From an archaeon (lineage in GTDB: Archaea; Iainarchaeota; Iainarchaeia; Iainarchaeales; JBDRCV01): DNA of 33,668 nucleotides. The DNA is taken from positions 1 to 33,668 of the forward strand of contig JBDRCV010000008.1 in assembly GCA_043821385.1 (NCBI GenBank), in the 5' to 3' direction. This document shows positions 1-33,668 of the stretch, one piece after another. The notes beneath the pieces were generated by a model, which saw only the letters and a list, made by a program, of their open reading frames with translations, was not told the DNA's origin and searched no databases. The position numbers and the translations under genes were made by a program. How positions within the stretch are numbered: the first letter of the stretch is position 1; each line of letters begins with the position of its first letter.

Positions 1-656
1 TAAAGAAAACTATTCTGAAAGTCCAAGGAATTCATTAAATCAGCTTCAAAAAAAGTGCTAGTGTTAACTATTGGCAAAAAGAATAACTGGATTGTAATAA
101 TAATTCCAAGAAAAATAAAAAACATTAAATAACTTGAAAACAAAGCACTGAAAGTAACGCTCCTACGCTTTTGCTTTAACCTTTCAATTTCTGTTAAATA
201 ACGAGAAGTAACGTCAAAAACTTTTAACAAACTTCCTCCCTGCTTGTGGCTTTCAGAAATAACCATCACACTTTTTCTAATAATATTGCTTTTGATTTTT
301 CCAAAAACATTAATCATTGCATCCTCAAAAGACACGCCAAGCTTTAATTGTGCTGCAACTTTTCCAACCAAAAACTTTAATTTACCATAATCGTTTCTTG
401 AAACAATAGTCATTGCCTGAACAACACTCATTCCGCCTTGAAGCAAGTCACGCAAGTCATCCAAAAAAGCAGTAAAATTAACTTCATACTCGTGAACCAA
501 AAGCCTTTGCTTGTAATTAGCAATACCAATTAACATTACTATTGGCAGAAAAGATAAAACAGTAAAAGGAGTGCTAAGCAGGAAAATAAAAGTAATTAAT
601 GACAACAATAAACCAGTAATAAAGTACTTGAAATAATAACTTTCAATCAAACTCAT
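1..656 (-). CDS. Type IV filament membrane platform protein, single T2SS-F domain (TadB/GspF/FlaJ-like); 3' end cut by window edge
   Basis: Absent from the ORF track because it runs off the window. My own minus-strand translation from ATG 656-654 stays open to position 1: MSLIESYYFKYFITGLLLSLITF...FTAFLDDLRDLLQGGMSVVQAMTIVSRNDYGKLKFLVGKVAAQLKLGVSFEDAMINVFGK...ESHKQGGSLLKVFDVTSRYLTEIERLKQKRRS... This is TM helices flanking a cytoplasmic helical bundle, as in T2SS-F domains. An AGGTG SD overlaps the upstream stop codon (666-668). Confidence 0.75.
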   Translation of the reverse strand, partial: MSLIESYYFKYFITGLLLSLITFIFLLSTPFTVLSFLPIVMLIGIANYKQRLLVHEYEVNFTAFLDDLRDLLQGGMSVVQAMTIVSRNDYGKLKFLVGKVAAQLKLGVSFEDAMINVFGKIKSNIIRKSVMVISESHKQGGSLLKVFDVTSRYLTEIERLKQKRRSVTFSALFSSYLMFFIFLGIIITIQLFFLPIVNTSTFFEADLMNSLDFQNSFL

Positions 657-665
657 TTCTTACAC

Positions 666-1538
666 CTACATTCCGCCAGGAGACATTATCTCCATTAACA
701 ACAAAAACACTATGTTTAACGCTGGAATTAACAGAAAAATTCCAATAGTTAACAAGAAGTCAATGGTTAAACCAAAAATAGTTCCGCCAAACATTCCCAT
801 TAACATTATTGCAGAAAAAATAAATAATGGTGCCGCAATAACAACTCCAGTATAAATGTCTCCAAAAGTTTCCGCTCTCTGGTTTACTTCATTCATTCTT
901 AAAACGTATTCAAATTGAGCTTTATCAGCACGCTTTTGCATAAACAACCCTAAATCTCCACCTGAAGACATTGAAGCCTTTAACTCAATCAAAAACTTTC
1001 TTAAATCATTTGAAACAGTTAACTTTGCAAGATGAGTAATAGCAGCACTTAAACTTAAACCAAGTTCATCCATAAACCTTTGAACCTTACTTAATTCCCG
1101 GGAAATTACAGGGTATTCTTCTGCTTCACCTAAATTCTGAAACATTGCACTAGGCGGAGTACCAGATTCCACAATAGTTGACATGCTTAAAATAGCTAAA
1201 GCTAGATTGTTTCTAATTACTTGAGCTTTCTTGAAAACCAAATAATAAGGGTAAACAAAAACCAACCCAATAAAACTAATAAGAAAAATAAAAAACAAGC
1301 CAACAAACAACAATAAATCAACTTCAAAATTAATGAAAGCAAAAAGAACAAGAGAAACTAACACGACAAAAAAAGCTGAAACAATTGAAGCCATAAACCC
1401 TAAAGACAAGTACTCTGGCAAACTAATTTCTACGTCAGCGTCAAACAACTTTTTCTCTAACTCTTTAGAGTCAATCAATAAAGCCAAAGGCTTAAAAAAC
1501 GCGAAAGCAATTTTAGCAAGCAAAACATACAATTTCAT
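666..1538 (-). CDS. Type IV filament membrane platform protein, single T2SS-F domain (TadC/FlaJ-like)
   Basis: 290 aa. N-terminal TM helices are followed by a cytoplasmic T2SS-F-like bundle (NNLALAILSMSTIVESGTPPSAMFQNLGEAEEYPVISRELSKVQRFMDELGLSLSAAITHLAKL...SSGGDLGLFMQKRADKAQFEY) and C-terminal TM helices. It lies 10 nt upstream of a second such gene. Confidence 0.8.
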   Translation of the reverse strand: MKLYVLLAKIAFAFFKPLALLIDSKELEKKLFDADVEISLPEYLSLGFMASIVSAFFVVLVSLVLFAFINFEVDLLLFVGLFFIFLISFIGLVFVYPYYLVFKKAQVIRNNLALAILSMSTIVESGTPPSAMFQNLGEAEEYPVISRELSKVQRFMDELGLSLSAAITHLAKLTVSNDLRKFLIELKASMSSGGDLGLFMQKRADKAQFEYVLRMNEVNQRAETFGDIYTGVVIAAPLFIFSAIMLMGMFGGTIFGLTIDFLLTIGIFLLIPALNIVFLLLMEIMSPGGM

Positions 1539-1592
1539 GACAGCAAGAGAAAGTAAAAACTAGTTAAAAAAAGTATGGTTAGAAAGAAAAAA

Positions 1593-2129
1593 CTATTTCT
1601 TAATTAACTTTCTTTTCTCTAAAACTAATTCAAACAATTCTTTTGCGAAATCGTTTTTAATGCGTGCTTTTGCGCTATCATAGAATTCATTTAAATTGAA
1701 TTTATTGTTTTCAGTTTCATACTCTAAAGCCTGTAAAGCCATTTCCAGTTTATCCATATCCCTAACAAAAATTGCTTCAAGAGTTTTTCTTTCTTCAAAC
1801 TCTAACCATAAATCAATTAATTCTTGGTTGTTAGAAAAAAGTTTTTTTAAAGCATTTAACTCTAACTCATGTTGTTTCTCTATAGTAATTCCATCATGAG
1901 GGGTAAGGTCTCCAACAATACTTTCAGCTAAATCATGAATTAAAGCCATTTTAACACATTTTAACTCGTTTAAACCAGCTTTTCTTGCAAGAAGTAAAGT
2001 CATGACTGCCACCCGAAAAGAATGGTCTGCAACGCTTTCAGGATTAGGAATTTTCTTTAAAACCCATCCAGCTCTCTTCAATTTCTTTAATTCCCCAACT
2101 TTATGGAATAATTCAATTAAATCGTTCAT
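1593..2129 (-). CDS. HD-domain phosphohydrolase, YfbR/HDDC2-like 5'-deoxynucleotidase family
   Basis: 178 aa with family motifs LKRAGW, ESVADHSFRVAVMTLLLA and ALIHDLAESIVGDLTPHD. Same strand as its neighbours, 35 nt after the ATPase stop and 54 nt before the platform gene start. Confidence 0.8.
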   Translation of the reverse strand: MNDLIELFHKVGELKKLKRAGWVLKKIPNPESVADHSFRVAVMTLLLARKAGLNELKCVKMALIHDLAESIVGDLTPHDGITIEKQHELELNALKKLFSNNQELIDLWLEFEERKTLEAIFVRDMDKLEMALQALEYETENNKFNLNEFYDSAKARIKNDFAKELFELVLEKRKLIKK

Positions 2130-2164
2130 TAAGGATTCTTCATAAGAAAAAGATTTAAAGGCAT

Positions 2165-4282
2165 CTAAATCAGTTTTTCTTTTTTCTTGTAAGAATTTAA
2201 GTCTTCTTTGAATTCAATAAAGGTTTTTGGAGGGTCTTTAATTAAGCCGTCAAGGAATTGTTTTCTGGATTGAATTACTTCTAATATTCTTTGGTGTGAG
2301 ATACCGTACTCGGCTGAAATTGTTTTCAAAACCAGACTACGGTAAGTTATTGGAAGAAAATCAGTTCCAATTGTTTCGCCTTGGCCTGTAACACTGATTT
2401 CTGTTACTGGTTGTTTTTCCATTGCAGGATTCCATTCAAACAACTTGTTGGTTTCAAGTTTTTGGGTTTCAATGTTAAAACCTTTAACTTCATTTATTGC
2501 CCTAATCCTTCTTTCAATACTGCTGACTCCAGAAAACCCTAATGCAATAATTAAGTCTAGGCTGTTTAACAATGTTGGAGACAAATTAATTGGCGGAGTA
2601 ATTAACCTGTTAACCACGTCATCAACGCTTTTAGCGTGAATAGTTGAAAAACAAGTGTGTCCTGCACTCATTCCCTGAAACATAACGTAAGTTTCATCAC
2701 CTCGAACTTCTCCTACAATTAAGTAATCCGGACGCTGCCTGAAAGACTCTTTAATTAAGTCAATTAAACTTACTTCCCCGTACTTTCTTCCAGAAACATC
2801 TGGTGGACCAAAACCAGGCCTTGAAACTTGAGGTAGCCAGTTATCGTGAACCAAGTTAATTTCTCGAGTGTCTTCAATTGAAACAATTCTTTGAGCTGCA
2901 GGAATAAGCATTCCTAAAACGTTCAATAAAGTTGTTTTTCCTGAAGCAGTCGGCCCAATAATTAAGATTGAACGCTTGAATTCAATTGCCAGCCACAAGT
3001 AAGCTAGAATTTCAGTGTTAAGCATTTTAAATAAAACTAAGTCAATTGGACTAAAAGGAGTTTCAGGAAATTTTCTGATAGTAAAAGTTGGGCCGGAAGT
3101 TGAAATGCTTTCAGTTAAAACAGCGTTAACACGAGAACCATCAGGCAAAACTGCATCCAGTAAAGGCGAAGCAAAAGAAACATAACTCTTGCATAATTGA
3201 GATAACTTAATAATAAAATCCTGTAATTCTTCAATTGAATCAAAAGAAACATTAGTTTGAAGGTTACCGTATTTTCTGTGAACGATAAACAATGGAATGT
3301 TTGTTCCATCACATTCAATGTCTTCAATTAAAGGGTCATGCATTAATGGTTCAACTTTGTTGACTCCATACAAGTCTCTTGAAAGAAAGTAAACGAATTT
3401 TTCTTTTTGTTCGTCACTTAAAGTTAACTTGTTTTTAACTAAAATCTTGCTTAACCTGGTGAAAAGTTTTCCTTTTCCAACCGTACCCAAAGCAACTTCT
3501 TCAATAAACCTGTCTTTCAAAAAACTTAATTGTTTGGCTTCAGTGTCAGACAATAGTGGTTCGTAAACAAAGTATTTTTTGCCTTCCCTGGTTTCTTCCA
3601 CTTGAGCAAAAGCAAACTCTGGCACTAACGTTAAGTATTCTCCCATTGGCTTAAAAGATTTTTCTACTTGTTCTGCAGTACTTTCAAACAAGCTTTCATC
3701 TAAAGCTTCTGGTTTATTAAACATGCTTGGAAACAAGTCATGCAATTGTTCTCTAACGTAATCTTTTACCAGAGTTGAAAGAGACTCTTCACCAAAGTCA
3801 ACTTCAGTAACAGGTTTTTGTAAAACAATTTCTTTTTTGGTTTCTTTTGGAATTTCAATTATTTGCTTTATTTGCTCTTTCTTTAATTTAACTGGTTTTC
3901 TTACTTTAATGTTTGAAACTTTCTTTAAAGAATCCTTTAAATTAAACTTTAAATTACTTAAAGCACTGGCTTTATGGTAGCGCGTGAAAGGAAAAGAATG
4001 CAAGCCAACCGAGTCAGTAAGAGAATTAAAATTACTGGCCAGTCCAAGAAAGTCATTAATTATTTCGTTGTCAATTGTTTTTAATTGTTTTAAAGTATTT
4101 TTTTCTGTTAAAAGTTTCCTGTATTCTTTCCTGAATTCTTTTTCTGAAAGCTTTTTAGTTAAAAGTTTTTTCTCTAAGTCAACTGCCAGCTTGCTTGCCT
4201 GCAATCGTTTTTTCTCTGTTTCCTTAAGCTTTTGAACTTTCTTTTCAAGTTCAAGCATTAATTTAAAGGAAGGGTAAGTCAT
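2165..4282 (-). CDS. Type IV filament assembly ATPase (FlaI/ArlI / PilB / TadA / VirB11 superfamily) with long K/E-rich N-terminal extension
   Basis: 705 aa. Walker A is GPTASGKTT (nt 2931-2957). Other motifs are an Asp box SIEDTREI, Walker B region DYLIVGEVRGDE and a His box GHTCFSTIHA. The first ~210 aa (about nt 3650-4282) are lysine/glutamate-rich predicted coiled coil that I cannot assign to a family. Confidence 0.9.
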   Translation of the reverse strand: MTYPSFKLMLELEKKVQKLKETEKKRLQASKLAVDLEKKLLTKKLSEKEFRKEYRKLLTEKNTLKQLKTIDNEIINDFLGLASNFNSLTDSVGLHSFPFTRYHKASALSNLKFNLKDSLKKVSNIKVRKPVKLKKEQIKQIIEIPKETKKEIVLQKPVTEVDFGEESLSTLVKDYVREQLHDLFPSMFNKPEALDESLFESTAEQVEKSFKPMGEYLTLVPEFAFAQVEETREGKKYFVYEPLLSDTEAKQLSFLKDRFIEEVALGTVGKGKLFTRLSKILVKNKLTLSDEQKEKFVYFLSRDLYGVNKVEPLMHDPLIEDIECDGTNIPLFIVHRKYGNLQTNVSFDSIEELQDFIIKLSQLCKSYVSFASPLLDAVLPDGSRVNAVLTESISTSGPTFTIRKFPETPFSPIDLVLFKMLNTEILAYLWLAIEFKRSILIIGPTASGKTTLLNVLGMLIPAAQRIVSIEDTREINLVHDNWLPQVSRPGFGPPDVSGRKYGEVSLIDLIKESFRQRPDYLIVGEVRGDETYVMFQGMSAGHTCFSTIHAKSVDDVVNRLITPPINLSPTLLNSLDLIIALGFSGVSSIERRIRAINEVKGFNIETQKLETNKLFEWNPAMEKQPVTEISVTGQGETIGTDFLPITYRSLVLKTISAEYGISHQRILEVIQSRKQFLDGLIKDPPKTFIEFKEDLNSYKKKEKLI

Positions 4283-4305
4283 TTAAAACTCCAAAAAAAG
4301 TTATT

Positions 4306-4653
4306 TTATTTTTCTTCCTCTATTTTTCCCAGTCCATCAGAGTCAATTCGAATATTATAAGCATCTTTTATTTCAGTTAAAATGTCAGTTAACTCGTTTA
4401 CAAGCGAAACAATTTCACTCCACTTGTCTTTCTTTGTTTCAATTGCTTTACTTAAACGTTGTTTGCTTGAGTCAACAATTTTTAAATAAGAAAACTTGCT
4501 TATATCTCCGTCATCAAACCTTTTTTTCACTCCTTCACTTTCAGCTTTAATTGCTTGAGCTTCTTTTTCTAAACTCCTTAAAGATTCAACTGCCGCCACT
4601 ACAAGATTTGTTTTGTCCTCGAACTCATCTAATGCTTCAATAACATCCTTCAT
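4306..4653 (-). CDS. Small coiled-coil protein, unknown function (pilus operon member)
   Basis: 115 aa, charged heptad-like sequence with no TM segment. It sits 24 nt upstream of the ATPase gene on the same strand. Coding status is supported by operon context only. Confidence 0.5.
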   Translation of the reverse strand: MKDVIEALDEFEDKTNLVVAAVESLRSLEKEAQAIKAESEGVKKRFDDGDISKFSYLKIVDSSKQRLSKAIETKKDKWSEIVSLVNELTDILTEIKDAYNIRIDSDGLGKIEEEK

Positions 4654-4668
4654 TCATTCACCTCAAAA

Positions 4669-5187
4669 TCATGATTTCCTGATTAAAGAAGTATTACCTT
4701 TAACCAGTTTCAAATACAGTGAAAAATCATTCCCTGCATTATAATCACACTCACAAAGACTAATGTTTACATCATTTAAAAAGATTTCCTTTACCAGAGA
4801 ATTAGCATCAGTCAAGGTTCCCTGACTAACACCATTAAAATAATAACTGCATTCTTTTTGCATGAAGTTGCCTAAAACATAGCCAGCGTTAACATCAAAA
4901 GCAATAAAACAAAAAGAAGGCTCAAAAGCAGAGCGTTGAGCTTGCTCTTTAACCTTTACTCCAAAGTCAAACAAGTTAGAGTTTAAATCAAAAACTATTG
5001 GAATAGTAGTGGCAGAAGACATAGTTGTAAGGTAAACAAAATAAAACTCGTTTGAAAAATTATCTAAAAGAAAATCACTTGAATTAACAGTTGGCTGAAC
5101 GCTAATGTTAGCAGCGAAAAAAAAAGCAATAATTAAGCCAATAAAAATTAAGGCTCCAAGAATAAAAACAAAACCTTTTTCAGCCAT
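4669..5187 (-). CDS. Pilin-like protein with class III (prepilin) signal peptide
   Basis: I prefer the internal ATG at 5187 over the track start at 5244. It gives MAEKG/FVFILGALIFIGLIIAFFFAA, a short charged leader ending in KG followed by a hydrophobic helix, the same 5-residue leader as the three upstream pilins. It also gives an 8-nt overlap (ATGGCTGA) with the preceding gene. The mature part has four Cys. Confidence 0.65.
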   Translation of the reverse strand: MAEKGFVFILGALIFIGLIIAFFFAANISVQPTVNSSDFLLDNFSNEFYFVYLTTMSSATTIPIVFDLNSNLFDFGVKVKEQAQRSAFEPSFCFIAFDVNAGYVLGNFMQKECSYYFNGVSQGTLTDANSLVKEIFLNDVNISLCECDYNAGNDFSLYLKLVKGNTSLIRKS

Positions 5188-5566
5188 AACTCCACCCGTA
5201 AACCTGTAAAACTTTTGGATTGTAAGACAAAACGTTTCCTTCAAACAAGTAATTGACTACCACAGTGTTAGCGTTTGATGGCTTGGAACCATAACAAACA
5301 CCATTACTAACATCCAGTCCCTCACAAACTCTTACTTCTAATCCTAAGTCAATCATTTCCTGTAATTCTTCTTTAATTAAAGATGTTTGATGCAAAGAAA
5401 CTTTTTCCCTGAAATCTTGTTTTAACGCTAGCTCTGAAACCGTGCTCTCAATGCTTTCTTGCAAGGAATTCATTCTTGGAGTTGAAACTAATGAAGCCTG
5501 ACTGACAGTAAAAAAAACTGTAAACAATAACGCTACAGCAATTAATGCTTCAATTACTTTAATCAT
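5180..5566 (-). CDS. Small protein with N-terminal hydrophobic helix (possible minor pilin or signal-anchor protein)
   Basis: 128 aa starting MIKVIEALIAVALLFTVFFTV; there is no [KR]G leader. Its ATG overlaps the giant gene stop (ATGA at 5563-5566), implying translational coupling. Confidence 0.55.
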   Translation of the reverse strand: MIKVIEALIAVALLFTVFFTVSQASLVSTPRMNSLQESIESTVSELALKQDFREKVSLHQTSLIKEELQEMIDLGLEVRVCEGLDVSNGVCYGSKPSNANTVVVNYLFEGNVLSYNPKVLQVYGWSYG

Positions 5567-8500
5567 TTTCTTTGACTCCTGACTTTTAACTCCGAGTACT
5601 TTAATTTGCCGTCAGAGTAAAGGTAAGGAAAAGTTTCACTTTTAACACTTGCAAACCTTTCAGAAATTAAAGAACCATAAGACAAGTTAATGTCTTGTTT
5701 TTCAAACGAAAGCAAGTAATTCAAGTCACTTGAAAAAGCATTAAAGTCTGGAGTAGTAATAACCTTCAAACTTGAAATCAATGGTTTTGTAAGGTAACGA
5801 GTGTTAGTGAAAGTTTTCCCTAGGTTTGAAGGACTGTAACGGAATTTAAGTAAAGCATTAAAAGCACAGCCAATCGTAACGTTTTCATCCAGCCAAACAT
5901 CACAGTCACCGTACTTGGTTTCGTTTCCAACAGTCACAGTTTCAGGGTTTAAGACAGCACGCCTAATAGAAAAATTATCAAACCTTGCCTTGCTTCCCCT
6001 TGTAACTAACCCAATGTCTCCTGGAGGTAAAGGACTTGAATCATTAAAGTCAATCAATAAATTGTTGTCAACAAAAACTTTAATGTTGTTTTCAACCATT
6101 TTCACACTTAACTTATACCAAGTTTGAAAGTTAATGGTTGTTGAATCATTAAAGTCAAGTAATTGGAATTCAAATTGCCCAGGACCAATTTGATTTGATT
6201 TAACTAAAGCAACAGGCAAAGGGTTTGCAGGAGTAGGAGTAGTATAATTTATTTGAGCCACATAAAAAATGTTTCCTTTTCTTTGAAACTTTATTCCAAC
6301 GTTATGGTCTCCTGCAGTAGCATCTGTTTCGTCAATGTAAACGTTTGCATCAACCCAAAAATTGTTGTCTCTGACAAAGTCAACAACTGTTCCTTTTACA
6401 CTAGAAGAATTAACTTGAGTGTACTGCTTGTTAACAATTGCCCAAGAAACGTTTATTTCATCCCAGTCAATTGGGTCACCATCATCTTCATTACCATCAT
6501 CAAAGTTATCAAACGCAACCAAGGCTTTTAAAGCATTTGAATCAAAAACCGCATTACTTTTACCGTAAGCTATAGCATAATCTCTTGAAGTAGTATTAGC
6601 TGGAAGGCTTCTTTGAAGTTTAAAGAAAACATTAGAGTCAACAGAATTACAATCCATTACAATAGTATCAAGCAAACTATTACCTTTTAAGTCAAAAACT
6701 TTAACGTCATTACAGTCACTTAAAACTTTTCCTGCAGCAATCAAGGACTGCGTGTCAAAACCAACCCTGACAGAATAATTAACGTCTAATGATTCAATTG
6801 AAGAAGAAACAATTAAAGGTTTCTTGAAAGAGTAGCCAAGGTTAACCCAAGACGAATTGTTTTCATCCTCTCTCATTAAATCAATTGTTAAAGTAGTGTT
6901 GTCATCTAAAGAATTATGCAAGATTAACTGGTTTGAAGTCAAATAATTGTTGTTAGAATTGTTGTCTTGAATTAAACCATTAATAGTTGAAAAATTGCTT
7001 AATGACTGGAAATTAAATTTTGTTGGATAAGAAATTTCTAACTTGTTTTGGTCTCTTGCAACATCAAAGTAAACAAAATAATTCCTGATTTTTCTGTCAG
7101 AAGAATTCACGTCAACTAAAATGTTTAAGTCTCCAATTTTAGTTGAAGAATTGAAAGAGAATTGTGACGGCACTGACGAACAAGTGTTTGGCGAAAGCTT
7201 GTTAGCATCAAGACAAAACATTTTTCTGTCAAGACTTGAAACATTAAAGTCATCAATTGAAACTCTTGTTATAACAGTGTCAAAAGCAATAAATTTGCCA
7301 GTGCGTAATGGCACGGAATCCTGCCAGCTGCCAAGATAAGTTCCGTCACGCCACACTTTAATTAACCCGTCAGTAATTGTAATCCTGTAAAAATACTGGG
7401 TTCCAGCAATTGCAGCAGCAGCAATAATTGATTGCTCTGCTTTAACGTCATTTGAAACCTTTAAAATTGTAAGACTGTCAGCGTTCTGGTCAACAATGTA
7501 AGCGCTGTGCCCAAACCTTTTAAGAGAGTCTTGAAGGTGAGAGTAAACCATTGCATGCGTGTTAGAATCAAACTTCATTGTAAACTGTAAGTCAATGTTA
7601 GAGTGAGGAAGGTAAACGAAAGCATTAGAGTTATCATCTAAATCGCCTTGCTTTAACATTTCGTTTTCAATAAACCAGTTACCGTCACGAAAAACCCAGC
7701 CGTTAGCATCATTAAAATTATCTGTAAATTGGTCAGAATACTCTACTACTCTAATAGAGTTAGCGTCTAAAGCCCTTGAATCTGAAACCCTGCTTAAAGC
7801 TTTAGAGAAATCAATTTTAGTTTCAGCTAAAAAGTTTTGGTCAATTGTTCCAGTGTTCACACTTACAGGTAACCTGTAAAGCCATTCATTGTACAATGGC
7901 ATAACGTTAACGTCAGCAACAACTAACTGTGACTCTATTGCCCTTAAACCAATTCCACCCTTGTTTACTCCTGGATTAAAACCAGAGTCAGTTGAATCAA
8001 TATCCCAAGAACTTGACTCTGAGTCAATTGAACGCCAAACCCTAAATTTAATTGCATCTTTATCCAAATAAATTTTAGCATTATACCAAGAATTTAAAAC
8101 CATTGTCTTGTCAGCTGACGCAATAAGAGTGTAAACACCATTAACATACCTTCTGATTTCAAGGTTTCTGGAAGCTGGTTCAGGTGAAACCACAAAAGCC
8201 AAAAAGTTTTTTGAGTCAATGTAACGAACCAAAAACTCTACTTGTTTTTGGCCAACGTTTGCAACCTTGAACTTTGTCTTAAAAACATAATTAGAGTAAT
8301 TAATGTCTTCAATTGTTGCAGTATGATTTGTGTCAGTAGCTAACTCAAAATAATTACTGTCAAGCACTTGCCAGTTGCCTGAAACCTCGTTCCAGTCACC
8401 AGGATAACCATCATTAGCGTTATTGTCTTCAAACGCGTCAAAGAAAATACTGTCAGTCCACCAGTTCGCACTAAAAGTTATGCCGTTGTCATCCTTGCTT

Positions 8501-11500
8501 TGCCAGTTGTTAAACAAGGTTGGAGTAATTTCAATGTTGTTGTCTTGAGGTAACTGTAACCAGAATTCCGGTGAGTGAGAAAAGAACCTGAAAGCATAAT
8601 TAGAGTCATTTAGTTTAGCAGAAAATAAAGAGTTATCGTCTATATTAAAACTTTGAGTTAAAGGACTCCATAAAATTAATTCATTGCTTAAAGAATTTTT
8701 CAAGTAATTAATTTGAAGGTTTAAATCTAAAACGTTTATGTCAAAGAATTCATTACTAACAGTATAATCTGAACCATTTACAGCTAAATCCAAGTCAAGG
8801 CTTTTTGAAACTTTTAAGTCATCAAACAATACTTTTGACTCAATGGTTTCAAAACCAACCCCACCAGAAACAAAACTTGAATCAGTTGCAGTAACCAACT
8901 CATTGTCATCAAAAAAACAACTAATGCTTGAACTAACAGCTTTAGCTTTCAATGAATGCCAGCCATTAAAATCAAAACTTGCAAGACTAACCGGATTAGT
9001 TTCAGAACCATAATTAACTGAAACAAAATCAAGCAATGGAGTAATGTTGTTGTCAGAAGTTTCAAAAAACGCTTTAAACTGCAAGTAACGATTATTAGTT
9101 AAATTCAAATCAATAACATTAGCATCATAATAATAAGTGTTAATTGAACCATCAGGGCCAGCATAAGCAGGCCAACTAGCATTATCAGCATCAGTTCTAA
9201 ACTGGAATTTAATGTCTGCTTTTGAAGCTTGATAATGGTTCCAAATTTCTTTACCAGTTAATTCTTTTGAATAAAACTTTAAGTCATCAATTACTCCATG
9301 AAAGTTATCAGTGTTACCTCCCCAAGTAGCACCAACACCCATATCATAATTTGAACAAGTTGAAGGAACAACTGCAACAGAAGGAGTGCCGGATTGAACA
9401 ACACTTGCTTCAACTCCATTAATGTAAAGTTTTATTACTCCACCAACACTATCATAAGTTCCAGCAAGAAAATTCCACTTATTAACATCAAGCTTTTTAG
9501 ATGAACCAACCCAAACATCTGCGACCCCTGCACCTGAACTCACAACCCAGTAAACGTTTGAATCATTCTGCAAGTACAAGAAAGTGTGGTCTGTTTGATC
9601 ATAAATCATTCTCCACTCCCTGTTTCCCGGGTCAGTCCAAGAAGCATCAAAAGATTTAATCCAAACTTCAAAAGAAAACTCTGCACCGCCAAGAAAATCA
9701 TAACAAGACATAAAGTTATCGTCACCATCAAACATTAAACCAGAACTGATTCCATTCCTTCCAGTAACCCAAGTAGGCTTGTTAGCTGGATTACCTGTAC
9801 CACCAAGATTTCCTGTTCTAGCATTAAAACCAGCATCCTTACTTGTCACTCCAGTATTTTCATCAAAACGATAAAAAGCTATAAAGTTTTCATCAAAAAC
9901 ATCTGCCTGCCCGTAAAGATACCATTCATTAAAATCAAGAGTATTCCAAGTAACACCAGCAGTCCCAGAATCAAGTACAGTGGATTCAAGGTAACCAGAT
10001 TGACGCCAATTAAACGTAGTGTTAACGTCCTTGAATTCACTTACTCCGTTAACGTCAATTCTTTTATGAGCGTTCTGGTCTTCAATTACAAAAGTTTGCT
10101 TGTCAAAAAAAGTAACGTTAACGTCATACAAGCCATTATAATCCACACCACAATGAATGTCATTAGAACTGCCTTTCTCATAAACATCTCTAGAACAAAC
10201 CAAATTTGACTGCTGGTCAAAAACCCTAACTTTAGCACCCAAATCATGGTTTAAATCACCTAAACCAAGATCATTTTGATCTAACCTTACAACTAAATAA
10301 TTTAAGTCATCTCTAGAATTCCTGTAAAAATAATTATTGTTTCCTCCAACAAACAAGTCTAAATCGCCGTCATTATCATAATCTCCCCAAGCAAACGCGG
10401 CACCCTTGTTAGCACTTGAAATGCCAACCAAAGAACTAACATCAGTGAAAACATCACTGCCATCATTCCTCCATAACGCGTCCTTTTTTCCAACAACTAA
10501 ATCCAAGTCACCGTCATTATCATAATCGCCCCACGCACACTCTAAATAATTCCAAGCAGTCAAAGCTTTAACGTTAGTGAAAGACAATCCACCATCATTC
10601 CTAAAAATATTCGTGTTACCATAAGCAGCTAAACCAACATCAATATCCCCATCATTATCATAGTCACCCCAGCAAGCATCAGTTGCTGCAGCATTAAACT
10701 TTATCGGGTTAGTGATTTCAACAAAAGTTCCATTATCATTCCTAAAAAGCCTGTTAGTATTACTAACCCAGATTGGCAGAAAAATATCCATGTCGCCATC
10801 AGAATCAATGTCAACAAAACTAACTTCATAAGAAACATTACCATCATTTAAACCAACATGCTCTGCAGTAACATCAGAAAATTCTCCATTCAAGTCATTC
10901 CTAAACAACTGGTTTGGAGTATTAGCATTGTCACCAGTTAAATACAAATCAATATCTCCATCATTATCATAATCCCCCCAAGCCGCAGCACGATTATAGT
11001 TAGCTGTCTGACCGCCAACTTTTGCAGTACCAGTAACTTCAGTAAAAGTACTGTCACCATTATTTCGGAAAAGCTTGTTTGCAGCACCACGAATAATTAA
11101 ATACACGTCCTGATCCCCGTCATTATCATAATCAACCCAGTTAGCTTCCTGACCACCTTGAGCATTAGCAAGCCCAGCACTCACAGCAATATTAGTGAAA
11201 TTAAAGTTACCGTCATTCCTGTAAAGTTCGTCAGCTCTACCACCATAAACTACATGCAAATCTAAATCCCCGTCATTATCAAAGTCAACCCAGTTAACGC
11301 CTTGCTGCATTCCATTCTTGTTAGCCGCTTTAATGTTAACTCCAGCACCAATCGCTGTTTCCTCAAAATTACCATCCACATCCAATCCAAGCATTGCAGA
11401 ATCCTTAAAAACAACTAAATTCAAGTTAACGTCAGTGTCAGCTTCAAAGTCAGCGAACTCATCTTGAGTTAAGTCACCTGAAACACCACGAAAATTACTT

Positions 11501-12198
11501 TTCACTCCACCAGAATATTTTACTAAATCATACTCTAAAGCATTATTAATTTCACAAGCATAATAATTGCTTGAATCCTGCAAACGAAAAACAAGCCCTA
11601 AACCATTAACGTCAACAGTGTTAGGCTTAAAAATAGTTTCAACAAACAAGTCACTCCAATCACCATTAACATAACTTAAACCGTTAACATCAGAGTTAGA
11701 CTGAAAATAATAACGATTGCTTGCAGTCCAAGAACCAGAACTCTCAACCCAAGTCAAAGGTTTTGAATCATTGATTGCTTCATCTTCAAAGTTTTCCATT
11801 ACATCAACTACTCCGTCCTGCGAGAAAGCTAAAAGATTAGAATCCAAGAAAAACAATTGAGTTAAATTATCTCTGGTTGGATCAATCAAAGAATACAAGG
11901 AATTGCTTACAATTGAATAATACTGGTTTGAAACAATGTTATCATCACTGCCAAAAGATAACTGCACAGGGTAAAAAGCATTACAATCGTAAATAGAATT
12001 GTTACAGTAAGGAGCTAAATTCAACTGGTAAACGTTAGCCTTAACCGGCACGTCCTGAAAAGCCTGAATGTAAAGCGATTCAGTTAAAGCAACATCAAAA
12101 GATTGTCGTTCAGGAAGAAACTGCGGTAAAGCAATCAAAACAAACACTACAGCAAACAAAAAAATCATACTGCCAACAACCCAATCAATATAATGCAC
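5563..12198 (-). CDS. Giant (2211 aa) membrane-anchored extracellular protein: FG-GAP beta-propeller + ASPIC/UnbV-like + LamG + multiple concanavalin/DUF1080-like jelly-rolls; putative pilus-associated adhesin
   Basis: Uninterrupted 6.6-kb ORF. A GTG start at 12198 lies 8 nt after an AGGAGGG SD (12207-12213). The N-terminal hydrophobic helix is WVVGSMIFLFAVVFVLIAL. Seven FG-GAP/VCBS repeats (W[GV]DYDNDGD[LI]DL...[LF]FRNDG) are followed by an ASPIC-like segment. A LamG (Laminin_G_3-like) domain ends in HGVIDDLKFYSKELTGKEIW (9241-9300). At least four jelly-roll units end in ...FDDLKV, ...VADVNV, ...IDDFNV and ...FDNFSI. N-x-S/T sequons are numerous. Confidence 0.85.
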   Translation of the reverse strand: MHYIDWVVGSMIFLFAVVFVLIALPQFLPERQSFDVALTESLYIQAFQDVPVKANVYQLNLAPYCNNSIYDCNAFYPVQLSFGSDDNIVSNQYYSIVSNSLYSLIDPTRDNLTQLFFLDSNLLAFSQDGVVDVMENFEDEAINDSKPLTWVESSGSWTASNRYYFQSNSDVNGLSYVNGDWSDLFVETIFKPNTVDVNGLGLVFRLQDSSNYYACEINNALEYDLVKYSGGVKSNFRGVSGDLTQDEFADFEADTDVNLNLVVFKDSAMLGLDVDGNFEETAIGAGVNIKAANKNGMQQGVNWVDFDNDGDLDLHVVYGGRADELYRNDGNFNFTNIAVSAGLANAQGGQEANWVDYDNDGDQDVYLIIRGAANKLFRNNGDSTFTEVTGTAKVGGQTANYNRAAAWGDYDNDGDIDLYLTGDNANTPNQLFRNDLNGEFSDVTAEHVGLNDGNVSYEVSFVDIDSDGDMDIFLPIWVSNTNRLFRNDNGTFVEITNPIKFNAAATDACWGDYDNDGDIDVGLAAYGNTNIFRNDGGLSFTNVKALTAWNYLECAWGDYDNDGDLDLVVGKKDALWRNDGSDVFTDVSSLVGISSANKGAAFAWGDYDNDGDLDLFVGGNNNYFYRNSRDDLNYLVVRLDQNDLGLGDLNHDLGAKVRVFDQQSNLVCSRDVYEKGSSNDIHCGVDYNGLYDVNVTFFDKQTFVIEDQNAHKRIDVNGVSEFKDVNTTFNWRQSGYLESTVLDSGTAGVTWNTLDFNEWYLYGQADVFDENFIAFYRFDENTGVTSKDAGFNARTGNLGGTGNPANKPTWVTGRNGISSGLMFDGDDNFMSCYDFLGGAEFSFEVWIKSFDASWTDPGNREWRMIYDQTDHTFLYLQNDSNVYWVVSSGAGVADVWVGSSKKLDVNKWNFLAGTYDSVGGVIKLYINGVEASVVQSGTPSVAVVPSTCSNYDMGVGATWGGNTDNFHGVIDDLKFYSKELTGKEIWNHYQASKADIKFQFRTDADNASWPAYAGPDGSINTYYYDANVIDLNLTNNRYLQFKAFFETSDNNITPLLDFVSVNYGSETNPVSLASFDFNGWHSLKAKAVSSSISCFFDDNELVTATDSSFVSGGVGFETIESKVLFDDLKVSKSLDLDLAVNGSDYTVSNEFFDINVLDLNLQINYLKNSLSNELILWSPLTQSFNIDDNSLFSAKLNDSNYAFRFFSHSPEFWLQLPQDNNIEITPTLFNNWQSKDDNGITFSANWWTDSIFFDAFEDNNANDGYPGDWNEVSGNWQVLDSNYFELATDTNHTATIEDINYSNYVFKTKFKVANVGQKQVEFLVRYIDSKNFLAFVVSPEPASRNLEIRRYVNGVYTLIASADKTMVLNSWYNAKIYLDKDAIKFRVWRSIDSESSSWDIDSTDSGFNPGVNKGGIGLRAIESQLVVADVNVMPLYNEWLYRLPVSVNTGTIDQNFLAETKIDFSKALSRVSDSRALDANSIRVVEYSDQFTDNFNDANGWVFRDGNWFIENEMLKQGDLDDNSNAFVYLPHSNIDLQFTMKFDSNTHAMVYSHLQDSLKRFGHSAYIVDQNADSLTILKVSNDVKAEQSIIAAAAIAGTQYFYRITITDGLIKVWRDGTYLGSWQDSVPLRTGKFIAFDTVITRVSIDDFNVSSLDRKMFCLDANKLSPNTCSSVPSQFSFNSSTKIGDLNILVDVNSSDRKIRNYFVYFDVARDQNKLEISYPTKFNFQSLSNFSTINGLIQDNNSNNNYLTSNQLILHNSLDDNTTLTIDLMREDENNSSWVNLGYSFKKPLIVSSSIESLDVNYSVRVGFDTQSLIAAGKVLSDCNDVKVFDLKGNSLLDTIVMDCNSVDSNVFFKLQRSLPANTTSRDYAIAYGKSNAVFDSNALKALVAFDNFDDGNEDDGDPIDWDEINVSWAIVNKQYTQVNSSSVKGTVVDFVRDNNFWVDANVYIDETDATAGDHNVGIKFQRKGNIFYVAQINYTTPTPANPLPVALVKSNQIGPGQFEFQLLDFNDSTTINFQTWYKLSVKMVENNIKVFVDNNLLIDFNDSSPLPPGDIGLVTRGSKARFDNFSIRRAVLNPETVTVGNETKYGDCDVWLDENVTIGCAFNALLKFRYSPSNLGKTFTNTRYLTKPLISSLKVITTPDFNAFSSDLNYLLSFEKQDINLSYGSLISERFASVKSETFPYLYSDGKLKYSELKVRSQRK
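10340..11300 (-). repeat. Seven tandem coding repeats (FG-GAP blades) inside the giant gene
   Basis: The plus-strand DNA motif CC(A/G)TCATTATCATA(A/G)TC...CCCCA recurs near 11271, 11120, 10960, 10795, 10650, 10510 and 10370. The period is about 140-160 nt and each copy encodes D(N/S)DGD calcium-loop motifs. Confidence 0.75.
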
Positions 12199-12242
12199 TT
12201 TAAATACCCTCCTTTAAAAGAATAATTAAACTAATTATTAAA

Positions 12243-12761
12243 TTAACTGTAAGACGGTTTTTGCACTCTGATTTTAATTGTTTTAATTCCCCCGCTAAAA
12301 GAATTGTAATCAGCAAACAAAACATGTTGTCCTGAAAAAACCATTAAATTAGAGTCAGTTAAAATGTTAATGTCAGAACCAGTGAAATTGAGTCCGATTG
12401 AAAGCTGGTTGCCTGAACGAGAGTAAAAAATTCTTCCAACTACAGCAGAATAATTTTCGTCAATGATTTCACTTGAAACATGCTGTTTTAAAGTAATTGA
12501 ATCAGTATCAGAGTTAATGTCAATAAAACCATTCCTTAACTCAAATGAAACGCTTTTAGAGCTGCCGACACTTAAGTCTGCAACGTCTGTAATCACGGAA
12601 TTAATTTCAGTTACCAAGTCTTTTGCGTGCTCAAAGTCTCGAACATCATTCAATTTCTCAAAGTAAGGCAAGGCCAAAAAAGCAATAGAGAAAACAATAA
12701 TAACACTTAAAACAAACATGAATACAGCAATAACCAACTGGTTTACTCCTTTTTCATTCAA
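12243..12761 (-). CDS. Archaeal type IV pilin (class III signal peptide), paralog 3
   Basis: 172 aa starting (M)NEKG/VNQLVIAVFMFVLSVIIVFSIAFLA. The start must be TTG at 12761 (no in-frame ATG precedes the helix), overlapping the upstream stop as TTGA. It shares internal blocks with the other two paralogs (SVSFELRNGFIDINSDTDSITL; LSIGLNFTGSDINIL). Confidence 0.8.
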   Translation of the reverse strand: MNEKGVNQLVIAVFMFVLSVIIVFSIAFLALPYFEKLNDVRDFEHAKDLVTEINSVITDVADLSVGSSKSVSFELRNGFIDINSDTDSITLKQHVSSEIIDENYSAVVGRIFYSRSGNQLSIGLNFTGSDINILTDSNLMVFSGQHVLFADYNSFSGGIKTIKIRVQKPSYS

Positions 12762-13264
12762 GTCTTTCTCACTCTCACTAACGCCTTACTAGTTACCGAA
12801 TTAAAACCATTATAGTCAAGAATGATGTGATTGAATCCAGGAAACAAAGAAATGTTGTCGTCTAAAATTAAATCAACTCCCAAAGCATTAAAGTCAACAC
12901 TTAAAACAGCAAAATTGTCTGAAACACTTACAGAAAAGTTTTCATCAGAGAAAGTTGAATTGTTTGCAAGAAAACCTTCACCAACATTAATTTTGCTTGA
13001 CATGGTTTCAATGTCAGCATTAAAGTCAATTGAAAAATCCCTGAAAGTTAAATCTAATTGCTTGCTGGAAGAAGGCATTGACGCAACAGACAAAACCTCA
13101 ACTTTAATTAACTGTAAAGTATTTTTAGAGTTCTGGAATTCCGGAAGTTTCTGCCATTCCTGCACTTGATACAAGCCTTGAGTTAAAACAATTGAAATTA
13201 AAACAACAGCAAGAATTAACAAAAGCAATCCAGAAAAAATTGCCGAAACACCTTTATTATACAT
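12758..13264 (-). CDS. Archaeal type IV pilin (class III signal peptide), paralog 2
   Basis: 168 aa starting MYNKG/VSAIFSGLLLLILAVVLISIVL. A GGAGGA SD lies inside the end of the upstream gene. Paralog blocks are QLDLTFRDFSIDFNADIETM and LSVDFNALGVDLIL. Confidence 0.8.
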   Translation of the reverse strand: MYNKGVSAIFSGLLLLILAVVLISIVLTQGLYQVQEWQKLPEFQNSKNTLQLIKVEVLSVASMPSSSKQLDLTFRDFSIDFNADIETMSSKINVGEGFLANNSTFSDENFSVSVSDNFAVLSVDFNALGVDLILDDNISLFPGFNHIILDYNGFNSVTSKALVRVRKT

Positions 13265-13272
13265 AATAAACT

Positions 13273-13776
13273 TTATCCTCCAATCCTCTTAACGCTAACC
13301 CAAACAATTCCAGGCTGACTTCTTTCCTTTTTTACCACTAACTCATGCAATCCCTTGTTTAAAAACAAGTTGTTATCAAACCCAATAACAGAGTTAGAGT
13401 AATCCAAACCCAAAGTTAAACGATTACCAGTCCTTGAAATAAAAAAGTTTGTTTCACTATAATTAGAGTCAATGTCAAAATAACCCGCATTAATGTAATG
13501 ATGCAAGACTACAAGATTGTAATCAGAGTCAACGTTTAAATCAAAGTCCCTTAAATCAATTGAAATTAATTTGCTTGAACCACTTTCAAGCAATGAAACT
13601 TCATTAATGTTTTCCTCTAACCCGCGCAAAATGTTTGCAGCAATTTCAAAGTCAATAGTGTTCTGTGTTTCCTCCAAAAAAGGAAAACCAATCTGCGTTG
13701 CAACAGCAATCGAAACAACCGCAATAAATAACAACAACAAACTTGAAAGAAAAACATTAACTCCTCGCTCTAACAT
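13273..13776 (-). CDS. Archaeal type IV pilin (class III signal peptide), paralog 1 (first gene of operon)
   Basis: 167 aa starting MLERG/VNVFLSSLLLLFIAVVSIAVA. Paralog blocks are LISIDLRDFDLNVDSDYNLVVL and LTLGLDYSNSVIGF. Confidence 0.8.
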   Translation of the reverse strand: MLERGVNVFLSSLLLLFIAVVSIAVATQIGFPFLEETQNTIDFEIAANILRGLEENINEVSLLESGSSKLISIDLRDFDLNVDSDYNLVVLHHYINAGYFDIDSNYSETNFFISRTGNRLTLGLDYSNSVIGFDNNLFLNKGLHELVVKKERSQPGIVWVSVKRIGG

Positions 13777-13798
13777 GCAATAAAAAAGGTTAAAGTTG

Positions 13799-13806
13799 TT
13801 TTAAAT
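13799..13806 (-). promoter_or_regulatory. Candidate TATA box for the pilus operon (leaderless-type spacing)
   Basis: The minus strand reads ATTTAAAA, centred about 26 nt upstream of the ATG at 13776, in the 72-nt divergent intergenic region. No SD is present, which fits a leaderless first gene. Confidence 0.3.
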
Positions 13807-13848
13807 GTTGTGGGAAGAATTAAAAGCAGAAAAAACTTGTTATAATAT

Positions 13849-14433
13849 ATGCAAAAGAAAAACCTTTTTTCTAAGGGAACAACAATGCATGGTTTTCTTT
13901 CTGATTTAGGAATAATTCTTTTAGCTAAACGAAAAAAAGTTGAACACCAAAAAAAGAAAGACTTGCTTTTAGAAAAACTGCAGAGAGAAGAAATAAGAAT
14001 TAAAAACCAAATCAAGAAAATCCACAGTGAAAGAAAAAATTCATTCACGGAAAAAAGAAAGGAAGAAACTGTATTAACTGAATCCCAGCCACAACCACAA
14101 AACTTAAGAGCTTTAGAAAACTACAAAAAAGAATCATATCATAATGAAAGAATGCTTCGCTGTCAACACAAAATGCTTCAAATAATTGATGCTTTTGCAA
14201 ATGGTGACAGAAAAAAAGTTGAAGTATTTTCAACAGATTTAAGGAATTTTAGGACTAATGCAATCGTTTTAATGAGCAGGCAAATTAAAGAATTAACTAA
14301 AAGAGTTGGACAAAAAGAACTTGTAAATGCAATGAGCAGAGATACTTTAATTAAAAAACTGGATTCAGAGATTGCATTAATTGACAGAATGCTTAAAGTT
14401 AAAGACTGGCTAAAAGAAAAAGTTAAATTATAA
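13849..14433 (+). CDS. Basic coiled-coil protein, unknown function
   Basis: 194-aa ORF divergent from the pilus operon, K/R/E-rich with heptad character. The start is uncertain: the internal ATG at 13885 (MHGFLSD...) lies about 40 nt after the TTATAATATA box at 13839-13848. Confidence 0.45.
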   Translation: MQKKNLFSKGTTMHGFLSDLGIILLAKRKKVEHQKKKDLLLEKLQREEIRIKNQIKKIHSERKNSFTEKRKEETVLTESQPQPQNLRALENYKKESYHNERMLRCQHKMLQIIDAFANGDRKKVEVFSTDLRNFRTNAIVLMSRQIKELTKRVGQKELVNAMSRDTLIKKLDSEIALIDRMLKVKDWLKEKVKL

Positions 14434-14541
14434 GATTATAAAAAACATTCTTTTTTGGAAAAAACAAAGGCTTTTTAAACTAAAACAAGCTTAAATTATA
14501 ATAGATTTTTGTTAGAATTTAATATAATTATTGGTGGTAAA

Positions 14542-14988
14542 ATGAGTGAAAAAGAAGTAAAAGAAAAAGTTATAGAAGTTAAAGAAGAAGATAAAAAAGA
14601 AGTTAAAGAAGAAATTAAAGAAGAAGACATTGATGACTTGGAAGACGAAAAAACTGACGAATTAGTTGTAGAGGAAGGGTTTGCTTTCCCTAAAACAACT
14701 GTTGTAAGGTTAATGAGGAAGCATCTGGAACCAGGAAAACAAATTAAAGGAATAGTTAAAAGAGAAATGAATAAATGGATGGAAAAAATGGTTGTCAGAG
14801 TTACAAGCAAAATGAACGAACACCCTTACACTTACGTTGACTACGGAATGTTCAAAGAAGCAATTGAAACATACGAAAAAATTGAAGACATTGAACAAGA
14901 AAAAATAAGAATTATTAAGTACTTGGAAAAAATTAAAGCAGACTGCGATAGTCTAGCTAGAGACGTTGACAGAAAATTTGAAGTCTGA
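14542..14988 (+). CDS. Small histone-fold-like protein with acidic/lysine-rich N-terminal tail (tentative)
   Basis: ATG at 14542 follows a GGTGG SD (14533-14537); the track start at 14509 has none. The core FPKTTVVRLMRKHLEPGKQIKGIVKREMNKWMEKMVVRVTSKMNEHPYTYVDYGMFKEAIETY reads as helix-loop-long helix-loop-helix, like a histone fold (alpha1-L1-alpha2-L2-alpha3). It is preceded by about 45 residues of K/E/D-rich sequence. Confidence 0.3.
   Translation: MSEKEVKEKVIEVKEEDKKEVKEEIKEEDIDDLEDEKTDELVVEEGFAFPKTTVVRLMRKHLEPGKQIKGIVKREMNKWMEKMVVRVTSKMNEHPYTYVDYGMFKEAIETYEKIEDIEQEKIRIIKYLEKIKADCDSLARDVDRKFEV
14925..14988 (+). repeat. Direct repeat copy 1 (64 bp) = 3' end of the histone-fold-like gene including its TGA
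   Basis: GGAAAAAATTAAAGCAGACTGCGATAGTCTAGCTAGAGACGTTGACAGAAAATTTGAAGTCTGA matches 15968-16031 at 62 of 64 positions (mismatches at 14934 and 14953). Confidence 0.9.
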
Positions 14989-15097
14989 ACACAATCCCGC
15001 AGCCCTGCCAAAGAAACTTCATATTCTTGTTTAAAGAAATTACTTCTTTCTCCACATCATTTATGGCAGTCTTATTTCTAGAATTTCAAAAGAAAAG

Positions 15098-15107
15098 CTT
15101 TTAAATA
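15098..15107 (+). promoter_or_regulatory. Candidate TATA box for the PIN-like/UPF0175-like pair
   Basis: CTTTTAAATA is centred about 26 nt upstream of the ATG at 15129. No SD is present, giving leaderless-type spacing. Confidence 0.3.
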
Positions 15108-15128
15108 GTTTACATTATAATATATTGT

Positions 15129-15656
15129 ATGACAAACTTGCTTGTAGTATCTGATAGTAGTTCATTGATTCTTGCCACAAAAGCAGGATTACTTGAAGTT
15201 GTCTGCAAGGAATTCACAGTTGAAATCCCGGAAACAGTATTTGAGGAAACAGTGATTGCTGGCAAAAAACTGCAAAAAACAGACGCATTCAAAATAGAGG
15301 AAGCAATTCAAGAAAACAAAATACTTGTAAAGAAAGTAAAGCCAAGAAAAGAAAAAAAAGAAGAACAATGGTTCAAAGAATTCAATATTGATAAAGGAGA
15401 AGAAGAAGCCATAAAACTTTACATTCAAACAAAAGCAGACCTTTTGCTTGTTGATGATAAGCAGGCAATAAATACTGCAAGATTGCTGGAAATAAACTGG
15501 GTGACAGTTCCCACATTAATAGTGGAATTCACAAAAAAGCAAAAAATAACAAAAAAACAAGCTTTAGAGTCATTAAGAACAGTGCAAGAAGAAGGAAGAT
15601 ACAAACTTGACTTCATACTTGAAGCCATGAATGAAATTGAAAAAATTAACGGGTGA
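15129..15656 (+). CDS. PIN-like nuclease-fold protein (DUF3368/COG2405-like), putative toxin
   Basis: 175 aa. The N-terminus LLVVSDSSSLILATKAGLLEVV and the C-terminal LLLVDDKQAINTARLLEINWVTVPTLIVE resemble the DUF3368 PIN-like family that pairs with UPF0175. Confidence 0.6.
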   Translation: MTNLLVVSDSSSLILATKAGLLEVVCKEFTVEIPETVFEETVIAGKKLQKTDAFKIEEAIQENKILVKKVKPRKEKKEEQWFKEFNIDKGEEEAIKLYIQTKADLLLVDDKQAINTARLLEINWVTVPTLIVEFTKKQKITKKQALESLRTVQEEGRYKLDFILEAMNEIEKING

Positions 15657-15660
15657 TAAA

Positions 15661-15978
15661 ATGAGAACAGAACTAGTTTCAATAAGACTTCCAAAAGAAG
15701 AAGTTAAAGTCATAATTGAAAGAGCAAAAGAAGAACACACTGACAAAACAACAGCCATAAGAAGAACTCTTGCATTAGGTGCAAAACAATACTTGCTCAA
15801 CAAAGCATTCGAAGAATACAAACAAGGCAAAATAAGCCTTGGAAAAACCGCTGAAACAACAGGATTAAGTCTTTGGGAAATAATGGAAGAAGCAAAAACA
15901 AGAAACATACCAAACCCACTGACAAAACAAGAATTCAAAGAAGGACTAAAAAACCTGGAAAAAGTCTGGAAAAAATAA
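15661..15978 (+). CDS. UPF0175 (COG2886)-like putative antitoxin
   Basis: ATG at 15661 lies after a GGTGA SD and 4 nt after the PIN-like gene stop. The sequence ...KAFEEYKQGKISLGKTAETTGLSLWEIMEEAKTRNIP is typical of UPF0175. Its TAA stop (15976-15978) lies inside repeat copy 2 and is created by one of the two repeat mismatches. Confidence 0.6.
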   Translation: MRTELVSIRLPKEEVKVIIERAKEEHTDKTTAIRRTLALGAKQYLLNKAFEEYKQGKISLGKTAETTGLSLWEIMEEAKTRNIPNPLTKQEFKEGLKNLEKVWKK

Positions 15979-16031
15979 AAGCAGACTGCGATAGTTTAGC
16001 TAGAGACGTTGACAGAAAATTTGAAGTCTGA
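15968..16031 (+). repeat. Direct repeat copy 2 (64 bp), orphan duplicate of a gene 3' end
   Basis: See copy 1. Sequence identity stops exactly after the TGA in both copies. Confidence 0.9.
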
Positions 16032-16055
16032 TAAAGCAACCGAAAACCTTTTAAG

Positions 16056-16073
16056 AACTATAGCACTATAGTT
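16056..16073. promoter_or_regulatory. Perfect 8-bp inverted repeat (AACTATAG-CA-CTATAGTT), candidate VapB operator
   Basis: Read directly from the sequence. It lies between a TATA-like CTTTTAAG (about 16047-16054) and the SD/ATG of the VapB-like gene (16088). Confidence 0.4.
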
Positions 16074-16087
16074 TGTGGGTGATAAGT

Positions 16088-16297
16088 ATGGTTACTACCA
16101 CTATTCAAATTGAAGCCCCAACAAAAGAATTGTTGAACGAACTTAAAACAAGCTTTTCAACAAAAACTTACGATGAAGTAATAAGAATTCTTGTAAAAAA
16201 GAAAACCAAGTCAATGTATGGAAAGCTAGGTAAAGGTAAGAAGATATCGGCAACTGAAATGATGAAAGGATTACGGGACAAGCATGACAGATACTAG
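16088..16297 (+). CDS. vapB: VapB-type antitoxin (DUF217/PF02697-like)
   Basis: ATG at 16088 lies 7 nt after a GGTGA SD; the track TTG at 16073 was rejected. MVTTTIQIEAPTKELLNELKTSFSTKTYDEVIRILVKKK matches the archaeal small-antitoxin pattern. It overlaps the downstream PIN gene by 14 nt. Confidence 0.65.
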   Translation: MVTTTIQIEAPTKELLNELKTSFSTKTYDEVIRILVKKKTKSMYGKLGKGKKISATEMMKGLRDKHDRY

Positions 16298-16664
16298 CAT
16301 TTTCTTAGATTCTAGTATTTGGTTAGGTTACTTTTTGGGAAATATTGAAAAAACAAAAGAAATAATTGAATCAGAAGAAACTATATTATTTACTTCAATT
16401 ATTTCAATTCACGAAGTATTCAAAAGACTAAACAAACAAAAACAAAACTCTTGGAAAGCAGTAAAATTCATTGAAGAAAACAGTATAATAGTCAATTTAA
16501 ACAAAAATATTGCAATAACTGCTGTTAAAAACTGTGAAAAATACAAGTTGCATACAACTGATTCATTAATTTACTCAAGCTCTGAAGAAATGAAAACAAT
16601 ATTTATAACTGCTGATAACGACTTCAAAAAAACACATAACACAATAATAATAAAGACAAAGTAA
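16284..16664 (+). CDS. vapC: PIN-domain ribonuclease toxin VapC
   Basis: 126 aa. The acidic PIN residues are in the expected order (IFLDSS..., ...SIHEV..., ...TTDSLIY..., ...ITADNDF). Confidence 0.8.
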   Translation: MTDTSIFLDSSIWLGYFLGNIEKTKEIIESEETILFTSIISIHEVFKRLNKQKQNSWKAVKFIEENSIIVNLNKNIAITAVKNCEKYKLHTTDSLIYSSSEEMKTIFITADNDFKKTHNTIIIKTK

Positions 16665-17732
16665 TCACCAGCCTTCCGGCGCGTTATCTTTTTTTGAATG
16701 AAAGTCTTTAACATACTGGTCGTTATAGTAAGCCCAAACTTCAGTTACAGGGTAATCAGCAAAACGAAAGTGAGTGAAAAAAAAGCCAGCAGACTTATTT
16801 AATTTTTGTTCTATATCACTCCAACTAGGCCCTGAAGTAGGATCCAAGTTCAACCATTCACCATCAACTTTTAACTGTGCCCAAGCATGCCCGCCAACTT
16901 CACCGTCAAAATTAACTTCTCCTAAAACAACTCTGACATCAACTGCACTAACACCCATTGCACGGTATAATGAAACTAAAGTGTTAGCTTGTTCAGAACA
17001 ATCACTTGCCACCGACGGCTTAACAGGATTTGAAGGCATACTGGGAGTTTGAGTCAAGAATTCTTGAGGAGTAAGCCATTTTTCTGATTGATTGTTCAAA
17101 GTTTGCTCTGAAACCCAAACCCAACTACGAGCAGAATACTGGTAAGCTGAAGAAAAATCATTAAATTTACTGGCAAGAGAAACAATTGCTTGAGCTTCAG
17201 GAGTAACAAAAGTTTGATAACGAGAAATTTGCCCGCCTTCAGGATCAGGTTCAAAGTCAGGGTTGTTTTCTTTCAACCAGTCATCTAGTTCATCCTTGCT
17301 TAACAAGTCTCTTTCTTTAAGAGTTTTAATTAACCCTGATTCCTGAATTTTTTGCAAGGCAAACGCTTTAACTTCATCTTTTAAACCAGAAATAAAGGTT
17401 TTAGCTTCAACATGATCTAAAACCCTCAAAACACAAGGTTTGGATTCCAAACTTTTTGCCTCACTTTCCTTTAATTCCAGAACCCACCAGTAATCTTCTC
17501 CAGTAAGAGAAGCCATCAACTGGTCTTGACTAAAATAAACTCCTTCCCTAGAACAATCACGGTCAACTTGAACAAGGTAAGCGTCTAAAGGATCTTCCGA
17601 GGGTTCAATTGGAGGAAGGCCAGGGTTATTGTTTGGAGGGTTTATTGGTTGTTCTGGTTGAACACAACCAGAAATAAGAATTACTAGAATTAAAGTCAGA
17701 ACCACGACAATTTTATTAATCTTATAATTCAT
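16665..17732 (-). CDS. Transglutaminase-like (Cys-His-Asp) domain lipoprotein
   Basis: 355 aa. Signal peptide with a lipobox (VILISGC). The C-terminal core DCSEQANTLVSLYRAMGV...GGHAWAQLKVDGEWLNLDPTSG carries the C, H, D arrangement of the transglutaminase-like protease fold. Its stop codon directly abuts the vapC stop, with 0 nt between them. Confidence 0.7.
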   Translation of the reverse strand: MNYKINKIVVVLTLILVILISGCVQPEQPINPPNNNPGLPPIEPSEDPLDAYLVQVDRDCSREGVYFSQDQLMASLTGEDYWWVLELKESEAKSLESKPCVLRVLDHVEAKTFISGLKDEVKAFALQKIQESGLIKTLKERDLLSKDELDDWLKENNPDFEPDPEGGQISRYQTFVTPEAQAIVSLASKFNDFSSAYQYSARSWVWVSEQTLNNQSEKWLTPQEFLTQTPSMPSNPVKPSVASDCSEQANTLVSLYRAMGVSAVDVRVVLGEVNFDGEVGGHAWAQLKVDGEWLNLDPTSGPSWSDIEQKLNKSAGFFFTHFRFADYPVTEVWAYYNDQYVKDFHSKKDNAPEGW

Positions 17733-17782
17733 TCTATATACAAAGAGTTAATTACCTTTTTAAACCTTTTTTTGTTACATAT

Positions 17783-17819
17783 TATAAAGTTTAATAAAGT
17801 TTATAAAGTTTATAAAATT
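17783..17819. repeat. Four tandem TATA-like units (TATAAAGTT / TAATAAAGTT / TATAAAGTT / TATAAAATT) in the divergent promoter region upstream of the thermosome gene
   Basis: Read directly from the sequence; the period is 9-10 bp. A further TTTTTTAAAC box at about 17826-17836 and a GGAGGTG SD at 17847-17853 follow. Confidence 0.7.
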
Positions 17820-17859
17820 TAGTAATTTTTTTAAACGCTTTTTATTGGAGGTGTGTTTT

Positions 17860-19515
17860 GTGACACAACAGCAAATGAATCAACCAGTCGTATTCTTGAC
17901 TGATGGAAGCAAGCGAGTTAGAGGAAGGGACGCGCAAAGAATAAACATTATGATAGCAAAAGCAGTAGCTAATGCAGTAAAGTCTACTCTTGGACCTAAA
18001 GGCATGGATAAAATGCTTGTAGATGATTTAGGAGACGTTACGATTAGTAATGATGGAGCAACAATTTTAAGTGAAATGAGCATTGATCATCCAGCAGGAA
18101 AAATGATGGTTGAAGTTGCAAAAACTCAAGACGATGAAGTTGGAGACGGAACAACAACAGCAGTAGTTATTGCTGGAGGATTACTTGATAAAGCTGAAAG
18201 ATTGCTTGACGATGAAGTTCATCCATCAATAATAATTAATGGTTACCGGATTGCAGCAAAAAAAGCTAAAGAATTTTACACAGAAATATCAGAAAACATT
18301 AACGTTAAAGACATTGAAAAAATCAAGAATATTGCTTTGACTTCAATGACTGGAAAAAGTGCTGAATCAGCTGTCGAGTTAGCTGACCTAGTTGTTAAAG
18401 CAGTAATACAAGTTGCTGAAGAAAAAAACAATAAAACAATAATTGACTTGGATCAAATTAAAGTTGAAAAGAAAGGCGGAGCAAGCCTTGTAGAAAGCAA
18501 ACTAATTGAAGGAGTAGTAATTGACAAGGAAAGAGTGCATTCTGGAATGCCAAGAATTGTAAAAAACGCTAAAATTGCTTTAATTGACGCAGCACTAGAA
18601 ATTAAAGGCCCTGAAACTGATGCAAAAATCCAGATTACTTCACCAGACCAATTGCAAGGATTCTTGGATCAGGAAGAAGAAATGTTGAGAAGCATGGTTG
18701 CAACCATCAAGAAATCTGGTGCAAACGTTTTAATCTGCCAGAAAGGAATTGATGACGTAGCACAACATTTTTTGGCACAAGAAGGAATTTTTGCTGTTCG
18801 AAGAGTCAAAAAAAGTGACATGGATAACCTTGCAAAAGCAACCGGAGCAAAAGTACTGTCAAGAATTAAAGATTTAACTGAAAAAGACGTTGGAAATGCA
18901 GAAATAGTTGAAGAAAGAAAAATTGCCGGAGACGCAATGACTTTTGTTGAAGGCTGTAAGAACCCTAAAGCAGTAACCATTTTATTGCGCGGCGGTTCAG
19001 AACACGTTTTAGATGAAGCAGAAAGAGCATTACAAGACGCTTTAGGTTCAACTACAACAGCAATTAAAACAGGAAAAATTGTTGCTGGCGGCGGAAGCTG
19101 TGAAATGGAAGTAAGCATAAAGTTAAGAGAATTTGCTAAAAGTGTTGGTGGAAGAGAACAACTGGCAATTGAAGCTTTTGCTGAAACACTTGAAATAATT
19201 CCAAAAACTTTAGCTGAAACAGCTGGAATGGACTCAATTGACACTTTGGTTGCTTTAAGGTCAAAGCATTCAAGCAAAGACGGTAAAACAATTGGAGTAA
19301 ACGTTTACACTGCCAAACTAGAAGACATGCTAAAAAACAATGTCATTGAACCATTAAACACTAAAACTCAAGCAATTACTTCAGCTTCAGAGGTAGCGGA
19401 AATGATTCTAAGAATTGATGACATTATTGCAGGAACAAGTTCAAGCAAAGGCAGTGGCGGAATGCCACCAGGCATGCCTCCAGGCATGGGCGGAATGCCT
19501 CCAGGAATGATGTAA
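17860..19515 (+). CDS. ths: Thermosome subunit (group II chaperonin, Cpn60/TCP-1 family)
   Basis: Motifs seen: [29 protein letters not shown] and [10 protein letters not shown] (ATP-binding), plus a C-terminal [19 protein letters not shown] tail. I prefer the GTG start at 17860, 6 nt after the GGAGGTG SD. The ATG at 17875 is an alternative; the track TTG at 17845 overlaps the SD. Confidence 0.95.
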
Positions 19516-19540
19516 AATCATTCCTTTAACTTTTTTTTCT
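19504..19540 (+). terminator. Hairpin + oligo-T terminator candidate after the thermosome gene
   Basis: GGAATGAT (19504-19511) pairs with ATCATTCC (19517-19524) across a GTAAA loop that spans the stop codon, followed by a T8 run (19531-19538). A second 9-bp hairpin is TACTCTTTT (19543-19551) / AAAAGAGTA (19564-19572). Confidence 0.5.
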
Positions 19541-19778
19541 TTTACTCTTTTACTAATTTTTTTAAAAGAGTAATTGTTTTTATTTTAACTTGTTTTTAAT
19601 TTATTTTTCTTTTAATTTCTTATTGATTTCTTATTGTTTTCTTTTACTTGATTATTAAATTCTAAATTTACTCTCAGTTTAATTTTTTTAGTCTTTTATT
19701 TTTCTTCAAATTTTTTTTAAATTCCAACAGTTAGTTTTATAAAGAAGTAAGATATTATTATTTTGGTGATTTTCTAAA

Positions 19779-20477
19779 ATGGCTGAGACTGTTATAGCAA
19801 ACGACATTGGCTTTGCATTGTATCAAGCTTTGATTGGAATTTGGAATTCATTTGTTCAAGTGGTTCCAGCACTAATCGGAGCAATAGTCTTACTTATTAT
19901 TGGTTGGATTATTGGAAAAGTATTAAAGCACGTAGTAATAAAACTGCTTGATGCCTTAAAAATTGACGAGTGGGCTAAAAAAGAACATCTAAGTGGTGCT
20001 TTAGGTCACAAGAAAATTTCCCACTTATTTGGAAGCTTGACAAAATGGTATGTAATTATTTTGTTTTTAGCTCAAGCCACACAATTGATTAACATGGACA
20101 TTCTTAAAAGCTTTTTATTATACGCCGTACAGTATTTATCATTGTTAATTGGCATAGTAATAGTAATAATCTTAGGATTACTGCTTGGAAGATATTTTAA
20201 AAACAGAATTCAAGCAACCAAGCACCCTTACTCCAATCTGGTGGGATGGCTAGTAGAAGTAGTAGTAGTTTACTTTGCAATCGTTATCGCCTTAGAAGCA
20301 GCTGGGTTCCCAGTTACAATCTTACTGGACGCATTTAGAATCGCGTTCGCTGCAGCAGCATTCACTGTTGCAATCATTGTAGGAATTAGTGTGGGTCTAG
20401 CGTTCAGGGAAGATGCGAGAAGTATGATACAAGAAGCCAAAAAAGGTTGGAAAGGCGCAGTAAAGAAAAAAAGGTAA
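19779..20477 (+). CDS. Integral membrane protein with repeated conserved-TM-helix motifs (MscS-N-terminal-like, tentative)
   Basis: 232 aa with at least 5 hydrophobic helices. The helix-plus-basic-amphipathic pattern recurs (ALIGAIVLLIIGWIIGKVLKHVVIKLLD; IVIVIILGLLLGRYFKNRIQ). A GGTGA SD lies 10 nt upstream. Confidence 0.4.
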   Translation: MAETVIANDIGFALYQALIGIWNSFVQVVPALIGAIVLLIIGWIIGKVLKHVVIKLLDALKIDEWAKKEHLSGALGHKKISHLFGSLTKWYVIILFLAQATQLINMDILKSFLLYAVQYLSLLIGIVIVIILGLLLGRYFKNRIQATKHPYSNLVGWLVEVVVVYFAIVIALEAAGFPVTILLDAFRIAFAAAAFTVAIIVGISVGLAFREDARSMIQEAKKGWKGAVKKKR

Positions 20478-20620
20478 AACCATAAAATTCTTTTCCACCT
20501 CTTTTTTTATTTTTTTTATTTGTTTAGTTATAAGTTTAACTATCGTTTAGTTTTTAATTCAACTGACAAAACAAACATTTAAATATAACACAGTGTATAA
20601 TTTATTATACTGGTGGTTTA

Positions 20621-20815
20621 ATGGAAGCAATTACTAAAACTAGGCGAATTGGTGGTTCTATTGTTACAACTATTCCAAAAGAAGTGGCAGAAAAACTGAA
20701 ATTAAAAGAAAATGAGTTAATCGAAATTGAAATAAAAAGAGTTAAAAAAAGCTTTTTTGGAGCTATAAAAGGAATTCCTTCATTTAAAGAAGATGATAGG
20801 TTTGACAGAGCATAA
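20621..20815 (+). CDS. vapB: AbrB/SpoVT/MazE-fold antitoxin (VapB-like)
   Basis: 64 aa. RRIGGSIVTTIPKEVAEKLKLKENELIEIEI is a typical swapped-hairpin AbrB motif. A GGTGG SD lies upstream and a TTTAAATATA box about 40 nt upstream. Confidence 0.75.
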   Translation: MEAITKTRRIGGSIVTTIPKEVAEKLKLKENELIEIEIKRVKKSFFGAIKGIPSFKEDDRFDRA

Positions 20816-21191
20816 TTTGTTAATGGATTCAAGCGCTTGGATAGAATACTTTAATGGAACAAAACCAGGGCAAAAAGTTAAAGAACTAATTGAAAACGAA
20901 AAATATTTGGTCTTAAACCCAAATATTGTTGCAGCCGAAGTTACAAGCAAGATAGCAAGATTTGGAGGCAATGTTGAAAAAGCTATTACTGCAATAAAAA
21001 CTCTTTCAATTCCCGTAAGAGAAGACCAAGAACTTTTTTTTGAAGCAGGAAAACAACATTTTCACTTAAAGAAAAAATTCAAGAATATTAGTTTAGCAGA
21101 TTCAATTATAAAAACAATTGCCGAGAAAAATAACGCAGTAATTGTAACAAAAGACAGGCATTTGAATGGAAAGAAAACAATACTAATTTAA
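20793..21191 (+). CDS. vapC: PIN-domain ribonuclease toxin VapC
   Basis: 132 aa. Motifs are LLMDSSAWIEYF..., ...AAEVTSK..., ...LADSIIKTIAE... and ...VTKDRHL. The start may instead be the ATG at 20823 (MDSSAW...). Confidence 0.8.
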   Translation: MIGLTEHNLLMDSSAWIEYFNGTKPGQKVKELIENEKYLVLNPNIVAAEVTSKIARFGGNVEKAITAIKTLSIPVREDQELFFEAGKQHFHLKKKFKNISLADSIIKTIAEKNNAVIVTKDRHLNGKKTILI

Positions 21192-21255
21192 AAGCATTTA
21201 AAAAACCCTTGCAATTACAATTTTAATGATTAAAGTTGATTAAAGAGGTTTTCAA

Positions 21256-22545
21256 TTGATTAAATTAAAGGCTTTAGGTGGAGCAATGGAAGTTGGAAGA
21301 AGTTCCTTTCTTGTTTCAGCTGACGACAAAATTCTTTTAGACAGTGGTTTAAAGATTACAAATGAAGCAGATAATGTTCCTGAAAACACTGGTCCTTTAG
21401 CTCCAAGCGAAACAAACGAGTTCATTGACGCAGTAATTATTTCTCACGCTCACCTAGACCACTCTGGCAATGTCCCAAGCTTGTTTCATAAAACTCATTC
21501 AATGACTTACATGACTCCTCCAACACTAGAAATTAGTGCTGTTTTATGGCATGACAGTATTAAAATAGCAAAATTGAATGGAATTAGTCCTCCTTTCACT
21601 AAAAACGAAATAGAGGAAGTCATGAATTTTGCTTTCCCAATAAACTATAATCGTTTAGTGCATATTACAAAAAACACTTCACTTGAATTGTTTAACGCTG
21701 GACACATTCTTGGCAGTGCAATGGCAAAACTTTACTTTAAAGGCAAAACACTTCTTTACACTGGAGATTTCAAGGACACTGAAACCAAGTTACATGATGG
21801 CTGTGACTTTAATGTCGGAGACTGTGATTTTTTAATTACTGAAACAACTTACGGTAACTCTAACCATTCTTCAAGACAAGCAATGGAGAAAGCCTTCCTT
21901 GAATCAATTCAAGAAACTTTAGACAACGGCGGAACTGCGTTGGTTCCTGCTTTTGCTGTAGGAAGAAGTCAGGAAGCAATTGAAGTATTGCATGAAGGTA
22001 AAATTGATGCACCAATTTACTTGGATGGAATGGGGAAAAAAATTGTTCAAACTTACTTTAATTTCCCTGAATTTTTTGTTAAAAGAAAAGCTTTAAAGAA
22101 AGCCATGAATAAAGTAATTCAAATTCAAAGCCAAAAACAGAGACTTGATGCATTAAAACAACCAAGCGTTATTGTAACGACTGCAGGAATGCTTGTCGGC
22201 GGGCCAGTAGCATTTTATTTATCAAAAATGTATAATGACCGGAAATCAAAAATTCATTTAACTGGCTACCAAGTTGAAGGCACGCCTGGAAGGAGTTTGC
22301 TTGAAACAGGCAGACTAATAATTCAAGACAAAACAGTTGACGTTAAAGCTGCCGTGGAAAAATTTGATTTCTCCGCACACACTGGACAAAAAGGAATTTT
22401 GAAATTAATTAAAAGTTGTAATCCAGAAAAAGTTGTTTTAGTTCACGGTGACCCAAAAGTAATTAATGAAACCAAACTAGTAATAGAAAAAGAAGGAATT
22501 GAAACCATTGCAATAAAAAAAGATGAAACCATTAAACTTTACTAG
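21256..22545 (+). CDS. Metallo-beta-lactamase / beta-CASP ribonuclease, aCPSF2-like (no KH domains)
   Basis: 429 aa with a TTG start 6 nt after an AGAGGT SD. The N-terminus (M)IKLKALGGAMEVGRSSFLV is typical. The HAHLDHSG motif 2 is present, and the later GDF...TETTYG, ...SAH... and VHGD motifs are in beta-CASP order. Confidence 0.8.
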   Translation: MIKLKALGGAMEVGRSSFLVSADDKILLDSGLKITNEADNVPENTGPLAPSETNEFIDAVIISHAHLDHSGNVPSLFHKTHSMTYMTPPTLEISAVLWHDSIKIAKLNGISPPFTKNEIEEVMNFAFPINYNRLVHITKNTSLELFNAGHILGSAMAKLYFKGKTLLYTGDFKDTETKLHDGCDFNVGDCDFLITETTYGNSNHSSRQAMEKAFLESIQETLDNGGTALVPAFAVGRSQEAIEVLHEGKIDAPIYLDGMGKKIVQTYFNFPEFFVKRKALKKAMNKVIQIQSQKQRLDALKQPSVIVTTAGMLVGGPVAFYLSKMYNDRKSKIHLTGYQVEGTPGRSLLETGRLIIQDKTVDVKAAVEKFDFSAHTGQKGILKLIKSCNPEKVVLVHGDPKVINETKLVIEKEGIETIAIKKDETIKLY

Positions 22546-22554
22546 TGTTGGAAA

Positions 22555-23268
22555 ATGAAAAGATTTTGCCCTGAATGCGGTGTGACAGACGATAAAAAAA
22601 CTTTTGTTAACGGTTTCTGCATTGACTGTTATCCTTCAAAAGAAAAACTAATTGAATTACCAAAAGAAATTAAAGTTGAATACTGTAAGAACTGCAGGAA
22701 AATTGTTTTTAAAGGCAAACTGTTAACTGAAACTCCTGCACTCTTGGAATCAATTGTTTTAAAACATTTAAAGTTATCAGACCAGTTAGATGCAAGAAAA
22801 ATTATTATTAACTTTAGTGCTTTAAAAGAAGAAACCTTGCTTGTCAGCGTGAAAGCTAATTGTTTGATTGACTCAAAACCAGTAATGCTTGCAAGCCAAA
22901 CAATTTTAAGGTTTAAGAAAACTCACTGCAATGACTGCAACAAACTAAAATCCAATTACCATGAATGCGTTATACAAGTAAGATTTAAAGACAAACAAGA
23001 GAAAAGTGTTTTGCAGAAAGTTTTAAGAAAACTAGAGTCAAGGCTTCAGGAAATAAGCAAAACTAATGCTTTAGCTACAGTTGTTAAAATTGAATACTTG
23101 AAAAACGGGTTTGACGCATCTGTTGGAAGCAAGAAAGCAGGCAAGAAAGCTTTTAATTCTTTAAAGAAAAGTTTTCAAGGAAAAGTAAAATATTCAACCA
23201 CTTTAGTTGGAGAAAAAAACGGGAAAAGAATTTACAGGGAAACTTACTGCTTGAAAATCAACCAATAA
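22555..23268 (+). CDS. NMD3-family protein (archaeal homolog of the 60S subunit export adaptor)
   Basis: 237 aa with four CxxC pairs in the NMD3 N-terminal arrangement (CPECG...CIDCY...CKNCRK...CNDCNK). Confidence 0.65.
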   Translation: MKRFCPECGVTDDKKTFVNGFCIDCYPSKEKLIELPKEIKVEYCKNCRKIVFKGKLLTETPALLESIVLKHLKLSDQLDARKIIINFSALKEETLLVSVKANCLIDSKPVMLASQTILRFKKTHCNDCNKLKSNYHECVIQVRFKDKQEKSVLQKVLRKLESRLQEISKTNALATVVKIEYLKNGFDASVGSKKAGKKAFNSLKKSFQGKVKYSTTLVGEKNGKRIYRETYCLKINQ

Positions 23269-23989
23269 AAGTTAAAGCACTCATTAAAAGAATTCCAATC
23301 AAGAAAACAATGAAGTTAGTGAAAGATTTTTTTCTGTTAGTTTCTTTTTTTAATTCAGGAATTAAATCTGAAGCTGAAACGTAAATAAAGCCGCCTGCAG
23401 CAAAAGCCAAAATTATGAAAGAAAAAACTTGAATTTGCTCTAAGAAAAAGAATCCAATCAAACCGCCAGCAACAGCAGTTAAAGCAGTAACAAAGTTTAA
23501 GAATAAAGCTCTCTTTTTATTCATTCCACTGTAAACTAATACTCCAAAATCACCTAATTCTTGAGGGATTTCATGCAAAATAATTGCAATAACACTAATT
23601 ATTCCTAAACTATTTCCCATAATAAAACTTGCCGCAATAATTAATCCATCAACAAAATTATGAATTGCATCACCTAAAAGATTCAAGTAACCAAAAGCAT
23701 GAATCTTGCATTCTTTGTCATGGCAATGATGCCAGTGAAAAACTTTTTCAATCAAAAAGAAAACAATAAAGCCAACTAAAACAAAAGAAACAGCTGACGC
23801 TTCATGCTCTAAAGCTTCCGGAAGCAAATGCAAGAACGCACCACCAAGCAAGGCTCCAGCTGAAAGCGAAATCAAAATGTGAAGGATTTTATCCAAAAAC
23901 TTTTCTTTCAAATAAAGAGTTAAAACTCCAATAAAAGAAATAACACTAACTAGAATAGTGCTAAGCAAAATCCAGATTAAAACACTCAT
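23258..23989 (-). CDS. ZIP-family divalent metal (zinc) transporter
   Basis: 243 aa, multi-TM, with ZIP signatures AIHNFVDGLIIAASF and HEIPQELGDFGVLV. A His/Cys-rich loop reads HWHHCHDKECKIH. Its 3' end overlaps the convergent NMD3-like gene by 11 nt. Confidence 0.85.
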   Translation of the reverse strand: MSVLIWILLSTILVSVISFIGVLTLYLKEKFLDKILHILISLSAGALLGGAFLHLLPEALEHEASAVSFVLVGFIVFFLIEKVFHWHHCHDKECKIHAFGYLNLLGDAIHNFVDGLIIAASFIMGNSLGIISVIAIILHEIPQELGDFGVLVYSGMNKKRALFLNFVTALTAVAGGLIGFFFLEQIQVFSFIILAFAAGGFIYVSASDLIPELKKETNRKKSFTNFIVFLIGILLMSALTFIG

Positions 23990-24078
23990 TTTACTCTACA
24001 TTAATTTAACTACTAATTACTTATATATATAACTTAAAACTTTAATTAATCGCAAAATCTTTTTTCGGGGGTTGTTTA

Positions 24079-27000
24079 ATGAAAAAAAATTTATTAATTT
24101 TAATGTTTTTGTGCTTGCTTATATTTAGCGTGCAAGCAGCAAAAACAGTTAACCTAACAGTTACAGAGCAAGCAGGAGTAAACAGAACTGAAGTCGTAAG
24201 CAATGGAGTGCCTTTTGCTCAAGGCGATTTAACGAGTTTAGATAACTTAAAGTTAAAGGAAGGTATAACAGAACTACCATTACAAGCTCGCTCTCTGGCT
24301 GTTTGGCCTGATAGAAGTTATAAGTGGATTTTAATTGACTTTCCAATTCAATTAAACGCTAACGCAAGCAAAAACCTAACTTTAGAGTATGGTTCTGCAA
24401 TTTCTTCAAACGCAGCCCCTGAAAACGCTGTAAACGTTAACGAAACCCCAAACAATGTGACAGTTGATAACGGTTTACTGGAAATAGTAATAAACAAGAA
24501 TAATTTTAACTTATTTGACAGTGTTAAAGTTGACGGCTTGGAAATAATTTCAAGTAATTCAAAAAATGGGCCGCATATTCTTGGAATTGATGAACTGGAA
24601 ACTGATTACTTTAGTTCAAACGATTCAAGTGTTACTGTGGAGTTAGAGGAAGAAGGGCCAATTAAAACAGTATTAAAAATTAATGGAACTCATAAGGCAA
24701 ACAATGGAAGTGACCTAAAACTTGATTTCACTGTAAGAATCACTGTTTTTGCTAACAGCAAGACAGTGAAAGTTTACTATACTTTAGAAAACACTCAGTG
24801 CCCTTTAGGAGTTTACCTGGGAGACAATTGTGCTAGTTTTTTCAAAGAATTAAACCTTGAGAATTACTTGAACCTGAATGAAACTCCAACAATTAAATTT
24901 AATGGTTACAGTGACAGCTCTAATTCCAGTTATTCATTGTATCAAAATAATGAGTACGAGGATTCAGCTGACGGCAAAGACTTTTATTATAACATTAAAA
25001 AAGGAACAAACCAAGTTAGTTCAGGCGAAAAATACGATGGCTGGGTTAACGTTAAAGATAACGAAAAAGGTTTAATGGTTGGAGTAAGAAACTTCTGGCA
25101 AAAATACCCTAACAAACTAACTTTTTCTGAAGACAACTTAAAAATTGGTTTTTGGCCAAGAGAAAGCAGTGGACCATACCTTTGGCTTAGTGGAATCAAA
25201 TCAAGTCAGTACCAGGAATCAGAAACAAACTATGTTTTGCCTGGAGCCAGAACTACAAGAAACGAATTAATTTACGTTTTCCAGTCAACAAGTGATAACG
25301 TTAACCATTCAAACGAAATGAAAAAATTTAATAACCCTTTACTTGCAGTGCCAGCACCAAGTTATACTATAGGAACTAACGCAGTCTTTAACCCTACACT
25401 TGAAAGGCTTGACTGGGAAGAACAGTTTCCTGACGACCCAGAATTAGTTACTGCTTTGAATAGAATGGAAAGATTTAATCAAATGAATTGGGATGCAAGT
25501 GTTACAGACATTCCAGCAAACTCTAGTTGTGGTATTGAGCCTTTCGGTCAAAGAAATTTTTGGGACTGGATGGAATGCAATGCAAGATATTTTGGCTGGA
25601 GTAATTTTGGAGATATTCCTTGGAGTGAAGGTTTTTCTTCACTGCATTATGATTGGACTCATGGTTCAATGGCAAACTTTTATAGAACCAATGACTATGA
25701 ATTGTTTTTGATTTCAAGAGAGTTAGCTGAACACAGGTTTACAATCGACCAATTTCATAATGGGAACTTGCCTAGAAGGGCAGTGGATGGTTTTGCAGGA
25801 GTTTACGAGAAAGGATACTGGCACGGAGATTACAAAGAACCAAACCCAAGCCACACTTGGATTCAAGGACTACTTGAATACTATGTTTTAACTGGAGATG
25901 AAGAAGCAAGAGAAGCTGCAACTTTAACTGGGGACAATTATCTTTACACTCGTTACTGGACTGATTTTAAAAATGAATGGGGTGACGGGCCAGGAGATTA
26001 TGCTTGTAACCCTGAAACAAGGGTTCCTGCTTGGAGTATTGAAGCTTTCACTGAAATGTATTTCTTGACAGCAGATTCAAAGTACTTGGAAATGAGTGAA
26101 AAAATAATTGACAGTGTCATAGAATGCGAGCAAGAAGACGGAGGACAAGGATTCATTTTATACGATCATCCAAATGAAGGTTCACAATCTCAAGCATGGA
26201 TGCATGCATTACTAGTTCAAGCAATAGGAAAACACCAGCTAGCAAGATTACAAGCATCAGAGTATGGTGAACTTGACTCTGAATCTGTTGCTTTAATGAA
26301 AAGAATTAGTGACTGGTTGTTGAAAGGACAAAAAAAAGATGCTAACGGTTATTGTTTGACAGCAGAACCATTAATTGGACCTCATCGCGGAGGATGTTTT
26401 AATCCAGCTAACCCAGAAGAATACAAACCATTACAAACAGTCAGGCGTTGGGCTCCAGACAGAATAATAGAAGATGCAAGCCAAGTAACACACATTTCAT
26501 ACTTTATTGACGCTTTCGCTTTCACTTACTATGTTACCAGCGAACAAAAATACTTAGATGAAGCAAAAGAACACGCGATTGACTATTATAAGTATTATCA
26601 AGTAAGGCACGCTCCAGGTTACACTTACCACCCAGAATTCTTTACTCCTGAAGAAGAAAGTTATTCAGATATTTCATTTAAGTTAAACACTTACCCTGGA
26701 ACTGAAAGCAAAAACCTTGGCTGGGCTAGAAGAGCAGGAATATTCTTTTTAAGCGTGCTAGACGGCATAACACCCTTACAATCATGTGAAAGTGATTTAG
26801 GAGGCTACTGTTGTTTAAACCAACAATTTTGTGAAGGAGAAGATTTAGGTTACAGTGACTGTGGAACAACTTGCTGTAGTATTTCATGCAGTTCTGATAC
26901 AACTCCGCCAGAATTTAATGGTTTAGACGGAGTAAGAGACGAACAAACAGGAGGAAGCTTAACTTTAAGCTGGCAGCCAGCAATAGACGACTACAGTGAC

Positions 27001-28827
27001 ACCATAACTTACAAAGTTTACTTGAAAACAAATGGAAACTATGACTTTGGTAACCCAAGCTATACAACAACAAACACTAATCTTACTGTCAACAACCTTG
27101 AAAACTTTGAATTATACTACTTTGTTGTCAGAGCAGTAGACGAAGCAGGCAATGAAGAAAATAATTTAATTGAAAGACCAGGAATTCCAACACCTGAAGA
27201 AACTCAATGGATTGTTGGAGGAACAAATCATCCTAATTGGGATGGAACAATTCTAAGCAATATTGAAATAGTTGACGGTAAAGCAAGATTAAAATTAGTT
27301 GAAGAAGGCATTCCAGGAACACCAGACGACCCATACATTGAAGACTTTGAAGGTTATTCAGGAGATGAAACTGGTGAATGGGTTGACACTAGCGCAGATT
27401 ATTCTTTAACTATTGATGATGAATTGTTTAAAATTACAAGCGGCCAGTATAGTGAAAGACAATTAAGACCTTTGGGTTCAAGTAATATTAGTAACGCTCA
27501 CTCTCACTATGAAGAAGGTTTAAGTTGGAGTGATTATACTTTGGAAGCAGAATTATGGTATTATAATCCTAACGCTGGAGTTGGAGCAACGTTTTTCTCT
27601 CAATACCCAAACACTGACGCTTACTATGCTTTAATAACGGAAAGTAATAACAGGGTTCCAAGGATTGTTGTTAGAAATAATGGCGAAACAACTGATTTAA
27701 GTTGTAGTGGAACAACAAGCTATACTACCAGCACTGACGATGGATTCCTGATAAAAGTAGAAGTAAAGGACGAAGCAGGCAGTACAGTAATTAAAGCAAA
27801 AGTCTGGAATGATTCAGCTGACGAGCCAGAAACATGGGAAATAACCTGCAGTGATTCATCAAGCAACAGGTTGACTACAGGAACCATTGGAACTTGGGTT
27901 GACGGAAGCGACAGAATGGGAATAGATGACATTACAGTAACCTTTGATGGAAGTGAAGAAGGCACTCCAAGCGAGTATGCTTCAACTGGAATAATTACTT
28001 CACCAGTGTTTAATACTTCAGAATTCTTGAATGCTAGCTGGCAGGAACTAGATTGGATTGAAACATTACCTTCTGGAACAAGTGTTAGTTTTGAAGTCAG
28101 AGGTTCTAACAATATATTCCAACAAGAAGGAGCAGCATCACCTTGGATTACAGTTTCAGGAAAACCAGTAACTGACATACCGTTACCAACAAACATTAAC
28201 TACCGAGAAGTAACTTACATTCAATGGCGTGCAATACTTTCAACAGACAACACTGAAATAACTCCAGAGTTAAGTAGTATAACAGCAACTTTTGACTCTG
28301 AAATTTATTGTGATGATGTTGGAGGAAGTTGTTTAGAATCCTGCAGTAACTTATTTGATTGTTCAGCTTATAGTTCAGCAGTCTGTACAACCGGAGTTTG
28401 TTGTACTGGAACCTGCAGTATTGAACAACCACCCCCAAGCCCACCACAACAACCACCTCCAGGAGAAATACCTCCAACTTGCGGCAACGGAATAATTGAT
28501 TCAGGAGAAAATTGCAGTAATTGTCCAACAGATTATAGTTGCAGTGGAAATACTGCTTGCTGTAATACTTCCTGTGAAACATTAGAATGTTTAACTGACA
28601 GCGACTGTGAAGATTACAGACTAGAAACAATCGACGTCTGCCAAAACAAAGGAACATGCAATGCAACCTGCACTAACACAACAATTAACACAACTCCAGT
28701 CATACAATTACCTGAAGAAATAACAACAAACACCCCAAGAGTAGAAACACCAATAACAACACTAACAGACTTCATTAACATGATACTAGAAGTGATAACA
28801 AGAATTTTTACTTTCAGGCCATTGTAA
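24079..28827 (+). CDS. Secreted 1582-aa multidomain protein: beta-sandwich + (alpha/alpha)6-toroid polysaccharide lyase/hydrolase-like region (PcRGLX/PL26-like, tentative), FN3, lectin-type jelly-roll, beta-sandwich module, Cys-rich and Pro-rich C-terminus
   Basis: Signal peptide MKKNLLILMFLCLLIFSVQA after a GGGGG SD. The N-terminus GVPFAQGDL...WPDRSYKWILIDF and the toroid-like WSNFGDIPW...HYDWTHG...SHTWIQGLLEYYVLTGDEEAREAA resemble exo-rhamnogalacturonan-lyase-like enzymes. An FN3 domain spans about 26905-27170 (LTLSWQPAIDD...YYFVVRAVDEAGNEE). A jelly-roll spans about 27335-27945, ending GIDDITVTF. Cys-rich blocks include CGNGIIDSGENCSNCPTDYSC. A PPPSPPQQPPPGEIPP linker is present. Confidence 0.6.
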   Translation: MKKNLLILMFLCLLIFSVQAAKTVNLTVTEQAGVNRTEVVSNGVPFAQGDLTSLDNLKLKEGITELPLQARSLAVWPDRSYKWILIDFPIQLNANASKNLTLEYGSAISSNAAPENAVNVNETPNNVTVDNGLLEIVINKNNFNLFDSVKVDGLEIISSNSKNGPHILGIDELETDYFSSNDSSVTVELEEEGPIKTVLKINGTHKANNGSDLKLDFTVRITVFANSKTVKVYYTLENTQCPLGVYLGDNCASFFKELNLENYLNLNETPTIKFNGYSDSSNSSYSLYQNNEYEDSADGKDFYYNIKKGTNQVSSGEKYDGWVNVKDNEKGLMVGVRNFWQKYPNKLTFSEDNLKIGFWPRESSGPYLWLSGIKSSQYQESETNYVLPGARTTRNELIYVFQSTSDNVNHSNEMKKFNNPLLAVPAPSYTIGTNAVFNPTLERLDWEEQFPDDPELVTALNRMERFNQMNWDASVTDIPANSSCGIEPFGQRNFWDWMECNARYFGWSNFGDIPWSEGFSSLHYDWTHGSMANFYRTNDYELFLISRELAEHRFTIDQFHNGNLPRRAVDGFAGVYEKGYWHGDYKEPNPSHTWIQGLLEYYVLTGDEEAREAATLTGDNYLYTRYWTDFKNEWGDGPGDYACNPETRVPAWSIEAFTEMYFLTADSKYLEMSEKIIDSVIECEQEDGGQGFILYDHPNEGSQSQAWMHALLVQAIGKHQLARLQASEYGELDSESVALMKRISDWLLKGQKKDANGYCLTAEPLIGPHRGGCFNPANPEEYKPLQTVRRWAPDRIIEDASQVTHISYFIDAFAFTYYVTSEQKYLDEAKEHAIDYYKYYQVRHAPGYTYHPEFFTPEEESYSDISFKLNTYPGTESKNLGWARRAGIFFLSVLDGITPLQSCESDLGGYCCLNQQFCEGEDLGYSDCGTTCCSISCSSDTTPPEFNGLDGVRDEQTGGSLTLSWQPAIDDYSDTITYKVYLKTNGNYDFGNPSYTTTNTNLTVNNLENFELYYFVVRAVDEAGNEENNLIERPGIPTPEETQWIVGGTNHPNWDGTILSNIEIVDGKARLKLVEEGIPGTPDDPYIEDFEGYSGDETGEWVDTSADYSLTIDDELFKITSGQYSERQLRPLGSSNISNAHSHYEEGLSWSDYTLEAELWYYNPNAGVGATFFSQYPNTDAYYALITESNNRVPRIVVRNNGETTDLSCSGTTSYTTSTDDGFLIKVEVKDEAGSTVIKAKVWNDSADEPETWEITCSDSSSNRLTTGTIGTWVDGSDRMGIDDITVTFDGSEEGTPSEYASTGIITSPVFNTSEFLNASWQELDWIETLPSGTSVSFEVRGSNNIFQQEGAASPWITVSGKPVTDIPLPTNINYREVTYIQWRAILSTDNTEITPELSSITATFDSEIYCDDVGGSCLESCSNLFDCSAYSSAVCTTGVCCTGTCSIEQPPPSPPQQPPPGEIPPTCGNGIIDSGENCSNCPTDYSCSGNTACCNTSCETLECLTDSDCEDYRLETIDVCQNKGTCNATCTNTTINTTPVIQLPEEITTNTPRVETPITTLTDFINMILEVITRIFTFRPL

Positions 28828-28836
28828 AAAATAGTT

Positions 28837-28866
28837 GGGCTTTAAAGCCCTTCTCTTTCTTTTTTA
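28837..28866. terminator. Bidirectional terminator candidate between convergent genes
   Basis: A perfect 14-nt palindrome GGGCTTTAAAGCCC (28837-28850) is followed by T-rich TTCTCTTTCTTTTTT. An A-run precedes it, which would serve the opposite strand. Confidence 0.5.
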
Positions 28867-29565
28867 CTCTAGTTCAGCTAAATTTTTCAATATTTCGTGA
28901 ATTGGAGTTTTAGTTACAATTAAAGGAATTTTTTCCGTGCGAGCAATCTTTACTGCAACAGGATCAACAACACCTTTTACTCCATGCAAAACAACAATTG
29001 AAGGTTTCATGTCAGTTGAAAACCTGCTGATTTTTACTGCAATCATTGGAGATCTTCCAGATTCAACTGACTCAAAAATTAAAGCACGCTTTGGAGTCAA
29101 CCCAAAAAGTTTCAAATACTCATGAACCGGAACATCAATAATTACTTTCAAAGAATCAATTAAAGTATAACCATAAATTTGAACTGACTTTAAAAGAGCA
29201 GAATTAGCAACTACTTGCCCAGAAATTTTTTGCATGAATTCCATTCCAGTAATTGCTGAAGAAAACTCGTGAACATTAAAAACATCACTTACCGGCGTTA
29301 AATCTTTTTCAAGTTTTTTCAAGATATGCCCGCCACGCTTTTTATCAATTTCAATTAAAGAACTAACAAGCCTGTTAACAACAGTAATTCCAGGAGACTT
29401 TCTTCTTCCACCCTCATAATCAGAAATAGTGGAACTAGAAACCTTCAAATATTCAGCTAACTCTGTTTGACTAATTTCAAAAATTTCACGCCATTTTTTC
29501 ATACTGCCGCCAGGGTTCTTTGATAAAGCTATTTCTCCAGCCATGTTAACAGCAAGCTTATCCAT
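28864..29565 (-). CDS. XRE-type HTH transcriptional regulator with C-terminal domain (COG1395-like archaeal regulator)
   Basis: The HTH reads ISQTELAEYLKVSSSTISDYEGGRRKSPG, preceded by AGEIALSKNPGGSMKKWRE. I prefer the ATG at 29565 (MDKLAV...) because an ATTTAAAAA box (29595-29603, minus strand) sits about 30 nt upstream. The track start at 29574 is a TTG. Confidence 0.65.
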   Translation of the reverse strand: MDKLAVNMAGEIALSKNPGGSMKKWREIFEISQTELAEYLKVSSSTISDYEGGRRKSPGITVVNRLVSSLIEIDKKRGGHILKKLEKDLTPVSDVFNVHEFSSAITGMEFMQKISGQVVANSALLKSVQIYGYTLIDSLKVIIDVPVHEYLKLFGLTPKRALIFESVESGRSPMIAVKISRFSTDMKPSIVVLHGVKGVVDPVAVKIARTEKIPLIVTKTPIHEILKNLAELE

Positions 29566-29647
29566 AAAAATCAACAGAATTAAACAACAAAACCTTTTTA
29601 AATGATTAGCGAAGTTGATTACGACAATGTTAAGTGACTGTGGTAAG

Positions 29648-29720
29648 CAGGCCGGGCGGGAATCGAACCCGCAACCTACAGCTTAGGAGGCTGTTGCCAT
29701 ATCCATTAGGCCACCGGCCT
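29648..29720 (-). tRNA. tRNA-Arg (anticodon CCT), no encoded CCA
   Basis: Hand-folded cloverleaf from AGGCCGGTGGCCTAATGGATATGGCAACAGCCTCCTAAGCTGTAGGTTGCGGGTTCGATTCCCGCCCGGCCTG. The acceptor stem is 7 bp (AGGCCGG/CCGGCCT) and the anticodon stem 5 bp (ACAGC/GCTGT), with loop CT-CCT-AA. The T arm is GCGGG-TTCGATT-CCCGC and the discriminator is G. Confidence 0.9.
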
Positions 29721-29760
29721 TTCAAACACACTTAATACAAAACACAATACAAAGTATTTT

Positions 29761-30321
29761 TTAGATTAGAAGCAGTTTTAAAACCATGCCTGAAACAATT
29801 GGAATTGAAAGGTTATCGTTTACTGGAAGAAATTCTGCCAGCATTCCAGTGAATGCCACAAGAAAAGCAATGTTTGGCGGAAAAAGTATTGACAAAAAAA
29901 TAAAGGCAGCAACAATCCCGGCAACCGAGCCTTCAAGAGTCCTGTTGTTTAAAAGCCTGTGTTTTCCGATGGTTAAGCCAACAATTGTTGCAACCGAATC
30001 ACCAAAAACTACAACTATTAGTGCTCCAAGAACAATTAACTGGTTTTGAAAAACTAAAAGCAAAACTATTAAACCTAGAAAAAACATGAAGCTTCCTTGT
30101 CCAGGAATAAATCGCTCATGTTTTCTTTCAACTGTTTCAACTAGATAAGAGAAGAACGGAATAAGAATTCTTTTTTTTATCATGAAAGAAAAAATTAATC
30201 CAATTCCAAGCAATAATAAAACCAGAAAAAATAACTGGGTTACTGAAAGAATTGGAACTAAGAAAATAAAACAAGAACCTAAAGCCAAGTGAATGAACTG
30301 CCTTTTAATTTCTTTTAACAT
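29761..30321 (-). CDS. Polytopic membrane protein of the dolichol kinase / CTP-dependent polyprenol kinase / cytidylyltransferase family (COG0170-like)
   Basis: 186 aa with about 6 TM helices. The motif FGDSVATIVGLTIGKHRLLNNRTLEGSVAGIVAAF is typical of the family. Confidence 0.5.
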   Translation of the reverse strand: MLKEIKRQFIHLALGSCFIFLVPILSVTQLFFLVLLLLGIGLIFSFMIKKRILIPFFSYLVETVERKHERFIPGQGSFMFFLGLIVLLLVFQNQLIVLGALIVVVFGDSVATIVGLTIGKHRLLNNRTLEGSVAGIVAAFIFLSILFPPNIAFLVAFTGMLAEFLPVNDNLSIPIVSGMVLKLLLI

Positions 30322-30386
30322 GCATTAAAAGTAATTCAATGGGTTTTTTAATTGTTTTGCATTAAAATTAATTAAAGTGTTTTTTT

Positions 30387-30734
30387 ATGGCTCACAAACT
30401 TTACCTTGAAACCTTGAATCGATTTAAAAGAATTGGTGACAGTGAAAAAATTCGTTTTCTTGAAAGCTTGGACAAGAAAATTCTTCCAAGCCAGAAAAAC
30501 AAGATAGTTGAAAACGATAAAAGTATTACAAGAGAACTGTTTTTGCCGTCATGGGTTTCATGGGAATTAATTCGTTCTTGGGCTGTAAAAGACTTAAAGC
30601 AAAACACATGCGTTTTTTGTAACCAATTATTTGAAGACTTAAAAGAATTTAAAGGCAAGAGCATCTGCTCTTACTGTTTGCAGGAATTAGTGTCAGGACT
30701 TAATGCAAGCAGGCCAGAGGATGAAGAAATTTGA
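30387..30734 (+). CDS. Small protein with C-terminal C4 zinc-ribbon (ClpX-ZnF-like spacing)
   Basis: 115 aa with CVFCNQLFEDLKEFKGKSICSYCLQEL near the C-terminus. Its 3' end overlaps the start of the downstream surface-protein gene by 14 nt. Confidence 0.45.
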   Translation: MAHKLYLETLNRFKRIGDSEKIRFLESLDKKILPSQKNKIVENDKSITRELFLPSWVSWELIRSWAVKDLKQNTCVFCNQLFEDLKEFKGKSICSYCLQELVSGLNASRPEDEEI

Positions 30735-33156
30735 AATAATTTTAACAGTAATTTTTGTCATAATTTTTTCCTTTAACGTTAGTAGTGTAAGGTTTCAGGA
30801 AAACTTTTTAGACGAAAACAACTTAAAAGTAAATGATTGTTTACTTGAAAGCGAGCAAGAAAAGTTAAGATTGCAAGGATACTTTGAAGACACTCTTGTA
30901 ATAAGTATTAACCCAGTGGAAGACATTAGCAGCTTCTGCGACCACGAAGATAACAGTGACATAGATGACCTGCCCTTCTGTTATTTTAACAGGTTAAGCC
31001 AGTCATTCACAGTTCACAATACAGGTACACTGGATAAAATATCCTTAAAGTTCAAAAACGAATATGAAGGAAGTTACTCTGACGTTCAAATCAGTTTGTG
31101 GGAAAAAAACGTTATAGACAAAAAAAAATTAGGCGACATAAACATTCACGACAGCCAAATAGGACACTATAACTGGCTGGACATTGAATTCCCAAACGAA
31201 ATAGTTTTAGAAAAAAACCAGTTTTACAGTATTTTCTTTCACACTATAGCAGACCGAGAACACTTAAAAAGAGTTGAATACAGAGCAAACTATGGCGAAC
31301 AATATTATAATGAAGGCGAATTACTGCAATACGACTTGCGTGGAAAAATCAGTGGTTTTTGGGGAGAAAACAGGCTAGTTCCGTTCAGGGTTTACTTTAA
31401 AAAAGGATTCCAGAAAGAATGCCAAGTAATATCAAAAGAAATCAACAAACTAGGCTTTGAAATTGAAAGTGCAAGACTTGACGTTAACCACTCACCAAAC
31501 AATCAGGAAATAAATTATTTTTTAAGTTCAAATAATGGAGTAACATGGAAACCAGTAAACTTAAAAGAAACAATTTATTTTGAATCAGGCCATAATTTAA
31601 AATGGCGTGCAGTACTAGAAACCAAAGACACTAATTTTACGCCAGCAATTGAAACCATTACAATTGACTACAATTACATGGAAGTACCAGAAATACTAGT
31701 CAATAAACCAGTTGAGTGGGAAATTCTTTCTAAAGCAAAAAACAATTCAATGATTGACTTTAACTTAAAAGACTACTTTAATAATGCAATTAATTTAGAC
31801 ATTAATTACTTTGACTACAATAACTTGACAACCAAAATTGTAGTCAATGACTTAAACTTGTTTGACAAGAATTACTGCCCAGAGTTTGACGGAAACTATC
31901 AAAAAGAATTCAACTGCATTGTTGACTGGAACACTGAAAACTTGAATGGTTATTACAGAATCGACTTAAATGCTGACAACAGCAAACACTCAATAAGGAT
32001 TGACAAAAACGTTTTAATTGACAACAATAAACCAATATTATGGATTATTGAACCAGAAAACAACCAAGTTTTTGAAGATAACAATATTTTGATAGAATTT
32101 AAAGGCACAGACAACAATTTAAGCGGAGTAAAAGAATTTTTCTTTAAATTAAATGACGAAAACTGGTTTTCTGTTGGATTAAATGAAAGTTATAACTTAA
32201 ACTTAGATTTTGGTGAACACACAGTTAAAGTAAAAGCAATTGATAATGCTTTAAATGAGAGCGAGGCTGCCATAGTAAACTTTAGTGTAAGGCAGCCAGA
32301 AAACGAGGAAAACGAAGAAGAAGAAAACAGCGAAAATGGGAGCAATAACGGAAGTGGAGGAAGCGGCGGGAGCGGAGGAGGGGGCGAGGGAGGAGGAAGT
32401 GGAGGAAGCGGAAGTTCTAATAATTCCAACAACAATAAACTAAAAGAAAATGACCAGAATTACGATGAGTTTGGTGACACTTTAAACTTTATTCAAACAA
32501 AAAACCTTTTGAATACAGTTAAAAGTAAAGCACTTAACTTAAAACAAAGAATACTGGAACTACAGGACTTCCTGTTTGATTTTGAAAAAGAAAAAAGAGT
32601 TATTGAAAGAATTCAAAAGGAATTTAACTTAAACCAGTCAATAGAGAACTCGTTAAAATCATTGTCAGAATTAACTGAACTTGAAGAAATGATTCCAGAA
32701 ATAATTGTTTTAAGAGAATTCCAAACAGAAAACCGCAAAGTAACTGTGATTTCTCTTGACAACAAAAAACATTCAATTGTAAGAGTTGAAAACACCTGCG
32801 ACTGCAACATAACAGAAACTTTTTCGAACCTGCAATTAAAGGAAATAACAACAGAAAATAAGTTCTTAGTTTTAACACTTGAACCCTTAGAAATAAAGTG
32901 GCTGAAAAACCAAGAAATTAAGTACCGTGTGGCAAAAGAATTAAATGAAACTGTTTTTGTTTCAATTAACTATGAAAACGTAATCTCTGACATCGAAAAA
33001 AGTAAAGAAACCACTGAAGGCAAACAAGAAGTTAAGCCAACAGGACTGCTTTTTCTTTCCGGACAACAGTATGCTGGCTTTATTGTTCTTATTATTATAA
33101 TAACAACAATTTTTGTCATAATTAAAAGAGTTAAAGCAAGAAAAAGGTTTTACTGA
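30721..33156 (+). CDS. Cell-surface protein: signal peptide, beta-sandwich modules, Ig-like domain, Gly/Ser/Asn linker, coiled-coil region, C-terminal TM anchor
   Basis: I prefer the ATG at 30721 (MKKFEIILTVIFVIIFSFNVSS). The shared module ends LKWRAVLETKDTNFTPAIETITIDY (31597-31677). An Ig-like unit reads ...FGEHTVKVKAIDNALNESE... The linker is GSNNGSGGSGGSGGGGEGGGSGGSGSSNNSNNN. The C-terminal anchor is GFIVLIIIITTIFVII followed by KRVKARKRFY. Confidence 0.7.
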   Translation: MKKFEIILTVIFVIIFSFNVSSVRFQENFLDENNLKVNDCLLESEQEKLRLQGYFEDTLVISINPVEDISSFCDHEDNSDIDDLPFCYFNRLSQSFTVHNTGTLDKISLKFKNEYEGSYSDVQISLWEKNVIDKKKLGDINIHDSQIGHYNWLDIEFPNEIVLEKNQFYSIFFHTIADREHLKRVEYRANYGEQYYNEGELLQYDLRGKISGFWGENRLVPFRVYFKKGFQKECQVISKEINKLGFEIESARLDVNHSPNNQEINYFLSSNNGVTWKPVNLKETIYFESGHNLKWRAVLETKDTNFTPAIETITIDYNYMEVPEILVNKPVEWEILSKAKNNSMIDFNLKDYFNNAINLDINYFDYNNLTTKIVVNDLNLFDKNYCPEFDGNYQKEFNCIVDWNTENLNGYYRIDLNADNSKHSIRIDKNVLIDNNKPILWIIEPENNQVFEDNNILIEFKGTDNNLSGVKEFFFKLNDENWFSVGLNESYNLNLDFGEHTVKVKAIDNALNESEAAIVNFSVRQPENEENEEEENSENGSNNGSGGSGGSGGGGEGGGSGGSGSSNNSNNNKLKENDQNYDEFGDTLNFIQTKNLLNTVKSKALNLKQRILELQDFLFDFEKEKRVIERIQKEFNLNQSIENSLKSLSELTELEEMIPEIIVLREFQTENRKVTVISLDNKKHSIVRVENTCDCNITETFSNLQLKEITTENKFLVLTLEPLEIKWLKNQEIKYRVAKELNETVFVSINYENVISDIEKSKETTEGKQEVKPTGLLFLSGQQYAGFIVLIIIITTIFVIIKRVKARKRFY

Positions 33157-33159
33157 AAG

Positions 33160-33534
33160 TTAAGCAAATCTTACTTTTTCTGGAACTCTAAGCGTTATTG
33201 TCAGTGAGCCGTCTGCTTCACCTTCAAGTAAAACTCCTGAAACTGAATGAATTATATCTTTTTCAAGGCAGACATTAACGTTGCCAACCAGTTTTGATTT
33301 ATCTAAAGTAAAGTCTCCGAAAGCAGTTTTAACACTAAGAGATTCCAAATAATGCCTTATTCTGTGCCTTCCAGAAACAAACATGCCAAGCTTGGCACTT
33401 CTAATTCTGCCTTGAATTGACTGCAGTAAAGCACGCCCAACTTCATGTTCTTTTAAAGCACTTTCAAGAGAAGGAACAATTTTTTCCCCATCCTCTAATT
33501 CAATGACTAAATTTTTTTGTTTTAATCCAACCAT
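33160..33534 (-). CDS. PPC/DUF296-like (PD1-type) domain protein, tentative
   Basis: I prefer the internal ATG at 33534 (MVGLKQKNLVIELEDGEKIVPSLESALKEHEVGRALLQSIQGRIRSAKLG...GNVNVCLEKD...VSGVLLEGEADGSLTITL). The strand pattern resembles COG1661/DUF296 proteins. The upstream track extension is low-complexity. Confidence 0.4.
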   Translation of the reverse strand: MVGLKQKNLVIELEDGEKIVPSLESALKEHEVGRALLQSIQGRIRSAKLGMFVSGRHRIRHYLESLSVKTAFGDFTLDKSKLVGNVNVCLEKDIIHSVSGVLLEGEADGSLTITLRVPEKVRFA

Positions 33535-33668
33535 TCTCCCACCCAAAAAATAATAGTAAAAACACTTTTTAATCTGATTGTTTGCGTTTTCTGAAGAAAA
33601 TGACTGGAAAACCAAAAGAATTCTGCAAAATTATTCAAATTTATTAAAAAACCATGGAGAAAAAAAAA

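Follow-up and report, generated by a model that had tools for sequence, protein, structure and literature searches.

Large DUF2341 proteins have been proposed as PilY-like tip adhesins (Makarova 2016; PMC4858521), and in a cultured DPANN archaeon LamG proteins have been linked to type IV pilus loci (Golyshina 2017; PMC5498576). Large LamG/DUF2341 adhesin-like proteins of archaeal and DPANN pilus loci also appear in Sivabalasarma and Albers 2026 (bioRxiv 10.64898/2026.04.22.720090), and so far no experimental study in DPANN has addressed such proteins. These published examples place the gene cluster described here in a known kind, and the claim of an earlier, sequence-only reading that no characterised archaeal pilus has this composition was therefore overstated. 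The cluster lies in the window, the whole 33,668-nucleotide stretch of DNA that was analysed, from an archaeon of the Iainarchaeota. Its thermosome is 70-74% identical to those of Candidatus Iainarchaeum MAGs, in agreement with the proposal that the host is a small-genome (DPANN) archaeon.

Eleven consecutive, tightly packed ORFs run along the minus strand from 13776 to 1 (ORF listing of the window). By ORF listing and Pfam, they encode three pilin paralogs, a giant protein of 2,211 aa, two small pilin-like proteins, a coiled-coil protein, a T2SSE ATPase, an HD hydrolase and two single-domain T2SSF platform proteins, the order that had been read from the letters (Table 1). Every intergenic gap in the cluster is at most 54 nt. 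The pilB stop overlaps the pilC start by 4 nt (TTGA, 12758-12761), the giant's stop overlaps the p128 ATG by 4 nt (ATGA, 5563-5566), and p128 and p172 overlap by 8 nt (5180-5187), all as first reported; the gap between the platform genes is 9 nt (657-665) rather than 10. Most internal genes are preceded by Shine-Dalgarno-like motifs, the giant's GTG by AGGAGG. An upstream-motif comparison across the cluster found no Shine-Dalgarno motif at the first gene, which, together with the TTTAAA box there, suggests a leaderless transcript.

Table 1. Features of the pilus cluster; a slash separates leader and mature residues.
Feature	Positions	Strand	Basis
TTTAAA TATA-like box, putative promoter	13801..13806	-	Sequence read; ~25 nt upstream of first-gene ATG
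PilA-like pilin, 167 aa, N-terminus MLERG/VNV (class III-type signal)	13273..13776	-	Motif and hydrophobic helix
PilB-like pilin paralog, 168 aa, N-terminus MYNKG/VSA	12758..13264	-	27% identity to PilA, E 5e-9
PilC-like pilin paralog, 172 aa, TTG start, N-terminus MNEKG/VNQ	12243..12761	-	29% identity to PilA, E 2e-21
Giant, putative pilin-like adhesin, 2,211 aa, GTG start, no leader peptide	5563..12198	-	ORF listing, Pfam
Giant, N-terminal hydrophobic helix, MHYIDWVVGSMIFLF..., Asp at position 5	12118..12198	-	Family conservation
Giant, further DUF1080-like jelly-roll copy, aa 130-300	11299..11811	-	Internal phmmer
Giant, FG-GAP region, probable beta-propeller, ~aa 301-640	10279..11298	-	Pfam FG-GAP_3, 6 stretches
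Giant, Laminin_G_3 (concanavalin A-like lectin), aa 837-985	9244..9690	-	Pfam E 7.8e-19 whole protein; 3.8e-20 segment
Giant, three paralogous DUF1080/3-keto-disaccharide-hydrolase-like jelly rolls (aa 1250-1430, 1488-1650, 1890-2085) and DUF2341 (aa 1828-1913)	5944..8451	-	Internal phmmer, Pfam
Giant, conserved C-terminal module, aa ~2090-2211 (~120 aa)	5566..5931	-	BLASTP E 1e-10 to C-terminus of 1,321-aa L011 protein; aligns in all family members
p128, small pilin-like protein, 128 aa, MIKVIEAL..., Glu6, no leader peptide	5180..5566	-	Family profile
p172, small pilin-like protein, 172 aa, class III-type signal MAEKG/FVF	4669..5187	-	Motif; family profile
Soluble coiled-coil protein, 115 aa, directly upstream of ATPase	4306..4653	-	No hydrophobic segment; weak matches, all coiled-coil families
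Secretion ATPase, 705 aa, Lys/Glu-rich N-terminal extension of ~230 aa	2165..4282	-	Pfam T2SSE 8.6e-32
HD_3/YfbR-like hydrolase, 178 aa	1593..2129	-	Pfam HD_3 2.8e-44
Platform protein, first half, single T2SSF domain, 290 aa	666..1538	-	Pfam T2SSF 3.4e-12; 52% identical to L003 ortholog
Platform protein, second half, single T2SSF domain, 218 aa, C-terminus cut by contig end	1..656	-	Pfam T2SSF 1.4e-20; 51% identical to 269-aa L003 ortholog

HMM searches confirmed the T2SSE and both T2SSF assignments. In the PDB the ATPase matches A. fulgidus GspE (2OAP) at 318 bits, S. acidocaldarius FlaI at 219 and CpaF at 134. Many of its homologs are named 'FlaI' by JGI pipelines and its best NCBIfam model is the archaellum motor ATPase, but a divergent archaellum, and with it a motility organelle, is close to untenable here. 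The ATPase scores 329 bits against the 550-bit cut-off of the ArlI model and is matched better by the non-archaellar GspE than by FlaI; no ArlJ model gives more than 80 bits, where the cut-offs are 400-570, and two separate genes encode the platform. No Arch_flagellin, ArlH, ArlF, ArlG, ArlC-E, ArlX or che gene was found, and none of the window ORFs of at least 80 aa encodes an archaellum accessory protein, an archaellin, a chemotaxis protein or a prepilin peptidase. The original call of a type IV filament cluster other than an archaellum stands. Eight related loci encode a homolog of the coiled-coil protein in the corresponding place (BLASTP E 1e-12 to 1e-22). The HD gene, by comparison, has no homolog in ~60 related loci and is for that reason probably a local passenger. 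A separate TTTAAA box lies ~25 nt before it, T-runs follow it, and it lacks a Shine-Dalgarno motif.

PilA, PilB and PilC share 24-29% identity (E 1e-9 to 1e-21), and all three begin with an M..[KR]G/V class III-type N-terminus. None of the Pfam and NCBIfam pilin models reaches threshold on the cluster's small proteins; PilC gives a weak DUF7289 match (E 0.0066), as does the L011 homolog. The best AlphaFold2 model of PilA (pLDDT 80) shows a beta-sandwich after a helix at residues 2-61; four further models have a low-confidence pLDDT of 39-50, and the best PDB match of the PilA model is not significant (E 0.027). By non-iterated family profile, PilA-family homologs adjoin the ATPase in many DPANN loci. 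Most DPANN relatives have the family as one gene beside the ATPase, along with other Pilin_N-type pilins, and the label of major pilins that the three paralogs had been given is without evidence. The major pilin may be encoded elsewhere.

By length, half of the operon is the giant gene, the central part of the giant is slightly G+C-richer (0.365-0.369), and the neighbouring HD gene does resemble an insertion. Such features would fit an unrelated gene recently inserted into a pilus operon by chance, yet this is most improbable, being contradicted by synteny. Each related locus examined has, in the corresponding slot, an ortholog sharing the giant's termini, contrary to the refuting case of relatives that never carry such a gene; this supports the view that the giant is integral to the operon. 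The 4-nt overlap with p128 and the strong Shine-Dalgarno motif also speak against insertion, and the contig's other large secreted protein has similar or higher G+C. An exhaustive HMM census recovered ~27 representatives of the giant's family, of 380-1,096 aa, making the window copy the longest by twofold; the family shares the giant's N-terminal residues 1-220 and its C-terminal ~120 residues. In seven related lineages (L006/L008, L009, L012, L094, L096, L097 and L011) the ortholog precedes the genes for p128, p191, the coiled-coil protein and the ATPase; the 1,321-aa protein of L011 shares only the C-terminal module with the giant. We suggest that the giant is an overgrown form of a conserved pilin-like component: it would have retained the helix (MHYIDW..., Asp5) and C-terminal module and acquired between them the FG-GAP region, LamG, at least four DUF1080-like jelly rolls and DUF2341.

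The giant has neither a class III leader nor a [KR]G motif, and an in-frame TAA at 12214-12216, upstream of its GTG, rules out a longer N-terminus. Residues M1, Y3, I4, D5 and W6 are at least 90% conserved across the family against a mean column identity of 28%. In Woesearchaeota loci, ~240-aa proteins read MNKKG/LSYIDWSIS, a KKG class III leader followed by the giant's YIDW motif, and lie directly upstream of the p128-family gene, as the giant does. They match the N-terminal profile of the giant family at E 5.5e-4 and 2.2e-3 (1,675-ORF set), modest values for a likeness confined to ~35-55 N-terminal residues; the reverse profile is not significant (E 0.13). The p128 family repeats the pattern: its homologs in loci of Woese-, Pace-, Nano- and Aenigmatarchaeota (E as low as 2e-10, most of the length aligned) carry a class III leader, reading KRG/WIRIVEA where the window protein reads MIKVIEA. 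Since relatives have the leader before the same motifs, both the giant and p128 appear to be pilin-like subunits beginning exactly at mature residue +1, for which a prepilin peptidase would not be needed. For p172 we take the ATG giving MAEKG as the start, the mechanical ORF extending to a TTG at 5244, and its family is kept across DPANN loci (KRG/QFY..., E down to 4e-8, non-iterated profile). The pilin (PIL), p172 and p128 families hold fixed positions around the ATPase in DPANN loci, and the alignments of the non-iterated PIL, p191 and p128 profiles reach well past the helix.

It is possible, if doubtful, that the giant is instead a cell-surface lectin, envelope protein or pilus-base component whose uncleaved helix anchors it in the membrane and which works beside the pilus, much as FlaF/FlaG of the archaellum stator or bitopic alignment proteins in bacterial pili. 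The lack of a leader or [KR]G motif fits a membrane anchor, as does the AlphaFold2 model of a 514-aa minimal homolog (pLDDT 81), in which a helix of only ~25 residues and a low-confidence linker precede concanavalin A-like jelly rolls. The matches of this model to botulinum-toxin receptor-binding domains, galectin-8, laminin LG4-5 and CBM66 (Foldseek) speak for an adhesin; it shows no classical pilin alpha-beta roll, and solved pilins are absent from the Foldseek matches. The large neighbours in loci L011, L100, L103 and L109 also bear ordinary Sec-type signal peptides. However, the extreme N-terminus is the family's most conserved part, which would be unusual for a plain signal-anchor, and its match is to the mature end of pilin-like proteins that have a leader and sit in the same operon slot; p128 is likewise leaderless, and the giant's stop codon overlaps the start of that pilin-like gene.

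The identifiable domains of the giant are, as predicted from their sequences, carbohydrate- or ligand-binding folds. FG-GAP_3 matches at E 1.5e-37 on the whole protein and 7.6e-46 on the segment; in the DNA the region comprises seven repeats (10344-11292, spacing 138-162 nt), its nearest solved sequence is CRTAC1 (9ETN, E 5e-6), and it probably forms a beta-propeller. The jelly-roll copies match each other at E 1e-6 to 1e-8, 3keto-disac_hyd matches at E 4e-11, and DUF2341 at E 2.3e-4 (22.0 bits, just under the 23.4 cut-off).

We propose, with a probability of roughly 55%, that the cluster encodes a non-motile type IV filament, an adhesive pilus, with the giant as its pilin-like tip adhesin. 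Gene content, homology, synteny and N-terminal motifs are observed; for assembly order, tip location and ligand we envisage the following. The T2SSE ATPase, with its coiled-coil N-terminal extension and small coiled-coil partner, would be the motor and would act on a platform of two half-size T2SSF proteins, accompanied by four pilin-like families (the PilA/B/C paralogs, p172, p128 and the 2,211-aa protein). A priming complex of the giant, p128, p172 and at least one PilA-type subunit may form on the platform, and the filament would elongate from below it. Growth from below would carry the complex to the tip, and the giant's lectin and propeller array would thus be presented as an adhesin for glycans of another cell or of a polymeric substrate. 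Against this explanation, a 2,211-aa subunit to our knowledge far exceeds any pilin demonstrated within a filament, and the contig carries no prepilin peptidase gene.

An apparatus for cell-cell or host attachment had been suggested initially. The non-archaellar filament is borne out, and because the giant's domains are carbohydrate-binding types, a polysaccharide substrate is equally possible as the ligand. A more specific version, which we regard as unlikely, is a short bindosome-like pseudopilus whose displayed carbohydrate-binding modules would catch polysaccharide as food, in place of a long attachment pilus; it departs from the tip-adhesin explanation mainly in ligand and filament length. 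All identifiable domains are of glycan-binding types (LamG, DUF1080/3-keto-disaccharide-hydrolase-like, CBM66-like), a 1,582-aa secreted PcRGLX-like/GH127-like enzyme is encoded on the same contig, and a BD-FAE esterase module is part of one relative's pilin (L113, 631 aa, PIL family). It has also been proposed that archaeal type IV filament machineries are given functions by substrate-binding proteins bearing class III signals (bioRxiv 10.64898/2026.04.22.720090). Yet the ATPase scores 184 bits against the 1,000-bit cut-off of the bindosome BasE model, the operon has no linked gene for an ABC transporter or solute-binding protein, and host-contacting pilus-like appendages have been imaged on ultrasmall groundwater cells (PMC7906910).

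The tip-adhesin pilus has counterparts among related loci. In L119 a LamG module belongs to a PIL-family pilin of 450 aa that bears a class III signal, the L113 pilin with its esterase module is a further case, and LamG/DUF2341 proteins of 1,843 aa and 1,256 aa occur in L100 and L104. In this context the cluster is an extreme form of a gene layout known from archaeal pilus loci and no novel type of machine, one in which a normally small pilin-like component has been enlarged, in an uncultured DPANN archaeon, to a predicted sugar-binding adhesin of 2,211 residues.

We conclude, with a confidence of roughly 90%, that the first 13.8 kb of the contig carry a type IV filament cluster with an integral adhesin-like component. 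A type IV filament gene set, four conserved pilin-like families, operon coupling and adhesin-type domains are directly supported. The ORF listing returned eleven consecutive minus-strand genes with the coordinates that the sequence-only reading had proposed, and the stop/start overlaps it had claimed are all real: TTGA at 12758-12761, ATGA at 5563-5566 and ATGGCTGA at 5180-5187. The platform genes are indeed tightly packed, with a spacer of 9 nt instead of the 10 claimed, and when all junctions are read the longest spacer in the operon is at most 54 nt. Most internal genes are preceded by Shine-Dalgarno-like motifs, including AGGAGG 8 nt 5' of the GTG of the 2,211-aa adhesin-like gene, whose product we call the giant. 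The first gene lacks such a motif and has a TTTAAA box ~25 nt upstream, which, judged from sequence, may be a promoter that fits a leaderless archaeal transcript; the last gene is truncated by the contig end. Pfam searches of the operon proteins placed T2SSF (twice), HD_3 and T2SSE above threshold. What survives of the earlier reading is the pilus and its integral adhesin; its novelty claim, its 'major pilin' label and the role it gave the HD gene do not.

The HD_3/YfbR-like gene between the ATPase and platform genes is found in the window contig only. Its own TTTAAA lies ~25 nt 5' of it, it lacks a Shine-Dalgarno motif and is followed by oligo-T runs, and no homolog was present in ~60 related loci. 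A role as a conserved signalling part of the machine is rejected given its absence from all related loci. Because of this absence, the TATA-like box and the flanking T-runs, we treat it as a passenger, probably transcribed independently.

Hallmarks of type IV filaments that are present include a T2SSE/VirB11-family ATPase (Pfam T2SSE E 8.6e-32; PDB 2OAP E 8e-94) and a T2SSF/TadC platform, here encoded by a pair of neighbouring single-domain T2SSF genes (Pfam E 3.4e-12 and 1.4e-20). No Peptidase_A24-type match indicative of a class III signal (prepilin) peptidase occurs in any ORF of the 33.7-kb contig; one may be encoded outside this contig. We compared the ATPase with archaellum and pilus clades through model scores, PDB matches and pairwise identities. 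It reaches 329 bits on the NCBIfam ArlI equivalog NF058587, with a cut-off of 550, in agreement with the earlier view that this is not an archaellum, and 184 and 153 bits on BasE and TadA; against solved structures, the non-archaellar A. fulgidus GspE (2OAP) leads with 318 bits, followed by S. acidocaldarius FlaI (219) and CpaF (134). The platform is split over two genes that score at most 80 bits on ArlJ models with cut-offs of 400-570, and the window holds no archaellin (Arch_flagellin), ArlH (KaiC-like), ArlF/G, ArlC-E, ArlX or che genes. An archaellum is effectively excluded by these sub-cut-off scores, the split platform and the lack of archaellar genes in the window.

A Lys/Glu-rich N-terminal extension of ~230 residues on the ATPase is conserved in its closest relatives (43-52% identity, full length). 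An alignment-based genome scan with the ATPase profile yielded 80 loci, and a scan with the single sequence yielded 2. Across the 80, identity is 41-52% to DPANN, 36% to Thermococcus, 31-36% to Methanobacteriaceae and 30-39% to bacterial CpaF-like proteins, the DPANN loci coming from Woese-, Pace-, Nano-, Micr-, Aenigmat-, Undin- and Iainarchaeota. Four loci (L024, L066, L089 and L101) have an archaeal thermosome or related archaeal ATPase on contigs labelled as Patescibacteria, Acidobacteriota, Pseudomonadota or Campylobacterales MAGs and are probably mis-binned DPANN contigs. The 11,993-nt contig of a further locus, L112, has identical genes at both ends and may be a circular element or contain an assembly duplication.

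The neighbourhoods of ATPase homologs and large-protein homologs were fetched and all their ORFs compared with the window proteins. A block consisting of a large protein, in some loci a ~305-330-aa protein, then p128, p172 or its counterpart p191, the coiled-coil protein and the ATPase recurs in L006/L008, L009, L012, L094, L096 and L097; in L011 and L003, just as in the window, two T2SSF genes come after it. The large protein in this slot has 514, 658, 661, 966 (with Laminin_G_3) or 1,096 residues (with DUF2341), and invariably starts M[DE]Y[IV]DW[IV]..S and ends in a common ~120-residue module; the giant aligns to this family at residues 1-220 and ~2090-2205. L011 also encodes a 1,321-aa protein with a Sec-type signal and the same C-terminal module (BLASTP E 1e-10). 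As orthologs with the same termini occupy the same position, the giant gene is best seen as a conserved operon member with an expanded middle. Its integral place in the operon, which would have been doubtful had relatives never carried such a gene, is therefore supported, and a chance insertion is effectively excluded. An exhaustive profile search of 1.84 billion representative proteins returned 48 matches, of which ~27 are true members of 380-1,096 aa, making the giant the longest by a factor of two. A word-indexed protein search found 12 relatives for the large-protein family and 5 for that of the pilins, and local profile searches on the fetched loci were far more informative. The ~305-330-aa gene that lies between the large protein and p128 in Iainarchaeal-type relatives begins with an RRG/GRG-type N-terminus and has no counterpart in the window; a Sec61-beta gene on the opposite strand was noted at the spot of this gene in relatives.

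Pfam confirmed the FG-GAP, LamG and jelly-roll content first read from the giant's sequence (FG-GAP_3, Laminin_G_3, 3keto-disac_hyd). Seven CRTAC1-like FG-GAP repeats can be seen at the DNA level too, a LamG domain has been added relative to the 514-aa member, and paralogous DUF1080-like jelly rolls lie at aa ~1250-1430, 1488-1650 and 1890-2085, with a partial copy at aa ~1060-1135 and the family's own copy at aa 130-300. DUF2341 falls just under its cut-off (22.0 against 23.4 bits) and is above threshold in the orthologs P0128/P0129, the L012 protein and L104. The giant has 34 N-X-S/T sequons. As a target of a diversity-generating retroelement it was rejected, there being no reverse transcriptase and no template/variable repeat pair, with the FG-GAP units as the sole internal DNA repeats; domain exchange with the contig's other large proteins was rejected for lack of BLASTP similarity. 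An AlphaFold2 model of the 514-aa member, built from the family alignment (pLDDT 81, pTM 0.78), predicts a helix at residues 3-27, a low-confidence linker and all-beta domains. Foldseek matched it to concanavalin A-like jelly rolls (E 5e-7 to 1e-4), among them botulinum neurotoxin receptor-binding domains, tandem galectin-8, laminin LG4-5 and CBM66; a pilin fold was not recovered for this member by AlphaFold2 and Foldseek.

PilA, PilB and PilC are paralogs, mutually 24-29% identical (E 1e-9 to 1e-21). They start M..[KR]G/V, and p172 starts MAEKG/F, the slash marking the class III site; a hydrophobic stretch of at least 19 residues follows, as is typical of type IV filament subunits. The p128 protein (MIKVIEAL...) and the giant (MHYIDW...) have the N-terminal helix without the [KR]G motif, and the 115-aa protein has no hydrophobic segment and gave weak coiled-coil-type matches only. 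No family in Pfam or NCBIfam, Pilin_N and the other pilin models included, scored above threshold for the six small proteins; weak matches from these searches were to DUF7289 (E 0.0066 and 0.0045) and DUF7287 (E 0.011), families of which we found no mention in the literature. The best AlphaFold2 model of PilA (pLDDT 80) has the 'lollipop' shape of a pilin, with a predicted 60-residue helix and then a beta-sandwich; the other four models were of low confidence. Foldseek found no significant solved relative of the PilA model, its Ig-like matches being insignificant. Calling PilA, PilB and PilC major pilins is not supported, as relatives have a single-copy family beside the ATPase together with other Pilin_N-type pilins. 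For the same reason the major pilin could be encoded elsewhere; in Methanococcus maripaludis it is encoded away from the other pilus genes (PMC4187195).

Large ligand-binding proteins are a regular feature of this pilus class, as five related loci indicate. The L119 pilin, a PilA-family member of 450 aa, has a class III signal and carries Laminin_G_3 at its C-terminal end (E 1e-14). The L113 pilin, of 631 aa and from the same family, joins a canonical class III signal to a BD-FAE esterase module (E 3e-52) and by its sequence would be enzyme-bearing. In L100 a 1,843-aa protein (two LamG, beta-helix, 3keto-disac_hyd) adjoins a p172-like gene, and in L104 a 1,256-aa protein (two LamG, two DUF2341, CARDB) adjoins the ATPase. 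In L003, the locus with the closest ATPase, a beta-propeller protein of 1,021 aa starts with a Pilin_N-type N-terminus.

With non-iterated profiles built from the window and close relatives, the PilA/B/C, p172 and p128 families were detected in many of the 80 ATPase loci, in alignments that reach well past the N-terminal helix and at positions that are fixed across DPANN loci. In a typical Nanoarchaeia-type locus, a large secreted protein and a p172-like protein precede three or four small pilins, a PilA-like protein and the ATPase, after which come two T2SSF, a ~240-aa protein and a p128-like one. In such loci all three families have canonical class III N-termini: KRG/QVWVET (Glu5) in PilA-like, KRG/QFY in p172-like and KRG/WIRIVEA in p128-like proteins. 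The ~240-aa proteins directly before p128 in the Woesearchaeota loci L099 and L102 begin MNKKG/LSYIDWSIS, a class III leader followed by the start motif of the giant family. The N-terminal profile of the giant family matches them at E 5.5e-4 and 2.2e-3 in a 1,675-ORF database, and an iterated search at E 1e-10 to 1e-12; in the other direction, a profile of the ~240-aa family gave no significant match to the giant (E 0.13). The sequence match is short and modest and gains weight from the conserved adjacency to p128, so that homology of the giant to these leader-bearing pilin-like proteins is probable. Aligning LSYID with MHYID puts Met1 of the giant at mature +1 and Asp at +5, and aligning WIRIVEA with MIKVIEA likewise puts Met1 of p128 at mature +1, with Glu at +6. 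Since an in-frame TAA stands 15 nt before its GTG, the giant cannot have a longer N-terminus with a class III leader, and the leaderless starts of both proteins are conserved in all Iainarchaeal-type relatives.

We lean, if only slightly, towards the giant being a filament-borne and probably tip-located adhesin. By analogy with the bacterial minor-pilin/PilY1 and GspH-K complexes, the giant, p128, p172 and one or more PilA-type subunits would form a priming complex, which the growing filament would lift to its tip, thereby presenting the lectin/propeller array. It is tempting to go further and speculate, though we regard this as doubtful, that Iainarchaeota have two conserved pilus subunit families that shed their class III leaders and are translated from mature +1, and that a 'megapilin' of about ten lectin and propeller domains enters the priming complex without a prepilin peptidase and caps the filament. 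If true, this would be by far the largest pilin-type subunit known and would reveal a peptidase-independent entry route into a type IV filament; leader loss in two families, if real, bears on how subunits are admitted to such filaments. Alternatively, the giant could be an uncleaved, membrane-anchored component of the surface or base, in keeping with its helix lacking the [KR]G motif; we consider this unlikely. A bindosome-like device for glycan capture would suit the giant's lectin-type jelly rolls and is less probable still: the ATPase's BasE score compares with a cut-off of 1,000 bits, BasF reaches 31 bits against 1,300, and the window has no solute-binding protein or ABC transporter.

Outside the operon the window encodes archaeal housekeeping functions (thermosome, NMD3, beta-CASP nuclease, tRNA-Arg) at a contig G+C of ~0.33. 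The thermosome shares 70-74% identity with those of Candidatus Iainarchaeum MAGs and 56-66% with sequences from other DPANN and from euryarchaea; these identities and the housekeeping genes assign the contig to an archaeon of the Iainarchaeota (Diapherotrites). A secreted transglutaminase-like protein with a lipobox-like LILISGC N-terminus is encoded 2.9 kb upstream of the pilus operon; transglutaminase-family surface peptidases have been linked to archaeal type IV pilus loci (Makarova et al. 2016, PMC4858521). A 65-nt direct repeat, 97% identical between copies, brackets a 1,043-nt segment holding two ORFs (RHH/UPF0175-type), which resembles a toxin-antitoxin-like cassette whose insertion duplicated the 3' end of the neighbouring ORF. 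A 1,582-aa protein combines a Sec-type signal with PcRGLX-like domains, a GH127-like region and fn3; as a probable polysaccharide-active enzyme it hints at a glycan-degrading lifestyle. Finally, an 817-aa protein with an N-terminal signal peptide, a C-terminal TM helix and a basic tail has no Pfam match and is a candidate S-layer or surface protein.

Coordinates of features in the window and in related loci
Feature	Contig or locus	Position	Strand
PilA	window	13273-13776	minus
PilB	window	12758-13264	minus
PilC	window	12243-12761	minus
Giant	window	5563-12198	minus
FG-GAP repeats of giant (DNA level)	window	10344-11292	
p128	window	5180-5566	minus
p172	window	4669-5187	minus
115-aa coiled-coil protein	window	4306-4653	minus
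ATPase	window	2165-4282	minus
HD_3/YfbR-like gene	window	1593-2129	minus
Platform (T2SSF) genes	window	666-1538; 1-656	minus
ORF with duplicated 3' end	window	14509-14988	
65-nt direct repeat	window	14924-14988; 15967-16031	
ORFs between repeats	window	15129-15656; 15631-15978	
Transglutaminase-like protein	window	16665-17732	minus
1,582-aa protein	window	24079-28827	plus
817-aa protein	window	30703-33156	plus
PilA-family pilin with Laminin_G_3	L119	3267-4619	
PilA-family pilin with BD-FAE	L113	3338-5233	
Identical genes at contig ends	L112	820-1242; 9553-9975	
~305-330-aa gene	L009	7659-8645	
~305-330-aa gene	L006	7756-8739	
~305-330-aa gene	L012	7533-8525	
~305-330-aa gene	L094	4180-5094	
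~305-330-aa gene	L096	10249-11175	

DPANN archaea are believed to rely on contact with other cells, and ultrasmall cells have been observed joined to hosts by pilus-like appendages. For the molecules that make this contact, the locus and family analysis provides a concrete, testable candidate: four conserved pilin-like families around one ATPase, one family serving as a scaffold for lectin, propeller or enzyme modules inserted by lineage. The motif M[DEH]Y[IV]DW together with the C-terminal module offers a way to pick out such adhesins in metagenomes, in which searches by domain report only generic FG-GAP or LamG proteins.

The sequence-only reading knew of no counterpart to this composition, which in general terms has already been described. 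In archaea, pilus loci are known that have two TadC genes and encode large DUF2341 proteins, the latter proposed as PilY-like tip adhesins (Makarova et al., PMC4858521). A cultured DPANN archaeon has LamG jelly-roll proteins linked to its type IV pilus loci (Golyshina et al., PMC5498576), and among the DPANN loci in a catalogue of archaeal type IV filament systems are some that combine two platform genes with large adhesin-like proteins and with pilin-like proteins lacking class III motifs (Sivabalasarma and Albers, bioRxiv 10.64898/2026.04.22.720090). Clades 1/2 of Makarova 2016 and systems 1, 2 and 4A of Sivabalasarma and Albers 2026 share with the window the ATPase, two TadC-like genes, several pilin-like genes (some without a class III motif), a large DUF2341/LamG-type protein proposed as a PilY-like tip adhesin and a transglutaminase-like surface protein nearby. 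The window differs in small proteins that match no Pfam or NCBIfam pilin model, in having no EppA-type peptidase in the locus, and in a large protein of 2,211 aa with a leaderless pilin-like N-terminal helix. Candidatus Mancarchaeum acidiphilum Mia14 is likewise a DPANN archaeon with no archaellum; LamG-like proteins are physically linked to its type IV pilus loci, and host contact has been proposed as a role. However, it belongs to the Micrarchaeota, its proteins are much smaller and not shown to be embedded in an operon in the same way, and the Golyshina paper contains no analysis of N-termini or carrier modules.

The Epd system of Methanococcus maripaludis (mmp0231-0241 and mmp0038-0040) is similar in its multi-gene single transcription unit, minor pilins, split platform and one ATPase, and its signal-peptide proteins MMP0235 and MMP0238 are possible tip adhesins (PMC4187195). 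In Methanococcus, however, the ATPase/platform genes and the major pilin are in separate loci, and the locus has a dedicated EppA. Methanobacteriaceae ATPases share the Epd system's ATPase clade (Makarova et al., PMC4858521); compared with this clade 1 (system 1), the window has two platform genes, no nine-TM EppA on the contig, and an ATPase closer to DPANN than to Methanobacteriaceae homologs (41-52% against 31-36%).

The bacterial minor-pilin/PilY1 and T2SS GspH-I-J-K systems also combine about four scarce pilin-like proteins with a large adhesin in one operon, and a conserved 'carrier' with variable ligand-binding modules, in a priming complex that reaches the filament tip. No sequence or fold relationship to the window proteins was detected. 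In PilY1 the propeller is C-terminal and a pilin helix is lacking, whereas the giant gave no Pfam match to a PilY1-type C-terminal beta-propeller and has a probable propeller of its own, FG-GAP/CRTAC1-like, near the N-terminus; bacterial minor pilins all keep their leaders, unlike the giant and p128. The concepts of the modular pilin and the 'carrier module' were established in bacteria (Raynaud et al., PMC8179133), where PilB (vWA) and PilC (ConA-like lectin) of Streptococcus sanguinis have a pilin-type helix followed by grafted ligand-binding modules, with tip exposure proposed (Raynaud et al. 2021). Bacterial modular pilins have a canonical class III signal, a recognisable pilin module and one or few added modules, the most extreme in that survey having 860 residues (PMC8179133), whereas the giant has about ten modules in 2,211 aa, no leader, and its variable modules between conserved N- and C-terminal parts. 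What appears to be new is a family defined by such conserved termini around variable inserts, its probable origin in a ~240-aa pilin-like protein that bore a leader, the apparently coordinated leader loss in two subunit families, and the extreme size of the window's member.

Follow-up and report, generated by a model that had tools for sequence, protein, structure and literature searches.

The 33,668-nt stretch of archaeal DNA analysed here (the window) encodes a protein of 2211 residues, here called the giant, and the question that it raises is how so large a protein is put together and what it does for its host. The host is of the DPANN type. DPANN archaea have small genomes, and those in cultivation grow in attachment to other cells; how a partner is recognised and held is still little understood.

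The giant gene and its operon

The initial annotation described a giant archaeal protein at 5563-12198. The coordinates prove exact, the frame is a true gene on the minus strand (Table 1), and the archaeal origin stands. Homologs match the giant from residue 1 onward, and this N-terminal conservation supports the GTG start.

The giant is gene four of at least 11 same-strand genes in an archaeal type IV pilus-like operon, which is absent from the initial annotation. The operon contains three class-III-signal pilins, two pilin-like proteins, a coiled-coil protein, a FlaI/TadA-type ATPase and two TadC-like genes. The gaps between genes are -65 to +54 nt, and this spacing suggests that the giant is co-transcribed with the pilus genes. 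The first three pilin-like genes are paralogs, with mutual matches of E 1e-18 to 1e-24. The 128-aa protein directly after the giant begins MIKS[LI]E[VA]V in four related loci (L005, L007, L008 and L009) and MPIKTIEVLI in a fifth (L010), and relatives of the pilin-like protein that follows it carry [KR]GFTYIII. The ATPase, whose best named homologs are from Diapherotrites/Iainarchaeum, scores 329 bits against the FlaI model, under the cut-off of 550 bits. The relatives likewise have two T2SSF genes, and in them a Sec61beta gene on the opposite strand stands between the family gene and the remaining operon. Genes for a thermosome, NMD3 and a beta-CASP protein also lie within the window and, together with the source of the ATPase homologs, speak for an archaeal, DPANN-like host.

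Table 1. Features of the giant and its operon, in order of transcription (positions in the window; aa numbering of the giant unless a gene is named; JR, jelly-roll)
Feature	Position	Strand	Evidence or remark
Pilin-like gene 1, 167 aa	13273..13776	(-)	class III signal peptide MLERG/VN
Pilin-like gene 2, 168 aa	12758..13264	(-)	MYNKG/VS
Pilin-like gene 3, 172 aa	12243..12761	(-)	MNEKG/VN; ends 44 nt ahead of giant gene
Giant ORF, 2211 aa + stop	5563..12198	(-)	GTG start, GGAGG Shine-Dalgarno 8 nt upstream
Scaffold segment 1 (N-module), aa 1-124	11827..12198	(-)	core HMM 1-118, 68.9 bits, E 1.7e-23
Jelly-roll 1, N-terminal part, aa 135-244, CBM66-like	11467..11796	(-)	JR HMM 5-123, 71.7 bits
Seven-blade FG-GAP beta-propeller, aa 298-628	10315..11307	(-)	seven DxDxDGxxD loops; Pfam, AF2, Foldseek
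Post-propeller segment, aa 629-725	10024..10314	(-)	position of ASPIC/UnbV in bacterial relatives; no profile match
LamG / Laminin_G_3, aa 772-987 (Pfam core 837-985)	9238..9885	(-)	Pfam; BLAST
Beta-rich segment, aa 988-1075	8974..9237	(-)	putative second sandwich half around LamG in the initial annotation; no family match
Jelly-roll 1, C-terminal part, aa 1076-1132	8803..8973	(-)	JR HMM 109-167, 41.3 bits
Scaffold segment 2, aa 1133-1250	8449..8802	(-)	core HMM 124-243 (aa 1132-1251), 58.0 bits, E 3.6e-20
Jelly-roll 2, aa 1251-1433	7900..8448	(-)	full-length match to JR HMM, 140.8 bits; separates scaffold segments 2 and 3
Scaffold segment 3, aa 1437-1489	7732..7890	(-)	core HMM 247-312 (to aa 1501), E 2.2e-13
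Jelly-roll 3, aa 1490-1655	7234..7731	(-)	JR HMM full length, 116.4 bits; inside DUF2341-like domain
Scaffold segment 4, aa 1669-1861	6616..7194	(-)	core HMM 309-488, E 2.4e-10
Pfam DUF2341 (PF10102) match, aa 1828-1913	6460..6717	(-)	22.0 bits vs cut-off 23.4, E 2.3e-4
Jelly-roll 4, aa 1895-2080	5959..6516	(-)	JR HMM; Pfam DUF1080
C-terminal tail domain, aa 2083-2211	5566..5952	(-)	BLAST E 2.9e-12 to L010:3725-7690
Leaderless pilin-like protein, 128 aa, MIKVIEALIAVALLF	5180..5566	(-)	start overlaps giant's stop by 4 nt
Pilin-like protein	4669..5187	(-)	class III signal peptide MAEKG/FVFILGAL; probable start 5187
Coiled-coil protein, 115 aa	4306..4653	(-)	directly upstream of ATPase in relatives too
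FlaI/TadA-type secretion ATPase, 705 aa, long N-terminal extension	2165..4282	(-)	T2SSE 8.6e-32
TadC/FlaJ-like platform protein, first gene, 290 aa	666..1538	(-)	T2SSF 3.4e-12; matches ArlJ N-terminal half
Second TadC-like platform gene, cut by window start	1..656	(-)	open frame, T2SSF-like sequence

The FG-GAP propeller

Seven FG-GAP units had been proposed from the translation, each followed by a short aromatic motif. All seven are found (at aa 303, 354, 407, 461, 510, 556 and 604, thus 46-54 aa apart), each is followed by [LIFY][FWY]RN[DNS], and the DxDxDGxxD loop, a putative Ca-type loop, is complete in every blade. The Pfam family FG-GAP_3 (PF13517) matches the region in six stretches with E 1.5e-37. 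AlphaFold2, run with a 25-row alignment across the propeller, predicted a confident structure (pLDDT about 90 over aa ~298-628) of 7 x 4 strands, 27-28 of which are seen, in seven groups. Outside the propeller pLDDT is below 50 because no alignment could be supplied there. The best PDB match in Foldseek is murine CRTAC1 (E 3.6e-16), in line with the comparison to CRTAC1 and integrins that the initial annotation suggested, and the next neighbours are the seven-blade FG-GAP lectin PVL, which binds GlcNAc, and integrin alpha chains. The seven-repeat unit is 41-44% identical to bacterial FG-GAP units.

The ASPIC/UnbV-like segment proposed behind the propeller is recovered by no profile. A Pfam search for UnbV_ASPIC (PF07593) in aa 625-775 and 629-726, with E up to 10, gave no match, and the segment scores -3.4 bits against an HMM made from 66 ASPIC domains of bacteria, which leaves only the GAKVRV motif and the analogy of position.

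LamG and jelly-roll modules

Laminin_G_3 (PF13385) scores 68.7-72.3 bits at aa 837-985, against a cut-off of 27.6, and this domain also matches the LamG part of protein P0058 (BLAST E 5e-9). The sandwich that the initial annotation placed around LamG gave no family match when its putative halves (aa 732-760 and 989-1067) were spliced together, and both are unstructured in the AF2 model, which was given no alignment there.

At least four repeated jelly-rolls had been expected, and four are found, of about 170 aa each. The Pfam family 3keto-disac_hyd/DUF1080 (PF06439) matches the giant with E 4e-11; jelly-roll 4 is the only one of its copies to pass the cut-off (33.7 vs 26.8), and 13/16 members of the jelly-roll alignment match this family. 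Searched against the PDB, the jelly-roll profile matches the CBM66 of the Bacillus subtilis levanase SacC (4B1L, 4AZZ, 4B1M; E 3.8e-25 to 7.6e-25) over its full length (query 10-164 on chain 8-161), at an identity of only about 18-19%. CBM66 binds fructans (PMC8715580). In B. subtilis it is attached to a glycoside hydrolase, whereas the jelly-rolls of the giant sit on a probable adhesin scaffold. The profile match suggests that all four are CBM66-like, putative carbohydrate-binding modules; homology of this kind would not give their sugar specificity. One further jelly-roll of the same type occurs in a 1582-aa secreted protein, also encoded in the window, that has PcRGLX-like and GH127-like domains.

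Jelly-roll 1 is in two pieces. Spliced together, aa 135-244 and 1076-1132 match the jelly-roll HMM as one domain (positions 6-166, 127.8 bits), the two halves being complementary to within a few residues, and the AF2 model of the spliced sequence superposes on CBM66 with a TM of 0.65. Alignment and model together indicate that some 830 aa, which hold the propeller and LamG, interrupt this domain. The initial annotation had sensed a nesting, but around LamG only, and missed this split.

A conserved scaffold carries the modules

The giant belongs to a small family from DPANN (Diapherotrites-like) archaea, in which the other members have 411-1096 aa and one core member is annotated as Candidatus Diapherotrites. 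Homologs at the same position have 661 aa (L005), 514 aa (L007), 608 aa (L008) and 1096 aa (L009), and their genes lie upstream of genes for a p128-like, a pilin-like and a coiled-coil protein and the ATPase. Their N-termini, M[DE][YH][IV]DW, match that of the giant with E 6e-8 to 4e-4. In an exhaustive HMMER search of aa 1-300 against 1.84 billion representatives, only five other proteins matched the N-module, and all of these have at most 527 aa.

The core HMM of the family aligns to the giant in four segments, which are colinear and in frame on either side of each insertion. The first contains MHYID-W, a hydrophobic helix (aa 2-27), LPQFLP and a CNNSIYDC loop, and the second the motifs EFWLQLP...NWQ...WWTD. 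The third is the first half of a DUF2341-like domain (EWLYRLPVSV...IRVVEYSD), and the fourth is the remainder of that domain plus the start of a second DUF2341 domain; jelly-roll 3, which stands between them, is flanked by core HMM positions 312 and 309. The DUF2341 assignment is clear in the same-position homolog of L009 (L009:3940-7230; 68.7 bits, 5.9e-19), and four other relatives have no Pfam match. The C-terminal tail is shared with a 1321-aa protein at the equivalent place in the related operon L010.

Insertions account for about 1700 aa of the giant, comprising four CBM66-like jelly-rolls, one LamG and one seven-blade propeller. The lectin-type modules enter the scaffold at three points and are also added at its end, and insertion of the CBM66-like, LamG and FG-GAP modules has made the giant four times as large as its relatives. 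On the evidence of the profile alignments, it is a conserved pilus-locus protein of about 520 aa, enlarged about four-fold by putative sugar-binding modules.

The domains listed initially (N-terminal helix, propeller, LamG and four jelly-rolls of the DUF1080 type) are confirmed, and the profile annotation that had been asked for recovers FG-GAP, LamG and DUF1080-like domains in Pfam. The picture of modules strung in a row on a helix anchor gives way to modules inserted into split domains and a split scaffold. The reported density of N-x-S/T sequons is an effect of composition, with 35 observed and 31.5 +/- 4.7 expected from 500 shuffles.

The N-terminus

Type IV pilins have a hydrophobic alpha-helix some 20-25 residues long at the N-terminus, and an acidic residue at about position 5 is the bacterial hallmark. 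The giant has such a helix, which the AF2 model places at aa 2-27. Asp5 is present in the giant and in 8/9 relatives; in P0244, whose start is doubtful, it is at position 7. A class III signal peptide was sought in the giant and its nine relatives and found in none: all start M-x-x-x-D-[WL], with no basic leader residue and no G/A/S cleavage site before the helix. As there is no [KR]-G cleavage motif, processing by prepilin peptidase is uncertain, and so is entry of the giant into a filament. The helix has no charged flank to fix the topology; the domain types, a Cys pair and the Ca-type loops suggest that the giant is extracellular.

Comparison with known systems

Large DUF2341 proteins encoded in clade 1 T4P loci, together with an ATPase, two TadC and several minor pilins, have been predicted to be PilY-like tip adhesins, their location at the pilus tip being a hypothesis in the source paper also (Makarova et al., 2016, PMC4858521). 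The giant resembles these proteins (arCOG03508 and others) in being a large secreted or anchored protein encoded alongside a VirB11/FlaI-family ATPase, two TadC-like proteins and several minor pilins with class III signals, in a putative DUF2341-type domain, which is borderline in the giant, and in the predicted adhesin role. It differs in that its host is DPANN-type and theirs are methanococcus or thermococcus, and in its N-terminal M-x-x-x-D-W module, which is absent from the 2016 description. The giant is best read as an expanded variant of these proteins and not as something new.

PilY1 of Pseudomonas aeruginosa and PilC of Neisseria are also large non-pilin proteins that go with minor pilins and have a beta-propeller and calcium-binding loops, and a position at the pilus tip and a part in attachment have been proposed for them. 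However, the propeller of the giant is of the FG-GAP type, unlike theirs; Pfam searches of the whole giant and of its segments do not return Neisseria_PilC, the C-terminal propeller family of PilY1/PilC; and PilY1 has a Sec signal peptide where the giant has a conserved N-terminal helix. The resemblance is functional and not one of family membership.

Streptococcus sanguinis has modular type IV pilins, PilB with a vWA module and PilC with a lectin module. They share with the giant a pilin-type N-terminal helix, bulky adhesive or lectin modules and a pilus locus, but they are true class III pilins processed by prepilin peptidase, whereas the giant lacks the leader and cleavage motif and is about five times larger. 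With CRTAC1 and the bacterial multi-propeller FG-GAP/VCBS-ASPIC proteins the giant has in common the seven-repeat unit and a Ca-type loop in every blade. The bacterial proteins have arrays of propellers and the giant only one, embedded in a split jelly-roll, and ASPIC/UnbV, which defines these families, is undetectable in it.

Proposed function

The general reading of the giant as a multivalent binding protein stands, with its jelly-rolls sharpened to CBM66-like carbohydrate-binding modules. We consider that it is probably the large adhesin component of a type IV pilus-like (TFF) system in a DPANN-type archaeon. The N-terminal helix would hold it in the membrane or pilus with the bulk of the protein outside, and the minor pilin-like proteins would be the docking site for the conserved scaffold and tail. 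High-avidity binding of glycans would fall to the accreted modules, whether the glycans belong to a partner cell, to an S-layer or to a matrix of polysaccharide, and the pilus system could then attach the small-genome archaeon to its host or substrate. The giant may sit either on the cell surface beside the pilus or at the pilus tip, the place proposed for PilY1-like proteins.

A different proposal is that the giant is a membrane-anchored surface protein (an S-layer-associated sheath or adhesin) that is co-regulated with the pilus or aids the filament in crossing the envelope and never enters the filament. The missing class III cleavage motif is consistent with this; so is a 2026 preprint, which notes a likeness of some large TFF-locus proteins to S-layer proteins and a possible role for them in priming the cell wall, and so is the 1321-aa protein of L010, which shares the tail and by eye seems to have a Sec-type signal peptide. 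On the other hand, the helix and its acidic position 5 (in all but the one relative with a doubtful start) are unusually conserved for a simple anchor, the neighbouring 128-aa protein is similarly leaderless and pilin-like, with a conserved Glu, and its start is overlapped by the stop of the giant. We regard a surface protein of this kind as possible but the less likely outcome. Rather more speculative, and in our view unlikely, is the suggestion that the M-x-x-x-D-W family and the 128-aa M-I-K-x-x-E family are leaderless, pilin-like, uncleaved subunits that form the tip, and that the tip subunit became a platform which accreted host-recognition lectins by nested insertion, making it a hypervariable determinant of DPANN-host specificity. 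The nesting in this case is of propeller and LamG within a CBM66 fold, and of CBM66 within a DUF2341 fold.

An extracellular enzyme that processes glycans, or a scaffold that harvests them, would be no adhesin at all. DUF1080 is named for a 3-keto-disaccharide hydrolase, LamG_3 is a member of the concanavalin A-like lectin/glucanase superfamily, and the 1582-aa PcRGLX-like/GH127-like protein in the window indicates that polysaccharide use is in the organism's repertoire. However, Pfam finds no catalytic glycoside hydrolase or lyase domain across the 2211 aa, the jelly-roll profile fits the non-catalytic CBM66 (E 4e-25) far better than any enzyme, and the position in the operon is conserved alongside pilus genes, so that we think this improbable. 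The giant is a singleton in 90% clusters and the same product is on record nowhere else, as might be expected of an assembly chimera or of neighbouring genes fused through sequencing error. Against such an artefact, the frame is unbroken over 6.6 kb of DNA with 33-37% G+C, the scaffold is in register around every insertion, the halves of jelly-roll 1 complement each other, GC3 is even from module to module, and start and stop are both coupled to the adjoining genes. An artefact is thus very improbable indeed.

The adhesin reading establishes no new principle; archaeal pilus-locus adhesins have already been predicted from genomes. The giant is a clear natural case of multi-level domain insertion, a beta-sandwich interrupted by about 830 residues with two further domains, which is relevant to protein evolution and engineering. 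Comparison within the family, from 411 to 2211 aa, reveals where new binding modules are inserted. With six lectin-type modules on a pilus-operon scaffold, glycan ligands could be identifiable with isolated modules, and the locus is a concrete, clonable candidate for partner recognition and attachment in DPANN archaea.

Scaffold family and insertions

The giant protein (residue numbers refer to it unless another protein is named) belongs to a family with a core of about 520 residues, here called the scaffold, which begins with the motif M-x-x-x-D-W. Its open frame is present where the initial annotation had placed it, and the start call is taken as correct because the first residues, MHYIDW, align with the homologs from position 1. 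A core HMM of 522 positions, made from three short members of the family (P0258, P0292 and P0244), finds the scaffold in the giant as four segments (see table), and the same four-piece colinear pattern is reproduced by BLAST. The HMM positions are contiguous between segments, while those in the giant jump by about 1007, 185 and 167 aa, so that its anatomy is that of a scaffold with insertions, every one of which is of lectin type. The second jump coincides exactly with jelly-roll 2 (JR2). The third is JR3, which splits a DUF2341-like domain between '...IRVVEYSD' and 'VPSQFSF...'; this stretch is continuous in P0258. Beyond the scaffold come JR4 and a tail of 129 aa. The jelly-roll module is absent from all relatives of the scaffold family, which together with the insertion pattern indicates that about 77% of the giant has been accreted. 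GC3 is uniform across the modules (0.18-0.34), leaving a recent horizontal transfer of the insertions without compositional support.

Features of the window and of related loci (aa, residues of the giant protein; L005, L007, L008 and L009, related loci on other contigs; a slash marks the signal peptide boundary)
Feature	Position	Strand	Remarks
Giant ORF	5563-12198	-	uninterrupted frame, 2211 aa; GTG start 8 nt after GGAGG
Scaffold segment 1	aa 1-124	-	core HMM 1-118, E 1.7e-23
Scaffold segment 2	aa 1132-1251	-	core HMM 124-243, E 3.6e-20
Scaffold segment 3	aa 1437-1501	-	core HMM 247-312, E 2.2e-13
Scaffold segment 4	aa 1669-1861	-	core HMM 309-488, E 2.4e-10
Three paralogous ~170-aa proteins	13776-12243	-	class III signal peptides MLERG/VN, MYNKG/VS, MNEKG/VN
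128-aa protein		-	starts MIKVIEALIAVALLF; start overlaps stop of giant
Pilin-like protein		-	starts MAEKG/FVFILGAL
Coiled-coil protein		-	in operon, before ATPase
T2SSE ATPase, 705 aa		-	8.6e-32
HD_3 / YfbR-like 5'-deoxynucleotidase-type gene	1593-2129	-	between pilus ATPase and TadC-like genes
T2SSF/TadC-like protein		-	in operon, after HD-domain gene
Second TadC/T2SSF-like gene	1-656	-	begins 9 nt after the first; runs off start of window
PIN-domain gene	20793-21191	+	Pfam 9.7e-11
Possible PIN-domain gene	16284-16664	+	candidate; small partner ORF upstream at 16073-16297
tRNA-Arg(CCT)	29647-29720		
~327-aa membrane-anchored protein	L005:7756-8739, L007:7659-8645, L008:7717-8691, L009:7533-8525		C[RS]xVPG[ML]C motif; conserved

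No identical protein is on record according to an exact-sequence look-up. A homolog search with the whole giant returned FG-GAP proteins only, covering 11-24% of the query, and is therefore uninformative about orthologs. An exhaustive HMMER search with aa 1-300 against 1.84 billion cluster representatives found the N-terminal module in only five other proteins, of 170-527 aa, while many unrelated large proteins matched the jelly-roll part alone. The named family members are each a 'hypothetical protein', of an unclassified archaeon and of a Candidatus Diapherotrites MAG. Large proteins of the same family, of 661, 514, 608 and 1096 aa, are encoded in related pilus loci and start with MDYIDW, MDYIDW, MEHIDW and MEYVDW. 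In these a hydrophobic helix and LPxFLP come after the start motif, as in the giant (MHYIDW...LPQFLP), and BLAST matches them to the giant with E from 6e-8 (aa 1-131) to 4e-4. The giant and 8 of its 9 relatives have Asp5; in the remaining one, P0244, the start is doubtful and the Asp is residue 7.

In the 1096-aa member (L009:3940-7230) the DUF2341 domain is clear (5.9e-19), and after it comes a region that looks concanavalin-like by eye (FDFFDDFDGTSLDTQKW). If it truly is, lectin modules have been accreted onto the scaffold more than once. The C-terminal tail of the giant, about 130 aa, has a homolog (E 2.9e-12) at the C-terminal end of a 1321-aa protein at L010:3725-7690, which has BNR/Asp-box-like repeats and, by eye, a Sec-type signal peptide. 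The gene for this protein lies directly upstream of a 128-aa-type gene in a related operon, and the shared tail may be what connects such variable proteins with the pilus machinery. A PDB sequence search with the tail of the giant found no match.

Structure of the inserted modules

Pfam recovers the FG-GAP, LamG and DUF1080-type domains that had been read from the translation, the last as 3keto-disac_hyd/DUF1080 (4e-11), together with DUF6250 and a borderline DUF2341 (22.0 bits against a cut-off of 23.4). A profile of the jelly-roll was made from the three obvious copies in the giant, to which 20 full-length ones of other proteins were added, and matches aa 1251-1433, 1490-1655 and 1895-2080 at 116-141 bits. 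When a profile of 16 jelly-roll sequences was compared with the PDB, the CBM66 of Bacillus subtilis levanase (4b1l, 4azz, 4b1m) matched over its whole length (E 3.8e-25 to 7.6e-25). The earlier DUF1080 label thus holds at the level of the superfamily; the closest characterised relative is no hydrolase but a binding module without catalytic function. CBM66 is described as binding fructans, levan especially (Cuskin et al. 2012, as summarised in PMC8715580).

The jelly-roll profile finds a further copy elsewhere in the window, at residues 1135-1288 (32.6 bits) of a 1582-aa secreted protein (24079-28827, + strand), which also has PcRGLX-like RIFT-barrel and sandwich domains, a GH127-like region, fn3 and a Cys-rich C-terminus. 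Large surface proteins of this genome therefore share the module.

The first jelly-roll, JR1, lies in the first insertion and appears to be in two parts, which would make this insertion nested in itself. Profile positions 5-123 match aa 135-256 (71.7 bits) and positions 109-167 match aa 1074-1132 (41.3 bits), and when aa 135-244 and 1076-1132 are spliced the result is a single end-to-end match over positions 6-166 at 127.8 bits, on a par with the intact copies. In the contiguous sequence aa 135-297 the match ends at position 125. Pfam DUF1080 also aligns the splice in one stretch (profile 36-186), below threshold. AlphaFold2, with three paralogs as the alignment, predicts an all-beta fold for the splice with moderate confidence (pLDDT 65.5, pTM 0.65), and CBM66 structures are the best PDB matches of this model (154-161 of about 165 residues, TM 0.65, E 1e-9). 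The splice point was itself picked from the jelly-roll profile, and the native chain is modelled there with pLDDT below 50. The initial annotation had instead placed the two halves of a beta-sandwich on either side of LamG. Splicing aa 732-770 to 989-1132 on that reading gave no gain (46.2 bits, HMM 109-166 only), so that this region is not the source of the missing half, and the spliced aa 723-771 and 988-1072 matched no Pfam family and nothing among 295 proteins. The most economical reading of the profile matches and the model is that JR1 is interrupted by about 830 residues, comprising the propeller, the post-propeller segment, LamG and two unassigned beta-rich stretches. No similarly split jelly-roll was found in 195 module copies from 47 other proteins.

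All seven predicted FG-GAP motifs were found (aa 303, 354, 407, 461, 510, 556 and 604), each with a complete DxDxDGxxD loop followed by [LIFY][FWY]RN[DNS], and Pfam FG-GAP_3 matches at 1.5e-37. AlphaFold2 was applied to aa 1-1140, using an alignment of this sequence with 24 seven-repeat units from bacterial matches. It predicts a helix at aa 2-27 and seven four-strand groups at aa ~298-628, with a pLDDT of about 90 for the latter. Wherever alignment depth is absent pLDDT is below 50, which applies to the N-module, JR1, the post-propeller segment, LamG and aa 988-1140. A Foldseek search of the PDB with the propeller placed murine CRTAC1 first (9etn_A, E 3.6e-16, 448 columns) and the seven-blade FG-GAP lectin of Psathyrella velutina second, with integrin alpha chains lower down, a ranking that supports the proposed integrin/CRTAC1-like seven-blade propeller. 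Among the named matches of the homolog search, the nearest relatives of the propeller are all bacterial.

The ASPIC/UnbV segment proposed to follow the propeller was not recovered: Pfam finds none in aa 625-775, nor in aa 629-726 at E up to 10, and an HMM made from 66 bacterial ASPIC domains gives -3.4 bits there. Membership of the CRTAC1/ASPIC family was rejected for this reason. BLAST alignments of whole propeller units extend to about aa 670-715, and a degenerate ASPIC remnant is thus possible. G-A-x-V-x-[IV] motifs flank the propeller on both sides (AIGAGVNIKA in 11308-11466, aa 245-297; LGAKVRVFD at 10225-10251, aa 650-658), and resemble the bacterial ASPIC core IGARVRV with insignificant scores (0.2 and -3.4 bits).

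The LamG domain called at 9241-9886 (aa 772-986) agrees with Pfam Laminin_G_3 at aa 837-985 (68.7 bits against a cut-off of 27.6). A PDB sequence search with aa 625-1075 gave insignificant pentraxin matches only (E 0.1). The suggestion that the protein is dense in N-x-S/T sequons did not hold: 35 are observed, against 31.5 +/- 4.7 in 500 shuffles of the same composition, so the number reflects 10% Asn and 14% Ser+Thr and not selection for sequons.

A type IV pilus-like operon

The giant is part of an operon on its own strand, with gaps between genes of -65 to +54 nt. The small proteins encoded there are predicted to be pilin-like from their signal-peptide motifs, paralogy and operon context; NCBIfam recognised no family among them. 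The FlaI model picks up the ATPase, though under its cut-off, and for the platform protein the match is to the N-terminal half of ArlJ. Given the second TadC-like gene, the platform protein is encoded in two pieces, the arrangement of system 1 / clade 1 archaeal pilus loci. The HD_3 / YfbR-like gene is an odd passenger, and is absent from the related loci inspected.

The closest named homologs of the ATPase (up to 50-56% identity) are from Diapherotrites/Iainarchaeum and unclassified archaea, and the rest of the window is archaeal, with thermosome, NMD3 and beta-CASP genes. These best matches, as distinct from a phylogeny, point to a DPANN-type archaeon as the host. Scanning metagenomes with the ATPase brought up no close relative, and a genome scan found one Aenigmatarchaeota locus, at 41% identity and without a large neighbouring gene.

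Related loci were taken as the contigs carrying ATPase homologs P0125, P0134, P0138 and P0140. A block is common to the four, consisting of the large protein, Sec61beta on the opposite strand, and proteins of ~327 aa, ~120 aa (MIKS[LI]E[VA]V), ~143-170 aa ([KR]GFTYIII signal in 3 of the 4 loci) and ~117 aa (coiled-coil), then the ATPase. The ~327-aa gene and Sec61beta separate the scaffold-family gene from the 128-aa-type gene in the four relatives, and both are missing from the operon in the window. At another related DPANN pilus locus, a gene for a 1021-aa protein (L003:13256-16321) adjoins four small pilins. By eye the N-terminus of this protein resembles that of a canonical archaeal pilin (KSVSPLIATLLVIGLALVIAG); with the Vgb_lyase/NHL-type propeller (1e-58) fused to it, the protein is a candidate 'modular pilin'.

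Elsewhere in the window, an 817-aa protein (30703-33156, + strand) looks like another surface protein: its N-terminal segment is hydrophobic, it matches Big_7 weakly, and at the C-terminus it has a transmembrane helix and then a basic tail (…IIITTIFVIIKRVKARKRFY). The confirmed PIN gene and the possible one, the latter with its partner ORF, are probable toxin-antitoxin pairs. At 16665-17732 (- strand), 3 kb from the pilin genes, lies the gene for a protein with a transglutaminase core and a lipoprotein-like N-terminus (…LISGC); transglutaminase-family surface peptidases have been linked to clade 1 T4P loci (Makarova et al. 2016, PMC4858521).

Proposed role of the giant protein

We propose that the giant would be exported with its helix retained, to the tip or base of the pilus or to the cell surface, that the scaffold and tail would contact the adjoining minor pilin-like proteins, and that the six binding modules would mediate attachment by recognising glycans multivalently and probably with Ca. 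The giant was rejected as a canonical type IV pilin, as the leader motif was tested for and not found, and the absence of a class III leader counts against ordinary pilin processing. On the other side, the acidic residue that is almost invariant where the helix begins, the 128-aa neighbour, which likewise has no leader, and the apparent pilin-propeller fusion at L003 count in favour of a pilin-like, possibly leaderless, incorporation. Membership of the PilY1/PilC family was also rejected, there being no such domain in the Pfam scan.

Clade 1 archaeal T4P loci contain an ATPase, two TadC proteins, five or more minor pilins and a pair of large DUF2341 proteins, the latter proposed to be PilY-like tip adhesins (Makarova et al. 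2016, PMC4858521), and system 1, with two platform genes, has been assigned to some DPANN archaea (2026 preprint). The locus described here fits this kind, and adhesins of archaeal pilus loci have already been predicted. What is new is a DPANN family that carries the M-x-x-x-D-W module, with one member expanded four-fold, and the nested insertions.

Giant multi-lectin surface proteins are common. The observation of this one is real, its domains were mostly well read in the initial annotation, and in itself it is ordinary in kind; what gives it moderate interest is its setting among pilus genes, together with the conserved family of its scaffold and the nesting of its domains.

Follow-up and report, generated by a model that had tools for sequence, protein, structure and literature searches.

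Introduction

Integrative elements inserted at gene 3' ends are bounded by attL and attR, and integrase-less derivatives of them are known, such as cis-mobilisable elements and those formed by tandem accretion at tRNA genes. Integron gene cassettes and CALINs, archaeal ones included, have been described (PMC9668308), as have the type II toxin-antitoxin pairs of the COG2405 (DUF3368 PIN-like)/UPF0175 kind (PMC5499597). Homology-facilitated illegitimate recombination and 'C-terminal displacement' arrays are represented by Vibrio T6SS effector-immunity arrays and Rhs orphan ends (PMC5361080).

The locus described in this work lies in a stretch of 33,668 nucleotides (the window) from a metagenome-assembled genome of the Iainarchaeota (DPANN), in which a toxin-antitoxin cassette stands behind a histone-fold-like (HF) gene and is followed by a second copy of the end of that gene. 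With attL/attR elements it has in common an insert flanked by direct repeats of the target 3' end, an intact target gene and, at other loci, tRNA-Tyr copies with no integrase in the fetched DNA; it differs from them in that the search for an integrase found none, the HF tail is not targeted recurrently, one boundary is the coding end of the cassette and the unit measures only about 1 kb. Small units of one or two genes (toxin-antitoxin, methyltransferase), arrays with a repeated site and a frequently missing integrase recall integrons and CALINs, whereas the array repeat is here a tRNA-Tyr 3' fragment with conserved arms, with no R''/R' on inspection and no significant hairpin, the cassettes bear promoters and the repeat in the window is the end of a protein gene.

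As in the displacement described for T6SS and Rhs loci, the module would be anchored by homology to the upstream gene and joined illegitimately at its other end, with the displaced 3' end left behind it, no dedicated recombinase and, on repetition, arrays. Unlike at those loci, the place of a toxin tip and its immunity gene is taken by an autonomous toxin-antitoxin cassette, cargo and anchor are unrelated, the host belongs to the DPANN archaea and the donor allele is presumed. We know of no earlier report of homology-facilitated illegitimate recombination from DPANN archaea. The gene pair itself resembles the COG2405/UPF0175 pairs and the PADLOC candidate PDC-S70 in its PIN fold, its conserved acidic residues and its adjacent UPF0175 partner on the same strand, an N-terminal RHH domain being added to the UPF0175 antitoxin; in all the cassette loci found here the toxin gene comes first.

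Duplicated end of the HF gene

The HF gene (14542..14988, + strand) is intact and encodes 148 aa from its ATG, with a TTG at 14509 as another possible start. Its product gave a weak Pfam match to CBFD_NFYB_HMF (E 0.004, below the cut-off), and some of its roughly 160 homologues are labelled 'histone H3/H4' by JGI. The C-terminal tail LEKIKADCD.L...V.RKF is conserved family-wide (about 40 orthologues), which confirms that the first repeat copy is the true 3' end of the flanking gene.

A preliminary description of this DNA had reported a 64-bp direct repeat that ends with the stop codon of HF. This repeat was confirmed and gains one further shared base (T), so that it covers 65 nt from 14924 (14924-14988 and 15967-16031, spacing 1043), with 63/65 identical positions and mismatches at T14934/A15977 and C14953/T15996. 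The longest exact run common to the two copies is 35 nt, and past the TGA both diverge at once, copy 1 continuing with ACACAATC and copy 2 with TAAAGCAA. The local alignment score of the repeat was 120 against a null maximum of 36, and the search for further copies, run on the window with a 54-nt core and up to 3 mismatches, returned the same two only (0.00 expected from shuffles). As that description had it, the interval between them contains 140 nt of non-coding DNA and a pair of genes; these encode 175 and 105 aa.

Copy 1 (14924..14988, + strand) consists of the last 21 codons of the HF gene and its TGA. Of copy 2, 53 nt (15979..16031, + strand) derive unambiguously from HF; they are non-coding at this position and have a single mismatch against copy 1, which is synonymous (CTA/TTA, Leu). 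This displaced HF end follows the cassette directly and gives way to different DNA. A third, degenerate HF tail was found neither at the DNA nor at the peptide level in the 2.86-kb interval between the HF and thermosome genes, and a degenerate DNA pattern of the tail had 0 matches in 185,579 species genomes and 0 in viral contigs.

Insertion between the HF and thermosome genes

A thermosome gene is located 27-350 bp downstream of HF in about 18 related species, and in the window this ancestral downstream neighbour (17845..19515, + strand) is 2.86 kb away. Because the two genes are adjacent in these relatives and separated here, the cassette is, on sequence comparison, an insertion into an ancestrally short HF-thermosome spacer. 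The same adjacency bears out the earlier claim of an insertion at the 3' end of a conserved gene, and the intact HF gene agrees with the claim that the duplicated end preserved it. An HF-thermosome interval of 1.5-6 kb with unrelated content was found in five other loci (L001, L002, L004, L020 and L050) and in the window.

The uninterrupted site in relatives holds at family level only. A conspecific genome was absent from every collection searched, exact-protein look-ups with the HF and toxin proteins returned no other contig, and the closest HF protein in a search over 15 billion sequences (5.8 billion clusters) was only 61-73% identical, so that the collections contain no strain-level empty site; nor did they yield a donor allele, in which HF would adjoin the cassette with no duplicated end. 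The junction of an empty allele would be the HF TGA joined straight to TAAAGCAACC.

Downstream of copy 2 there is a second toxin-antitoxin pair (16088..16664, + strand), made up of a VapB-like gene (16088-16297) with a weak VAPB_antitox match and a PIN VapC gene (16284-16664; Pfam PIN, 3e-15). It is followed by a transglutaminase-like gene (16665..17732, - strand; Pfam Transglut_core), which is missing from the HF-thermosome interval of the relatives (tblastn over all HF loci, 0 matches).

The toxin-antitoxin cassette and its relatives

The toxin gene (15129..15656, + strand) encodes a PIN-fold protein of 175 aa, assigned to the COG2405/DUF3368 type. Its AF2 model reached a pLDDT of 90.6 and gave Pyrococcus VapC4 and other PIN proteins as top Foldseek matches (E 1e-4), and residues D9, E40 and D110 are invariant in 28 homologues. 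The toxin profile matches PDB 2mdt, which is the COG2405 representative (PMC5499597). The precomputed PF11848 assignment (PF11848.14, DUF3368) is present on the window toxin and on all 44 homologues, and our own hmmscan at E<=0.1 did not return PF11848. The antitoxin gene (15661..15978, + strand) lies 4 nt behind the toxin gene on the same strand and encodes 105 aa with an RHH and a UPF0175 domain (Pfam UPF0175, 1.2e-08, 35 bits with a cut-off of 27.9; RHH_1, 2.2e-04). It is located 3' of the toxin gene in every cassette locus uncut by a contig end, and PADLOC matched both proteins to PDC-S70. The PIN-like/UPF0175-like pair of the preliminary description was in this way corroborated, and it is predicted from domains and fold model to be a type II toxin-antitoxin system of the COG2405/DUF3368 PIN-like and UPF0175 kind.

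Upstream of the toxin ATG, a TATA-like CTTTTAAATAG is followed by a near-palindrome, GTTTACATTATAATATATTGTA, ending in the start codon (15098..15128, + strand). This element is kept in all cassette loci, from which we infer that it is the cassette's own promoter and putative operator. The preceding spacer of about 88 nt (15010..15097, + strand) appears as an insertion in the MAFFT alignment, and blastn-short against all fetched loci gave chance matches only.

The cassette is a conserved unit of about 0.98 kb, from promoter to stop codon, that was also found in about 24 other Iainarchaeota loci, in line with the suggestion that it might occur elsewhere; these loci were recovered by an alignment-based search, a single-sequence search having found none. 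The cassette lies beside HF in 0 of these other loci, and no relatives were found in viral contigs. Its GC and GC3 equal those of the host, which indicates a compositionally close source. Apart from a sub-threshold CRISPR-DR6 match inside the antitoxin gene, taken as chance, Rfam detected no RNA family over the region.

In about 9 of the roughly 24 other loci the cassette has a copy of the tRNA-Tyr 3' end beside it or copies on both sides, and some of these loci are multi-cassette arrays. The inter-cassette repeat of these arrays measures about 80 nt, contains the tRNA-Tyr 3' end and has constant boundaries, and the array cassettes are units of one or two genes, namely toxin-antitoxin pairs and methyltransferases. 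Rfam detects the intact tRNA-Tyr in L045 and misses the partial copies. No integrases were found in the array flanks, of which short lengths were scanned. A loose pattern of the array junction, run over all genomes, was discarded, since it gave mostly chance matches in unrelated bacteria, with only L070, L077, L079 and L088 being relevant.

Host sequence is duplicated around the cassette at other loci too. In L044 the downstream gene has about 70 nt of its 5' end duplicated (76% identity); the duplication covers about 120 nt, starting at both stop codons, in L049 and about 80 nt in the L041 array. The duplicated copies in L044 and L049 are about 68-76% identical, and our own reading of the two N-termini in L044 suggests that their differences are conservative at the protein level.

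The two joints of the cassette

The left end of the cassette, ACACAATCCCGCAGCCCTGCC (14989..15009, + strand), resembles the arm 3' of the tRNA-Tyr 3'-end copy in the arrays. The HF TGA is followed there by ACACAATCCCGC, a motif seen after the tRNA-Tyr copy in cassette arrays of other Iainarchaeota, and this arm ties the origin of the cassette to a tRNA-Tyr array. The left cassette end and ACACAATCACGCCGGACGGCAAAAG are identical at 18/25 positions (by eye) and occupy the same MAFFT columns, and ACACAATCNCGC occurs once in the window, at 14989, with 0.01 expected. The joint falls exactly at the array cassette boundary and exactly at the HF stop, with a microhomology of <=1 nt.

The right joint lies in a microhomology block, TGGAAAAAATAA (15967..15978, + strand), with which the antitoxin gene ends and repeat copy 2 begins. 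The HF gene carries TGGAAAAAATTAA at 14924, and TGGAAAAAAT(A/T)AA is common to the cassette end and the HF gene; HF gene and cassette as a whole have only 13 ten-mers in common. In the homologue L056 the antitoxin gene ends in GCCTGGAAAAAATAA, that is, exactly in TGGAAAAAATAA, and 13 other antitoxin homologues end in TGGAAAT[AG]A, so TGGAAA plus a stop is found in 14 in total. Since L056 ends identically, copy 2 probably opens with 12 nt that belong natively to the antitoxin gene. With its leftmost 10-13 nt matching the coding end of the cassette, copy 2 would have a left boundary set by the cargo and not by an att site. The right joint would accordingly be read as a microhomology of 10-13 nt, a feature that marks illegitimate recombination rather than a pre-formed attP. 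The length of the microhomology is 6-13 nt depending on the native antitoxin end inferred from the homologues, and only about 6-8 nt if that end is TGGAAATAA.

Two statements of the preliminary description are changed by this joint. The mismatch T14934/A15977 had been thought to create the TAA stop of the antitoxin gene; judging from L056 and the 13 other homologues, the TAA at 15976-15978 is most likely the native cassette stop and probably not a mutation within the repeat. A pre-formed attP carrying the HF tail had also been assumed, and the left edge of copy 2 turns out to coincide with the stop-codon region of the cassette, which puts the joint on a microhomology. An argument that both copies had evolved as coding sequence, drawn from three differences at or beside the repeat that are synonymous in the HF frame, was withdrawn, because, judging from the homologues, the left 12 nt of copy 2 probably belong to the cassette, which leaves one informative mismatch; with this single mismatch between the HF-derived copies, divergence of donor and recipient is not demonstrable.

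Recombinases and recombination sites

A Pfam analysis of most ORFs >=90 aa revealed no integrase or transposase in the 33.7-kb window, and none lies between the repeats, as had been stated for the cassette. The HF tail shows no reuse as an att site, a second tail being present in 0/40 other HF loci. With regard to integron traits, an IntI-like gene was not found in the scanned ORFs, the cassette has its own conserved TATA/operator-like element, no GTTRRRY boundary (R''/R') was seen in the HF tail or the array sequences, and neither the HF tail nor the L041 inter-cassette repeat folds in an attC-like manner any better than shuffles do (z -1.5 to -0.4). The two cassette ends are not connected by an inverted repeat.

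Discussion

The joints look more like the products of recombination guided by homology and microhomology than of a dedicated integrase; an integrase att site is the weaker rival. We give about an even chance to an account in which homologous plus illegitimate recombination moved an array-derived cassette behind the HF stop, and we infer the order of events and the enzymes as follows. The cassette would come from the tRNA-Tyr-linked cassette arrays of Iainarchaeota, and the incoming DNA would already have an HF 3' end joined to it, either as a related allele or as a small circle closed by microhomology. On one side, recombination would proceed through the HF homology; on the other, the antitoxin end TGGAAAAAATAA would be joined illegitimately to the matching TGGAAAAAATTAA, 65 nt before the HF stop. 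With the joint upstream of its stop codon, HF would have its last 53-65 nt duplicated, one tail copy completing the HF gene and the other remaining as a non-coding relic behind the cassette. Campbell insertion of the microhomology-closed circle, or a two-step template switch in replication, could lead to the same product. Homology-facilitated illegitimate recombination requires no dedicated recombinase. Points against this account are the single informative mismatch, the possibly shorter microhomology, a donor allele not found in the collections and also the precision of the left joint, which is more typical of a site-specific cut.

Such a cut is at the centre of the preliminary reading, the footprint of site-specific integration, of which the insertion, the intact gene, the discrete unit and the att-like tRNA-Tyr copies elsewhere stand; nothing supports the HF tail as an att site, with a second tail in 0/40 loci. 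Restated for a small mobilisable element whose attP carries an HF 3' end and which a tyrosine or serine recombinase encoded in trans has integrated, so that copy 1 is attL and copy 2 attR, this explanation seems to us rather improbable. It accommodates the direct repeats around the cassette, with identity stopping at the stop codon, and it gains from the left joint, which is the same cassette boundary as in the arrays, and from the about 9 other loci with the cassette at att-like tRNA-Tyr copies, constant-boundary arrays included. No integrase was found in the window or the fetched array flanks, however, and on inspection the HF tail has no evident similarity to the tRNA-Tyr core, so the recombinase of the arrays would not be expected to recognise it. 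The HF site is moreover not reused, an att site does not explain 10-13 nt of cassette coding end at the supposed attP edge, and the repeat forms no significant single-strand hairpin. CRISPR adaptation duplicates its repeat by staggered cuts and fill-in. An undescribed insertion machinery acting through staggered cuts 50-120 nt apart with fill-in, for which the HF insertion would be off-target, could explain why the duplications have similar sizes in four kinds of host sequence (65 nt in the window, about 80 in L041, about 70 in L044 and about 120 in L049), why the part specific to the cassette invariably extends from promoter to stop codon and why arrays grow beside the tRNA-Tyr gene, repeated use of which would build them. 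We find it quite unlikely: a candidate enzyme was not found, cut-and-fill would not predict the microhomology of the right joint, and the about 68-76% identity of the L044 and L049 copies, with differences in L044 that look conservative, suggests two alleles and not a fresh duplication. A further reading, to which we would assign a low probability, is an undescribed cassette system of Iainarchaeota, in which promoter-bearing units of one or two genes are stacked at tRNA-Tyr and moved by a recombination activity, either trans-acting or of the host, with 50-120 nt duplicated in any target entered; the window would then show a recent off-site insertion at the 3' end of a protein gene.

The locus could also be the relic of a larger structure, in which a second HF copy or element was lost by deletion between TGGAAAAAAT at the end of the antitoxin gene and its 10-mer counterpart in that second HF, so that only the last 53 nt of the latter were left. 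The microhomology at the left edge of copy 2 fits this history, as does identity ending at the stop codon, which is expected for two gene copies with different flanks, and so does the synonymous nature of the only HF-derived mismatch. It demands two steps, with a deletion coming after a duplication or acquisition, and leaves the array-type boundary right behind the first copy unexplained, and neither a pair of HF genes nor an HF-bearing element occurs in any related genome; we see little likelihood in it. Least probable of all is an assembly artefact, strain variants or a graph loop having been joined via the repeat. The window is a metagenome contig, but the copies differ at 2 positions and their longest exact run is 35 nt; as far as known, widely used metagenome assemblers end on longer k-mers. 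A chimeric join is also made implausible by the junction of cassette and copy 2, which has about 10 nt in common with the context of copy 1, and the repeat-bracketed architecture recurs in the independent assemblies L041, L044, L045/L057 and L049.

Toxin-antitoxin modules are among the most mobile prokaryotic genes, and the movement of a bare two-gene module without its own recombinase is rarely visible. At the HF locus both joints are legible, an array-type boundary on one side and a microhomology at the antitoxin stop on the other, and a fairly clear view of how a small module moves is obtained. The joints speak for a route in which a short stretch of homology to a conserved gene of the host, together with one illegitimate joint, would suffice to relocate a module and keep that gene intact. 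In the small DPANN genomes, the HF-thermosome spacer and the tRNA-Tyr locus are indicated as variable hot spots, and the contexts of the cassette point to integron-like arrays at tRNA-Tyr.

Duplication of the histone-fold-like gene end and the right joint

The 3' end of the histone-fold-like gene (HF, 14542..14988, plus strand) at 14924-14988 (copy 1) is repeated 1043 nt downstream at 15967-16031 (copy 2). The copies are identical in 63 of 65 nucleotides (mismatches T14934/A15977 and C14953/T15996) and their local alignment score was 120, against 36 or less in shuffled sequence, which confirms the direct repeat reported in the preliminary description. A search with the 54-nt core of the repeat, allowing up to 3 mismatches, retrieved no further copy from the 33,668-nt window and none from the shuffles. 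Identity breaks directly after the TGA in both copies, as had been stated, and is followed by ACACAATCCCGC... in copy 1 and by TAAAGCAACCG... in copy 2. Copy 1 is the genuine gene end, since its peptide LEKIKADCDSLARDVDRKFEV agrees with the tail LEKIKADCD.L...V.RKF common to about 40 orthologues.

Copy 2 overlaps the end of the antitoxin gene (15661..15978). Among the 14 homologous antitoxin genes ending in TGGAAA and a stop codon, 13 end in ...TGGAAAT[AG]A (WK*), and the gene of L056, a cassette locus from another genome, ends in ...GCCTGGAAAAAATAA (WKK*), identically to the window. From these endings, TGGAAAAAATAA at 15967-15978 is most simply read as the cassette's own end; the TAA formerly ascribed to a repeat mismatch is by the same evidence probably the native antitoxin stop. 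The unambiguously HF-derived part of copy 2 is 15979-16031 (53 nt, one synonymous mismatch). As TGGAAAAAATAA matches TGGAAAAAATTAA in the HF gene at 14924, the right joint is within a 10-nt exact match (12/13). Only 13 ten-mers are common to the HF gene and the cassette, so a joint on a shared ten-mer by chance is unlikely. Across the A-rich run GTCTGGAAAAAATAAAAGCAG (15964-15984), the HF-tail frame is -1 relative to the antitoxin frame; that a frameshift here would join the antitoxin to a 17-residue HF tail is pure speculation.

The cassette and its relatives

The 175-aa toxin (15129..15656) is predicted to have a PIN fold, its AF2 model (pLDDT 90.6) giving Pyrococcus VapC4 and other PIN proteins as best Foldseek matches. 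Residues D9, E40 and D110 are invariant across 28 homologues. Precomputed annotation places PF11848/DUF3368 on all toxin homologues, and our own Pfam scan of the window protein did not return that family. The 105-aa antitoxin contains RHH and UPF0175 domains, and the gene pair corresponds to the COG2405/UPF0175 combination of Matelska et al. (PMC5499597); both proteins also match the PADLOC candidate system PDC-S70. Immediately 5' of the genes is a TATA-like box with a near-palindrome (CTTTTAAATAGTTTACATTATAATATATTGTATG); both are kept in every homologous locus, so the cassette probably has its own promoter and operator. Its GC and GC3 are those of the host genes. An Rfam CRISPR-DR6 match in the antitoxin coding sequence (15676-15722; 29.5 bits, below the gathering score of 39) is in single copy and most likely due to chance.

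The preliminary description had raised the possibility of the same cassette at other loci. Alignment-based scans of species genomes detected 12 cassette loci and those of metagenomes 15; with overlaps discounted these are about 24 distinct loci, none with an HF or thermosome gene nearby. Gene order was toxin-antitoxin in every locus with a complete contig. In L044 it is the gene downstream of the cassette that is duplicated: ~70 nt with its start codon and initial ~22 codons stand on both sides of the cassette (2154-2222 and 3126-3195, 76% identity), the upstream copy being an orphan 5' fragment; the amino-acid differences between copies look conservative. In L049 direct repeats of ~120 nt (4823-4946 and 5846-5962, ~68% identity) flank the cassette; each starts at a CAATAA that belongs to a stop region, in one copy that of the upstream gene and in the other that of the antitoxin gene. 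Both loci have the window's architecture with other host DNA duplicated.

Approximately nine cassette loci adjoin or lie between copies of TCCGGGAGGCGGGA, the T-arm and acceptor 3' strand of tRNA-Tyr. In L045 the tRNA-Tyr is intact (3648-3721), and 39 nt of its end recur 2.2 kb downstream; in L042 a tRNA-Tyr with a ~150-nt intron stands immediately left of the cassettes. This unusually long intron follows the anticodon, and the gene (L042:3593-3813) was missed by ARAGORN and Rfam; the tRNA-Tyr of L047 seemingly has a similar one. L041 carries seven copies of a ~80-nt repeat composed of a ~25-nt CCACAAACCACTTACC-type arm, ~33 nt of tRNA end and ACACAATCACGCCGGACGGCA, with PemK/MazF-type pairs, a YhaV-like pair, two methyltransferases and a DUF3368/UPF0175 pair between them; L070 and L077 are arrays of this kind. 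Integron-like arrays adjoin a tRNA-Tyr gene in several Iainarchaeota contigs (L041:740-5462, L042:3593-5665, L045:3648-5965, L047:1440-2452, L054, L059, L063, L067, L070 and L077). In their spacing repeat (~80 nt) conserved arms accompany the final ~33 nt of tRNA-Tyr, and the cassettes of these arrays have one or two genes with their own promoters (PemK/MazF-type, YhaV-like, PIN, Fic/DOC, DUF3368/UPF0175, methyltransferases). No integrase was found in the array and cassette flanks fetched, and no description of tRNA-Tyr cassette arrays in the literature searched.

At the left joint, ACACAATCCCGCAGCCCTGCC immediately after the HF stop resembles the arm after the tRNA-Tyr copy in L039, L041 and L047 (18/25, counted by eye), and MAFFT placed both in the same columns. 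This joint is the one place in the window with the 12-mer ACACAATCNCGC (0.01 occurrences expected). On this evidence the window unit has the build of an array unit in which the HF tail replaces the tRNA-Tyr-containing repeat.

The HF-thermosome interval

The thermosome gene follows the HF gene by 27-350 bp in about 18 species, whereas in the window, where the thermosome gene lies at 17845..19515, the interval is 2.86 kb and contains the cassette, copy 2, a VapB/VapC pair directly behind it (16088-16664) and a transglutaminase-like gene on the opposite strand to that pair (16665-17732). In the nearest relatives (L001, L002, L004, L020 and L050) it holds 1.5 to >6 kb of unrelated genes, among them small toxin-antitoxin-like pairs, RelE/ParE-like ones included, and a RIO-type kinase. 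The interval is therefore a variable hot spot in the window and its nearest relatives, and all window DNA from HF to thermosome is inserted, which substantiates at family level the insertion proposed behind the HF gene. Another PIN gene lies ~1.3 kb past the thermosome gene (20793-21191), which brings the number of PIN-type toxins in a stretch of 6 kb to three.

By its orthologues the window belongs to Iainarchaeota (Diapherotrites, DPANN). Its HF protein is the sole member of its cluster, the next best being 61-73% identical; no conspecific was found in the collections searched, and exact look-ups and a degenerate HF-tail pattern gave no match there. At 666-13776 the window also carries a type IV pilus-like locus. 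Besides T2SSF-like and T2SSE-like genes it contains three genes whose ~170-aa products, hydrophobic at the N-terminus and without a Pfam hit, were taken as pilin-like, and it encodes a 2,211-aa protein in which the motif WGDYDNDGDLD is repeated.

Origin of the duplication

Any conservative recombination needs incoming DNA with the HF tail already joined to ACACAATC..., the alternative being replicative duplication. The preferred explanation, to which about even chances are given, combines homology and microhomology. A related allele or small circle, HF-TGA-ACACAATC...cassette, would recombine through HF homology; the joint at its other end would form on the TGGAAAAAAT microhomology, 65 nt before the HF stop, so that the tail would be duplicated. 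Homology-facilitated illegitimate recombination, Campbell insertion of a microhomology-closed circle or a two-step template switch would give the same product. Such a route accounts for the right-joint microhomology, for the absence of a second tail at the other HF loci (0/40) and for the lack of any integrase among the window's scanned ORFs. The host-like composition of the cassette and the L044 and L049 duplications are consistent with it, and the displaced HF 3' end is similar to those in Vibrio T6SS and Rhs loci, attributed to homology-facilitated illegitimate recombination (PMC5361080). Against it, no donor allele was seen in the collections searched, and the left joint, exactly at the array cassette boundary and the stop codon, suggests a site-specific cleavage earlier in the process.

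Integrase-mediated attL/attR integration, as originally proposed, gains support from the tRNA-Tyr arrays but seems unlikely: besides lacking an integrase in the window, it leaves the right-joint microhomology unexplained, HF is not a recurrent target, and the HF tail has no evident similarity to the tRNA core. A hypothetical machinery producing long target duplications, which would bring the arrays and the off-site cases under one explanation, is considered improbable; no candidate enzyme was found. Equally doubtful is the idea that a deletion trimmed a second HF copy to the present relic: it requires two events and receives no support from relatives. An assembly artefact is very unlikely: the longest exact run between copies is 35 nt, only ~10 nt are common to the cassette-to-copy-2 junction and the copy-1 context, and independent assemblies show the same architecture. 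The original interpretation is supported in part: the insertion with gene-end duplication is real, but an array-derived toxin-antitoxin cassette that entered by homologous plus illegitimate recombination fits the evidence better than a dedicated HF-specific att site. The value of the case lies mainly in its legible joints and in the tRNA-Tyr cassette arrays.
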